Source of the DNA: a virus
Lineage: Duplodnaviria > Caudoviricetes
Length of the DNA: 35,186 bases
IMG/VR virus record: IMGVR_UViG_3300030397_000190
Coordinates: 1 to 35,186 of that record
Reading direction: 5' to 3' (one strand)
Below are positions 1 through 35,186 of this stretch, piece after piece. Within the stretch, counting starts at the first letter, position 1. Each line of letters opens with the position of its first letter. The notes under the pieces are model-generated. The model did no database searches. It was given only the letters and a program-made list of their open reading frames with translations, and was not told where the DNA came from. A program made the position numbers and the translations under genes.

Positions 1-17
1 GTTTCCCAGTCACGATC
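1..17 (+). other. Random-amplification (SISPA, round A/B type) primer tag; library artefact
   Basis: GTTTCCCAGTCACGATC at the start; its exact reverse complement ends the window. Confidence 0.95.
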
Positions 18-47
18 CAAAAGCGCATCTGATTGTCCCTGCTAAGA

Positions 48-75
48 GACGGGCTTCCCGCCGTGGGCTTCCCAC
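48..75 (-). repeat. Two tandem GGGAAGCCC mini-hairpins in the leader of the gene after the portal (ATG at 28, cut by the window end)
   Basis: Minus strand GTGGG-AAG-CCCAC and GGCGGG-AAG-CCCGTC, then CAGGGA and ATG. Confidence 0.6.
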
Positions 76-82
76 GTGTGCA

Positions 83-111
83 AACGTAGTCGACTGACGC
101 TTTTGCGTCAA
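83..111 (-). promoter_or_regulatory. Sigma70-type promoter overlapped by a palindrome
   Basis: TTGACG-17 nt-TACGTT; palindrome TGACGC-N4-GCGTCA (95-110) overlaps the -35. Confidence 0.6.
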
Positions 112-135
112 TCATCTAGTTCGCGTTTTTGTCGA

Positions 136-1857
136 CTACTCGAGTGGGTGAGTGTGGTTGTTCGTGCCTGCGGGCTGAACAACGCCGTTTTCAACCGCGT
201 GGCTGTGCGAGCCAGCGGCCTCCGATGCGTCCGTTGAGGACGTGCCGTTTCCGTCTGCGTCGAGGGTGACGCTGTGCATGTGGTCGGTGTCGCCTTGGGC
301 TAGTACCCGCGACCCTTCCGACTGCCCTTCCCCGTCCCCTTCTTCGTTCCCTTCGCCTTCCCCGTTTTCTTCGCCATCTTGTTCCGCCTTTTCTTTCTTG
401 CGTTCCTCGTCCTCGGCCTGCTTCTCGAGATATTCCTCGAACGTCATATCGGCCGGGAACATCCCGCCCCGCTTCGCACGGTCGAAGTAGGTTTCCTCGG
501 ACATGCCGCCCGTCTGCCATACCTGCACGAGCTTTACCGCGTCGTCCCAACTGAGACGTGCCTCGATGAAGTCGCGGTTGAACGTGACCGATACCTTCTC
601 GGGGTCTTGGTCCATCAGAATCGCTACGAACTTCATGATCAGGTTCATCGCCTTTTCGGAGTTTTCGATGACCTTCATCAGAACGCTTGCGTTCTCGCGG
701 GTTTTCATGCGGATGGCTTCTGCCGTTTCCGCTTCCCCGGACTTCTGCTGGTGAATCAGGCGAGCGCCGAGCGCCGCCATGCGTTCCTCTTTCTGGACAA
801 GCGCCTCGAGTAGCGCGTCCATCGAAACGCCGGATGCTGAGAGCGTGCCGACTTCCTTCACGTCCTCGGGTAGCGTCCAGATTATGCCCCCGCCGATTTC
901 GCGGGGCTTCTCTTGATCGGATAGCCGCCCGATGATGTAGAACGTGTCGTGAGCGCCCGCGTAAAGCGTATGCTCGTAGTCTGCGGAGTTGATGTAGTGG
1001 CCGCGATTCACGTCGACCAAGTCCAGCATCGGCGGACGTTCGATTTCCGGTTGCAGCGTCTTGGGATTCACGAACACAAACGGAATGAACGACAGTGGCT
1101 CGCCGCGAACCATCGGGACGCGCGCTACCGGCGGCCGGGCTGCGCGTTCGGCGACGAACATCTGATTCGAGAAATCACCACCGCCCGTGCTGCCTGCCGT
1201 CTTTTCTACGTCGTCCTTGAAGAACACCCATTCCTCGATGACGTAAACCGGTCGGTCTGACTGTGGGTTCTTGAGCAACAGCCGGAGGAACCGTACCGCG
1301 TCCTTGTCGTTGACGCGCTCCTTGCCGTCCTGAATCAAAACCATGGTGAGGACGCGCTTGCCGTGCGCCATCTCCCTGCGCCAGTCGAAAATGTGTTCGG
1401 CGAAATACTTACTGGCGTAGGCGCGGTTGTCGGGGGCTTCTTCGGCCGGTAGGTCGACCAGCACGCCGAAGCGGCCGACGCTGATTACCTCGTCGACCAT
1501 GACATGCGCGAGGATGTTGGCACTTTCACCGTCGATGGTGAGCGCCTCGACGACCTTGTCGTCCTCCATCTTCTTTGTGACTTTGTAGTCCGGGTTCTGA
1601 ATGAACGCTACACCCGTGATGCCTTCGATGGTGCGGTCGACGACCGGGTAGAAGCTCGCGCGCTCTTTGTAGTTGTGGTACTCGTCCTTGCCCTCCATGG
1701 TTTTCGTGTCCATGCCGGACGGAACAGGAAGGTAGAGGTTGCCTTGCAACTTGACCTGATCGGAGCCCTCGCGGAAGTCTCGGATGCGCTGCCACTGTCG
1801 CCACCGTTGCCCGTAGCTGACGTGGCTAAGGTGTGGGTTGATCCGTACTGTCGACAT
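136..1857 (-). CDS. Portal protein (DUF4055-like) with acidic linker and His-rich C-terminal extension
   Basis: YLP..., Y..RA.FYP, GRFGVLVD, IPFVFV, PP.LDL..VN..HY..SADY, MAALGARL, ETAEA motifs; follows the large terminase. Confidence 0.9.
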   Translation of the reverse strand: MSTVRINPHLSHVSYGQRWRQWQRIRDFREGSDQVKLQGNLYLPVPSGMDTKTMEGKDEYHNYKERASFYPVVDRTIEGITGVAFIQNPDYKVTKKMEDDKVVEALTIDGESANILAHVMVDEVISVGRFGVLVDLPAEEAPDNRAYASKYFAEHIFDWRREMAHGKRVLTMVLIQDGKERVNDKDAVRFLRLLLKNPQSDRPVYVIEEWVFFKDDVEKTAGSTGGGDFSNQMFVAERAARPPVARVPMVRGEPLSFIPFVFVNPKTLQPEIERPPMLDLVDVNRGHYINSADYEHTLYAGAHDTFYIIGRLSDQEKPREIGGGIIWTLPEDVKEVGTLSASGVSMDALLEALVQKEERMAALGARLIHQQKSGEAETAEAIRMKTRENASVLMKVIENSEKAMNLIMKFVAILMDQDPEKVSVTFNRDFIEARLSWDDAVKLVQVWQTGGMSEETYFDRAKRGGMFPADMTFEEYLEKQAEDEERKKEKAEQDGEENGEGEGNEEGDGEGQSEGSRVLAQGDTDHMHSVTLDADGNGTSSTDASEAAGSHSHAVENGVVQPAGTNNHTHPLE

Positions 1858-1884
1858 CCGTTCCCCTCGTGGGCTTCGGGGATA

Positions 1885-2109
1885 CTAGCTTACTTGTGCC
1901 AGTCCGATCAAGAACACGACTGCCAGAATGAATGCCGAGCCTAGGAAGGTCAGAGCGACCATCCACAGAAAAGCCCGTATCGGCCATGGGATCGTCTGCC
2001 ATGCGCTCTTGTTGTGATGACGAGCTATGAAGCGCCGTCGAGGACGTGGGGCCAAAGGTCGTGGCCGTGGGGGTCTGTACGCGCCGGGGGAGTAGGGTCG
2101 ATTTTCCAT
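1885..2109 (-). CDS. Small membrane protein
   Basis: Start MENRPY shares a TAATG overlap with the terminase stop; basic N-terminus and one C-terminal TM helix. Confidence 0.6.
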   Translation of the reverse strand: MENRPYSPGAYRPPRPRPLAPRPRRRFIARHHNKSAWQTIPWPIRAFLWMVALTFLGSAFILAVVFLIGLAQVS

Positions 2110-3641
2110 TAGTATCGTCCTTTCATTCTGTGCCTTCCGATCTTTGCCTTTTCGTCGGCGATTCTGCACCACTCGGTGCAAAGGAAAACGCCTACGTCGA
2201 ATTGATCATCATGAGTGGCCGCCGGGTACTTCGTGCATTCTCGGATGAACGACGAAACCCAAGGCGCGCCCTTCGGTACGAAGAACTTACGCGATTCGAG
2301 GAAATGCTCGATGCCGTAGAAGCGCAAGTCCTTGTCCTTGTCGACCGGGATAGACCGTACTCGGGAGTTCCGGTTCTGTAGGTTTTTGATGACCTGAGCC
2401 GCGAGGTACGCTTTCTCGATTCCCATGTACTGCAAACCCGCCCGGCGGATGAACGCGAGAATGTGCCGCTCGTGTGCGCCGTCCTCGTTGGTGCGCTCGA
2501 GTAGGTCGATGCGTTCCCGTGACCAGTCGTACACGAACATGAAGCCGGTTTTCTTGTCGCCTGCTGCTGCCCCGAGAACGGTGTAGTCCGCGCGCTCGCT
2601 TTTCGTGTACGCGAGGTCGGCTGCGCCGAACTTGAACAGCTTGTCGAACTCGATCTCGATTCCATCGTCTGTGACGACGTACCGCTTGCCGTTGATGACC
2701 TTCTCGGTGTACTCGCGGATGAATGACCGTTTCCACATGCCGCCTTCCGGCGGGTTGGGTGATTGGTCTAGCTGCCCGGCCGCGCCGTATGTGCCGAGTG
2801 AGACGCGGAGTTTCGCCACTTCTTCATCGTCGAACTTTTCTTCCCAAAGCAACTCGGCCCGGTCGGTCCTTTCGTCGTAGTATCCGAGCGTGCTGCTCGT
2901 TTCCCTGTCCGGGTCGAACTGCATCGGGATCATGACGTGATCCCACTTGTCCGGCGGTGGTTCATGTTCGACTTCGCCCAACACGTAGCCGGAAACGTCC
3001 GCCTCGTGTAGCCGCTGCATGATGATGATGATTGCGCCCTTCTTGCGGTCGTTCAGGCGCATGTATAGCTTCGACTTGAACGAGTCGACGTTCTTCCAGA
3101 TCGCAGCGAGCGAATGAGCGTCGTCCACGTCGTGAGGGTCGTCAACAATGATTGTGTCAGCGCCGAAACCAGTGATGCCGCCGCCAAGGCCCGTAGCGAT
3201 GCGGTGCCCGCGTGCCGTGTTCTGGTACTCGGTCTTTGCGTTTTGATCCGGCGCAAGCTGGACGTGGGGCCAGTGCCTTCGGTACCAGTCGGACGTAATC
3301 AACTGGCGCATTTTGATGTTGTCGCGCGTGGCCAGCGCTTGCCCGTGTGACGCGCAGATGAATTGATGCCCCGGCGTCCTCGCCCAAACCCATGCCGGAT
3401 AGAACACCGAAACGAGTAGCGACTTCATGCAGCGGGGCGGGATGTTGATGACCAGCCGTTTGATTTCGCCCCGGTGGACTGCTTCTAGGTGTTCGCAGAT
3501 GACCCGTATGTGCCAGTTGTCGACAAAGGGTGTGTCGGGCTCGAGGATCGGCCAAGCGGTTTGAACGAATGCGAATAGTGAGCGGTGGCAGGCTTCCGCC
3601 TCGAGCGCGTCGACGTAGCTCTCGACTGCGTTCTGCGTCAT
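2109..3641 (-). CDS. terL: Terminase large subunit
   Basis: INIPPRCMKS Walker A, IIVDDPHD Walker B, IMQRLH coupling motif, DLA..ADYTV nuclease start, HDDQFD end; start at MTQNAV by ATGA overlap. Confidence 0.95.
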   Translation of the reverse strand: MTQNAVESYVDALEAEACHRSLFAFVQTAWPILEPDTPFVDNWHIRVICEHLEAVHRGEIKRLVINIPPRCMKSLLVSVFYPAWVWARTPGHQFICASHGQALATRDNIKMRQLITSDWYRRHWPHVQLAPDQNAKTEYQNTARGHRIATGLGGGITGFGADTIIVDDPHDVDDAHSLAAIWKNVDSFKSKLYMRLNDRKKGAIIIIMQRLHEADVSGYVLGEVEHEPPPDKWDHVMIPMQFDPDRETSSTLGYYDERTDRAELLWEEKFDDEEVAKLRVSLGTYGAAGQLDQSPNPPEGGMWKRSFIREYTEKVINGKRYVVTDDGIEIEFDKLFKFGAADLAYTKSERADYTVLGAAAGDKKTGFMFVYDWSRERIDLLERTNEDGAHERHILAFIRRAGLQYMGIEKAYLAAQVIKNLQNRNSRVRSIPVDKDKDLRFYGIEHFLESRKFFVPKGAPWVSSFIRECTKYPAATHDDQFDVGVFLCTEWCRIADEKAKIGRHRMKGRY

Positions 3642-3988
3642 TCCTTCCAGTCCTCGCCGTCGACCTTTCGGCTCGTCTGTATGTGAACCATTAGGCCGCT
3701 GCACATCGTTGACGCGGACACGAGTTCCGCCAACTCAATTCCTTCCGCCTTGAGAATGCTGGTCACGAGTTCATAAAGCAGGTCATCGCATTCGTTTTCA
3801 TAGCGTTCGACGTATGCGCTTGTTTCTCGAAGGTCGCCCTTACAACTGGCAATCCCTCGCGCCCCTCGGCCCTTTACAACGTCGTTCTGATCGCGCGCAT
3901 ACTCGAGTTCGGCACACTTCTCACGGTACTTTCGCGTGAACTCGGGCGGGGCCTTATAGGTTTTGCCGATTGTTACTCGTTCAGCCAT
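3638..3988 (-). CDS. Hypothetical protein
   Basis: Fills the gap and overlaps both neighbours by a few bases. Confidence 0.6.
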   Translation of the reverse strand: MAERVTIGKTYKAPPEFTRKYREKCAELEYARDQNDVVKGRGARGIASCKGDLRETSAYVERYENECDDLLYELVTSILKAEGIELAELVSASTMCSGLMVHIQTSRKVDGEDWKE

Positions 3989-4718
3989 TGCCGGGGCCTT
4001 TCACCATCTGCTTCGTTGGGTCTTTCACGTCGGTCTGTTCGAACACCGTCCCGTGAGCGTCGTCCATCCACTTGTGCCGCTTCACGTGTTCGGCGGGTCG
4101 TGGTTGGGTTTGCTGTGGCTCGAAATCAATCGGCCAAAGGTGGGGGTAGCCGTTGTCCATCTGCCCGGCGTTGATCTTTCTGAGGATGTCGCACTCTTGG
4201 TCCGTGAGCGTGACCCGGACGCAGATCACGGTCTTGTGCGAGTCGAGGTTGACGTACTCGTAGTCGTCCTCGCCGCAACCCATGAGCCCGATGACCGCCG
4301 CTGCGTAAGCATCACCGAGCCGGTCGTTCGTGAGCCGGTAGTTGAGCTTGCCGTTTCCTAGGCTGACCCGGCAATCCCATACCGGGCGGCCGAACTGGAT
4401 GGCCATGTAGCGGCAGACCGTGAGCGACAGGTTGACTACCCGGCCGTGAACGTCCTTGTACTGGTGATGATGCACGTTGCGTAGGTCGTCGCTGCCGGAA
4501 ACAGGATTGTAAATCGCCCGCTGCTGCGCGATGGAAAGCCGGAGCGGGGTTAGTAGGGATTGCGCCCTTTTGCGCGCTTCCTGTCCTGCTTGTTTTTTGT
4601 CCGCCGTCCCCGACTCGATACGCTCGTTTGCCTCGCTACCGTGACGATCACCTTCCGCGCGTGGTTGTAAACCACCGTCAGGCCGTTCTTGCGTATTTCC
4701 ATCGTCACTTGGGGCCAT
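3981..4718 (-). CDS. Hypothetical protein (start uncertain; overlaps the upstream gene)
   Basis: Globular-looking C-terminal part; no obvious later start near 4550. Confidence 0.5.
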   Translation of the reverse strand: MAPSDDGNTQERPDGGLQPRAEGDRHGSEANERIESGTADKKQAGQEARKRAQSLLTPLRLSIAQQRAIYNPVSGSDDLRNVHHHQYKDVHGRVVNLSLTVCRYMAIQFGRPVWDCRVSLGNGKLNYRLTNDRLGDAYAAAVIGLMGCGEDDYEYVNLDSHKTVICVRVTLTDQECDILRKINAGQMDNGYPHLWPIDFEPQQTQPRPAEHVKRHKWMDDAHGTVFEQTDVKDPTKQMVKGPGNG

Positions 4719-4831
4719 CTGTCTCTTTCTTCTTCCGGGCCGAGCATTTTCTCGATTACGTCGAGCGCCTGTTCCTGAGTGATGCCGCGTTCAGCGCAAC
4801 GCTCGAGCGCGTGGTCGCTGAATGTGATCAT
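4550..4831 (-). CDS. DUF4258-like (RelE/BrnT-fold) small protein
   Basis: ITFSDHALERCAERGI...VVY...VIVTV signature; ATGA overlap with the upstream stop. Confidence 0.7.
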   Translation of the reverse strand: MITFSDHALERCAERGITQEQALDVIEKMLGPEEERDRWPQVTMEIRKNGLTVVYNHARKVIVTVARQTSVSSRGRRTKNKQDRKRAKGRNPY

Positions 4832-6072
4832 GCCGTGCAGACCAACCTTCCGTACTTTTCCTTGAAGTCGTCTAGCCAGTATTCCTGACTTTGGTTCGAG
4901 TCTACGAGCAACTTGACGGTGTATTTGCCGCTCCACTCGTGATGCTTGACCTCGAGGATTCGGTGCTGGTCTCCGTCCTTGGACGCCCAAATCTGGCCTT
5001 CCTCGAGTTCGACATCCATGTGCTTCGGCGTTGGTGGCGCTTCCGTCGAGCGCAGTACGCACGTCAACACGCCCCCTATGCTCATGACTAGGTCGCAGTT
5101 TGGCGGGAGCAACTTTTGCATCAAATCAGTATTGAGCCCTAGCCGCGACATGAGTTCCGCCGCGTACTGTTTGCCCGGGACGAACATTGGGCTCCCGGTG
5201 TGGGTCTTGAGCAAGTCCTTGGCCCAATCAACTTCGTTCTTGTGAACTGTGCCGTAGTCGACGGTTGTCCCGGCGGCCGTGCTGAACTTGGGCTTTAGTT
5301 GCCTCTCGTCAATGACTTCCTCGGTGTAGGTGAGGTTGCCCTTTTTGACGACCCGCTTGCCGTGCGCCTCTAGTTCCGACTCCAAATACTCGCCCACGAA
5401 ATGGTGGTTCACCTGAATGCTAACGACGTTTGCTCGATGCTCTTGGCTGTACCGGCTGTAGTTGACCGTGCCGACTTTCTTCTCGCCGTTCTTCCGGTAG
5501 AGGACTTCTTGCCCGGGAATGAACTTGAAGCCTGTGGCTTGCCCAACCTCGTCGTGCGGGTCGTCCAAGATCATCATGTCGAACGCCTTGCCGTTGATGC
5601 GCTTCCGGTTTTCCTCGATGTCCTTGATGGGGTCCGGCTTTGCGGCTTCGCCGGGATTGCTTGTAATTTTGAGGCCGTACCGAACCTTGTCAAAGTCGAG
5701 TGGAGGTACAGCGGCTGCGATGTCTGCTGCCGACAGGACGCACTCTAGCTCGAGGTCCGGCTTCTTCGTGGTGTCAAACTCCATGAACTGCATTTCTTCG
5801 GTGTGCGCCGGTACGTCGCGCCTGTGCTGCTCGTACAGGTCCGGGTGTTCGCCGATGGCGCTCGCCGTCTTGTGTCGCTTGTCGTAGGTGATGCGCGTAT
5901 CGGGGCCATGTTTCAGGCCGCCAAGGTAGCGCTCGAGTTCGTCGTTGGCGTGACGCTCGACTCGTTCCTCGAAGGGGTCCGTGTGGTTGCTGCCCTTTTC
6001 AAGTTCGGCCAAGAGCGAAAGCGTAAACCAGACAATCAGCCCGGCGTTGGTTTTGACCTTCCTGTATTCCAT
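4828..6072 (-). CDS. Mosaic hypothetical protein with KOW/SH3-like modules
   Basis: ACAGGAG RBS; FIPGQEV and LEEGQIW beta-barrel-like starts; internal DMMILDDPHD. Confidence 0.7.
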   Translation of the reverse strand: MEYRKVKTNAGLIVWFTLSLLAELEKGSNHTDPFEERVERHANDELERYLGGLKHGPDTRITYDKRHKTASAIGEHPDLYEQHRRDVPAHTEEMQFMEFDTTKKPDLELECVLSAADIAAAVPPLDFDKVRYGLKITSNPGEAAKPDPIKDIEENRKRINGKAFDMMILDDPHDEVGQATGFKFIPGQEVLYRKNGEKKVGTVNYSRYSQEHRANVVSIQVNHHFVGEYLESELEAHGKRVVKKGNLTYTEEVIDERQLKPKFSTAAGTTVDYGTVHKNEVDWAKDLLKTHTGSPMFVPGKQYAAELMSRLGLNTDLMQKLLPPNCDLVMSIGGVLTCVLRSTEAPPTPKHMDVELEEGQIWASKDGDQHRILEVKHHEWSGKYTVKLLVDSNQSQEYWLDDFKEKYGRLVCTA

Positions 6073-6086
6073 CGCTGTCTCCTGTG

Positions 6087-6359
6087 TTAGTCGACCGTCT
6101 TGGGTTTTTGTATGGCGTCCAGTGCGATTACTTCCTGCGCGATTCTAACCGCTCGCATGACCCGGAGTTTTCGCCAAAACGGAATGCGCCCTTTGACTTT
6201 ACTGCTTGTTGGGATTCGCAAGCCGAGGCCGCCGTTAGCGGTCCACAGTGTGATGCCGCTGTGATGCGTGGCTCTATAATCTCCGAACTCCCAATCGCCC
6301 GGTGTTTGCAGCAGCGACTTTTCGATTTCTCGCCATAGCTTTTGCTTTTTGGCTGCCAT
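6087..6359 (-). CDS. Hypothetical protein
   Basis: ACAGGAGG RBS before MAAKKQK. Confidence 0.65.
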   Translation of the reverse strand: MAAKKQKLWREIEKSLLQTPGDWEFGDYRATHHSGITLWTANGGLGLRIPTSSKVKGRIPFWRKLRVMRAVRIAQEVIALDAIQKPKTVD

Positions 6360-6539
6360 CGCCACCCTCCTGTGTTGACAATGTTGGTGGTGTCGCCCCG
6401 TCGAGCGAAATGGCCCGTCAGCCATCTACACAAGCCTCCCTCTCGGGTGTGTCGGGTGTAGTCGGTTACCCCCGGTTTTGGGTCACGATTGCACCACCAA
6501 CATAAGTCTAACATGCCTTCAAGTATTAGTTGCCCGTTG

Positions 6540-6550
6540 ATTCTAGCACA
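6540..6550 (-). promoter_or_regulatory. Extended -10 promoter candidate
   Basis: TGTGC-TAGAAT just after an upstream stop codon. Confidence 0.45.
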
Positions 6551-6568
6551 CACCGCCCGGCGCTGCGT

Positions 6569-7456
6569 CTATTCGATGAGAACGAGATGAATGGCCGTGT
6601 AGCCTTCACCGCCGCCGGAGACTCCCTGAACAGCGAGACTCGAACACTCGCCGTAGTTCGATGCCCAAACTGGCGTTGCCGGTGTGATCTTGAACAGGCC
6701 GCCTTTGTAGCCCTCGACTGTGGAGCCGATCATGCCTTGGAGTTGCTCGAGTAGTTTCTCAACCGTCGTGTCCTCGTGTTCGGCGTCCGAAGTGTATTCG
6801 ATAGCAAGTTGCTCGTAATAGCCCCGGTAACTGCCGAGTGCCGAGAACTTCCACATGGCCGCGCCGATACGAACCTTGTCCGTGGCCGGGCGTTGCTCGA
6901 GTTGCGCAATCAGTTCACGGAGCGTGAGTTGCCCCTTCGCCTGATTCTCGATTTTGGTCTGCGCCGTTACCCCGTCGAGTAGCGCGTGGATGGGTTCTGC
7001 CCTTGGGTCCGGTGGGTAGGCCTTGTCCATGTCGCCGTAACTGAGTTGCCGGAGCAACTCGTCCGTGTTGACGTTGATCGAGGTCGCGCCCTTATACATG
7101 AGTTCGGGCTCGCCGCTCGCAAGCAGAATATGCAAGGGCTTGTCAGCGCCCCAAAAGTACCCGGCTTCAAGGTGTGCCGAACGCCCGCATGGCATGAGCA
7201 AGACGCAGCAGTCGGCCCACTTCATCGCGTCATAGTCGTGCTTGAAGCCGCGAACGGACGCCGGGTGTTCGAGCATCGCGCGGAACTTTTCTGGCGTCCA
7301 GTTCTGCCAATCGTCGTCGATTTCACGCCAACTGAAACCGTCGTCGCCTTCTTCCGGGTTACGGAAGTCGTAGACTTCGTGCCCGTTCTCGCGTAGCAGC
7401 TTGACGATTTCAGGCTGACGCTCGTTGCGCCATGAACTTGCGAGGTAAATCTTCAT
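6569..7456 (-). CDS. Nucleoside 2-deoxyribosyltransferase-like domain fused to a phage hypothetical domain
   Basis: KIYLASSWRN, GHEVYDF, D..AM..AD..VL..PCGRSAHLEAG; second domain LTL.ELI..SYRGYY..GYKGG..TPVW; ACAGGAG RBS and ATGA overlap. Confidence 0.75.
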   Translation of the reverse strand: MKIYLASSWRNERQPEIVKLLRENGHEVYDFRNPEEGDDGFSWREIDDDWQNWTPEKFRAMLEHPASVRGFKHDYDAMKWADCCVLLMPCGRSAHLEAGYFWGADKPLHILLASGEPELMYKGATSINVNTDELLRQLSYGDMDKAYPPDPRAEPIHALLDGVTAQTKIENQAKGQLTLRELIAQLEQRPATDKVRIGAAMWKFSALGSYRGYYEQLAIEYTSDAEHEDTTVEKLLEQLQGMIGSTVEGYKGGLFKITPATPVWASNYGECSSLAVQGVSGGGEGYTAIHLVLIE

Positions 7457-7950
7457 GTCAATCTCCTGTAGGTTTGCTCTGCGTCCTCGAGCGCCTCGCT
7501 GAGACGCTGACTTTCGTTGAGATTCTTGATGCCCCGTTCCTGTTCGGCCTTTGACAAGTCTGCGAGGCCGTAAGTCCTGTGGTCGCGGCGCTTTATGTAT
7601 GCGTTGGCGAGCGCGAGCGCGGCTTGTGCAAGTGGGGAACTTTCGGATGGTTGGGCGTAGAGGATGACAAACAACATCTCGCCGCCCTTGGGTTCCATGT
7701 AGTGACTGCGCCCGGCCTCGATTCGCGTGACCGTTCCGGCCTCGCATTTCACGGTCTTCATGCCGTCGTCGGTGTCGAAGTGAACAAACCCCTTGCCGCC
7801 AACACAAAGCGCGATTTCGTCGGTGTCATGCTTGTGCCAGCTTCCCGAAAGTTCGAAGCGCATCATCTCGATCTTGCCGCACAAGACTTCATCGGTGAGT
7901 TTGATTGTAGTCATGCCGCCGAATCGGTGACTCGTCGGGGTGATTTCCAT
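7453..7950 (-). CDS. Cupin-domain protein
   Basis: WHKHDTDE..CV.GKG and AG..H metal-binding cupin motifs; helical C-terminus. Confidence 0.75.
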   Translation of the reverse strand: MEITPTSHRFGGMTTIKLTDEVLCGKIEMMRFELSGSWHKHDTDEIALCVGGKGFVHFDTDDGMKTVKCEAGTVTRIEAGRSHYMEPKGGEMLFVILYAQPSESSPLAQAALALANAYIKRRDHRTYGLADLSKAEQERGIKNLNESQRLSEALEDAEQTYRRLT

Positions 7951-7964
7951 GGCGTTCTCCTAAG

Positions 7965-8387
7965 CTATGCGTCCATTGGTCCCGGTAGCCGCATGTTTTC
8001 CGCGACTCTGACTTCTTCCCCTTGATGCGCCGCCTCGGATACCGTTCGGCCGTCCTCAAGCTGCATGTGCGGAAGGAATGCCGAGTATGGCGTAAGCAGT
8101 CCGTTGTCGATGGCCTCGAGTTGGCCCTTCACCCATATAAGCATGACGCGCCAAAGCCGACGACACTCCCGGTCGATGCGGTCCTGTGTATCGAACTCGC
8201 GCGGGTCCGGCGGGTTGATCTGCAAGCGGATGGGCTTGCCCTCGTACACGAACGCGAGGAAGCTTGCGCCTGTGGCGATGTCGCCGCCGATCATGTGTTT
8301 GGTCGCGCCCCGCTTCGTAAGTAGTTCTAGTATCTGACCTTGTGTAACCGGGATACTGACTTTGGTTCCATGTGCATACTTTGGCAT
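7965..8387 (-). CDS. Phage hypothetical protein
   Basis: YA.GT.V..., R.WR....VK..LEA...F.P.M..DG.TV pattern; preceded by the dual-GGA leader. Confidence 0.75.
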   Translation of the reverse strand: MPKYAHGTKVSIPVTQGQILELLTKRGATKHMIGGDIATGASFLAFVYEGKPIRLQINPPDPREFDTQDRIDRECRRLWRVMLIWVKGQLEAIDNGLLTPYSAFLPHMQLEDGRTVSEAAHQGEEVRVAENMRLPGPMDA

Positions 8388-8415
8388 TGGTCAATCCTGT
8401 GCGTGCGCGTCCGTT

Positions 8416-8519
8416 TGGCGGGGCTCAGTACGTCCGGTGTGACTCCGTAGATGCGGGCGAAACATGCCTAGGAAGATTCCCCGCCTCGTCCATCCCAACC
8501 GTCAAGTGTACTGAGCCCC
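8416..8519 (-). ncRNA. Candidate structured RNA, 104 nt, 12-bp closing stem with 3' GCCA
   Basis: GGGGCTCAGTAC pairs with GTACTGAGCCCC; internal GCGGG/CCCGC and GATG/CATC helices. Confidence 0.5.
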
Positions 8520-8520
8520 A

Positions 8521-9012
8521 TTAGTTCTTGTTCAGGTGGGCGATGCGGTTCACCGTCTCCTGACCACCCACTCTCTCTCTGACCTGATCACGCAAGTCAA
8601 GTAGTTCCTCGGTCGTGAGGTCTTTGAAGTCCTCGCGTGTGAATGTCGTTTTCGACTCGATGGGTCCGCCGTCCGGTCCTGAGTGTTCCAGAGCGACCCG
8701 GCGGCCAAACCTTGCCGGGTCCGTGCGCTCCAACCACCATGCGTGAGCCTGCCATGCCTGCGAGTTCCTGATCCTCGTGATGCTGTACATGGTCCTCTTT
8801 GCTAGAGCCTTTTCTATGTCGGCGCTAAATTCCGGGTCTTTCTGTCGCGCATCGCGAATTGTGCGTTCTGACAATCCGAGGTAGTTCGCTGCGACCGAAA
8901 AGAATCCGGCGACTTGCAAAGCGCCGATGAACTTCGCCTTGATTTCAGCCGTCATTACGTGGTTTGCGCCTTTTGGGCGTCCGCGCTTTCGCTTTGGTTT
9001 TTCTTTGCCCAT
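8521..9012 (-). CDS. terS: Terminase small subunit
   Basis: KRGRP N-terminus, HTH, DPEF, WQA.AW.LER..P..FG, EHSGPDGGPI, LTTEEL. Confidence 0.85.
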   Translation of the reverse strand: MGKEKPKRKRGRPKGANHVMTAEIKAKFIGALQVAGFFSVAANYLGLSERTIRDARQKDPEFSADIEKALAKRTMYSITRIRNSQAWQAHAWWLERTDPARFGRRVALEHSGPDGGPIESKTTFTREDFKDLTTEELLDLRDQVRERVGGQETVNRIAHLNKN

Positions 9013-9676
9013 GTTGCACTTTCTGCTTGTGCCAGAGTGGCACATAGCGTCGGCTTTCGGCCGTCAACAGGCGTAGCCGGTCGACGAATTTATTGCCGAG
9101 TTCGAGTATTCTTGGGGCGGTCACCACCAAACCCGTTCGGCAGTCTATCAGAGTGCCGTTTTCGTCGTCTAGCAAGAAGTCAGCGGGGATCATACCGGCG
9201 GCTGCGTCTTGGGCGTCCTTGTGGAGTCCGTGAGCGCCTTTTTGGAACACTTGCGCTACCTGTTCCGGTGTGAGTAGCCCGCGCTGTCGGGCGGTCAGTA
9301 GGTGCTTCTTTATGGTGCTGAGTGACGTGTTGTGTTTGGTGAGGAGTTGCAGGATGTCGAGCCCGGCTTTGACATCGGAGACGATTACAGAGGGGCCGCC
9401 GGTCTTGGCTGTCTTTCCCCGGTAGGTACTTGGGTCGATTACCCCTTGCTTGATGCCCTCGGCTATCCAGTGGTGGAACGTGGAGCGTTCGATCTCGACT
9501 TCTTTCGCGAGTTGCGAGACGCTTCCGCCGTACCCTTTCAGCGCCATCCCGACGTTGAGCAAGAAGCTGCGCCGTGTGTGCCTGTCGGTGAACTCGAGCC
9601 TAAGTCGTTTCGCTCGTTGGACTTTCGGCCATTTCCTGAGCCGTTTGATCGCTATTCTCGCTTGCTTCGTTGCCAT
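8945..9676 (-). CDS. HTH DNA-binding protein
   Basis: GSVSQLAKEVEIERSTFHHWI HTH; ACAGGAG RBS before MATKQ. Confidence 0.7.
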   Translation of the reverse strand: MATKQARIAIKRLRKWPKVQRAKRLRLEFTDRHTRRSFLLNVGMALKGYGGSVSQLAKEVEIERSTFHHWIAEGIKQGVIDPSTYRGKTAKTGGPSVIVSDVKAGLDILQLLTKHNTSLSTIKKHLLTARQRGLLTPEQVAQVFQKGAHGLHKDAQDAAAGMIPADFLLDDENGTLIDCRTGLVVTAPRILELGNKFVDRLRLLTAESRRYVPLWHKQKVQHGQRKTKAKARTPKRRKPRNDG

Positions 9677-10163
9677 CGTTCTCCTGTGCTTTCTTCTGCC
9701 GTACCGCCCGACTCGGGATTGCGATTCCCGCTTGCCGGGCCTTGGCTGCGATGTGCGCCACCGTCGACTTGCTGACGTTGTGCTGTCGCGCAACCACCCT
9801 GTAGGTGTCGTCCGTGTTTTGAAGCGCTGCAATGATCGAGAGCCAAACCGTGGTGAGCGTCTTGTTCTCGGCCTTCTTGAAGCCGAGGCGCTTCGCCGCC
9901 ATGTCGATTTGGTAGTGGGTGAGTTTGAACTTCTTGGCTGCCTCCTCGTAGCTGTGGCCCTTGTCGAGGAAGTCAACGATTCCCGCATCTCTTAAGTGCT
10001 GCCGTTCTCGGCCGATCACTAGGCCGTTTTCGGTAGCTGCTCGCCGGGCCTGCTCGTACCCGATGCCGAAATGCGAGGCGGCTTCTGTCACCGTCGCGCC
10101 GGTTTCACGCATCCAGTCGGCTATTGCTTTGCGCTTCTTTCTGGCTTCCTCGTGGGTGCCCAT
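9600..10163 (-). CDS. Protein with three tandem HTH motifs (candidate late regulator)
   Basis: TVTEAASHFGIG, SYEEAAKKFKLT, TYRVVARQHNVSKSTV. Confidence 0.75.
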   Translation of the reverse strand: MGTHEEARKKRKAIADWMRETGATVTEAASHFGIGYEQARRAATENGLVIGRERQHLRDAGIVDFLDKGHSYEEAAKKFKLTHYQIDMAAKRLGFKKAENKTLTTVWLSIIAALQNTDDTYRVVARQHNVSKSTVAHIAAKARQAGIAIPSRAVRQKKAQENDGNEASENSDQTAQEMAESPTSETT

Positions 10164-10801
10164 TACTCGTCCTCTGCCGGTGGCGAGAGTGCCGGAAGAT
10201 TGAGCCCCGCAGCGAGAACTTCAAGCAGCTTGTCGGGGTACATGACCGCGTGAATCCGGTCCTTGAGTTCCGTCACCTTGGCGACGAGCGAGCGTAGCTG
10301 CTCGTGTAACTCTGGCGTGTAGTCGAACATGATGCCAACGCCGTAGCCGCTACTGAATGCGCTTTTCTTTTCGCGACCAACCTTGGGCATGTGAGGCCGC
10401 CAGCCCTGCCCGGATATTTTGTTCAGACTGTCGGTCAACCGCCTCCAGCCGTGGATTGTGCCATCCTTGCGGGTGCATACCTCGATTACGCCATATGCGA
10501 TGAAGAAGCCCTCTCCGTTCTTAGCGGGTGAAACCGGGTCGTGGCCTCCTCGGTCGTCAAAACGGACGTATATGTGGCGCGTTACCGTGGTTTCGAGCGC
10601 CGCGACGATGCGCTTGTAAACAACCTGCTCAAGAGCGTCCAAGTCGCCGCCGTACTCGTCGATGCGATGCTCGTCATTGCAGATGCGGAACATGCGGTCG
10701 GCGTCTGCGGCCCGGTTCATCCGAACCTCGCACTTGATGGTCTGACCTCGGTAGGTGACCTCGTACCAGTCGATACGCTTGCCGGGTTTTCTCGTGCCCA
10801 T
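10163..10801 (-). CDS. Hypothetical protein
   Basis: TAATG coupling at both ends. Confidence 0.65.
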   Translation of the reverse strand: MGTRKPGKRIDWYEVTYRGQTIKCEVRMNRAADADRMFRICNDEHRIDEYGGDLDALEQVVYKRIVAALETTVTRHIYVRFDDRGGHDPVSPAKNGEGFFIAYGVIEVCTRKDGTIHGWRRLTDSLNKISGQGWRPHMPKVGREKKSAFSSGYGVGIMFDYTPELHEQLRSLVAKVTELKDRIHAVMYPDKLLEVLAAGLNLPALSPPAEDE

Positions 10802-11061
10802 TACTGTCTCCCTAAGATTTCCTCGGCTTCTTGCCGGAGTTCGTTGAACAGACCCCAAGCGTCCCCGGTGTCGGTGTAGTCCTCATCTTCACATTGCTTG
10901 TCGTACCCGGCGATGCGGTCGATCAGGGACTCCGCGAAGTTGTGAAGGCGCGCGATTCGCTTTGCTCGCTCGGCCTTCTCGCGTGAGGTTCTCCCTGCGG
11001 TCGTCGCGTACAGGAATCCATCGCGAGTGAAAACCTCGTTGTCTACGTGCTTGAGTGGCAT
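10801..11061 (-). CDS. Hypothetical protein
   Basis: ACCACAGGAG RBS. Confidence 0.65.
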   Translation of the reverse strand: MPLKHVDNEVFTRDGFLYATTAGRTSREKAERAKRIARLHNFAESLIDRIAGYDKQCEDEDYTDTGDAWGLFNELRQEAEEILGRQ

Positions 11062-11095
11062 GACTGTCTCCTGTGGTTATGGGCGTTCGCCCCCT

Positions 11096-11494
11096 TTAGT
11101 ATTTCGGTTCAAACTTCGGCAAGCCGCTCGATTGCAGGAAGTTGTCGACTACCGCCTTCGACCCGAAGCACATCGAGGGGATGACGTTATAGGCGTACTT
11201 GTAGATCGCTTGCAGGTAGAACAGGCTCGTCCCGTCCGCATGGCCCATGACCATCTTGAGGTCTTGCGTGAGCAGGCCGTACAGGAAGTCGCCCGGGTAA
11301 ACCGCACCCTGAACGTACCGAACGAGCGCGTCCTTGTACTCGTGCGGGGCGTTGACGCTGTCCTGATTGCCCGGGAACTTCGCTTCCGCGTACAGCTTGA
11401 GGACGTGGTAGTCCTCGCGGCTGATGCTTACCCAGTCGCCGTCCTCGTGTGCGCTTTGCAGGATTCCCCCAAGCGCCGTGTTTCCGTTGATCAT
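11096..11494 (-). CDS. Phage hypothetical protein
   Basis: PGDFL..LL..DL.....AD...L..I..Y.YN..PS.C.GS pattern; CACAGGGAG RBS. Confidence 0.7.
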   Translation of the reverse strand: MINGNTALGGILQSAHEDGDWVSISREDYHVLKLYAEAKFPGNQDSVNAPHEYKDALVRYVQGAVYPGDFLYGLLTQDLKMVMGHADGTSLFYLQAIYKYAYNVIPSMCFGSKAVVDNFLQSSGLPKFEPKY

Positions 11495-11511
11495 GGCTTT
11501 CTCCCTGTGGT

Positions 11512-11952
11512 CTACCCAAAAACAATGTCGCGCTCGATCTCGGCTGATGCCCGGAGCGCGGTGATCATGGATTCAAAGTCTTCGGTTTGTATGTCGTGCA
11601 GGTTTTCAAACACCATTGCTTTCAGCCCTTCGAGGCGGTCGGCAAGCGCTTGACTGTGCCTGTAGTCGATTCTCCCTCCACAATCCGAGTGCACAAACAG
11701 AACAGTCAGGATTTCCTCCGGTGTCTCGGCCCATTCGCCCCGGAAGTTCTCCGGTGTCCAGTCACCATCGACGCTCGGATGATATTCGCCCTTGCGGTAG
11801 TCGCTTGGACGAAGGGGCCAGCCAGCCGCGCGGGCGATGGCTACGCGCATATCGTTGAAGCTGCTGTACGGTGCGCTCCAAAAGCAATGCTCGGGCGTGC
11901 CGTGGCGGTCGTTCCTGTAGTCGTCGCTGTCAACGTAGGCGTGAAGTCCCAT
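11512..11952 (-). CDS. Phage hypothetical protein
   Basis: MGL...YSSF..R..., L..HSDC.G.I motif; ACCACAGGAG RBS. Confidence 0.7.
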   Translation of the reverse strand: MGLHAYVDSDDYRNDRHGTPEHCFWSAPYSSFNDMRVAIARAAGWPLRPSDYRKGEYHPSVDGDWTPENFRGEWAETPEEILTVLFVHSDCGGRIDYRHSQALADRLEGLKAMVFENLHDIQTEDFESMITALRASAEIERDIVFG

Positions 11953-11986
11953 CGCTTTCTCCTGTGGTTCGGCCGGTCGCTCCGGC

Positions 11987-12262
11987 TTAGAACTGAATGC
12001 GTCCGATGGCTACTGCCTCGTCGTACTCCTCGAGGATGTCCATGAGGTCCGAGGGGCTCGGCATACCGTTGGTCGCTTTGATCATGCTGACTGCGCGGTG
12101 GTTGATGTCGCTCGAGCCGATGCCGTGGCCGCTGCCTGCGTACTCGATGGAGAGTTGGCGGCTGGCTGCTTGGCGGACAAGTCGGAACAGGTACTTGTCG
12201 AGGTTGCGGTAGAACTCCCATGCTTCGTCGTTCGTCATGGGCTTGCGCGCGGTCGTGGTCAT
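11987..12262 (-). CDS. Hypothetical protein
   Basis: Dual-GGA leader and ACCACAGGAG RBS before MTTTAR. Confidence 0.65.
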   Translation of the reverse strand: MTTTARKPMTNDEAWEFYRNLDKYLFRLVRQAASRQLSIEYAGSGHGIGSSDINHRAVSMIKATNGMPSPSDLMDILEEYDEAVAIGRIQF

Positions 12263-12301
12263 CGCTTTCTCCTGTGGTTTGCGTGTCCGTCTGACACACA
12301 C

Positions 12302-12330
12302 TCTCTCTCACGTTCGCGCCGTGCTGTCCA
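12302..12330 (-). promoter_or_regulatory. Promoter candidate
   Basis: TGGACA-17 nt (ending TGA)-GAGAGA; same layout as 26632-26660. Confidence 0.4.
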
Positions 12331-12351
12331 ACCTAATCGGGGTCTATTTTT

Positions 12352-12954
12352 CTAAAATAATCCGGTCTGTGGCGGTGGCTCGCCGCCCCCGTCCGGTAGG
12401 CTTTTGGGTTGCCCGTCGAGAGCTTTCCAGACTTTGTGAGCTTCTTCCCGGTACTCCCGGTGTGTTGAGGCGTCAGGCTCGAGGATTGCGCCCTCGTCAC
12501 AGAAGTGGGCGAATCCCCGGCCCATCTTCTTGCCCCGGTAGGTGTGCTTGTCGAGAGCCGCGTCCGGTATCGCCGGTTTGCGCCCGGCGTTGATGTCGTC
12601 CTGAACGCAAGCCTGCAACTCGTCGCCGATGCGCGTCTTTTCAGCCCGACACAATGCGACGATGGCGCACGTCAGAGGAAGTCGCCACGAATCGTCCTTC
12701 TTGCCGTAGAACGTGTCGGCGTCGTCGAGCCCGGCGCGAGCGAACAAGACTTCCTGCATGGCCGTGGGTCCGACATCTTCCCAACACATGACCCGGAGAC
12801 GCTTGATCAGCGCTTTCCACCATCCGGCGGATTCCATTTCGAACGCCCACCGGACAGCTTCACGCTCCCGGCCGCGTCTTACCTCTTTCTGGATTGCCGA
12901 CTGTACTTCCCATACGTTGTACCCCGAGATTGTCGGCCTTTGGTTGCTCGCCAT
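12352..12954 (-). CDS. RarA/MgsA-like helical domain lacking the AAA+ ATPase
   Basis: SAIQK.VRRG, KRL.V...EDVG, P..ALDKHT.RG..MGRG..HF; no Walker A; GGAG RBS before MASNQ. Confidence 0.75.
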   Translation of the reverse strand: MASNQRPTISGYNVWEVQSAIQKEVRRGREREAVRWAFEMESAGWWKALIKRLRVMCWEDVGPTAMQEVLFARAGLDDADTFYGKKDDSWRLPLTCAIVALCRAEKTRIGDELQACVQDDINAGRKPAIPDAALDKHTYRGKKMGRGFAHFCDEGAILEPDASTHREYREEAHKVWKALDGQPKSLPDGGGEPPPQTGLF

Positions 12955-13099
12955 GTTTGATTCTCCACCATTTGCCACACCGCTTACACTTCAACTCGAC
13001 ATCCGATGGCGCGTGTAACTGAACGAGCCATGCGCCACAATCACAGCGCACGACTCCCAAGTTTTCGACGTTGCGGATGTTCGGCTCGAAGTTCGGCAT
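12860..13099 (-). CDS. Mu Com-like zinc-ribbon protein
   Basis: VRCDCGAWL...VELKCKRCG matches the Com pattern; own promoter and dual-GGA leader. Confidence 0.65.
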   Translation of the reverse strand: MPNFEPNIRNVENLGVVRCDCGAWLVQLHAPSDVELKCKRCGKWWRIKHGEQPKADNLGVQRMGSTVGNPERGKTRPGA

Positions 13100-13131
13100 G
13101 ACTTCTCCTGAGTGCGTTGCGTCCGACACAC

Positions 13132-13160
13132 TCTCTACCTCGCGAGAACGCCTTTGTGAA
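13132..13160 (-). promoter_or_regulatory. Promoter candidate
   Basis: TTCACA-17 nt-TAGAGA. Confidence 0.45.
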
Positions 13161-13172
13161 GGGGTTTCTAGC

Positions 13173-13916
13173 CTATTTCGTCGAGGCGATGGCGGACCTT
13201 CGCTTGACGCGAATCGCCATGTTCAGCGAACCTCGCTCCTTTGCGGAGTCGACGCTGATGTACTGGCCCCACTTTTCCTTGAGGAGCTTCGTGTTCGCTT
13301 CGTTCTCGTCTCCGGTACGGACTCCTTGGTTGCCGCCCTTGCCGGTGAACACCGGGCCGAAGTCGAAATAGAAACGCCGGTCGCACCATGTAATCCGGTG
13401 CTTCATGAGGCTTTGCATGGTGAGGTCAATGTCCTCGCCTCGCTCGAGCCGGGTATCGAAACGAACATCTCGCCCAATGACGCCGAACGCTCCGGCCGAT
13501 GGAATCACGAGCCCGAAAGGGTCCGCTGCGTTGAGTTGCATCGGGTTGGCGTTCCGCTGCCAGCAGAATACCGCGAGCCCCAAGTCCTTTGCGACGTGGT
13601 AGCCGTTGAGGATGATTTGCAGGATGGCTCCGGCGTCGGTCGTCCTTCTGACCCGGCGGCCGATCAGACAGTTCACCGCGCGCAGATCATCGTCGATCAT
13701 GCACACCGGGCCTTTGACGTTTTGGAGTATCCAGCGCCGTATGTGTGCGATGTTGGGTAGCTTCGGATGCGGCAGAACCTTGACCTCGGCCTTCTCGTAT
13801 TCGGCGACTTCGCTTTCGTCGACGCACACGAGCGCCGTGGGCAACAGGGCCTTGAGCCGCTTCATGTTGTCGGCACGTGCCCGGCTTGGAACAACGATGG
13901 TGAGGTCACTTGTCAC
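13173..13916 (-). CDS. GT-A fold glycosyltransferase, TET-associated (TAGT)/GREB1-like
   Basis: IVVPSRARA, R.WIL, MIDDD, EDID..Q, GGN, L..KW motifs. Confidence 0.8.
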   Translation of the reverse strand: MTSDLTIVVPSRARADNMKRLKALLPTALVCVDESEVAEYEKAEVKVLPHPKLPNIAHIRRWILQNVKGPVCMIDDDLRAVNCLIGRRVRRTTDAGAILQIILNGYHVAKDLGLAVFCWQRNANPMQLNAADPFGLVIPSAGAFGVIGRDVRFDTRLERGEDIDLTMQSLMKHRITWCDRRFYFDFGPVFTGKGGNQGVRTGDENEANTKLLKEKWGQYISVDSAKERGSLNMAIRVKRRSAIASTK

Positions 13917-14604
13917 GGAGTAACTCGATCAGCTTCTTGGCGTCGACCGCCCGGCCGAGTCCGATCTTCTTCTTGCCAGCGATGGGCGAGGCGTTGACTT
14001 TCTCGATGCCGAGTTTCTCGCAGATGAACTCCCAATCCATTGTGTCCCGTGCGAGGATCACGACATAGTCGTAATGCTCGAACGGTGCGAGTTCCATCTC
14101 GGGCGGACCATCGCCGGGGGTGTCATCGGGGCCGAGCCCCTCAGACGCGCCGGGTTCGGTGGTGGTGGTCGGCTCCCCGGCGATGGCCTCTAAGCGCAGG
14201 CCATCGTACAGATCAGGAAGCGATGCCTCAACTTCTGCGGCGATGGCTTCTGCCTCGGCCGTGAAGTCGCCTTGTATGCCCGGGTTGTTTGCTGCGAGGT
14301 TGGCCGCCTTCTCGGTGTCCTCGTCCCAATCCACCACCCGTATTGCGAACGAAGCACCGTCGAGAATGAGCCGGGGCGGCTCCGTTTCGAACACCGCCCC
14401 TTGCTCTTTGAGAACGTCGACTCGTTGATGACCGGCGACAAGATGGCCCGTCCGCTTGTTCCAGACGATGCCCGACAAATCCCCAAACTCGCTCGTCGAC
14501 TTCTTGAGGCCATGCTTGGCTGCTATGTCGATGGTGCGCGGGTTGTAGGGTGCTGGCTTTAGATCGTTGAGGCTGGCCAGCTTCCGGGCCTTCTTTCTCG
14601 CCAT
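13906..14604 (-). CDS. ParB/Srx N-terminal domain protein
   Basis: LKPAPYNPR, S..EFG....IVWN..TG.LVAGHQR; C-terminal YDYVV domain; no ParB HTH. Confidence 0.85.
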   Translation of the reverse strand: MARKKARKLASLNDLKPAPYNPRTIDIAAKHGLKKSTSEFGDLSGIVWNKRTGHLVAGHQRVDVLKEQGAVFETEPPRLILDGASFAIRVVDWDEDTEKAANLAANNPGIQGDFTAEAEAIAAEVEASLPDLYDGLRLEAIAGEPTTTTEPGASEGLGPDDTPGDGPPEMELAPFEHYDYVVILARDTMDWEFICEKLGIEKVNASPIAGKKKIGLGRAVDAKKLIELLRDK

Positions 14605-14605
14605 G

Positions 14606-15004
14606 CTACTTTGCCTCGGACGTTTCCGGCTCGTTTTCGTTGAAAGCGAGTTCGCCCTGTGCGTCCTCGAACTCGACCGTGACCGCCTTGTCAATGGCCA
14701 TGTAGAGCGACGTGAACTCGTCGGCCTTGAGTCGCTTGGCCGGGACGAACTGGTACACGTGGCGGCCGTCCTCGTCTGCGGCTTCCGCGTAGACTGCGCG
14801 CTCGAGGAGCTTGCCGTCCATCTCCATGTTCACCGCGCCGGTCAGCTTGAGCGTTCCGAAACGCTCGCGCGCCTGCGACTGCTTGTACTGCTCGGACTTG
14901 AGATCGCTGTCAGCCTGCGACAGCTTGATCTTGTTGCCGCTCGCCTTGTCGGTCGATGCTTTGCCCTCGACCGCGTCGACGATCCAATCACCTTCGATCT
15001 TCAT
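14606..15004 (-). CDS. Hypothetical protein
   Basis: AGGAGG RBS before MKIEG; fills the gap. Confidence 0.7.
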   Translation of the reverse strand: MKIEGDWIVDAVEGKASTDKASGNKIKLSQADSDLKSEQYKQSQARERFGTLKLTGAVNMEMDGKLLERAVYAEAADEDGRHVYQFVPAKRLKADEFTSLYMAIDKAVTVEFEDAQGELAFNENEPETSEAK

Positions 15005-15012
15005 GGAACCTC

Positions 15013-15558
15013 CTACGTGAATAGAGTCTTGGCTCCTTCTTCGCGAAGCCAAGGCCACACTTCTCTGTTGTCGGGTAGCTCCTCAATCTCGATGCGGATT
15101 GAGTCGTACCACCACCACCGAATTTCCACCGTTGCAGGGTTGATCATACTATCGCCGGAGCCCGGAACACGCTTTTTTTGGCGTCCTTCGCCGGTAAATA
15201 CCTCGGGGAAAACCGCGTCCATGATGGTGCCCAGAGCGTTGTCCGCATCCGGTTTCGTGATGACCAGCGTGCCGACGAGTCCAGCCTTCTTTTTCTTCGT
15301 CCACGACTTCGCCATCCCGAAGGTTACCCACACCTTCATGCCGTGCGGGACTTCGCCCAACTGGTAGTTCCCGAACGCTTTAGACAATTCTTCCACGTGC
15401 TTTGTGTACTTGTCCGGCATGTGAACTCGAGACTTCGGCCAGAGGTTGCGAGGTAGGCCGGACAGTCTCGACTTCGCCGCGCCGGGAATGATCAGCGTCG
15501 ACCGTGGCCGCGCTTTGCCCTGCAACTCTATGCCTTCGATGATGCGGGTGAACTTCAT
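15013..15558 (-). CDS. rusA: RusA-like Holliday junction resolvase
   Basis: GKARPR, KPDADN....MDA, DS.I. Confidence 0.8.
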   Translation of the reverse strand: MKFTRIIEGIELQGKARPRSTLIIPGAAKSRLSGLPRNLWPKSRVHMPDKYTKHVEELSKAFGNYQLGEVPHGMKVWVTFGMAKSWTKKKKAGLVGTLVITKPDADNALGTIMDAVFPEVFTGEGRQKKRVPGSGDSMINPATVEIRWWWYDSIRIEIEELPDNREVWPWLREEGAKTLFT

Positions 15559-16181
15559 CCGTTACCCCGCATCTCCCGCAACTGGCGTTCTTTCGGTCCC
15601 ATCTTCTTCTCCCGTTTCTTGCGCTTTGCCCGTCCGCCTGCCTGCTTTGCCGAGCGCTTTTTGTGGCACGGAATGCAGAGCGTTTGAAGGTTCGACAGTT
15701 CGTTTAGGTATTCGATATCGCCCGTGTATTCCTCGACCGGGATCACATGATCCATGTCCCAAAGGCTCTTGCGGACGTTGCCCCGGTTGGGAACATTCCA
15801 CTGTTCCAACTGGTACTCGATGGCCGCTTGCCGTGGCGCGTCTTCGTGTTCCCGCTTGATCAGAAACTTCAAGTGGTCGCTTATGAACGCTGGTACTGCG
15901 CCCTTGTTGGCGAGGATGTCGATCAGCTTGAGCGTGTCGAGCCCGCAGGAGCAACAGACACCATTGTCTCGGCAGAACAGTAGGTTGCGCGGATTCATCC
16001 CGCCGAAGTGCCGGAGCTTGTCACATTCTGGCGAGCCGAAGTAGTAGAGCTTTGGGGGCTTCACTGGCAAGTTGCAGACTCGGCACGTTCCGCGCTTGTC
16101 CTTGATCGTGCCCTTCCACCCTTTGACGCGAGCGAAGTCCTCCATCCACCCCGGAGCTAGTCGACCGTGCCTCTTAGTCAT
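15555..16181 (-). CDS. HNH endonuclease
   Basis: RDNGVCCSCG...WDMDHVIPV...NLQTLCIPCHKKR. Confidence 0.85.
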   Translation of the reverse strand: MTKRHGRLAPGWMEDFARVKGWKGTIKDKRGTCRVCNLPVKPPKLYYFGSPECDKLRHFGGMNPRNLLFCRDNGVCCSCGLDTLKLIDILANKGAVPAFISDHLKFLIKREHEDAPRQAAIEYQLEQWNVPNRGNVRKSLWDMDHVIPVEEYTGDIEYLNELSNLQTLCIPCHKKRSAKQAGGRAKRKKREKKMGPKERQLREMRGNG

Positions 16182-17505
16182 GCCGCGCCGTTTCGTCGAA
16201 TCGAGTGACCGCCTTGTGGAACACGAACAGCGCGCGCCCGGTTGGCCCGTGCCGGTTCTTCACGACGTTCATCTCGTAGTTTGCCGTTGGGTCGTCAAAC
16301 TTCCCGGTGGCGAGTTTGTGCAGCATGACAATGCCGTCCGCGTCCTGTTCCAACGCACCCGCCCCCTCGAGGTCCGACATGATCGGCCGTCGCTTGCCTT
16401 CCTCGGCTTTGCGGTTTAGCTGTGCCGCCGCGATGATGATGGAGTTGTTCGCGAGCGCAAACTGCTTGAGCGAGTTCGACGTTTCGGCAATCTTCTCGTA
16501 GTTGTCGCGGATGCCCGGGATGCGGCCCATGTTCTGAATATAGTCCACGAAGAAGATTCGAGTGCCGTACTTCTTGTGCCAGCCCCGGAAGATATTGCAC
16601 AGGTCGTACACGTTGCGCCCGGGCCTGTCGTCTACCCGGAATTGTTGACCGCCCTTGTAATCGTCGCGCGCCGCTTCGATTTCGGCCCGATCTTCGTTGT
16701 TGAGGTTGCCGCGCCGGAACTTGATACCGTCGACGCCGGACAGACAGCAGAGCATCCGAGCGGCAATCTGCTTGGCTGGCATTTCCGAAGTCCAGAGTCC
16801 GCAAGCCATCCCGTCCTCGGGTGACAGCAGGTACTTTTGCGCGAGGTTCAGTAGGAATCCGGTCTTGCCCTTACCGGGCCGCGCACCAACGATGTAGAGG
16901 CCGCCCCATGCGAGGCCGCCAAGGATGCCGTTGAGGTGCCCGTAGCCCGCGTAATAACCCCTCAAGCGACCCTCTTGAGAGTCCCGTATGGCTTCTTCCG
17001 CCGCTTCGATGATGTCGGTGGACCGGTCCCGAACGCCGCGAGCTTTTGAGACTTCCGCATACGCTTGCCACGCCCGGGTGAGTGTTTCGTCCGTGCTGTT
17101 CGTGGGCTGACTGGCGAACTCGGCGAGGGCGTGGCCTTCCGCGATTGCCCGGCGCTTGACGTAGTTCGCCATGACTATCGTTGCGTTGCGCGGTGTGCCG
17201 TAGCCGGATGGCATGTCCGTGATGCTGCGAAGGTAGCGGAACAGTTCGTCCCGGCCGCCGCAAGCGTCGATCTGGCCCGTCGCCGTTATGTGGTCGACTA
17301 GGCTATTCCAATCGAACTCGCCGTCCTTGCGGTAGAGGTCGATCATCGCCGCGTACAAGTGCCTGTGAGCAACCCGGTAGAAGGCGTCCGGGTGCGCTAT
17401 GATGCCTTCAACTTCGTCGAGGTACGACGGGTCGAGACAGAGGCCGCCCAAACATGCCTGCTCGGCCTCGATGCTGTGCGGTGGTAGGTGCGACTCGTCG
17501 TTCAT
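16174..17505 (-). CDS. dnaB: DnaB-like replicative helicase
   Basis: PPHSIEAEQA.LG, GARPGKGKT, SEM, VDYIQ, AQLNR, DLEGAGALEQDAD, KNRHGPTG. Confidence 0.95.
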   Translation of the reverse strand: MNDESHLPPHSIEAEQACLGGLCLDPSYLDEVEGIIAHPDAFYRVAHRHLYAAMIDLYRKDGEFDWNSLVDHITATGQIDACGGRDELFRYLRSITDMPSGYGTPRNATIVMANYVKRRAIAEGHALAEFASQPTNSTDETLTRAWQAYAEVSKARGVRDRSTDIIEAAEEAIRDSQEGRLRGYYAGYGHLNGILGGLAWGGLYIVGARPGKGKTGFLLNLAQKYLLSPEDGMACGLWTSEMPAKQIAARMLCCLSGVDGIKFRRGNLNNEDRAEIEAARDDYKGGQQFRVDDRPGRNVYDLCNIFRGWHKKYGTRIFFVDYIQNMGRIPGIRDNYEKIAETSNSLKQFALANNSIIIAAAQLNRKAEEGKRRPIMSDLEGAGALEQDADGIVMLHKLATGKFDDPTANYEMNVVKNRHGPTGRALFVFHKAVTRFDETARHD

Positions 17506-17687
17506 GCGTTCATCCCGCACAACTCTCTCACACGCTCGTACTCGGCGCGAGCCTTTGCTTTTTTGTCCTGTGCCGCCGCGCAGTCGATGCTCCACTGAGC
17601 ATCTCGCTTACCCTCGGGATTCTGCCAATACTTCCGGCAGATCAGGTCAGCCTCGGCAAACATGATCGCTGCTTCGCCTAATGTCAT
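17502..17687 (-). CDS. Small hypothetical protein
   Basis: ATGA overlaps on both sides. Confidence 0.6.
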   Translation of the reverse strand: MTLGEAAIMFAEADLICRKYWQNPEGKRDAQWSIDCAAAQDKKAKARAEYERVRELCGMNA

Positions 17688-18406
17688 TGCAAGTCCTCGT
17701 CTGAGTTCTGGTTGTAATTGCCTTTGAACGCGCGGTCACGTGCCGCCCGTATCTTGGTGAACTTGTCCGGGTCCGGTGCGCTTCGGATGTTCGCGTACCA
17801 GCCCGGCCATGTGCCGCGTTCCTGCCTGTCTTGAAGCCCCCAAAGGATGACGTTCTCGACCTCTGCCGGAATCGGTGGCGGGGTCAAAGTTTTCGAGCGG
17901 GTAAGGCGGTCAAGAGCGTAGGCCCACTTGTCTCGGTTGGCGTCCGTGATTGCTCGCTTCCATTCCGAGACGACGTGAGCCCGTATTGCGTTGGCCACTT
18001 TGACAGCCCACTCCGGGGGCGGACTCTTTTGTTTTTTATCTACTGAATCATAGGTAGAGCCCGGGTTTGCGTCGGTGGGGTCGGAGAAAAGATTTCCGGT
18101 GGGGTCTTTTGGTTGGGGGCCGTCGAGGAGCATTCTGTACCGGTTGCACTGAATGCCGCCGTGAGGCGCGGCTACCGGCGTGATCTTGAGGTACTCCTTG
18201 TCTTTCAGCCAGCGCAGACCCTTCGAAACCGACTTGTCACTGAGCCCGGCGCGCGATTCTAAGTCCTTTCGAAAGACCGTGGCCGTTCTCGTCTTGAAGT
18301 CCGACAACTCCCACAATGCGACCCATACTTTGAGCGCATTGCTGTTGTCCAGTAGTGCGAAGGGGACTATCGCCCACCCGGGGCGTTCGACTTGCATGTT
18401 TTCCAT
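17684..18406 (-). CDS. Replication initiator-like protein with N-terminal winged HTH (alternative start 18397)
   Basis: LKVW.AL..., L...AGLS.KSVSK.L..L....YL, NRY; lies upstream of DnaB. Confidence 0.7.
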   Translation of the reverse strand: MENMQVERPGWAIVPFALLDNSNALKVWVALWELSDFKTRTATVFRKDLESRAGLSDKSVSKGLRWLKDKEYLKITPVAAPHGGIQCNRYRMLLDGPQPKDPTGNLFSDPTDANPGSTYDSVDKKQKSPPPEWAVKVANAIRAHVVSEWKRAITDANRDKWAYALDRLTRSKTLTPPPIPAEVENVILWGLQDRQERGTWPGWYANIRSAPDPDKFTKIRAARDRAFKGNYNQNSDEDLQ

Positions 18407-18423
18407 TGGTGCGCGTCCGAATG

Positions 18424-18458
18424 AAAGAGCCCCGGAGCTTGGCGTCTCCGGGGCCTTT
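18424..18458 (-). terminator. Intrinsic terminator/attenuator upstream of the replication operon
   Basis: GCCCCGGAG-ACGCCAAG-CTCCGGGGC followed by TCTTT. Confidence 0.65.
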
Positions 18459-18537
18459 CGGGGGAGATGCTAGTCGCAGACATCTCCAAAAGCCGTCGTG
18501 TTCTTCGCCAAGTGGGTAGGAACCTACCCGATGGTTT

Positions 18538-19056
18538 TCACTTCGTCAAATCTTTCGATTCCTTGATGAAATCCCGCCCGGCGTCGGTGAGTTTGTAGAC
18601 TCGCGCCTCGCTGCCGAACCTCGTTGGCCGTGTCCCACCCGCCGGAGTAAGTAGTCCCATGCGCTCGAGTTCGGTTTGTCGTGGACCGTGCGGAATCTGT
18701 AGCGCGGCTTCCCATTCGTCGCACGTCGCCGGGCCGTTGTCGTAGACGTACTCGAGGATTTTGAAGCGTTGCGAGCCCCGGCGTGGCCGGTTGTCCGACT
18801 CGGCCATCTTCGAGGTTTCGGGGTCCGTCTTTCTGACCGGCTTGCGTTTCGCGATGATGTCGCGCAGGCGTTGATTCTCGCGCTCGAGTTCGACGATTCG
18901 CTTCGCCGGGTCCATACCGTTCGCTAGAGCGTGGTCAACGCGGGATTCTAGGCTGTCGAGCGCGGGCTCGCATCTATCACCGCCGCAACCGGGCGGTGCT
19001 TGTTTCGCGAGGCGCTGTTTCTTTTCCCAATCCGACTCGAACAGGTTAGTCGCCAT
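18538..19056 (-). CDS. Coiled-coil plus C-terminal winged-helix protein
   Basis: VRKTDPETS..A, R..IL.., G..T.DE, R.TEL...GL, Y.LT..G. Confidence 0.7.
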   Translation of the reverse strand: MATNLFESDWEKKQRLAKQAPPGCGGDRCEPALDSLESRVDHALANGMDPAKRIVELERENQRLRDIIAKRKPVRKTDPETSKMAESDNRPRRGSQRFKILEYVYDNGPATCDEWEAALQIPHGPRQTELERMGLLTPAGGTRPTRFGSEARVYKLTDAGRDFIKESKDLTK

Positions 19057-19402
19057 GTGGTGCATCCCAAATGTGATGCTTAGGCCACGCTTCGCGAGCA
19101 ACGCGCAGGGCGGTTTCGAGGGGACTGTTGCCCGGCATTATGAAACCGCACCACGAGCCCGGCCGCGAGTCGATTTCGTTGTCTCGCCTTGCGATGACTG
19201 TAATCTGTGAACCGTCCTCGGCCTCAAACCAATGTGTGAGCCACCGATCTGTACGCTCGGCATGGACAAGACTGTCGAGTTTTTGAATCCAGTGTTTCAT
19301 GTGATAGTCGACCGGCGAGCCATCCGGCGAATGCACGAAGTGCCCCGGTCGGTCAATACACCCGAAGTGCAAACATACTTTTGGCTGTGTCGGCGCGGCC
19401 AT
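19046..19402 (-). CDS. Phage hypothetical protein
   Basis: HFGC....GHF and D...DSRPGS...F motifs; TGATG coupling. Confidence 0.65.
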   Translation of the reverse strand: MAAPTQPKVCLHFGCIDRPGHFVHSPDGSPVDYHMKHWIQKLDSLVHAERTDRWLTHWFEAEDGSQITVIARRDNEIDSRPGSWCGFIMPGNSPLETALRVAREAWPKHHIWDAPHGD

Positions 19403-19665
19403 CAGTTCCCCTTTGCCTTCTTTTCTGCGTAGACTTCCCTGAAAACGTCGATCATCTCTTGGGTTATCGGCGCTTTGCTTGGCCGTTCCTTGTCGATGCC
19501 GAGTACGAGGCTCCAACACTCGTCGCCGTCCATGATGGCTTGCGCCGCTTCTGGCGTTTCGCCCCGGTCGATGGCGTTCTGAATGACCTTGTCTATGCCC
19601 TTCTGGATGTCGGGCCAGTTCTTGAGGATTTGCCGCCGCAGATGCTTGCGTTCCTTGCGTCCCAT
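19402..19665 (-). CDS. Hypothetical protein
   Basis: GGAGG RBS; TGATG coupling. Confidence 0.6.
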   Translation of the reverse strand: MGRKERKHLRRQILKNWPDIQKGIDKVIQNAIDRGETPEAAQAIMDGDECWSLVLGIDKERPSKAPITQEMIDVFREVYAEKKAKGN

Positions 19666-19892
19666 CAGACCTCCACCGCTTCATCGACCGTTGCGTCCTC
19701 GAACGCGATTCTGTAGTCCGCCAAGGGCAGCATGATCTGATCACCGTCCCGGGCTTTGTTGGTGTGCATCAGCATGACCGTATGACCGTGGCAGAAGCAA
19801 TGAGCGATGCCGCCGATTCGGAACGACCAGCCGTTCGCGTCGGTGATCTTGTCGCCGGGGTAAGGCGTGAATCTAGGGTCGCGTTCGTTCAT
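19665..19892 (-). CDS. Hypothetical protein
   Basis: Start MNERDPR..P.PGD by ATGA overlap. Confidence 0.6.
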   Translation of the reverse strand: MNERDPRFTPYPGDKITDANGWSFRIGGIAHCFCHGHTVMLMHTNKARDGDQIMLPLADYRIAFEDATVDEAVEV

Positions 19893-20164
19893 GCCTTTTT
19901 CCTTAGCGATTCGATCTGCCTTTTGAGTTCGTCGATCTTGCGTTCCGCGTTCAACAGAGTCGTATCGTAGCGTTTCTCGATTTCCAATATGCGTGCTTCG
20001 TAGTCTGCCTCGATGTGAGTGATGTTCTCCTCCTGCTTGAGCTTCGGGCAGTTCTCGTGGGCCTTCATCCATTCCCGCCGGGCCTCGCGCATTTCGTCGC
20101 GGTTGTCGGAGTACATATTGAAGTTCGCGCCGCAGCAGCAGTACAGGCTTGTCTGTTCCTGCAT
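19889..20164 (-). CDS. Hypothetical protein (Cys/His N-terminus, coiled coil)
   Basis: ACAGGAGGAG RBS; TGATG coupling. Confidence 0.6.
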   Translation of the reverse strand: MQEQTSLYCCCGANFNMYSDNRDEMREARREWMKAHENCPKLKQEENITHIEADYEARILEIEKRYDTTLLNAERKIDELKRQIESLRKKA

Positions 20165-21261
20165 CACTTCTCCTCCTGTGGAAGTTCGCCGGGTGTCCAT
20201 GCCGGAAACTCGCGGACCTTGAGGTCATCGGGCCATTCGTTCCAGTCGCCGCCCTTCTCGCTTTCGAGCTTCAGGTATGTGTGACCGTCCATCGGCACCG
20301 CGCCGAGTTGCTTGACAAAACAGGCTACACCGGCCTCGCGGCACTGGATCACGTTTTTCCGCGCCCATTCGATGTCGAACGCGCGTGCGCCGTTGCCGGA
20401 CTCGCCGCCGATGATCAGCCAGTCGATTCCGTGGTGCTCCCAATAGGTCGGTGCCGCTATGCGCTTGATGCCGCGCCGGGCGTCGATTTCGCTTTGGGCG
20501 TGGTCGATGCGTTGGCCCGGCATATGCCCCGAAAAGTCGACCATCTCGAGCGCCGGTTCGTAAGAAACCGCTCGGATGGCGGCCGGTGTCCGCAACAGCT
20601 TCTCGACCCGGGGCAACATCGCCTGATTCTCGACACTGACTCCCAAGACGACGTTCGGGTAGCCGTCGCCCCAATCACCGGGTAGACAGTCCGCCATGCG
20701 ATGTGTTCGCTTGGTGAGGATGATGAACAGCACGTCCGGCCGCTGCTTGATGATTTCCCATGCTTCCTGCCGCCACTTGTCGGCGAGCGGGTGAAACCAG
20801 TCGGACCACGAGCAAGTGAACACGCGAGCGCCGGACTCGATCTTGTACTCCTTCTGGCGGTTGCGCTTCAAAGGCTTCTGGAACGTGTTGTCCTTGGAGC
20901 GGACGACGATCTCGGGCTTTTGCCCGTACCGCTTCTTCTCCTCGAACATATAGCAGTTTTCGCACCCCGGGCTTACGTGGGTGCATCCCTGCCAAGGGTT
21001 CCATGTGTAGTCCGCCCATTGGATTGCGGTTTTCTGTACTTCGCTCATGGTGGGTTCCTCCCCGTTTGCGAGTTCTAAGAGCGCGCGTTGCTTCTGAATC
21101 TGGTCGACCGCTGCGCGCATACAGTCGCCACAGTGCGTGATTGTCCCTTCTGGCGAGCGGGTAAAGTAGACCCCCTCGATTGTGAAGTCGTCTTTCTGCA
21201 CGACCGGAACAGCCGCTCGCTTCCCGCAAAGGTCGCAGTAGTGTTCGACGGTCGCGGCCAT
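20164..21261 (-). CDS. DUF5131 (phage Gp37/Gp68) radical SAM-like protein with in-frame N-terminal Zn finger; internal start at 21048
   Basis: T.IQW...TWNPW.GC..VSPGC.NCY, VF.CS.SD.FH, LTKR, LGVSVENQ, SYEP.L, IDW.I.GGESG, FVKQLG. Confidence 0.9.
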   Translation of the reverse strand: MAATVEHYCDLCGKRAAVPVVQKDDFTIEGVYFTRSPEGTITHCGDCMRAAVDQIQKQRALLELANGEEPTMSEVQKTAIQWADYTWNPWQGCTHVSPGCENCYMFEEKKRYGQKPEIVVRSKDNTFQKPLKRNRQKEYKIESGARVFTCSWSDWFHPLADKWRQEAWEIIKQRPDVLFIILTKRTHRMADCLPGDWGDGYPNVVLGVSVENQAMLPRVEKLLRTPAAIRAVSYEPALEMVDFSGHMPGQRIDHAQSEIDARRGIKRIAAPTYWEHHGIDWLIIGGESGNGARAFDIEWARKNVIQCREAGVACFVKQLGAVPMDGHTYLKLESEKGGDWNEWPDDLKVREFPAWTPGELPQEEK

Positions 21262-21510
21262 CTACTCGTCCTCGTGGTAAGCGTCGTAGAACGCCTCCTC
21301 GTCACGCCACTTTGGGTTTTGCAAGTCGTCTGTGCCGTCGTAGAACTGCGCGATTATCTCCGGGCATTTGCATGGCCCGATAGCGCCAGCTTCCGGCGTC
21401 GCAAAGAAGTCGAGATGATGAAGCGTCCCGTCGACGACCTTGAACGGTATCTTTAGCCGACATCCCCCACACGCTGCCCGAGCGAGTTTTATTTGTTCCG
21501 CGTAGTCCAA
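21262..21510 (-). CDS. Small Cys/His protein
   Basis: GAGGAG RBS; fills the gap. Confidence 0.5.
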   Translation of the reverse strand: MDYAEQIKLARAACGGCRLKIPFKVVDGTLHHLDFFATPEAGAIGPCKCPEIIAQFYDGTDDLQNPKWRDEEAFYDAYHEDE

Positions 21511-21512
21511 AG

Positions 21513-21713
21513 CTACTCCTCGACGTTGACGACCATAAAAGTATCCGTAGCCGGAAAGCCCCGCGTTCTTTCGAGCGGGACATCCTGTTCATCCGCGTAG
21601 ACTGTCAACTCGTAGTCCCATCGGCCGTGAACGCTAATCGGGCCGGTGCAAGCCGTAGCCTTTGGCTTCCAGTCGTTGCGGTAGTGGGTGTCTACTGTGA
21701 GCGTCCAGTTCAC
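21513..21713 (-). CDS. Hypothetical protein
   Basis: GTG start; fills the gap exactly. Confidence 0.45.
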   Translation of the reverse strand: MNWTLTVDTHYRNDWKPKATACTGPISVHGRWDYELTVYADEQDVPLERTRGFPATDTFMVVNVEE

Positions 21714-21715
21714 TT

Positions 21716-21985
21716 TTAGGCCTTGTCAAGTTCTTCGATGGCGTCCGCAAGCGCCTTCTCGTAGGTTGCGCCGTCTGTCTCGGCGTTCTCTAGCAATTCC
21801 CGCGCCGCTGCAACAACTGCGTTCGCCTTGGCCCATGCTCGAGATACACGGTCTAACAGTCGTCCGAGAATCTCCTTGTCGCCGATGAATACCCGATCCT
21901 CGAAAGGCGTACCGTCATCGAACATGCCTGCTTCGAGGTTGAGATTGTTGGCCATCTTCGTGATTGTCTCGAGGTCGTCGCTCAT
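21716..21985 (-). CDS. Hypothetical protein
   Basis: GGAG RBS; acidic helical ORF. Confidence 0.6.
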   Translation of the reverse strand: MSDDLETITKMANNLNLEAGMFDDGTPFEDRVFIGDKEILGRLLDRVSRAWAKANAVVAAARELLENAETDGATYEKALADAIEELDKA

Positions 21986-21987
21986 TG

Positions 21988-23046
21988 CTACTCCGGCAAA
22001 AGGTCAAGCAACTCGCCAACGTCGACACCGCACGCTGACGCAAAGTTCGTGAGGTTCTCGTACTTGTCGCCGTCCCGGGGCTCGTACTTCGCGCCCGACT
22101 CGACCTCGAATAGCTGTTCCTCGTCCAGCTTGAGGATTTCAGCCGTCTTGTAAGTCGACAGCCCGGAATCGACTCGGAACTTCGTGATGCGAGCGCCGAA
22201 TACTCCCCACTCGGCGTCCTGCGTTTTGATTTCGTCCTCGACCCGCTCGGCCTTTGTCGGCTTGCTCTCCTGCTTCCTGATTTCTTCCTCGAGCCCAACG
22301 TCGACGATCTGTTCCTCGCCGTCCTCGTACCGCCGGTCCAAGTCCATAGCGAGCGCGAGTTGCGGGGTGTGGGGCACGTACTTGACCGTGGCCCGGATGG
22401 CCGTTTTGCGCCACATCGGGATTGTGTTCTTGTTCCACATGTGGTCCGGGTCGTTCTTCTTGTAATGCCGGATGCCATCGCGGATGCGTTCGATCTGGTA
22501 CTTGTGCAAGACCTCGAACTTCTTGAAGCCGTTTCGGAACGAAATGATGCAGTAGGCCGCCGCCGGGATTTCCACCGGGCCTTGCCGATGTTCTTCTGAG
22601 GCATCGCCTAGCCTATCTTGCCAGTGCGGGCGGTGCTTGATGTATGGCCGTGTGCCGCGTTCGTACTCGAACTCGTCGCCGACGTAGACAATCTGAGGGT
22701 CCACGTCGATGACCCCGGCGCACCGGAACATCAGGTCGATGTACCCCTGATACCCGATGATCAACTGCGCCTGCCCCTTGAATGGAACTATGTGCGCGAG
22801 GTTGCCTTGCGGGTTGAGGTTCAGCCCGGTCTGAGCGCACGCCATCAGCGTATTCGCGAGTGACGCTTCTGTGCAATTCAGAATCTTCGGGTTGTGCTTG
22901 GCGTAGATGTACGCCTGAGCGATGAACGACTCGGCCGTACCCGCGCCCGGGATCACGTCCTTGAGCATCCCGGCCATCTGCTGCATTGAGTTGAGGAATC
23001 GCCGCGCGGGCGGCAATGGTTCTTGCCTCTGGTCGAGGTCTGACAT
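21988..23046 (-). CDS. recT: RecT single-strand annealing protein with C-terminal XRE-type HTH
   Basis: L.C...S....L...AQ.GL, A.IVPF...AQL.IGYQGY, VY.GD.F, W......M..KT.IR; C-terminal FGARI...R...GLS....AE.L......EVESG. Confidence 0.9.
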   Translation of the reverse strand: MSDLDQRQEPLPPARRFLNSMQQMAGMLKDVIPGAGTAESFIAQAYIYAKHNPKILNCTEASLANTLMACAQTGLNLNPQGNLAHIVPFKGQAQLIIGYQGYIDLMFRCAGVIDVDPQIVYVGDEFEYERGTRPYIKHRPHWQDRLGDASEEHRQGPVEIPAAAYCIISFRNGFKKFEVLHKYQIERIRDGIRHYKKNDPDHMWNKNTIPMWRKTAIRATVKYVPHTPQLALAMDLDRRYEDGEEQIVDVGLEEEIRKQESKPTKAERVEDEIKTQDAEWGVFGARITKFRVDSGLSTYKTAEILKLDEEQLFEVESGAKYEPRDGDKYENLTNFASACGVDVGELLDLLPE

Positions 23047-23076
23047 CGGTTTCTCCTGTCGTGCGCGTCCGGTAAG

Positions 23077-23105
23077 TCTCTAGCACATAGCGACTTTCGG
23101 CGCAA
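23077..23105 (-). promoter_or_regulatory. Promoter candidate for recT
   Basis: TTGCGC-17 nt (ending TGC)-TAGAGA. Confidence 0.5.
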
Positions 23106-23107
23106 AT

Positions 23108-23320
23108 CTATTCGAGCGACAAGCCGCCGTTCATGTGCTTGCCGGTGCATCGGATGCTTGACCCTTGGCCAGTCATTCGCATGTGTTCTTGTGCCGTAAT
23201 CTGGATGCGGATGAAGCCTGCGCCTTTGCCCCGGCGACAAATGTCGATGGTCGTGTGCGTGTGCGTGCCCTTGTCGAAACAGGGGACCATTTCAATCCGA
23301 AGGTCTACGTCGTTAGGCAT
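23108..23320 (-). CDS. Hypothetical protein
   Basis: MPNDVD start overlaps the exonuclease stop. Confidence 0.5.
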   Translation of the reverse strand: MPNDVDLRIEMVPCFDKGTHTHTTIDICRRGKGAGFIRIQITAQEHMRMTGQGSSIRCTGKHMNGGLSLE

Positions 23321-24233
23321 CTTCTTTCTCCGTTCTCCATCCCCACGTGCGCTTGCCGGGTTTGCTGCCCTGCTTCCATGTCGCCGTGTGGTGGCCGTCT
23401 GTAATGCCGAGGTCGTCACCTATCAGCGCCTCGATTTCGGCGCGCAGGTCTTTGACTTCGGACTCGAGTTGTTTGTGTTCCGGGTAAAGCTGCGAGTACC
23501 GTTGCAGGAGCGCCCGCTCGTGTGGAGTCGCCTGCCGGATGGTTTCCGATGACGTGGGAAATAGGCTCTTGAGCGCGTCCGTGTCGCTCTTGCGGCCCTT
23601 GGGTTTAGGCGGAATGCCCCGGCCTACGTTGATGCGCCAGAATCGGCGAGCCTTCTTGAGTAGGTACTTCGCAAGCTCCGGCCGGTGGACGTACTTGTAG
23701 GTGCGCTGCTCAGTGCCCATCTGCGCGATGATGTACCAGACCGGAATGCGGGTGACGATTGCGCCCCACGCGACTTGCAACAGGTACATCTCGGGAATCT
23801 GGTCGGTCATTTCAATGCCCCAACCTCGGAGCATCCTGTAGCCGACTAGCTTGATCTCGAGCCCGAACTTGAGGCTTTGATGGTAGGCGTCCGGTGAGAA
23901 ACTCATCCACGACAGCACCGGGTGAACGTAGGTCGACCGGCGGGTGATCATCTCGGCCGGTGGAATCTTCTGCTTCTCGCACCACCGCTTGATGATGGTC
24001 GACTCCCATTCAGAGCCGAACCATACCGCGTCGTTGTCGGTGAAGTCCTCGGGCGGGAACTGTCTGCGCTTCTCGAGCCACAGTTGGTAGGCCGACTTGT
24101 AGGGGTGCATGTCGACCGTACAGGAAACCTCGGAGCCGCCGATGCTACTCGGGCGGTCGTGGTCGTCGAACGGGATTTCTTTCAGCGTGTCGAACCTTCG
24201 CTTGACGCGCTCGAGTTCAGGGCTTACTGTCAT
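23313..24233 (-). CDS. YqaJ-like (lambda exonuclease family) recombination nuclease
   Basis: IGGSE, PYKS..QLWLEK, G..WE, SPD, LEIK, IP..Y.LQ, FW. Confidence 0.9.
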   Translation of the reverse strand: MTVSPELERVKRRFDTLKEIPFDDHDRPSSIGGSEVSCTVDMHPYKSAYQLWLEKRRQFPPEDFTDNDAVWFGSEWESTIIKRWCEKQKIPPAEMITRRSTYVHPVLSWMSFSPDAYHQSLKFGLEIKLVGYRMLRGWGIEMTDQIPEMYLLQVAWGAIVTRIPVWYIIAQMGTEQRTYKYVHRPELAKYLLKKARRFWRINVGRGIPPKPKGRKSDTDALKSLFPTSSETIRQATPHERALLQRYSQLYPEHKQLESEVKDLRAEIEALIGDDLGITDGHHTATWKQGSKPGKRTWGWRTEKEDA

Positions 24234-24269
24234 GGCACATCACTCTCCTGTGGTGTAAGCAGCGTCCGA

Positions 24270-24321
24270 GGGGGCTTCCGGCGGGAAGCCCCCGACTAAT
24301 TCAGACGCACACTCTAGCACA
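24270..24321 (-). promoter_or_regulatory. Extended -10 promoter plus 10-bp leader hairpin
   Basis: TGTGC-TAGAGT (24311-24321); GGGGGCTTCC-CGCC-GGAAGCCCCC (24270-24293). Confidence 0.5.
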
Positions 24322-24345
24322 TGATGCGACAACCCGTGGGTCTTG

Positions 24346-24714
24346 TTAGGAAATGCCCTCACAGTCCCTGTAGGCGGTTTCCAACTCTTTGCGCTCCGGG
24401 CCTTCTGGGATGCACGCAAGATTGTCCTCGGGGTCCGTAAGTGACCTGACTGCGTCGACGACCGCCGCCATCTTCTTCGCTCCTCGCTTTTGATTGAGGA
24501 AGTCGGCCATGTCGTCGGCGCATTCGTGACAGAGCAAGATTGGTTGAGGCACGCGCTCTCCCCACGACGCCCCTTGGAAGTCGAATGCGCCATTCTGGAT
24601 AAACCGCAGCGTTGCCCAACAATTCGTTGGGCCGCCGGGTAGACTTTCGCCGACATGCTGCTTGCCGCATCGGTCGCACGTGTGGACCGTCTTACTCGTC
24701 GTTTCAGTTCCCAT
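24346..24714 (-). CDS. Zn-finger hypothetical protein
   Basis: CDRCG...LCHEC; GAGGA RBS. Confidence 0.65.
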   Translation of the reverse strand: MGTETTSKTVHTCDRCGKQHVGESLPGGPTNCWATLRFIQNGAFDFQGASWGERVPQPILLCHECADDMADFLNQKRGAKKMAAVVDAVRSLTDPEDNLACIPEGPERKELETAYRDCEGIS

Positions 24715-24748
24715 TTCGCTTCCTCATAAGGCTTCGTTGGCTCTGATA

Positions 24749-26020
24749 CTACTTAGCTAGCTCGCCTTCGCTGATGATCAGCGCCCCGTCCTCGTCGGTG
24801 CGGACCATCTCGATCCATAGTTGAAACTCGTTGCCGAGCGCCATCTCGCGCAAAGCAGCAATCCCTTCGTCGTCGATGTTGCTGCCCTCGCGGCAACCGA
24901 TCACCTTGATCTCCGGGTTGATTAGGCGGCCGACTTCGAAACCGAGCCGGAGCCTTTCTGCCTGCGACATCTCGTGGAAGGGGATGCCTTTGACCGTGAT
25001 TCCATCGTCCGTGATCTCGAGGCCCTCGACCGGGCACTTCGCTTTGGCGAGCCGTTCGGCACGTTGAGCCGGGTAGCCCTTGATCTTGTCGTTCAGGGCG
25101 TCGTACTCCTTGATGGCTTTCTCGGCTTCTTCGGTGAGTTCGTCCTTGCGCTGCTTCTGGCGGTACAGGTCGTTGAGGTTGTCGGCGTTCTCGATCTTCT
25201 CGAGGATGGGCGCGGGGTCCAAGCCTTCGGCCGCCTTTGCTGCTGCATCTTCGGCGTCGATCAGCCCCGCAACCTCCTTGACCTGTTCCTCGTGCTTCTT
25301 GCGAACGCCCTCGAGGTGGTCCTGTAGCTCCTTGATCTGGCGCTCGAGCGATGCGCCCTGTTCGTCGATACGTTCGGCCTTTGCCTCTGCCTCCTCGCGC
25401 AGTTCTTTTGCGCGAACAACCTCGTCCTGTTTCTCGCGGATGGCGTCGCGTTCCTCGTACAGCGCCTTCACGTCGATCAACTCGTCCGGCGCACCTTCGC
25501 AGTTGATCGCCTTGGCGGCATTGCTCGCCCGGTCCCGGTCCTTGCCGACAAGCAGGCGCTTTTCCCGGTCGGCTTTCTCCTGCGCGTCGAGGTCGCTGAA
25601 GTCGACGCCAAGCGCCTTCTGTAGTTCGGCCGCCTGATCATTCGGCTTGAGCGCCTCGAACTTTGTCGGGTCGATGGTCTGCGCGTTGAACAAGCCGTTC
25701 AGGATGTCCTGACCCTTCTTGATCGCCTTCTTGTCGCCTTTCGGCCGGACCTTCAACGTCTGCTTGCGCTTGCCGTCAATCGTCCGGGTGACGATGTACT
25801 CGCCAAGGTCGAAGCCGATCTCTGCCTTTTCTGCGCCCTCGCGGACTGGCTTCTCGCCGATTGAGTTGCCACCGCGCAAGCCTGCCTCGATGGCGTCGAG
25901 GACACTGGACTTGCCGGAGCCGTTCTTGCCCGTGAGGACTACGAGCCCGGTGTTCAGCCCGTAGGCCTTGAAGTCTTTGATGCCCTTGAAGTCTTTGATC
26001 TCGATTGCGTGGATGTGCAT
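24749..26020 (-). CDS. SMC/Rad50-like coiled-coil ATPase (AAA_23-type)
   Basis: I.DFKGI, G.NGSGKSS, long coiled coil, degenerate MSQAE signature; ACCACAGGAG RBS. Confidence 0.85.
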   Translation of the reverse strand: MHIHAIEIKDFKGIKDFKAYGLNTGLVVLTGKNGSGKSSVLDAIEAGLRGGNSIGEKPVREGAEKAEIGFDLGEYIVTRTIDGKRKQTLKVRPKGDKKAIKKGQDILNGLFNAQTIDPTKFEALKPNDQAAELQKALGVDFSDLDAQEKADREKRLLVGKDRDRASNAAKAINCEGAPDELIDVKALYEERDAIREKQDEVVRAKELREEAEAKAERIDEQGASLERQIKELQDHLEGVRKKHEEQVKEVAGLIDAEDAAAKAAEGLDPAPILEKIENADNLNDLYRQKQRKDELTEEAEKAIKEYDALNDKIKGYPAQRAERLAKAKCPVEGLEITDDGITVKGIPFHEMSQAERLRLGFEVGRLINPEIKVIGCREGSNIDDEGIAALREMALGNEFQLWIEMVRTDEDGALIISEGELAK

Positions 26021-26149
26021 GGGTTCTCCTGTGGTTTGACTGATCTCCAAAAAACTGCCCGTTTTACATGGGTGGCGTTACGTGTGTTGCGCTTGGATGC
26101 TGTTCGCGGGTGTTTAGACGTTTCTGCCCGTCGATGCGTTAGAACGCAA

Positions 26150-26350
26150 TTATGGGCAAATTACGAATAGACACTCCTCGGCACCGTGAACAGCGGGTTT
26201 GCCGCAAACTTCGCATGTGTAGTTGCGGGCGTCCGGCTCGATGCCGGAGTGTTCTGCCCCGCATTCGAGGCAAAAGCCCGTGTTGTTGTCGTTCTCAACC
26301 GCGCCCATGACGCGCTCGAGCGTCGGGTAGGATTGCGCGTGTGTCGTCAT
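26150..26350 (-). CDS. Zinc-ribbon protein
   Basis: GFCLECG...EPDA..Y.CE.CG..V.GAE. Confidence 0.75.
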   Translation of the reverse strand: MTTHAQSYPTLERVMGAVENDNNTGFCLECGAEHSGIEPDARNYTCEVCGKPAVHGAEECLFVICP

Positions 26351-26386
26351 AACTGTCTCCTGTGGTTTGCGTTGCGTCCGTTCGGG

Positions 26387-26602
26387 CTAGACGCCCGTGA
26401 TCTTGCACTTTTCCAAGTGCGGGGCGTGTTCGTCGCGCCAGTCTTGGACTGCGCTCATGAGTTCGGTGTAGGCGTTGTCGTCACCCATCGGGCCACGAAC
26501 CTTACTGACCGTGCAACGGTCGTCGCCTTCGCTGATATTCACGCAGAACTTGAGCCCGTTTGGGCTTTCGATCATCACGTCCCTGTGGTACTTGACCGAC
26601 AT
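26387..26602 (-). CDS. Hypothetical protein
   Basis: ACCACAGGAG RBS. Confidence 0.6.
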   Translation of the reverse strand: MSVKYHRDVMIESPNGLKFCVNISEGDDRCTVSKVRGPMGDDNAYTELMSAVQDWRDEHAPHLEKCKITGV

Positions 26603-26631
26603 AGCTTTCTCCTGTGGTTGGTCCTACTCAA

Positions 26632-26660
26632 TCACTCTCACGCCCGGCGGGACGTGTCAA
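26632..26660 (-). promoter_or_regulatory. Promoter candidate
   Basis: Perfect TTGACA; 17 nt ending TGA; non-canonical GAGTGA. Confidence 0.45.
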
Positions 26661-26669
26661 ACCTAAATG

Positions 26670-26743
26670 CCCGTGGTGGTGAGCCGGGCAGGAAGCCAAA
26701 CCCGCCCGGCTCTGGACCCCGGGCATCCGGGGCACCACAGGAA
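26670..26743 (-). ncRNA. Candidate three-way-junction RNA containing anti-RBS sequence
   Basis: Outer stem CCTGTGGTG/CACCACGGG; hairpins CCCCGG/CCGGGG and GAGCCGGGCGGG/CCTGCCCGGCTC; G-U pairs favour the minus strand. Confidence 0.55.
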
Positions 26744-27859
26744 CTATGCCATTGCGCCGGTCAGGATTTCACCGGCCTTTTGCTGGATGTCGATGCGGTC
26801 CCGGCCGTGGCTGAGTGTGTTGGCGTAGGCCGTCAAGCCGTTCGTGACGCTCCACACGCTCAAGTCCTCGCCGCCTAGCTGCGTCTGCGCGAGTTCGACC
26901 GAAGCCTTGGCCACTTTCTTCGTGACGCCCATTTTGTTCAGGCGTTTTTCAGCGCCCTCGACGTTCGGCGCGAACTCGACATCGGCCGCTTTGTGCAGGA
27001 AGTCAAACTCCTCGTCGGTGATGGTTGTACCCATCTCGGCGACTTGCTTCTTGAACTCCCCGAAGCCGTCGACAATGCCCTGTCGGTGGACGACTTGGTA
27101 GATCATCTGTTCCTGCATCCCCCAAATCAGGAGGTTGGCGCAAATGTCGCGAAACAAGAAGCTCGTCCAGCCGAACATGCGGTCGCCTGTCTCGCTGTTC
27201 CAGACAGCGAGCCCCCGGCGCAGGCCGCCAAGGTCATCGGACTGGCCGCCGTCGCCGTCCTTCATGAAGAACATGAAGCTCGAGCGGTCATCACGCACGA
27301 GGCACTTCGGCTTACCTTCCTCGGGGCCGCTGTAGCGGAAGGTCGGAGAGGCCGGAGTCCAGCCGGAGCCCAAGAGCCACCGGTCGACTTCGCCGCAAAC
27401 ATCGTCGTCCCACAGGCGCTTGTACTGTGAGCCCGTGAATGCGCGCACCTTCTGTACGCCGTCGACGTTCTCAAGGAGAATCTGACCCACGCGGCTGTCC
27501 TCGCGCGGCATGAGTTCGTTGATGACCCGGCTGCGCGTCTCCGGCTTGAGGCGCTCGATCATGCCCAAGTTGACGCCCGCCATGCGGACAATCTGCTTGT
27601 AGCTGTAGTTGGTGAGTTCGCCCTTGATCTCGGTTTCACCGTCAAGGACCGTGATCGTCTCCGGCTTCTGCATCTCGCCGGGAAGCACCGCCACGTGCTT
27701 GAGGTCGACGACATGCTCGGTGCAACGAGCCCGCTGATCCTTGGCGTCCTGCCACAACTCCTGAAACGAGTCGTACTTGCTTTCTTCTGGCGCGTTGAAC
27801 ACTTCTTTGTTTGCGAGGTTGTTGTAAGTCTGCTCGCCCTTTTCACTCGTTACCTGCAT
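26744..27859 (-). CDS. DUF932/DUF945-like protein
   Basis: RA..G..Y.R.WD, G..V.NSE.G, F.FR.IC.N, H.., W...NG.T..A. Confidence 0.7.
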   Translation of the reverse strand: MQVTSEKGEQTYNNLANKEVFNAPEESKYDSFQELWQDAKDQRARCTEHVVDLKHVAVLPGEMQKPETITVLDGETEIKGELTNYSYKQIVRMAGVNLGMIERLKPETRSRVINELMPREDSRVGQILLENVDGVQKVRAFTGSQYKRLWDDDVCGEVDRWLLGSGWTPASPTFRYSGPEEGKPKCLVRDDRSSFMFFMKDGDGGQSDDLGGLRRGLAVWNSETGDRMFGWTSFLFRDICANLLIWGMQEQMIYQVVHRQGIVDGFGEFKKQVAEMGTTITDEEFDFLHKAADVEFAPNVEGAEKRLNKMGVTKKVAKASVELAQTQLGGEDLSVWSVTNGLTAYANTLSHGRDRIDIQQKAGEILTGAMA

Positions 27860-27895
27860 TGCATTCTCCTGTGGTTATGGGCTGTGTGCCCGTGA

Positions 27896-28126
27896 TTAGA
27901 GTTCGTCCGGCCCCAACACCGCCACCCGGAACTCGACGCCGGGGTGGTCACGCTCGAGTTCTTGGACAAGCGCGTCCGCCTCGTCCTCGGTGAGTAGTTC
28001 ACCGCTGACTACTTTGCGGGCACCGCGCGCCGGAACCTCGAGAACCTCGAACCGGCGCTCCGGCAGTTCGATGTATTCGGGTCCGCGTGTTTTCCAAGCG
28101 TCGTAACCGGGAAGTGAGTGAGACAT
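27896..28126 (-). CDS. Hypothetical protein (first early gene)
   Basis: LPGYDAWKT motif; dual-GGA leader. Confidence 0.65.
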   Translation of the reverse strand: MSHSLPGYDAWKTRGPEYIELPERRFEVLEVPARGARKVVSGELLTEDEADALVQELERDHPGVEFRVAVLGPDEL

Positions 28127-28164
28127 GGCTTTGCTCCTGTGGTCGTGTTGCGTCCGTTGCTCAG

Positions 28165-28193
28165 ATTCTCAGGCCCATCGCGAAAGCAGTCGA
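28165..28193 (-). promoter_or_regulatory. Early promoter candidate
   Basis: TCGACT-17 nt-GAGAAT, downstream of the terminator. Confidence 0.45.
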
Positions 28194-28229
28194 GCCAATT
28201 CGGAAATTCCCGAATCTGTGAATTTGCAG

Positions 28230-28261
28230 AAACGCAAACGAGCCGCCCGAAGGCAGCCCGT
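28230..28261 (-). terminator. Intrinsic terminator ending the late/lysis operon
   Basis: ACGGGCTGCC-TTCG-GGCGGCTCGT (C-UUCG-G loop) then TTGCGTTT. Confidence 0.7.
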
Positions 28262-28266
28262 GTTTT

Positions 28267-28390
28267 GCATATCCGCTTTACTGCCGGGGAGTCCTGTGCG
28301 CGGTCAGGACTCCCCCATATCCGTTGGGCCGCTTCTCGGCCGTGGCTACTACGTTCCGCGCACGCCTCGCTTCTCGTCGATGGGTTATGC
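28267..28390 (-). ncRNA. Candidate multi-stem pseudoknotted RNA
   Basis: 11-bp hairpin whose loop CCGCGCA is complementary to upstream TGCGCGG; GCATA/TATGC closure; internal direct repeats. Confidence 0.55.
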
Positions 28391-28393
28391 CGT

Positions 28394-28777
28394 CTAACTG
28401 GCGAGGTCTAGCACTCGCCCGAATATGCTGCTGATGATGTTCCCGGCGTGTGTTGCCGATGCCGCTGCCACGTCCCGCATGGCACGCATCACTTCGATTG
28501 CGACGACTGCCTTCAAGTCCTGCAACGTCGATTCGACGATTGCGGCTTCTCGTCCGACGTGCTGGCCCATGCGGCGCTTGATTTCAATTTTGGCGAGATC
28601 GACCATCGCGGCCTGCGCGAGTTTGCGCTTCTCGCCGGTCAAGTCCTTGATGGTGCCCTTGCCGATTTCCTCGACTTTGGCCCACCAAGCCTTGCCGATC
28701 TCGAGCGACTCCTCCTTGAGTTCGTCAAGGAAGTGTTCGGCCTTGTTCTTCTTCGGGGCTTTCTTTTCGTCCGACAT
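28394..28777 (-). CDS. Helical hypothetical protein in the lysis-type block
   Basis: Starts 2 nt after the lipoprotein stop; amphipathic C-terminus. Confidence 0.65.
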   Translation of the reverse strand: MSDEKKAPKKNKAEHFLDELKEESLEIGKAWWAKVEEIGKGTIKDLTGEKRKLAQAAMVDLAKIEIKRRMGQHVGREAAIVESTLQDLKAVVAIEVMRAMRDVAAASATHAGNIISSIFGRVLDLAS

Positions 28778-28779
28778 AG

Positions 28780-29085
28780 CTAGTCGCCCTTGTTCCTAGT
28801 GTAGCCGATCTCGGCTGCGAGTTCGTCCGCGAGAATGTTCGAGGATTGGTACTTCCGTTCCCGGCGCTCGATCTTCTCCTCGCGCGTGCCGTCTTGGTCG
28901 TCCTTGAACCAAGGTTCGAACTCGCCCTCCTCATTCTGGCGGTAGGCGTCCGTCACCATCTCGTTCCACTCCTCGACAACGGAGTCGGTCTGCATGATGT
29001 ACGCCTTCGCCGTGTCCTCCTTCACGCTCATGCAACCGGCGAGCGCGAGAATGGCGACGAAGCAAATCAACGAAAACAGTTTCAT
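28780..29085 (-). CDS. Lipoprotein (possible spanin-like component)
   Basis: Signal peptide with LAGC lipobox; dual-GGA leader. Confidence 0.7.
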   Translation of the reverse strand: MKLFSLICFVAILALAGCMSVKEDTAKAYIMQTDSVVEEWNEMVTDAYRQNEEGEFEPWFKDDQDGTREEKIERRERKYQSSNILADELAAEIGYTRNKGD

Positions 29086-29117
29086 GGATTCTCCTGTTCG
29101 GTGCGTGCGTCCGAAGT

Positions 29118-29303
29118 CTACTTGTCTTTCTTCTTCTCGCGCAAGTGAAATCCGAAGCGCGCGAGAATCGCGAGGACTAGAGCGCCGATTGCCGGGATCA
29201 TCGCTTCATCAAGTTCGATGCCCGCTTGCTTGAGCAGCGCCATGACGATCATGCCCGCCGCAACCGCTGCCGTGAGGTCCGACGCTGTCTTTGGCTTGTT
29301 CAT
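29118..29303 (-). CDS. Small 2-TM protein, holin candidate
   Basis: 61 aa, two hydrophobic helices, basic C-terminus. Confidence 0.6.
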   Translation of the reverse strand: MNKPKTASDLTAAVAAGMIVMALLKQAGIELDEAMIPAIGALVLAILARFGFHLREKKKDK

Positions 29304-29728
29304 GCCTGATTCTCCTGTATCCGAGCGACCTGCCCGCGCAAATCGCTGATGCTGCTACTGTGCTTGTCGAGCCGCTTGTTCGTTTCTTCCTGCCCCTTCG
29401 AAAATTCCTCGTGCTTCTGTGCCCCACGGTCTAGCCGGTCCTCAATCTTCGCGAATCCATCGTCCATCTGCATACCCTGCCTGACGATTGAGTCGTTCAT
29501 GGTGTTCATGCCGTTGAGCGTCTCGGTTTTGTGGTCCGACAAGTCCTTCCCGAAAGCCTCAACTGCGGCCGTGTTCTTGTCCAACGCTGCAAGGTGTCGG
29601 TCGAACAGCTTCTTCCCGATGTAGGCGAGTAGGCCTAGTACCGTCGTGCCAGTCGCACCGATCCCGAACAACTCGCCGATGTTTATGCTCGACTCGGCTT
29701 GCAAGAGTGTGAGTACATAGATCATCAC
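29300..29728 (-). CDS. Membrane-anchored coiled-coil protein (holin/spanin-like)
   Basis: N-terminal TM then coiled coil; ATGA overlaps. Confidence 0.6.
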   Translation of the reverse strand: MMIYVLTLLQAESSINIGELFGIGATGTTVLGLLAYIGKKLFDRHLAALDKNTAAVEAFGKDLSDHKTETLNGMNTMNDSIVRQGMQMDDGFAKIEDRLDRGAQKHEEFSKGQEETNKRLDKHSSSISDLRGQVARIQENQA

Positions 29729-31023
29729 GGAGTCTCGTACCAGATTTCTACGCCGTCGACATCGCGGGACGACGAACCGAAGCCGCCACTTGCCATTTCT
29801 AGGTGCGCCGTGACGCCAAGGTTCTCGATGCGCGCCGGGTCGGTGTCCTCAAACACCCCACGCAATTCGTTGTCGACCCACGTCTCGACGATCACGCTCG
29901 ACGCCCCGATTGTGAATCGCAGCCTATAATCGGCCGCAACACTTGGGTCTTGCACCATGAAATTAGTGTCGATGATTGAAAGCGTGCCGCCAACGAGCCG
30001 ATAAAGTGACCACGATGTAGTCGAGTTGTTCAAGACGATGTAGCCGTTGCCGGACACACCATTCTCATAATCACCGTCTACCGACGCGCCCATGCGGTTT
30101 TGCAGCGATTCAGTGGAACTCGCAACCCAATCGAGGAATGCGACCTCGAACTCCGATTGCGCCGTGATCTCGTGGTTGGCCGATGCGTTCGCAAGCTCAA
30201 ACGCATCGTTGTGCGCCTGATTCGAGAGGATGCGCCAGTTGTCTACCGTCTCGGTCCACCCCGCGCCTAGCGATTCGGCATCAGCCCGGTTGAAATCATC
30301 CGTCCATTGCGAACTTATCGGCGTTGACGTGATGGTTGCGGCGTTGAATCCGGTACAGCTTGGCCCGGGGGCAGAGCCTTGCCGGTTTACTAGGCCGAAG
30401 CCACCCGTTCGGAAAGCGGTAGTTGATGGGGCGGTATCTACAAAGCCATGAACGAGAGTTCCGTTGTGGTAGACCCGTAGCCGGACATTCGAGCCTTCGA
30501 CTGTCGCTCGCAATCTGACCGTCCCACCGTCGATAGGTGAGTCTGTGTACGTGAACAGGACCGTTGCCGTTCCGGTGACCATCTTTTCTAGCGTGATATC
30601 ACCGTCTGAGTTGAACGCGATTCTGTACCCGTTGAGCGTCCCACCCGAACCACCGAACGTCTCCCATGCACCGGGCGTGTAATCGCTCGACAACATTACG
30701 GCCGCTTCAAAGAACGCTCCTGTGACCTGACCGACGTAACCGATCATCTCGGCGAATACGTCCGGCGCGCTCGCGAAGTCGAGTTTGTCGGAATCCGCGT
30801 GTACAGCCTGCTCATCACTGAGCGCGTCGCCGCAGTCGAGTACGCCCGAAAGTACGCGACATTGGTTGCCGCCGCTGTTGTCTAAGGTGAAGTCGTCCGC
30901 AGAGGGAACCCACGGGTCTACATCTGCGATACCCCCGAAGTCGAGGAGTGTCGACACGCCACCGCCCACCGGTTTATTGGCAACGCTCGGGGATACTGCC
31001 GATCCAATCATGATGCCGGACAT
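29725..31023 (-). CDS. Virion protein with two lectin/ConA-like beta-sandwich repeats
   Basis: Duplicated DDF..., NGY.., G..T, R.R.T..G S.V..V...NG/DN pattern; DDFNRAD..LG.GWT. Confidence 0.65.
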   Translation of the reverse strand: MSGIMIGSAVSPSVANKPVGGGVSTLLDFGGIADVDPWVPSADDFTLDNSGGNQCRVLSGVLDCGDALSDEQAVHADSDKLDFASAPDVFAEMIGYVGQVTGAFFEAAVMLSSDYTPGAWETFGGSGGTLNGYRIAFNSDGDITLEKMVTGTATVLFTYTDSPIDGGTVRLRATVEGSNVRLRVYHNGTLVHGFVDTAPSTTAFRTGGFGLVNRQGSAPGPSCTGFNAATITSTPISSQWTDDFNRADAESLGAGWTETVDNWRILSNQAHNDAFELANASANHEITAQSEFEVAFLDWVASSTESLQNRMGASVDGDYENGVSGNGYIVLNNSTTSWSLYRLVGGTLSIIDTNFMVQDPSVAADYRLRFTIGASSVIVETWVDNELRGVFEDTDPARIENLGVTAHLEMASGGFGSSSRDVDGVEIWYETP

Positions 31024-31041
31024 AGGCTTCCTCGTTGAAAG

Positions 31042-31070
31042 AGCCTAGCAGTATCGTGCCCGTGTTTCTA
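31042..31070 (-). promoter_or_regulatory. Promoter candidate
   Basis: TAGAAA-17 nt (ending TGC)-TAGGCT. Confidence 0.35.
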
Positions 31071-31313
31071 GGACTGCTTCTTGAGGAAGTCGCCAAGCGC
31101 AGAGTGCCCGGCTTCCATTTCTTTGAGAGTTTCCCGTCGCGCTCGCGCTAGGTCGCGCTTGATGTTCTTGAAATCGTCAACCTCGATTGCGTGAGCGGCG
31201 GCCGTGGGGTCTTTGCCTTCCGGGTCTTTGACTACGCACTGGATCACGACTTTGCCTTGAGGCTTGCCGTCGATGAAGGTCTGACTGATGTTCTGAATCA
31301 TTTGAAGTGCCAT
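31068..31313 (-). CDS. Small hypothetical protein (possible fibre chaperone)
   Basis: ACAGGAG RBS before MALQM; position after the fibre gene. Confidence 0.55.
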   Translation of the reverse strand: MALQMIQNISQTFIDGKPQGKVVIQCVVKDPEGKDPTAAAHAIEVDDFKNIKRDLARARRETLKEMEAGHSALGDFLKKQS

Positions 31314-31324
31314 GCTCTCTCCTG

Positions 31325-31510
31325 TTAGGTGATCTCTGGCCAGTCGCCGACGCCGTCCATGGCGTCTTTCATCTGGCCCAACCATTCAAGCGCGTCCGCT
31401 TCCTCCATCGACTCTAGCATGTCCGCAATCTGTTTGCGTAGGACCGGGTCCATCGCCTGCCACCGATGGTCATTTTGGTTGATGCCTGCTTGCTCGAGTA
31501 GGTCGCTCAT
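31325..31510 (-). CDS. Small acidic hypothetical protein
   Basis: Fills the gap after the fibre gene. Confidence 0.5.
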   Translation of the reverse strand: MSDLLEQAGINQNDHRWQAMDPVLRKQIADMLESMEEADALEWLGQMKDAMDGVGDWPEIT

Positions 31511-31513
31511 CCG

Positions 31514-33193
31514 CTAAACGAAGTCCCGCCACTTGCCGTTGATGTATCGTACTCGGATCATTTCGTCCGGCAACAGAACTATGCCCGCACCACCAACAAA
31601 GTCGAATTGATTGGCTGCAACACTGAGCCCGCTAAGGTGCGCGAGCGTCAGATTCCCGCCACCTGCGCGGTTGTAGATTTCTAGGTACTGGCCCTCGTGC
31701 GGGCCAGCCATCCCCGTAATCGTCGTCCCCAACCCGTTGGCCTGCACGTCCATAACTGAACGCCCCTGCCAGCCTGTCCAGTCGTTGATGTTGCCCGCTA
31801 CGAACGTAACGAGTTGCAGAGGCGTTTGGATGACTTCGCCGTCGAGGTACGTCCGCCCCGTAGTAACCTCGAGCGCCGCGCCGCGACCGCCGCCGCCTTC
31901 CCCCGGGTTGGCCGTTAGGCGGATACCGTATCGGTTCACGCCGTGCCCAACCGATGTTTGCACGATCATGTTTGCCGCGTGCGTTGGTGCGGTCCCGCTG
32001 CTGCTCGGGGCGTTCACTGTCCATTGGGCAAAGTTCGTTCGCAGCGCCGTGAAGTTCACGATACCGCCCGGACTGTTGAGGCAGTTGGCGAAATCTACGC
32101 CGCCGCCGACTGATTGGGCCGGTGCTGCGATGTTCAGAAACCACCCGTTCGATGCGCCGGGCAACGACGTGCCCAAGCTGATGAACGGTGTGTTGATCTG
32201 GATGGCTTCGGTGCCGCCGATGACACTGCTATTCGCGTTACTGAAGTCCCATGTGTTGTTTGTGATGCCAGCGTAATCGCTAAGCTGGATTCTGCTCGCA
32301 CCGACACGCTGTATCTGAACGCCGTTACTCGTGCCCCACTGGATGTTTACCCCGTCGTTCATGCGGATAAGGCCAGCGAAAGTCGAGATAGCCGTGCCGT
32401 CGTTTTGCAGGAAGCGGTTACTGCCGACATTGGCGAGCGCCGAACGAACTGCAATCTTTGCGCCTGTGCCAAACGTGATGTTGTCAACGTCGAGTCCTAC
32501 ATACACGCCAGTCAACAACTCTGCTCCCGCGCCGGGCTGCAAGAAGCCCGCGACGATATTCCGCATGTGAACTGCGCGTATGTTCGTCCATGCGACTGTA
32601 GTACCGGCGGTCGTACTGAAAGTGGGGCCAACGCTGAGCGCGGTCGTATTGGTGAGATTCATCCGTGAACCGGCCGCTCCACTTGCTCGCAACTGTGGCG
32701 CAAAGTTCATCCCCGTGACCGTGGCCGTCGTGCGCGTTCCGCCTGTGCTTTGATTCCAAGTAACCGAGCCGATGTTTAGGTAAAGCTGGTTTACCGGCGC
32801 AAACGCCCCGGCCGCGATGAACTGAGGCAGGACGTTATCCTTCGTGTACGCCGCGAATCCGGCCGCCGCCTGCTGATTGTATATGCCCTGCTCGGTGAGC
32901 ATTGAACTTACGAACACGCCCGTCTGAATGTTGTACGTCGGCGAACTGTTCAGGAAGCCGCCGATGAAATTACTCGTGAGCGTGATCGTCGGGGCGTGGC
33001 GAAATCCAACTTGGTCTATTGCCGTGTAATCCTCGTTGAGGTTCATCGGCGAGCGGAAGCGGATGGTTCCTGCGGTTGGGTCGGTGGGGTTGGCCTCGAT
33101 GGTCATATCGAGATCACTGAACAGATTGGGTACCGGCGGACCACCGGAGCCGTTCAGTCTGATTGCATCGGCTGAGATGACGTTGACGCCCAT
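31514..33193 (-). CDS. Tail fibre/tailspike-like protein
   Basis: G/T/N/A-rich beta-strand composition; C-terminal ITG.....GQ...IYN....LTL.H....S.AAN.F domain. Confidence 0.7.
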   Translation of the reverse strand: MGVNVISADAIRLNGSGGPPVPNLFSDLDMTIEANPTDPTAGTIRFRSPMNLNEDYTAIDQVGFRHAPTITLTSNFIGGFLNSSPTYNIQTGVFVSSMLTEQGIYNQQAAAGFAAYTKDNVLPQFIAAGAFAPVNQLYLNIGSVTWNQSTGGTRTTATVTGMNFAPQLRASGAAGSRMNLTNTTALSVGPTFSTTAGTTVAWTNIRAVHMRNIVAGFLQPGAGAELLTGVYVGLDVDNITFGTGAKIAVRSALANVGSNRFLQNDGTAISTFAGLIRMNDGVNIQWGTSNGVQIQRVGASRIQLSDYAGITNNTWDFSNANSSVIGGTEAIQINTPFISLGTSLPGASNGWFLNIAAPAQSVGGGVDFANCLNSPGGIVNFTALRTNFAQWTVNAPSSSGTAPTHAANMIVQTSVGHGVNRYGIRLTANPGEGGGGRGAALEVTTGRTYLDGEVIQTPLQLVTFVAGNINDWTGWQGRSVMDVQANGLGTTITGMAGPHEGQYLEIYNRAGGGNLTLAHLSGLSVAANQFDFVGGAGIVLLPDEMIRVRYINGKWRDFV

Positions 33194-35169
33194 TACACCA
33201 CCTTCGAAAGCAGAAGGTACAGCTTGCCCTCGCCGGTCGCAAGGTCAGCCAGCGCAGCGCCTACCATCGTAAGCCGAACCTCGATGTCCTGAGTCGGGGC
33301 ATAGCCCATGTTGCGAAGTTGCCCCTCGTCCTTGAAAACTTCGGTACCCGGTGCTTGTAGAACGTCGTGACGCGACATGATCTGGTTGGCGTCGGTTGAT
33401 ATGCCTACTTCCATGCGGCCTTGTGTGGCGGAAGGTATGGCCGTGTCGTAGCTCTCGGTGTGCCTCAGATGCGCGCCACCTACAATCGTCCCGGCTGGTA
33501 CCGTGGCGACAACGATTGAGCCCGCTGATCCGGGCAAGACTGTAAACAGAGTGTGCGAGAGGTCGAACTCGTACCATGTCGGAACTGCCGACAGATTGGC
33601 CGGGAATGTGGTCGGCGGCACGAGCGGAAGCGGAACTACCTTGCCGCCGGGAACGTACAGGTCATTGAGCGACTCAACCGTTTTGAGCGGGTCGTGGTTG
33701 CCGTCGTTGTCGAGGCAGTCGATGGACAGCGCCTCGCTGCCGTCAACGCTGTTTACCCCGCGCCGGAGACTCCAACCGTTGTAGGCCGGTCCTTTGTTTT
33801 CGGCGTCAGCTTCTTCCGCCGGGTAAGCGCCGATGAACAGCGGACACTCCGGGCGCAATACGATGGCCGCCTGTACGTTGCTGTTGTTGCTCGGGTCCGC
33901 CGGGTCGATGTCCGGGCCGTGGAATACAAGCGATGAAACCTGCGCGATGTTCTTGATGTCGCGCGGCTCGATTGCGAGCCCTGCTACCGGCGTGACACAG
34001 ATTGTCGCCGGAGCCTTGGCTTGCTCCATGTACTCGTGAATGGTGCGCGTGTCGCCGCTTGCCGTTGTGTTCTCGCGCCGATGCTTGGGGGTCGTGGCAA
34101 AGTAATCGTTGCCCGGCGTCGACATCTTCTCGAGCGACGTTGAGGGGAGAATGGTTCCGGCCGGTGCTGCTTTGCGCGCCTGCTGTGCTTTCTCCGAGCG
34201 TTCGCCCGTTACCGGGCCTTCGGTCGATTGGTTTTCCTTCTGGCGCTCCTGAGCCTGCTTGGCGAGCTTCTTACGAAGTTCCTCCCACGTATCGGACTCG
34301 TCGATTTCCCGGCGTCGACGCCGATACTCGTCCTCGATTTCCTTGACCTTCTGAGCCTTCTTGCTCCCGGCCTTTGCTTCGGCCTGTCGTTTTTCCTCGG
34401 CCTCGCGTCGGTCGAGTTCTTTCTTGATGCCCTCCTTGGCCTTGCCGAAATTCGGATCGCCAGAATCATCACCCCCGGCGAGAGCCGAGTCTTGGCCCTT
34501 TGGGCCTTTGTCTTGCGGCCGTCCGCCGTTGGGCTTACCAGCGCCGCCTGCACCGCCGCCCGATGAGCTAGCCCCTGAGATTTCCTTGCGTGCTTCCTCC
34601 TCGGCCTTGCGTCGAAATTCCGCGCGCTGCTTTGCCGACATGCGAGGTTCGCAAGCTGCCCGGCGTCGCGCCTGTTCACGGGCGAGTGCGCGACGTGCCT
34701 CGATTCGTGCCTGCGCGTCGGGGTTGGTATGACCGTACTTCTTGAGCCGAGCCATCTTGTCGGCCCGCTTCTTCGCTTGCTCCTCTTGGCGTTTTGCCTT
34801 TTCACGAAGTTTGGCAAGTGCGCGCTCGAGGCGTGCTGCACGCTTGGGCTGCCCGCGTCGCTTGGCTTTCGCTACGCGGTCCTTGATGTTCTGAATCTTG
34901 CGCCAGATCGAAGGCGCTACCCCCTGTGGACGTGGCCCGCAGTCTTGGGGCGCGGAACTGCCACCACCGGGTCCGCCGACAATGGCCGGGCCATCATCAT
35001 TGCGGTTGTTCTTGCTTCTGCACTTCCGCCTTTTCCGGTTCTTGTCCCGGTCGTCGGTGTCGCCTTTGGGTTTTCCGCGCGGCTTCTTGTTGTCGGGGTC
35101 CGGGTCGCCCTTCTTCCCGTTGTTGCCGTTCGGGCCGCCGCCCCCGCCGCCTCCTCCGCCGCCGCCCTT
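33193..35169 (-). CDS. 5'-truncated probable virion protein with a long charged low-complexity region and beta-rich C-terminus
   Basis: Frame is open from the primer edge (KGGGGGGGGGGPNG...RADK) into the listed MARLKK ORF; TAATG overlap with the fibre gene. Confidence 0.7.
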   Translation of the reverse strand, partial: KGGGGGGGGGGGPNGNNGKKGDPDPDNKKPRGKPKGDTDDRDKNRKRRKCRSKNNRNDDGPAIVGGPGGGSSAPQDCGPRPQGVAPSIWRKIQNIKDRVAKAKRRGQPKRAARLERALAKLREKAKRQEEQAKKRADKMARLKKYGHTNPDAQARIEARRALAREQARRRAACEPRMSAKQRAEFRRKAEEEARKEISGASSSGGGAGGAGKPNGGRPQDKGPKGQDSALAGGDDSGDPNFGKAKEGIKKELDRREAEEKRQAEAKAGSKKAQKVKEIEDEYRRRRREIDESDTWEELRKKLAKQAQERQKENQSTEGPVTGERSEKAQQARKAAPAGTILPSTSLEKMSTPGNDYFATTPKHRRENTTASGDTRTIHEYMEQAKAPATICVTPVAGLAIEPRDIKNIAQVSSLVFHGPDIDPADPSNNSNVQAAIVLRPECPLFIGAYPAEEADAENKGPAYNGWSLRRGVNSVDGSEALSIDCLDNDGNHDPLKTVESLNDLYVPGGKVVPLPLVPPTTFPANLSAVPTWYEFDLSHTLFTVLPGSAGSIVVATVPAGTIVGGAHLRHTESYDTAIPSATQGRMEVGISTDANQIMSRHDVLQAPGTEVFKDEGQLRNMGYAPTQDIEVRLTMVGAALADLATGEGKLYLLLSKVV

Positions 35170-35186
35170 GATCGTGACTGGGAAAC
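35170..35186 (-). other. Random-amplification primer tag (reverse complement); library artefact
   Basis: GATCGTGACTGGGAAAC is the reverse complement of bases 1-17. Confidence 0.95.

What the first reader, a model, noticed from the sequence alone, without database searches (positions are those of the whole stretch)
6073..31327. Genome-wide dual-GGA translation leader (CGGACGC...ACAGGAG): candidate CsrA/Rsm-type regulon
Seen: about 20 starts use (ACC)ACAGGAG as RBS, e.g. 6072, 6359, 7456, 9676, 11061, 11952, 12262, 20164, 23046, 24233, 26020, 26350, 26602, 27859, 28126, 29085, 29303, 31313. A second element lies shortly upstream in many: ACGGACGCAACGCAAACCACAGGAG (26350), ACGGACGCAACACGACCACAGGAG (28126), ACGGACGCGCACGCACAGGAT (8387), CCGGACGCGCACGACAGGAG (23046), TCGGACGCAACGCACTCAGGAG (13099), TCGGACGCACGCACCGAACAGGAG (29085), TCGGACGCTGCTTACACCACAGGAG (24233), TCGGACGCGCACCAATGGA (18397), ACGGACACGCAAACCACAGGAG (12262), AGGACGCAGAGCAAACCTACAGGAG (7456). 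It often lies just downstream of promoter candidates, so it would be in the mRNA. Known: CsrA/RsmA dimers bridge two ANGGA sites, one overlapping the SD, and CsrB repeats are CAGGA(U/A/C)G. The CCAC extension and the upstream element are not explained by standard anti-SD pairing. Inference: one RNA-binding factor gates many genes across modules. No csrA gene is visible in the window.
Basis: partly seen in the sequence, partly recalled or inferred. Interest (0 to 1): 0.8.

Follow-up and report, generated by a model that had tools for sequence, protein, structure and literature searches.

The report
Repeated early-gene leader word in phage
Two related uncultured phages repeat the same seven-letter word just ahead of a stereotyped ribosome-binding site, almost only on non-structural genes and often at the predicted start of the message, so it likely is a binding site through which one protein would control those genes together, but its conserved letters fit the bacterial regulator CsrA only in part and no partner has been identified.

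Summary
ACAGGAG precedes 18 of 56 starts, and (A)CGGACGC/CGGACAC sits in 9 non-coding leaders. One relative (G001, terminase about 69% identical), found by the motif alone, has it in 7 leaders, at four matching genome positions, ahead of different genes. It is not genome-wide: 15 of 16 copies precede non-structural genes. Nine lie at about 0 to +12 of a predicted sigma-70-type start. The CsrA reading is only partly supported. For it: ACGGACG fits the published ANGGAYG, spacing is 11-24 nt, and three G001 copies sit in hairpin loops with differing stems. Against it: in 27 leaders chosen by the SD alone the excess is all GGACGC (12 of 27); other ANGGA words occur in 1 of 27; 5 of 9 window copies lack the A; no csrA was found in either contig; the host is unknown. 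Best reading: a start-associated cassette like mycobacteriophage SAS/ESAS, likely an RNA-level operator for one factor more specific than canonical CsrA. A weakly Com-like zinc-ribbon gene is one poor candidate. This scan noted similar leader motifs on other DNA before.

The parts
29107..29113 (-). CGGACGC word, 4 nt after the upstream stop, leader of the lipoprotein gene starting at 29085 (only copy in the lysis block; absent from the G001 orthologue's leader)
28165..28193 (-). predicted promoter TCGACT-17-GAGAAT heading the early region
   Evidence: loose pattern derived from these sites; not mapped experimentally
28150..28156 (-). CGGACGC word at about +3, leader of gene 28126
26632..26660 (-). 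predicted promoter TTGACA-17-GAGTGA; transcript would begin AGGACC (variant word) before the SD of gene 26602
26374..26380 (-). CGGACGC word, 6 nt after the upstream stop, leader of zinc-ribbon gene 26350
24262..24268 (-). CGGACGC word directly after a GC-rich hairpin, leader of the RecE/YqaJ exonuclease gene 24233
23077..23105 (-). predicted promoter TTGCGC-17-TAGAGA with TG extension
23065..23071 (-). CGGACGC word at about 0/+1, leader of recT (23046)
18521..18549 (-). predicted promoter TTGACG-17-TAGGTT upstream of a terminator-like hairpin (18428-18455)
18413..18419 (-). CGGACGC word after the terminator-like hairpin, leader of the replication-initiator-like gene 18397 (weak SD AUGGA)
13132..13160 (-). 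predicted promoter TTCACA-17-TAGAGA
13119..13125 (-). CGGACGC word at about +1, leader of gene 13099
12860..13099 (-). 79-codon zinc-ribbon gene weakly like phage Mu Com (below family cut-off); weak candidate trans factor
12302..12330 (-). predicted promoter TGGACA-17-GAGAGA
12283..12289 (-). variant word CGGACAC at about +7, leader of gene 12262
8572..8600 (-). predicted promoter TTGACT-17-GAGAGA in the 3' end of terS
8407..8413 (-). CGGACGC word after a long hairpin, leader of gene 8387 (SD ACAGGAU)
6079..31325 (-). 18 ACAGGAG Shine-Dalgarno sites; first A at 31325, 29318, 29097, 28140, 27872, 26615, 26363, 26032, 24251, 23059, 20179, 12275, 11965, 11074, 9687, 7469, 6373, 6085

Best explanation
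The two phages carry a repeated early-gene leader cassette (predicted promoter, the word (A)CGGACGC, an A/C-rich spacer, then ACC-ACAGGAG), and the word likely is an RNA-level operator at the 5' edge of the leader through which one protein, more sequence-specific than canonical CsrA, would switch translation or stability of these messages together. Shown: enrichment, position, conservation in the relative, bias to non-structural genes, spacer composition. Predicted: promoters, start sites, hairpins. Inferred: that a protein binds, that it binds RNA, and that the effect is a joint shut-off of early and recombination/replication genes. The ACAGGAG part is most simply this lineage's strong ribosome-binding site. 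The factor is unidentified; because the word is unchanged between phages whose shared proteins are 37-72% identical, a slowly changing host protein (a CsrA-fold protein with shifted specificity included) is as likely as a phage protein.
For: Word in 9 window and 7 G001 non-coding leaders. Same genome position in four cases (first early gene; after the glycosyltransferase; after the MgsA-C-like gene; after terS) although the next gene differs (tblastn). In 27 leaders defined by the SD alone, GGACGC is upstream in 12 (expected fraction 0.03, p 8e-12) while other GGA is at background, 9 of 27. The spacer varies from 6 to 19 nt and is 130 of 163 nt A or C: both ends kept, middle free, as for binding sites rather than homology tracts. 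9 of 16 copies at about 0..+12 of a predicted start, 4 within 6 nt after a stop, 3 just after a hairpin. Three G001 copies lie in loops of 5-8 bp stems that differ in sequence yet pair, GGA unpaired 0.95-1.00 against 0.47-0.54 for shuffled flanks. Coding copies are near synonymous-shuffle background (15 vs 10.0, 9 vs 10.7).
Against: Only two genomes, one lineage. Loop display is not general: stems of 5 bp or more in 4 of 16 leader copies against 3 of 27 non-leader copies (null 8%, p 0.03); over all 16, GGA accessibility 0.57 vs 0.46, p 0.07, and the window's own copies are unremarkable. The three hairpins may descend from one copy. The promoter pattern and the 16-copy set were derived from these sites, so their column conservation is circular. 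At 23071 and 13125 the predicted start falls on or just inside the word. No RNA-binding protein shared by both contigs was identified; the shared regulators are helix-turn-helix proteins, which point to DNA.
Confidence: 0.4

Rival explanations
1. Canonical host CsrA/RsmA bridges the upstream GGA and the GGA of the SD and represses these genes.
For: ACGGACG fits the RsmA/RsmF consensus CANGGAYG at 6-8 of 8 positions in all 16 copies, 8 of 8 in two (consensus from 10.1101/315341). 11 of 16 copies, and 7 of 7 in G001, are ANGGA. GGA-to-GGA spacing 11-24 nt lies within the 10-63 nt range. AGGA is a listed primary site. Three G001 copies have GGA in a loop. An unchanged word in diverged phages suits a host protein. 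Phage csrA genes exist and one affects plaque size.
Against: A[AGU]GGA upstream in 1 of 27 SD-defined leaders (expected fraction 0.09), although RsmA prefers U at N in vivo. ANGGA not enriched over 56 starts (9, p 0.14). 5 of 9 window copies lack the A while N, Y and the C at +3 are fixed. 3 of 16 leaders reach three primary sites (secondary sites not counted). G001 leader 29867 has ACAGGGG, no second GGA. 11 of 18 window ACAGGAG leaders have no GGACGC/GGACAC word in non-coding DNA apart from the variant at 20164 and 26602. No PF02599 match in either contig; host unknown.
Confidence: 0.18
2. The word acts on DNA: an oriented operator or stoperator for a phage helix-turn-helix repressor, or a start-site/initially-transcribed sequence read by RNA polymerase.
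For: Asymmetric, one orientation, found at promoters and in short intergenic gaps, which is how Cluster A stoperators are described (PMC9283540). Nine copies overlap or follow a predicted start. Both phages keep two HTH genes (9600-10163, 8945-9676).
Against: The core is 7-8 bp against 13 bp for stoperators; 14 further minus-strand copies in the window lie in coding DNA at roughly background level, neither clearly avoided nor enriched. Hairpins with differing stems around three copies have no use in duplex DNA. The HTH proteins are only 37-41% identical, yet the word is unchanged. A pure start-site role does not explain the 7 copies away from promoters.
Confidence: 0.2
3. No ligand: a strong promoter-leader cassette was copied around the variable early region by RecET recombination (PeSL-like), and the word is a leftover of common descent.
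For: Genes behind the cassette are swapped between the two phages. RecT and RecE are encoded. Leaders 27859 and 11061 share a 17-nt run (family D6). PeSL cassettes do this in T4-type phages (PMC2839356).
Against: Exact identity is only 7 plus 7-10 nt with a free spacer between; the word survives divergence that has erased the spacer. The cassettes lack the terminator stem-loop that defines PeSLs in most copies.
Confidence: 0.17

Closest known systems
Start-associated sequences (SAS) and extended SAS of Cluster K mycobacteriophages (PMC3203893) and Cluster EF Microbacterium phages (PMC7302621)
   Same: Asymmetric, over-conserved SD-containing repeat a few nt before starts; extra letters not explained by 16S pairing; a second conserved element upstream of about half; tied to genes of different families; function untested.
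   Different: SD repeat is 7-10 nt, not 13, and also precedes 3 of 12 late genes here; the upstream element is one oriented 7-mer, not a 17-bp inverted pair or a GTAGAG-centred stretch; it sits downstream of a predicted promoter; no sequence likeness.
CsrA/RsmA/RsmE dual-site translational repression (glgC, hcnA; PMC4066749, 10.1101/315341)
   Same: Two GGA, one in the SD, 11-24 nt apart; ACGGACG fits ANGGAYG; some copies in loops.
   Different: Fixed CGGACGC rather than free ANGGA; A often lost; usually only two sites; mostly no hairpin; no csrA gene seen; no Rfam match for a Csr RNA.
Cluster A mycobacteriophage operators/stoperators (PMC9283540)
   Same: Oriented asymmetric word at promoters and in short intergenic gaps.
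   Different: 7-8 bp instead of 13; always coupled to an SD leader; no repressor of that family identified.
PeSL regulatory cassettes of T4-type phages (PMC2839356)
   Same: Repeated promoter-to-SD cassette ahead of variable early genes that differ between relatives.
   Different: No constant terminator stem-loop; short identity; an internal fixed word that PeSLs lack.
Phage Mu Com / mom (PMC6483171)
   Same: A weakly Com-like zinc-ribbon gene lies in the window and itself carries the cassette.
   Different: Below family cut-off; Com motif CC(N)2-3GAG not met at the SD (0 of 27; the SD reads CC-N4-GAG in 15 of 27); no bipartite Com motif in either contig; gene missing from the matching place in G001.

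Membership tests
CsrA/Rsm target leader | A(N)GGA site at or overlapping the SD | tested here: met
   AGGA in ACAGGAG, a primary site in PMC4066749 Table 2; true of any AGGAG SD, so not discriminating; fails for G001 29867
CsrA/Rsm target leader | second site 10-60 nt away | tested here: met
   GGA spacing 11-24 nt in the 12 leaders with both GGACGC/GGACAC and ACAGGAG in non-coding DNA
CsrA/Rsm target leader | second site is ANGGA, N free | tested here: inconclusive
   A present in 11 of 16 (4 of 9 window, 7 of 7 G001); but A[AGU]GGA in 1 of 27 SD-defined leaders, N is always C
CsrA/Rsm target leader | at least three sites in the binding region | tested here: not met
   3 of 16 have three primary sites in -30..+60 of the word; secondary sites not counted
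CsrA/Rsm target leader | GGA shown in a hairpin loop | tested here: inconclusive
   4 of 16 with stems of 5 bp or more vs 3 of 27 controls; 3 of 16 clear from predicted 5' ends
CsrA/Rsm target leader | a CsrA-family gene in phage or host | tested here: inconclusive
   no PF02599 match at E<=10 in G000 or G001, none among 29 small proteins; both contigs incomplete; host unknown
CsrA/Rsm target leader | binding and repression by CsrA | not testable with these tools
   needs EMSA and reporters
SAS/ESAS | over-conserved asymmetric SD-containing repeat just before starts, one orientation | tested here: met
   18 of 19 copies before starts, 0 on the plus strand; AC before AGGAG in 16 of 23 and 8 of 13 vs 23 of 280 in 115 other loci
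SAS/ESAS | conserved letters without 16S pairing | tested here: met
   12 of 12 16S-like ends among 30 loci read continue CCUCCU-UU, none GU; host's own 16S not known
SAS/ESAS | restricted to non-structural genes | tested here: inconclusive
   upstream word 15 of 16 non-structural; SD also before 3 of 12 late genes in the window and 1 of 21 in G001
SAS/ESAS | 13-bp consensus and 17-bp inverted-repeat extension of Cluster K | tested here: not met
   different, shorter sequence; single oriented 7-mer
Stoperator | asymmetric site oriented with transcription at promoters and intergenic gaps | tested here: met
Stoperator | 13-bp consensus bound by a cognate repressor | tested here: not met
   core 7-8 bp; binding not testable
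PeSL | sigma-70-like promoter plus terminator stem-loop in each cassette | tested here: not met
   promoter-like site near 9 of 16; terminator-like hairpin beside 1 (18428-18455)
PeSL | recombination between cassettes | tested here: inconclusive
   genes differ behind matching cassettes; no joints in contigs of 3 DNA runs of one study, which cannot show absence
Mu Com / mom | Com-family protein | tested here: inconclusive
   PF10122 15 bits vs cut-off 22.9, E 0.017; phrog_6417 E 0.044; two of seven homologues also hit PF10122 weakly
Mu Com / mom | CC(N)2-3GAG or bipartite GAGNNCC motif in the target leader | tested here: not met
   0 of 27 SD leaders; 0 bipartite motifs in either contig

The most novel reading that the evidence does not exclude
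The phage lineage has put an operator for a CsrA-fold protein with shifted specificity (CGGACGC rather than ANGGA), or for another GGA-loop reader, at the first nucleotides of its early messages, so that recombination, replication-initiation and small early genes are gated together after transcription by the host's physiological state. That would give start-associated sequences a first concrete RNA-level mechanism.
Probability: 0.2. Interest if true: 0.7.

Novelty: new variant of a known kind. Interest (0 to 1): 0.36.

Why it matters
Start-associated sequences have been described in actinobacterial phages since 2011 without a tested function (PMC3203893, PMC7302621). This case adds a short word placed at the predicted mRNA 5' end, natural variants with and without a hairpin, and three named candidates (CsrA, two HTH proteins, a Com-like protein), so DNA-level and RNA-level models can be told apart with a few reporters and gel shifts. 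If canonical CsrA bound, it would be a phage early regulon wired to a host global regulator; two literature searches (titles and abstract openings only) listed no such case. The limits are two uncultured genomes, no host and no partner.

Tried and rejected
Relatives by protein: recT, terminase, glycosyltransferase and gene 4718 searches gave only G001 above 50% identity. Five motif scans of IMG/VR: only G001 had five cassettes in one locus; among the 53 loci counted, four others had two under a loose pattern, and among the 42 none had two. GTDB scan for the cassette: about 140 single hits over many phyla, 0 of 120 with a second cassette within 1.5 kb, so no host lineage emerged. Host clues from DnaB, the DUF932 protein, terminase and the ESM Atlas were all below 40% identity or without taxon value. 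No RNA holder listed. Contigs of 3 DNA runs of one study showed no variants or joints over 9500-29400. Rfam: 0 hits; tRNA/tmRNA: 0. The standard sigma-70 scan found 1 site, below shuffle level; the phage's -10 departs from TATAAT. An inverted GCGTC partner upstream occurs by eye in only about a quarter of copies and was dropped. Chi-like or genome-wide DNA selection rejected: coding copies near background. No structure or complex prediction was run, as no pair was worth a job. No supplementary files were read; tables of SAS or CsrA sites in them could bear on the comparison.
Full report
Setting. The window is the whole of G000, a linear virus record of 35,186 nt that CheckV rates 48% complete. 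The genes I curated all lie on the minus strand. PHROGs and Pfam identify portal, large and small terminase, RecT, a RecE/YqaJ exonuclease, DnaB, a replication-initiator-like protein, RusA, an HNH nuclease, a glycosyltransferase and two helix-turn-helix proteins: a tailed bacteriophage. Its host could not be determined.

Observation. ACAGGAG occurs 19 times on the minus strand and never on the plus strand; 18 copies precede a start, 18 of 56 curated starts. CGGACGC is at -45..-12 of 9 of 56 starts (p 5e-9). After dropping copies inside reading frames (near 7456, 7950, 19665, 21713) and adding the CGGACAC variant, 9 non-coding leader copies remain: 29113, 28156, 26380, 24268, 23071, 18419, 13125, 12289, 8413. 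GGA alone (31 of 56, p 0.03) and ANGGA (9 of 56, p 0.14) are hardly or not enriched; GACGC is the top 5-mer.

A relative. A motif scan of IMG/VR returned 17 loci; one contig, IMGVR_UViG_3300009095_000040 (G001), proved to be a true relative, with terminase about 69%, portal about 71% and glycosyltransferase about 72% identical in tblastn. It has ACGGACGC in 7 non-coding leaders (32924, 32185, 31409, 29896, 29187, 25200, 157) and none in a non-coding leader of its virion block (the one late flag is a coding copy). Four cassettes are at matching places in the two phages, but the next gene differs in each; the lipoprotein gene has the word in the window and lacks it in G001. No other relative with the cassette was found. 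By gene order (inference) the window lacks about 14 kb of head and tail genes that G001 shows, and G001 lacks about 13 kb of replication genes that the window shows, so a gene common to both should be visible in at least one; neither has a PF02599 match at E<=10, and none of 29 small proteins hit CsrA.

Anatomy. A promoter-like pattern (T-[TGC][GCT]-AC-x, 17 nt, [GT]AG[ATG][GT][AT]) occurs 5 times on the window's minus strand and 6 times on G001's, against 0.77 and 0.30 in shuffles, and 0 times at spacers 16 and 18 (3 and 1 at 15; 3 and 2 at 19). The pattern was read off these sites, so the test is partly circular. With two looser sites added, 9 of 16 words lie at about 0 to +12 of the predicted start, 4 lie 1-6 nt after a stop codon, and 3 follow a hairpin. 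The spacer to the SD is 6-19 nt, 130 of 163 letters A or C (15 leaders; 18419 left out). 15 of 16 words precede non-structural genes; the SD is also used by 3 of 12 late genes in the window and 1 of 21 in G001.

The SD. AC precedes AGGAG in 16 of 23 window and 8 of 13 G001 AGGAG-ATG sites, against 23 of 280 in 115 other terminase-bearing loci. Twelve of 12 16S-like 3' ends among 30 loci read continue CCUCCU-UU, so the C is a mismatch and ACC is not explained by pairing; the host's own 16S is unknown. But unrelated phage loci picked up by the motif scan also repeat ACAGGAG (L262: 5 starts among 6 AGGAG-ATG sites; L280: 5), so this part is a strong, stereotyped ribosome site rather than evidence of a regulator.

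Testing CsrA. In its favour: all 16 words match CANGGAYG (10.1101/315341, passages) at 6-8 of 8 positions, 11 of 16 are ANGGA, and GGA spacing is 11-24 nt, within the 10-63 nt bridging range (PMC4066749, passages and section 5). Three G001 words sit in loops of stems with different but pairing sequences; folded from the predicted start their GGA is unpaired at 0.95-1.00 against 0.47-0.54 for shuffled flanks. Against: in 27 leaders chosen by the SD alone, an upstream GGA is in 18 (p 0.006), but the excess is GGACGC (12, p 8e-12; one of the 12, at 7456, is a coding copy); other GGA is in 9 (p 0.77) and A[AGU]GGA in 1 (p 0.92), whereas RsmA prefers U at N in vivo (10.1101/2020.08.24.265819, passages). 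In the window the A is lost in 5 of 9 while the free positions are fixed. Only 3 of 16 leaders have three primary sites. One G001 leader has ACAGGGG. Stems of 5 bp or more close 4 of 16 leader words and 3 of 27 non-leader words (null 8%, p 0.03); overall accessibility is 0.57 vs 0.46 (p 0.07). So the leaders work somewhat like CsrA targets but fail or leave open several defining tests.

Other readers. Coding copies are near background under synonymous shuffling (15 vs 10.0, fraction 0.06; 9 vs 10.7), which gives no sign of genome-wide DNA selection. The word's orientation and placement resemble stoperators (PMC9283540, passages), and both phages keep two HTH genes at 37-41% identity, but the core is only 7-8 bp. 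Gene 13099 is a zinc-ribbon protein with weak hits to Mu Com (PF10122 E 0.017, under the cut-off; phrog_6417 E 0.044); 7 homologues were found, 2 with weak PF10122 hits. The Com target motif (PMC6483171, passages) is not met (0 of 27; no bipartite motif) and G001 has no such gene at the matching place or elsewhere in its contig. Copying of a whole cassette by recombination, as for PeSLs (PMC2839356, abstract and section 13), would explain swapped genes and one shared 17-nt run, but not a fixed word beside a free spacer.

Mechanism committed to. Early promoters and intercistronic gaps deliver messages that start, or whose leader starts, with (A)CGGACGC, followed by an A/C-rich arm and a strong SD. 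One protein likely binds the word and, lying 6-19 nt from the SD, would block or license ribosome loading or shield the 5' end, switching recT, recE, the initiator and small early genes together (0.40). Rivals: DNA-level operator or start-site element (0.20), canonical CsrA (0.18), copied cassette with no ligand (0.17). Binding, level of action and direction of effect are all inferred.

Comparison and novelty. The closest described class is SAS/ESAS (PMC3203893 and PMC7302621, passages): over-conserved SD repeat plus an upstream element on about half of the genes, function untested. This is a new variant: other sequence, a single oriented word, tied to predicted starts, sometimes shown in a loop. 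Phage csrA genes are known (30 of 2,517 genomes, PMC7366521, passages; one knock-down shrinks plaques, PMC11879866, passages). Searches (listings only) showed no report of CsrA sites across a phage's own early leaders. Earlier notes of this scan describe like motifs on other DNA, some with a phage csrA and one resolved as SAS-like; they are unchecked leads, and none concerns this genome or a look-alike.

Verdict. A real, lineage-specific early-gene leader element; CsrA is one candidate among several and not the best fit. Interest 0.36.

Noticed in passing
window 1-17 and 35170-35186: The two ends are exact inverted copies of one 17-nt tag; recalled as a random-amplification primer tag, so an assembly artefact and not a terminal repeat.
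   Followed up: partly
window 8414-8519 (-): 106-nt intergenic stretch after terS closed by a perfect 12-bp stem and followed by GCCA; folding z -2.5; no Rfam or ARAGORN hit; a predicted promoter lies at 8572-8600; absent at the matching place in G001.
   Followed up: partly
window 12860-13099 (-): Zinc-ribbon microprotein weakly like Mu Com, with a small family of unnamed homologues; no Com target motif found in the contig.
   Followed up: partly
window 18428-18549 (-): Predicted promoter, about 65 nt, then a terminator-like hairpin before the replication-initiator-like gene: possible attenuator.
   Followed up: no
window 27859, 11952, 11061, 24233 leaders: ACAGGAG leaders often begin with a short GC-rich hairpin just after the upstream stop; 27859 and 11061 share a 17-nt run, a sign of leader copying.
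   Followed up: partly
window 13173-14604 (-): ParB-like/methyltransferase-associated gene plus TET-associated-type glycosyltransferase, kept in G001 at 64-72% identity: possible DNA-modification module.
   Followed up: no
window 9600-10163 and 8945-9676 (-): Two adjacent multi-HTH genes kept in both phages just before terS; the first has Mor-like Atlas neighbours (score 0.90), a possible late activator.
   Followed up: partly
L056 12960-13226 and 10729-11652 (G001): Stand-alone MutS domain I protein and an SprT-like protease among the variable early genes.
   Followed up: no
L262, L283, L280: Unrelated phage contigs that also use ACAGGAG repeatedly as ribosome site, without the upstream word.
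   Followed up: partly

Follow-up and report, generated by a model that had tools for sequence, protein, structure and literature searches.

A conserved minus-strand RNA junction with an anti-RBS arm behind a phage gene, and its possible role as a conditional antisense silencer

Phage antisense RNAs and repeated leader tags

The C4 RNA of phages P1 and P7 folds into three stems over ~77 nt. Its antisense segments are exposed in two loops, a' and b', RNase P cleaves it at the GGW start of P1, and it targets an antirepressor message (PMC5320573, PMC12197685). The element analyzed here, at 26670..26743 on the minus strand of the window (the whole 35,186-nt stretch of viral DNA that was analyzed), has a predicted 74-nt three-stem fold that agrees with C4 in size and number of stems; like C4 it is phage-encoded, ~75 nt long, contained in a longer transcript and complementary to a ribosome-binding region. 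It differs from C4 in that its main antisense segment, a 9-nt anti-tag, lies in the closing stem P1 rather than in loops a'/b', with a loop that matches the start region by 5-6 nt, and in that its potential targets are a tag carried by 9-15 genes rather than an antirepressor message. P1 of the element begins CCU, the GGW motif of C4 processing is absent, and no antirepressor family was found among 50 ORFs (Pfam) or 26 ORFs (PHROGs) of this partial genome. The initial annotation had placed the element beside C4 and the CI RNA of P4, another of the closest comparison systems. That assignment was not borne out, given the position of the antisense segment and an Rfam search that returned no match in the window at E ≤ 5 or, at E ≤ 1, in L007, the contig of a diverged relative.

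A second precedent comes from the type I toxin mRNAs aapA and hok, for which long-distance pairing of a 3' anti-SD and alternative folds have been described (PMC6733600). The element likewise places an anti-SD behind a coding sequence and has predicted alternative folds, but here the distance exceeds 1 kb, the ORF encodes a 371-aa protein rather than a small toxin, there is no evident antitoxin RNA, and the SD tag is common to many genes.

Repeated leader tags have been described as start-associated sequences (SAS) and ESAS in mycobacteriophages of cluster K and Microbacterium phages of cluster EF (PMC3203893, PMC7302621, PMC11373665, PMC12699233). Pope et al. reported a single reverse SAS per K1 phage, left its meaning open and did not decide whether RNA or protein binds SAS (PMC3203893); papers from 2024 and 2025 still give the role as unknown. 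On copy number, orientation, spacing and conservation the tag in the window fits the SAS description: it is asymmetric, is present in many copies in one orientation 3-9 nt before non-structural starts, is conserved beyond the SD, often has a promoter-like motif upstream and has a lone reverse copy as in K1 phages. Unlike the cluster K SAS, it departs from the consensus GGGATAGGAGCCC, with which it has only the AGGAG core in common, and whereas in K1 phages the reverse copy is displayed by the loop of a predicted hairpin, that of the window is predicted to be masked in a junction in an early-gene 3' UTR.

In four of the 12 cluster K phages examined, folding placed the reverse SAS in a hairpin loop, at the tip of a long predicted stem: Anaya (L133:31829-31928), Adephagia (L134:30641-30740), Validus (L136:330-429) and Mdavu (L137:343-442). 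In the Anaya-like loop the first seven positions of the reverse SAS are predicted to be unpaired with probabilities of 0.89-1.0. The hairpin sits in a conserved, structured intergenic region of ~300 nt for which Rfam gave no match, and in Adephagia late transcription reportedly starts in the gap that holds the reverse SAS (PMC11373665, section 19). The exact reverse SAS is absent in the other 8/12: four have a C/U-rich loop with 2-3 mismatches to it, and in the two of these that were checked 14 and 15 SAS cores are unchanged; in four further phages no reverse match was present in the stretches examined. AnnaSerena has 10 forward and 0 reverse SAS. The SAS parallel is therefore real for Anaya-like phages only. 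No paper on an RNA antisense to SAS-type tags was found in a search of literature containing few subscription papers. The element is a concrete candidate for a phage RNA that reads an RBS tag and brings its own mask and a plausible trigger, and the finding in Anaya, Adephagia, Validus and Mdavu brings the SAS question into cultured phages with a laboratory host.

The shared tag, the junction and its conservation

The window is a partial tailed-phage genome in which every called gene lies on the minus strand; its predicted products include a terminase, a DUF4055 (portal-like) protein, DnaB, RusA, RecT, YqaJ and an AAA ATPase (Pfam, PHROGs). In both phages the element forms the 3' UTR of a DUF932-like gene (26744..27859, minus strand in the window; 371 aa) that is itself tagged. 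The original label "DUF932" holds in part: annotated DUF932 proteins are distant homologues (~24% identity), but the protein's own Pfam score (E 0.069) is below the cut-off, so that only "DUF932-like" is warranted. Planctomycetota are the source of its best named homologues (~40% identity), and from these sequences a Planctomycetota host is only a guess.

The tag ACCACAGGA occurs in 10 copies on the coding strand versus 0.32 expected (Markov-3, window) and in one reversed copy versus 0.08 expected, and this reversed copy is the 5' arm of the element. Ahead of start codons, at a fixed RBS distance, stand nine exact copies, or 15 when one mismatch is accepted (≥ 8/9 matches). On the minus strand the tag is the RBS of the gene that opens the predicted early transcript (28134..28143), and copies precede the DUF932-like gene (27866..27875; perfect in both phages), the next gene, 26387-26602 (26609..26618), the gene at 26150-26350 (26357..26366, with CGGACGC ahead), the AAA ATPase gene (26026..26035), the YqaJ-like gene (24245..24254) and the genes at 11987-12262 (12269..12278), 11512-11952 (11959..11968) and 10801-11061 (11068..11077). 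These copies confirm the initial observation that the arm is antisense to the RBS of about nine genes, including that of its downstream neighbor.

Fold A, which is predicted by folding and by a covariance-model homologue, starts 2 nt behind the stop codon TAG (26746-26744) of the DUF932-like gene, and all of its parts lie on the minus strand. P1 (9 bp) joins 26741-26733 to the 3' strand CACCACGGG at 26678-26670 and encloses P2 (6 bp, 26732-26717) and P3 (12 bp, 26712-26681); the P3 loop UUUGGCUU (26700-26693) has a UGGCU core that is common to both phages and may act as a toehold. The 5' arm (26733..26743), the exact complement of ACCACAGGA and identical in L007, is held in P1. The coordinates, the sequence and the position right behind the stop are as initially annotated, and the predicted fold agrees that the arm is masked by the 3' strand around a 6-bp and a 12-bp hairpin. 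Two G-U pairs had been taken to favor the minus strand, and indeed the minus-strand fold (-53.5 kcal/mol, z -6.12; 0/200 shuffles as stable) surpasses that of the plus strand (-46.4 kcal/mol, z -3.82); among 3512 minus-strand segments of 74 nt, the most stable overlaps the element. Both G-U pairs were confirmed. P1 contains a U-G wobble that leaves the arm matching the tag better than its own P1 partner, a strand that looks like a decayed tag. A plus-strand ORF using the reverse tag as its RBS was rejected, its ATG at 26746 being only 3 nt from AGGA and its length 22 codons.

The searches yielded a single relative, contig L007; it shares an exact overlap of at least 22 bases with the end of viral contig G001. 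Its element homologue (L007:1398-1468, covariance-model E 1.2e-6) is preceded by the same gene, with P1 starting 4 nt past the stop codon, and both phages have the order lysis-region genes, promoter-like motif, small gene, DUF932-like gene, element; the sequence downstream of the element is not conserved and the neighbor there is a different one. The relative carries the same tag, in the L007 leader and in five exact G001 copies, all on the coding strand. The two DUF932-like proteins are 66% identical and their 4-fold sites are identical at 62/118 (53%), whereas P1, together with the six P2 pairs common to both phages, matches at 30/30 bases, the U-G wobble included, which argues for a constraint on sequence beyond pairing alone. 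Outside these stems, the two junctions, the P2 loop and the flanking sequence have diverged. P3 in L007 keeps ~10 pairs, with a shift, and retains UGGCU in its loop, the sole loop motif common to the two phages. Covariation, which the initial annotation had suggested looking for in related phages, does not appear between these two sequences: no compensatory change separates them in P1 or P2, and tag and anti-tag are both unchanged. Pair counts from an alignment that contained three non-homologous rows were set aside. On the evidence of sequence comparison, the element is a real minus-strand RNA structure under sequence-level selection, its anti-RBS arm included, and the conservation of element and tag in a diverged relative upholds that part of the original proposal. 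Three DNA contig sets from one study, possibly the window's own source, contain 0 variants in 26000-28500.

No third copy of the element was recovered with DUF932-like protein queries over viral contigs, genome contigs, 57/64 parts of the metagenome contigs and 401 Planctomycetota genomes. RecT and terminase queries returned only G001 as a close relative, DNA-pattern searches gave no homologue except G001 and blastn against cultured phages gave only chance-level matches. Covariance model R1, run over 0.49, 0.38 and 1.10 Mb, was convincing only for L007; the next best matches, at E ~0.01, include the opposite strand of the window itself. Ten DNA-pattern loci were rejected as homologues, none having blastn similarity to the window; four of them, L008, L013, L015 and L017, were checked and lie in an unrelated context (ORF list or Rfam). 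Three of these contigs, all proviral, share a conserved multibranch fold of ~78 nt beside tRNA genes (L008:3001-3079, L013:3001-3077, L015:3001-3077), which is unrelated to the window and had no match in Rfam. Distant DUF932-like genes often have a long hairpin or multi-stem fold behind them, as in L003 (3374-3470), L041-L043, L005/L006, L049 and L057; that of L003 is a predicted multibranch structure with no evident anti-tag.

Predicted masking of the arm, and its possible release and target pairing

In fold A, 9/11 arm bases are paired with P about 1.0, leaving almost no toehold, and fold A dominates every window transcript that ends within ~40 nt of P1. In these models, an antisense role is hindered above all by this pairing of the arm. 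An alternative fold B (26667..26726, minus strand) pairs the P2 loop and P2 3' strand (26726-26720) with 26673-26667 and frees the arm; without a target it is predicted to lie 4.9 kcal/mol above fold A. In both phages the P2 loop complements the bases just past P1, although the sequences differ (AUGC/GCAU in the window, GUCC/GGAC in the relative), and the gap to the arm-free form falls from ~12 to 4.9 kcal/mol with a 10-nt tail and to 4.4 kcal/mol with a 15-nt tail. Random tails equal fold B in 4-6% of the window trials and, for the relative, in 38-62% at 5-10 nt and 4.8% at 15 nt (four lengths tried), so that the predicted effect of the tail offers weak support for fold B. For the relative, folding further predicts that a nearby sequence other than an RBS takes up the freed arm again.

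Cofolding of the element with its tail gave a mean net energy of -9.7 kcal/mol on 15 tagged leaders versus -4.3 kcal/mol on 20 other starts; for the core without a tail, mean net binding was -4.3 and -1.2 kcal/mol, respectively. The initial suggestion of a trans-acting, multi-target anti-RBS RNA is allowed thermodynamically by these models. UGGCU complements AGYY-A(UG) ahead of tagged starts, and AGYY-AUG precedes 10/24 tagged versus 5/76 other starts (Fisher p 1.6e-4), a post hoc comparison that uses script-called starts.

Several of these observations suggest, as a tentative reading that we would put a little short of an even bet, that the 3' UTR element is a conditional antisense silencer that would keep the tagged early messages, as a group, from being translated. 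The junction would fold co-transcriptionally and keep the arm inert. With P1 starting 2-4 nt past the stop codon, it lies within reach of a terminating ribosome, which could melt the arm, whereupon the P2 loop would catch the freed P1 3' strand to give fold B. The freed arm would then pair over ACCACAGGAG on its own or other messages, the UGGCU loop perhaps seeding the contact before the AUG, and the outcome would be a negative feedback that damps the early genes after the first early operon has been translated. We favor this reading because a single reverse tag faces 10 forward copies where 0.08 reverse copies are expected per genome, because the same element, position and tag recur in the relative with P1 and P2 invariant, because tagged leaders bind better in cofolding and are enriched (post hoc) for AGYY-AUG, because five Planctomycetota genomes contain the tag no more often than a control pattern (8 matches versus 10) and because of the partial parallel in Anaya-like phages. 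It is weakened by the comparison comprising only two sequences, by the arm being paired in fold A, by a fold B close to that of random tails and by the recapture of the arm in the relative, as well as by the hairpins without an anti-tag behind many distant DUF932-like genes and by other tagged phages without an exact reverse copy. Small-RNA boundaries are likewise missing, neither an own promoter nor a U-tailed terminator having been found that would define a small RNA from the element. If the reading is true, a compact RNA that silences any gene with a 10-nt tag would be a useful synthetic part. A more far-reaching version, which we hold doubtful, is a translation-triggered master antisense switch in which a bistable 3' mRNA end silences the whole tagged regulon by means of two guides, the arm for the SD tag and the loop for the bases preceding the AUG, as one form of a general timing system of tag and mirror RNA that would also explain the SAS of K1 phages.

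Alternative readings and neighboring sequences

The dominance of fold A in transcripts ending within ~40 nt of P1 would also be expected if the element were a stabilizer or processor of the 3' end of the DUF932-like message, with the anti-tag a relic of an inverted leader duplication locked in P1, a reading that we consider rather unlikely. It would accommodate the resemblance of the P1 3' strand to a decayed tag, the other strong intergenic hairpins in the window and the strong hairpin seen by eye soon after the stop at no fewer than 8 of the 31 other distinct DUF932-like loci for which downstream sequence is available. It leaves unexplained the invariance of P1 and P2 beside a shifted P3, and the retention in both phages of a wobble through which the arm fits the tag better than the strand opposite it. 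The missing U-tail in both phages also speaks against it. As to the idea, raised at the outset, that the structure is just a terminator, an intrinsic-terminator scan did not list the element, and no U run follows the hairpin in the window or L007.

Pairing of the arm within its own transcript, with the tags of the first early operon 1.1-1.4 kb upstream or with the next RBS on read-through, is also conceivable but unlikely. The arm pairs with 26609-26618 with P 0.999 in a fold of 26600-26750 and with the tag at 28134-28143 in a fold of 1510 nt, the element accompanies the DUF932-like gene, which has a perfect tag of its own in the window and the relative alike, and anti-SD pairing in type I toxin mRNAs sets a precedent (PMC6733600). 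Against it, the partner shifts with the length folded (26581-26588 or 28134-28143), as a repeated motif predicts. Kilobase-range folds of translated RNA are moreover unreliable. For the next gene, pairing with its RBS is predicted on read-through RNA as the initial annotation had envisaged, but a promoter-like motif (TTGACA, 17 nt, GAGTGA; 26632..26660, minus strand) lies between and would provide that gene with an element-free transcript of its own, and the downstream neighbor differs in the relative. A switch acting on the next gene alone is therefore unlikely.

This motif (a TTGACA-type and a GAGWGW-type box separated by 17 nt) was observed on the minus strand of the window at 28193, 26660, 12330 and 8600 and in five copies in the relative (G001 193, 29230, 29940, 32231 and 32959), mostly before tagged genes and with 0 copies on the non-coding strand. 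The pattern was derived from six sites, which leaves three independent ones, two of them before tagged leaders, and a canonical sigma-70 scan did not detect the copy at 26632..26660. By analogy, the motif may be functionally like ESAS. A second leader motif, CGGACGC, has 22 coding-strand copies versus 8.7 expected (for example at 28156, 26380, 24268, 23071 and 18419) and stands 12-25 nt ahead of the GGA of the tag in seven leaders per phage; a copy was also noted directly behind the element in L007.

GGA is the recognition motif of CsrA-type proteins, and the tag and CGGACGC, which together give two GGA per leader, might instead be protein sites, with the junction a protein-recognized structure or an inverted DNA site. 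The excess and spacing of CGGACGC would agree with this, as would the invariance of P2, for which antisense pairing gives no reason. We nevertheless regard it as quite improbable, as the tags stand at a fixed RBS distance from starts, the minus-strand fold with its G-U pairs is favored, and the DUF932-like protein, as modelled with AlphaFold (pLDDT 88), matched no solved structure in Foldseek at E ≤ 0.001, so that no RNA-binding fold can be assigned to it. Finally, a loop kiss with the terminator region at 18438-18445, as initially proposed, was rejected: its -7.5 kcal/mol is possible but no better than that of the loop on the tagged start context (-7.8 kcal/mol), GCCAA occurs 66 times on the coding strand and the partner region is absent from G001.

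The initial remark that the phage has no visible repressor is not established, the window being partial and encoding an HTH protein at 9600-10163. This gene and the adjacent 8945-9676 (both minus strand) encode HTH-like proteins, the second weakly so, ahead of the small terminase gene; the pair is kept in G001 (41% and 38%), and they are candidate late regulators. A cluster of strong hairpins at 28203-28346 (minus strand) separates the lysis-region genes from the first of the early promoter-like motifs; it includes an 11-bp stem in which CAGGA pairs with UCCUG, as well as a hairpin of terminator-like form at 28238-28261, and has no obvious conservation in G001. ParB-like, TET-associated glycosyltransferase-like and MgsA-C-like genes at 12352-14694 (minus strand), kept in G001, and a nucleoside deoxyribosyltransferase-like gene at 6569-7456 (minus strand) possibly form a DNA-modification module.

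Follow-up and report, generated by a model that had tools for sequence, protein, structure and literature searches.

According to the portion of PMC6028588 considered here, CsrA dimers bind two ANGGA sites that lie about 10 to 55 nt apart. The RNA CsrB, as described in an excerpt of PMC7652899, has CAGGA as its repeat core and carries 22 GGA motifs. The TwoAYGGAY RNA is proposed, in the section of PMC4333381 available to us, to bind CsrA with two sites for one dimer, and the partial text of bioRxiv 10.64898/2026.09.22.753630 describes an extended form in Pseudomonadota with extra hairpins and a 3′ pseudoknot. PMC2864571, likewise in part, was also among the literature compared with the element described below.

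Here, we analyzed a candidate structured RNA of 124 nt, predicted on the minus strand at positions 28267 to 28390 of a 35,186-nt virus record that is about 48% complete and is used in its entirety (the window). A sequence-only reading had placed a pseudoknotted RNA there, between a lysis block and a late terminator, and had suggested a CsrA sponge, an oligomerizing RNA or a ribozyme.

Genomic setting of the element

The scan of the window covered 54 ORFs, 50 on the minus strand and 4 on the plus strand, and all clear matches to Pfam or PHROG families were on the minus strand. The matched genes code for the portal, the large and small terminase, RusA, HNH, DnaB, RecT, RecE, an AAA ATPase and a phrog_1362 protein. 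In minus-strand order, four small ORFs ending at 28394 come after large unannotated proteins, with one weak "minor tail" match among the latter, and are followed by 132 non-coding bases. Downstream of these come a terminator-like hairpin at 28238-28261, small ORFs and recombination genes. The labels "late" and "early" that we use for the two blocks are inferred from this gene order. The term "lysis block" was not confirmed: Pfam and PHROG gave no holin, endolysin or spanin match; 29300-29728 has a weak "lipoprotein" match and nothing stronger, and a lipobox-like signal in 28780-29085 was spotted by eye. Among cultured phages, the nearest have terminases 32 to 38% identical to that of the window, and the best terminase and DnaB matches are at 31 to 38%. 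These values are too low to point to a host.

The ORF immediately upstream of the element (28394-28777, minus strand) codes for 127 residues with no assigned function. Over 28267-28390 itself there is no minus-strand ORF of at least 50 codons, in agreement with the earlier statement that no credible ORF covers the region. On the plus strand, ORFs of 90 and 97 aa overlap the element; these two had no PHROG match and a single Pfam match below the cutoff. A hidden peptide was rejected because the one minus-strand frame open across the region has no start codon, and read-through of the upstream stop codon was rejected because another stop follows two codons later. A promoter scan of the locus revealed no sigma-70-like promoter. 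The element was present without a single letter difference in three DNA runs of one study, two of which are perhaps the source of the record itself, and no RNA run containing it came up. In one of these runs (X3), the contigs break within 29093-29245 with unlike loose ends, and toward the upstream side the depth increases from 112 to 253, which suggests a co-occurring variant carrying a different gene in the small-ORF block.

Predicted fold

The predicted fold comprises a closing helix (P1), five hairpins on one multiloop (P2 to P6) and a pseudoknot between the P3 and P5 loops. The 5′ strand of P1, GCAUA (28386-28390), starts 3 nt past the stop codon of the 28394-28777 ORF and pairs with UAUGC at 28267-28271, with pair probabilities of 0.94 to 0.98. 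P2 (28367-28380) is a weak hairpin of 3 to 4 bp that contains the first copy of CGAGAAGCG. P3 (28344-28366) has a 3-bp stem and a 17-nt loop, and its knot strand, UGCGCGG (28356-28362), overlaps a GCGGA site. The second CGAGAAGCG copy lies in P4 (28327-28341), the hairpin GGCCG-AGAAG-CGGCC. The segment ACGGAUAUG (28316-28324) is predicted to be single-stranded; it holds the sole exposed ANGGA/AYGGAY site found by the motif scan and represents the first half of the leader-like motif discussed below. P5 (28286-28315) is a perfect 11-bp hairpin whose loop, CCGCGCA (28297-28303), provides the second knot strand, and the second half of the leader-like motif, CACAGGA (28292-28298), is locked in its loop and stem. 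P6 (28275-28284) is a marginal 2-bp hairpin with an AGUAAA loop. The second copy of CGGAUAUG, with a GCGGAU site (28267-28276), continues into the 3′ strand of P1.

The individual features noted by the sequence-only reading were thus recovered, namely the closing helix, the P4 and P5 hairpins, the complementarity between the two loops, the direct repeats (CGAGAAGCG at 28330 and 28368; CGGAUAUG at 28268 and 28316) and several GGA motifs, of which the element has five. The loop-loop pairing extends to 8 bp once the top pair of the P5 stem opens. Against a cost of 3.7 kcal/mol for freeing both knot strands stands a duplex energy of −12.4 kcal/mol before loop penalties. The UUCG hairpin at 28238-28261 was also found; it has 10 pairs, G-U included, and is terminator-like with a weak U-run. 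The scan gave 4 terminator-like sites, compared with 2.3 ± 1.8 in shuffled sequences.

The fold occupies 124 of the 132 bases between the stop codon and the predicted terminator, P1 starting 3 nt beyond the former and stopping 5 nt short of the latter. The body helices are Watson-Crick throughout, so that pairing by itself leaves the strand unfixed. On the transcribed strand, 24 of the 48 unpaired positions are A, and two loops have the sequence GAGAA. An alternative four-way-junction fold formed via CCCAU/AUGGG was discarded, being 6 kcal/mol worse with RNA parameters; it was favored with DNA parameters.

Contribution of chance to the fold

The folding z-score was −2.81 on the minus strand, where none of 200 shuffled sequences was equally stable, and −1.26 on the plus strand, where 23 of 200 were. 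Among the 876 minus-strand windows of 124 nt, the element ranks 17th. Taken alone, its folding energy is good, not unique. The best-folding 124-nt minus-strand segment, at 27-150 (z of −6.1), consists of five short hairpins past the portal gene, two of which share a GGAAGCCC top.

The P5 stem is the longest of the five perfect hairpins of at least 9 bp in the whole contig. With thresholds chosen after the features had been seen, 20,000 shuffles of the element yielded an 11-bp stem twice, a complement to the 7-nt loop 123 times and both together once, and two 8-mer repeats occurred in 127 of them. Genome-wide, 108 of 7,014 windows have two such repeats, which are therefore not special. The loop motif has a third copy, which was set aside as evidence, since 200 of 2,000 shuffles also have one.

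Together, the shuffles, the A-rich unpaired positions, the way the element fits exactly into the interval from stop codon to terminator, and the exchange of the slot described below argue for the proposed structured RNA on the minus strand. In our model, the element has a function as an RNA structure, of whatever role, with high probability.

Searches for families and homologues

The sequence-only reading had recognized no family, and Rfam 15 gave no match in the window. At E values up to 10, the 28100-28500 region had two sub-threshold matches only, one of which is the terminator hairpin itself (DUF3800-VI, 16.9 bits versus the 35 needed). The element was unmatched by the PrrB_RsmZ (RF00166) and phi29 pRNA (RF00044) models. 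TwoAYGGAY (RF01731) had no match at the locus, its best score in the contig being 11.8 bits elsewhere versus 43. The FMN riboswitch model (RF00050) was unmatched at E values up to 10, and it did match 10 of 14 control genomes. ARAGORN found no tRNA or tmRNA gene.

Searched by blastn with 251 nt, a set of 50,697 phage and 72,556 plasmid records gave short matches and no homologue, and a DNA search for the element in five records was empty. The pattern of two CGAGAAGCG copies occurred at 120 or more loci in 22 of 64 parts of the viral contigs, with the fold at none of them. Likewise, none of the 55 loci with the CGAGAAGCG..CGGATATG pattern, or of the four GTDB-contig and two viral-contig loci with three-box patterns, has the element. 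The protein anchors 28394-28777, 26744-27859 and the AAA ATPase identified no viral locus; the anchor search gave a metagenome locus, L176 (66%, with 57 of 64 parts scanned), and three distant viral loci. A covariance model built from the single 124-nt sequence, an insensitive tool, recovered the element itself but nothing in the record of the relative G001 described below (filters off, best E of 0.2; both phage records are partial, at 48% and 37%), and no homologue in 27 further records. Four motif strings were absent from the six supplementary files of PMC10690425 that were searched. The element thus looks to be a singleton among everything searched.

An exchangeable slot in the phage lineage

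A search with the ribosome-site motif returned 35 loci, one of which was syntenic with the window (L196). The record to which it belongs, G001, is 37% complete, and its portal and terminase are 71% and 67% identical to those of the window. Two other terminase relatives, P0158 and P0159, are at 63 to 65%. Another part of G001 codes for homologues of 28394-28777 (50% identical) and 28780-29085 (67%), and the equivalent block there runs upstream as far as a P22-type coat gene. Next to the 28394-28777 homologue, G001 has a 125-aa ORF instead of the RNA. This Cys/His-rich orphan (L221:275-652, minus strand) overlaps the upstream stop codon and has no Pfam or PHROG match, and its Atlas leads are below 0.9. 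Beyond it, a hairpin with a T-run takes the terminator's place, followed by a block matching 28127-28198 (minus strand), which bears putative promoter-like boxes and the two-GGA leader of a 76-aa ORF.

In G001, the sequences on either side are retained and what lies between them is replaced. The element is therefore exchangeable cargo that is dispensable to the lineage and behaves as a unit. Retention of the upstream protein in G001 without the RNA indicates that the two are not tied to each other. The element is likely a genuine phage RNA, as yet without a class, that occupies a cargo slot.

Several other features of the lineage were noted. Right past the terminator lies an imperfect, operator-like palindrome (28202-28217, minus strand) that is partly kept in G001. 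A GTGAGAGTG-like box recurs upstream of the leader motif at 28127-28198, 26620-26650, 12290-12320 and the equivalent places of G001, and a TTGGCT-GACTGC block past the terminator is conserved between the window and G001. These boxes possibly correspond to a phage- or host-specific promoter that is not sigma-70-like. Adjacent genes at 12352-14694, which are ParB-like/methyltransferase-like, TET-associated glycosyltransferase-like and MgsA-C-like and are 56 to 72% identical in G001, possibly form a DNA-modification module.

A two-GGA leader motif and its copy in the element

Across the lineage, leaders share a strand-specific motif that resembles CsrA sites, ACGGACGC followed by ACCACAGGAG. Two-GGA leaders were found in the window at 29113, 28157, 26381, 24268, 23071, 12290 and 8414, and there are six in G001; the RecE and RecT genes are among those that have them. 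Of the leaders of the two phages, 6 of 18 and 6 of 9 have a CGGAC that precedes an ACAGGAG ribosome site by no more than 35 nt, with a background of 7 to 8%. The ACGGA-N5-30-ACAGGA pattern occurs five times in the window and six times in G001 on the coding strands, and not at all on the opposite strands. For 10 of these 11 copies, a start codon is just downstream and the GGA spacing is 14 to 27 nt. The eleventh is the element: its spacing is 28, it lacks a start codon, and it has GGAC in place of the GGAG of most leaders.

This link to the leaders had been proposed from the sequence before the shuffles were run, and the pattern arose in 33 of 20,000 shuffled elements (6 for a tighter form and 153 for a looser one). 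It is the part of the proposed CsrA sponge that stood. The notion of a multi-site sponge did not fare as well, given GGA motifs that are unenriched and mostly paired. Five GGA motifs are ordinary, being reached by 4,176 of 20,000 shuffles and by 10% of the genome windows, and two CGGAY copies arise in 1,767 of 20,000 shuffles (9%). In the predicted fold, three of the five are entirely or largely in helices and the knot occupies a fourth, leaving one open with the knot and two without it; another can be opened for 4.9 kcal/mol. Antisense action on phage mRNA was discarded, as an 11-nt complement is absent.

The spacing of the sites would suit a single dimer. ACGGA and GCGGA are 48 nt apart, and ACGGA and CAGGA 28 nt, both within the 10 to 55 nt range of CsrA. 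The two CGGAU copies are predicted to open for 4.9 kcal/mol at the loss of two marginal 2-bp helices, with the knot strands left free, although the second of them is a GCGGA rather than an ANGGA site. Exposing the CAGGA half would cost 13.7 kcal/mol, and a fold that presents both GGAU in hairpin loops scores −26.0 rather than −49.5, a penalty of 23 kcal/mol. The lack of GGA enrichment, the locked CAGGA and the poor loop fold disfavor a simple sponge and leave a two-site decoy workable.

As the best of the explanations considered, though one short of being probable, we tentatively put forward that the element is a pseudoknotted RNA at the 3′ end of the late transcript acting as a low-valency decoy for a CsrA/RsmA-type repressor of the two-GGA leaders. 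It would be transcribed from upstream as the 3′ end of the operon, with transcription ending at 28238, and would stay as a 3′ UTR or be cut out. P1, P4, P5 and the knot would form the scaffold, and the two CGGAU copies, 48 nt apart and flanking P5, would be open to both faces of one dimer, so that one CsrA-type dimer would be bound per RNA. An abundant late RNA of this kind would draw the repressor off leaders such as those of RecE, RecT and a number of small genes, which would sustain their translation.

Several observations count against the decoy. G001 has the leaders and no such RNA in its sequenced part, and no homologue was found that would attest conservation of the fold or of the sites. 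Of 12 leaders, only about half are predicted to have their GGA open; in some leaders, ACGGAC is predicted in a hairpin loop. In addition, neither phage record (48% and 37% complete) has a csrA gene. The leader motif could alternatively be a DNA element.

A second RNA candidate

Another structured RNA candidate lies directly after the phrog_1362 gene, at 26670-26742 on the minus strand. Its counterpart is at about 1398-1470 of L176, the metagenome locus that carries a phrog_1362 gene and overlaps the end of the G001 record by 123 identical bases. The 9-bp closing helix is identical in the two loci and the interior differs; their comparison, restricted to two sequences, gives 16 consensus pairs and 1 compensatory change. 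In 10 genes, the ACCACAGGAG ribosome site is complementary to the first strand of this candidate over 9 to 11 bases (predicted at −15 to −21 kcal/mol). Predictions in cis have it pairing with the site of the following gene while a long hairpin forms. Rfam gave nothing above threshold. On sequence comparison, the 26670-26742 candidate is better supported by conservation than 28267-28390.

The two RNAs might take part in a common switch, in which a GGA-reading repressor would keep a dozen phage genes down, the 28267-28390 decoy would release them late, and the 26670-26742 RNA would shut them again. We regard this scheme as improbable. Within such a three-part switch, the element would be a phage-encoded CsrA decoy with a new fold, perhaps one that loop-loop oligomers render multivalent.

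Other explanations for the element

The structured RNA might have a partner other than CsrA, for instance in protein binding or anti-defense, in which case the GAGAA loops could serve as tertiary or binding modules resembling T-loops. Interdigitated double T-loops consist of two pentanucleotide T-loops arranged head to tail with non-canonical pairs, according to the available parts of PMC4919913 and PMC3664808. The layout of the element, a complex fold directly followed by a terminator, is that of drum, skipping-rope, FuFi-1 and DUF3800-I in the portion of PMC5737381 considered here. The fold statistics, the A-rich loops and the cargo slot that the element has in common with the orphan Cys/His-rich ORF of G001 also agree with this explanation. 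However, those Rfam families are unmatched beyond the terminator hairpin, the upstream protein does without the RNA in G001, the third copy of the loop motif is within chance, and the leader-like motif is left unexplained. We consider an alternative partner almost as probable as the decoy.

The element may also have no selected function, being a G+C-rich remnant or a chance cluster of hairpins left by exchange in the slot. It is a singleton missing from the one relative, 16 of the 876 windows have better z-scores, some of them within genes, and its Watson-Crick-only body helices do not fix the strand. A looser stem-plus-kiss descriptor also matches 18429-18454, one site in G001 and six sites in 870 kb of unrelated loci. 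What makes a remnant unlikely is that stem and loop complement co-occurred in a single shuffle out of 20,000, that the stem is the longest perfect hairpin of the contig, that the closing helix comes as near as 3 and 5 nt to the two ends of the interval, and that the unpaired positions on the transcribed strand are 50% A.

A cis-acting 3′-end element that stabilizes the late mRNA or tunes terminator read-through into the following operon would be consistent with an RNA that fills the 3′ UTR. In pre-terminator prefixes, the RNA is predicted to pair with the 5′ strand of the terminator, and a longer prefix moves P1 to the first CGGAUAUG copy, such that alternative folds exist. Nevertheless, the terminator hairpin is predicted in every prefix containing it, G001 has a protein gene at this spot, and the following operon has its own conserved promoter-like block, which makes such a role quite unlikely.

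The element presumably bears some resemblance to the hairpin ribozyme. A ribozyme of a class not yet described, cleaving itself and so releasing the 3′ end of the late mRNA, would accord with the compact pseudoknot, the purine-rich junctions and a site just past the stop codon, but it is very unlikely, as Rfam ribozymes were unmatched at E values up to 10, none of five catalytic-core patterns was present, and downstream terminators are judged inconsistent with self-cleavage in the part of PMC5737381 available, where three such RNAs were uncleaved.

Equally improbable is a phi29 pRNA-like oligomer built by pairing of each copy's P3 loop with the P5 loop of its neighbor: the loops are complementary (−12.4 kcal/mol) and the length is near the 118 positions of RF00044, but that model is unmatched, nothing disfavors the intramolecular knot, and genes for the portal and for both the small and the large terminase are present. 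Terminase-type packaging differs from the packaging type of phi29.

Significance

If the decoy explanation is true, the phage uses a global regulator of host type to control the translation of its own genes and carries a compact RNA antagonist of that regulator. Neither a phage CsrA decoy nor this RNA was found in the literature searched, whose coverage did not include subscription papers. Whatever its function, a 124-nt RNA predicted to form a six-way pseudoknotted fold, and whose slot is taken by a protein gene in the relative, offers a small and cheap target for probing and structure determination, its value being limited by its singleton status.

Comparison with known systems

We take the element to resemble the FMN riboswitch in having a P1 and five hairpins, with a look-alike last hairpin. 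It differs by its lack of a match to RF00050, its 3′ UTR position and neighbors without a flavin-related match. Like phi29 pRNA, it is about 120 nt long and has two complementary loops, whereas no model match was found and the window has packaging genes of the terminase type.

As in drum, skipping-rope, FuFi-1 and DUF3800-I, a complex fold precedes an intrinsic terminator outside 5′ UTRs (PMC5737381, in the part considered), but the element has no Rfam match and no tie to a neighboring protein family.

With CsrB/CsrC and RsmX/Y/Z, the element shares the form of a terminator-ended RNA with ANGGA and CAGGA motifs, and the phage leaders share the two-site layout that CsrA reads in the CsrB/Rsm systems. 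It differs from CsrB by having 5 mostly paired GGA motifs instead of 22 and by its long stable stems and knot. Unlike CsrB/Rsm RNAs, it has no promoter of its own that we found and no RF00166 match.

The TwoAYGGAY RNA (RF01731) has a similar size, a basal stem closing several hairpins and two YGGAY-type sites, as does the element. By contrast, the element has one true AYGGAY, its sites are predicted in linkers rather than in terminal loops, and it is single-copy in a phage whereas TwoAYGGAY is multicopy in chromosomes. Although the RF01731 model does not match it, the element would, by analogy, work most like TwoAYGGAY as that RNA has been proposed to act.
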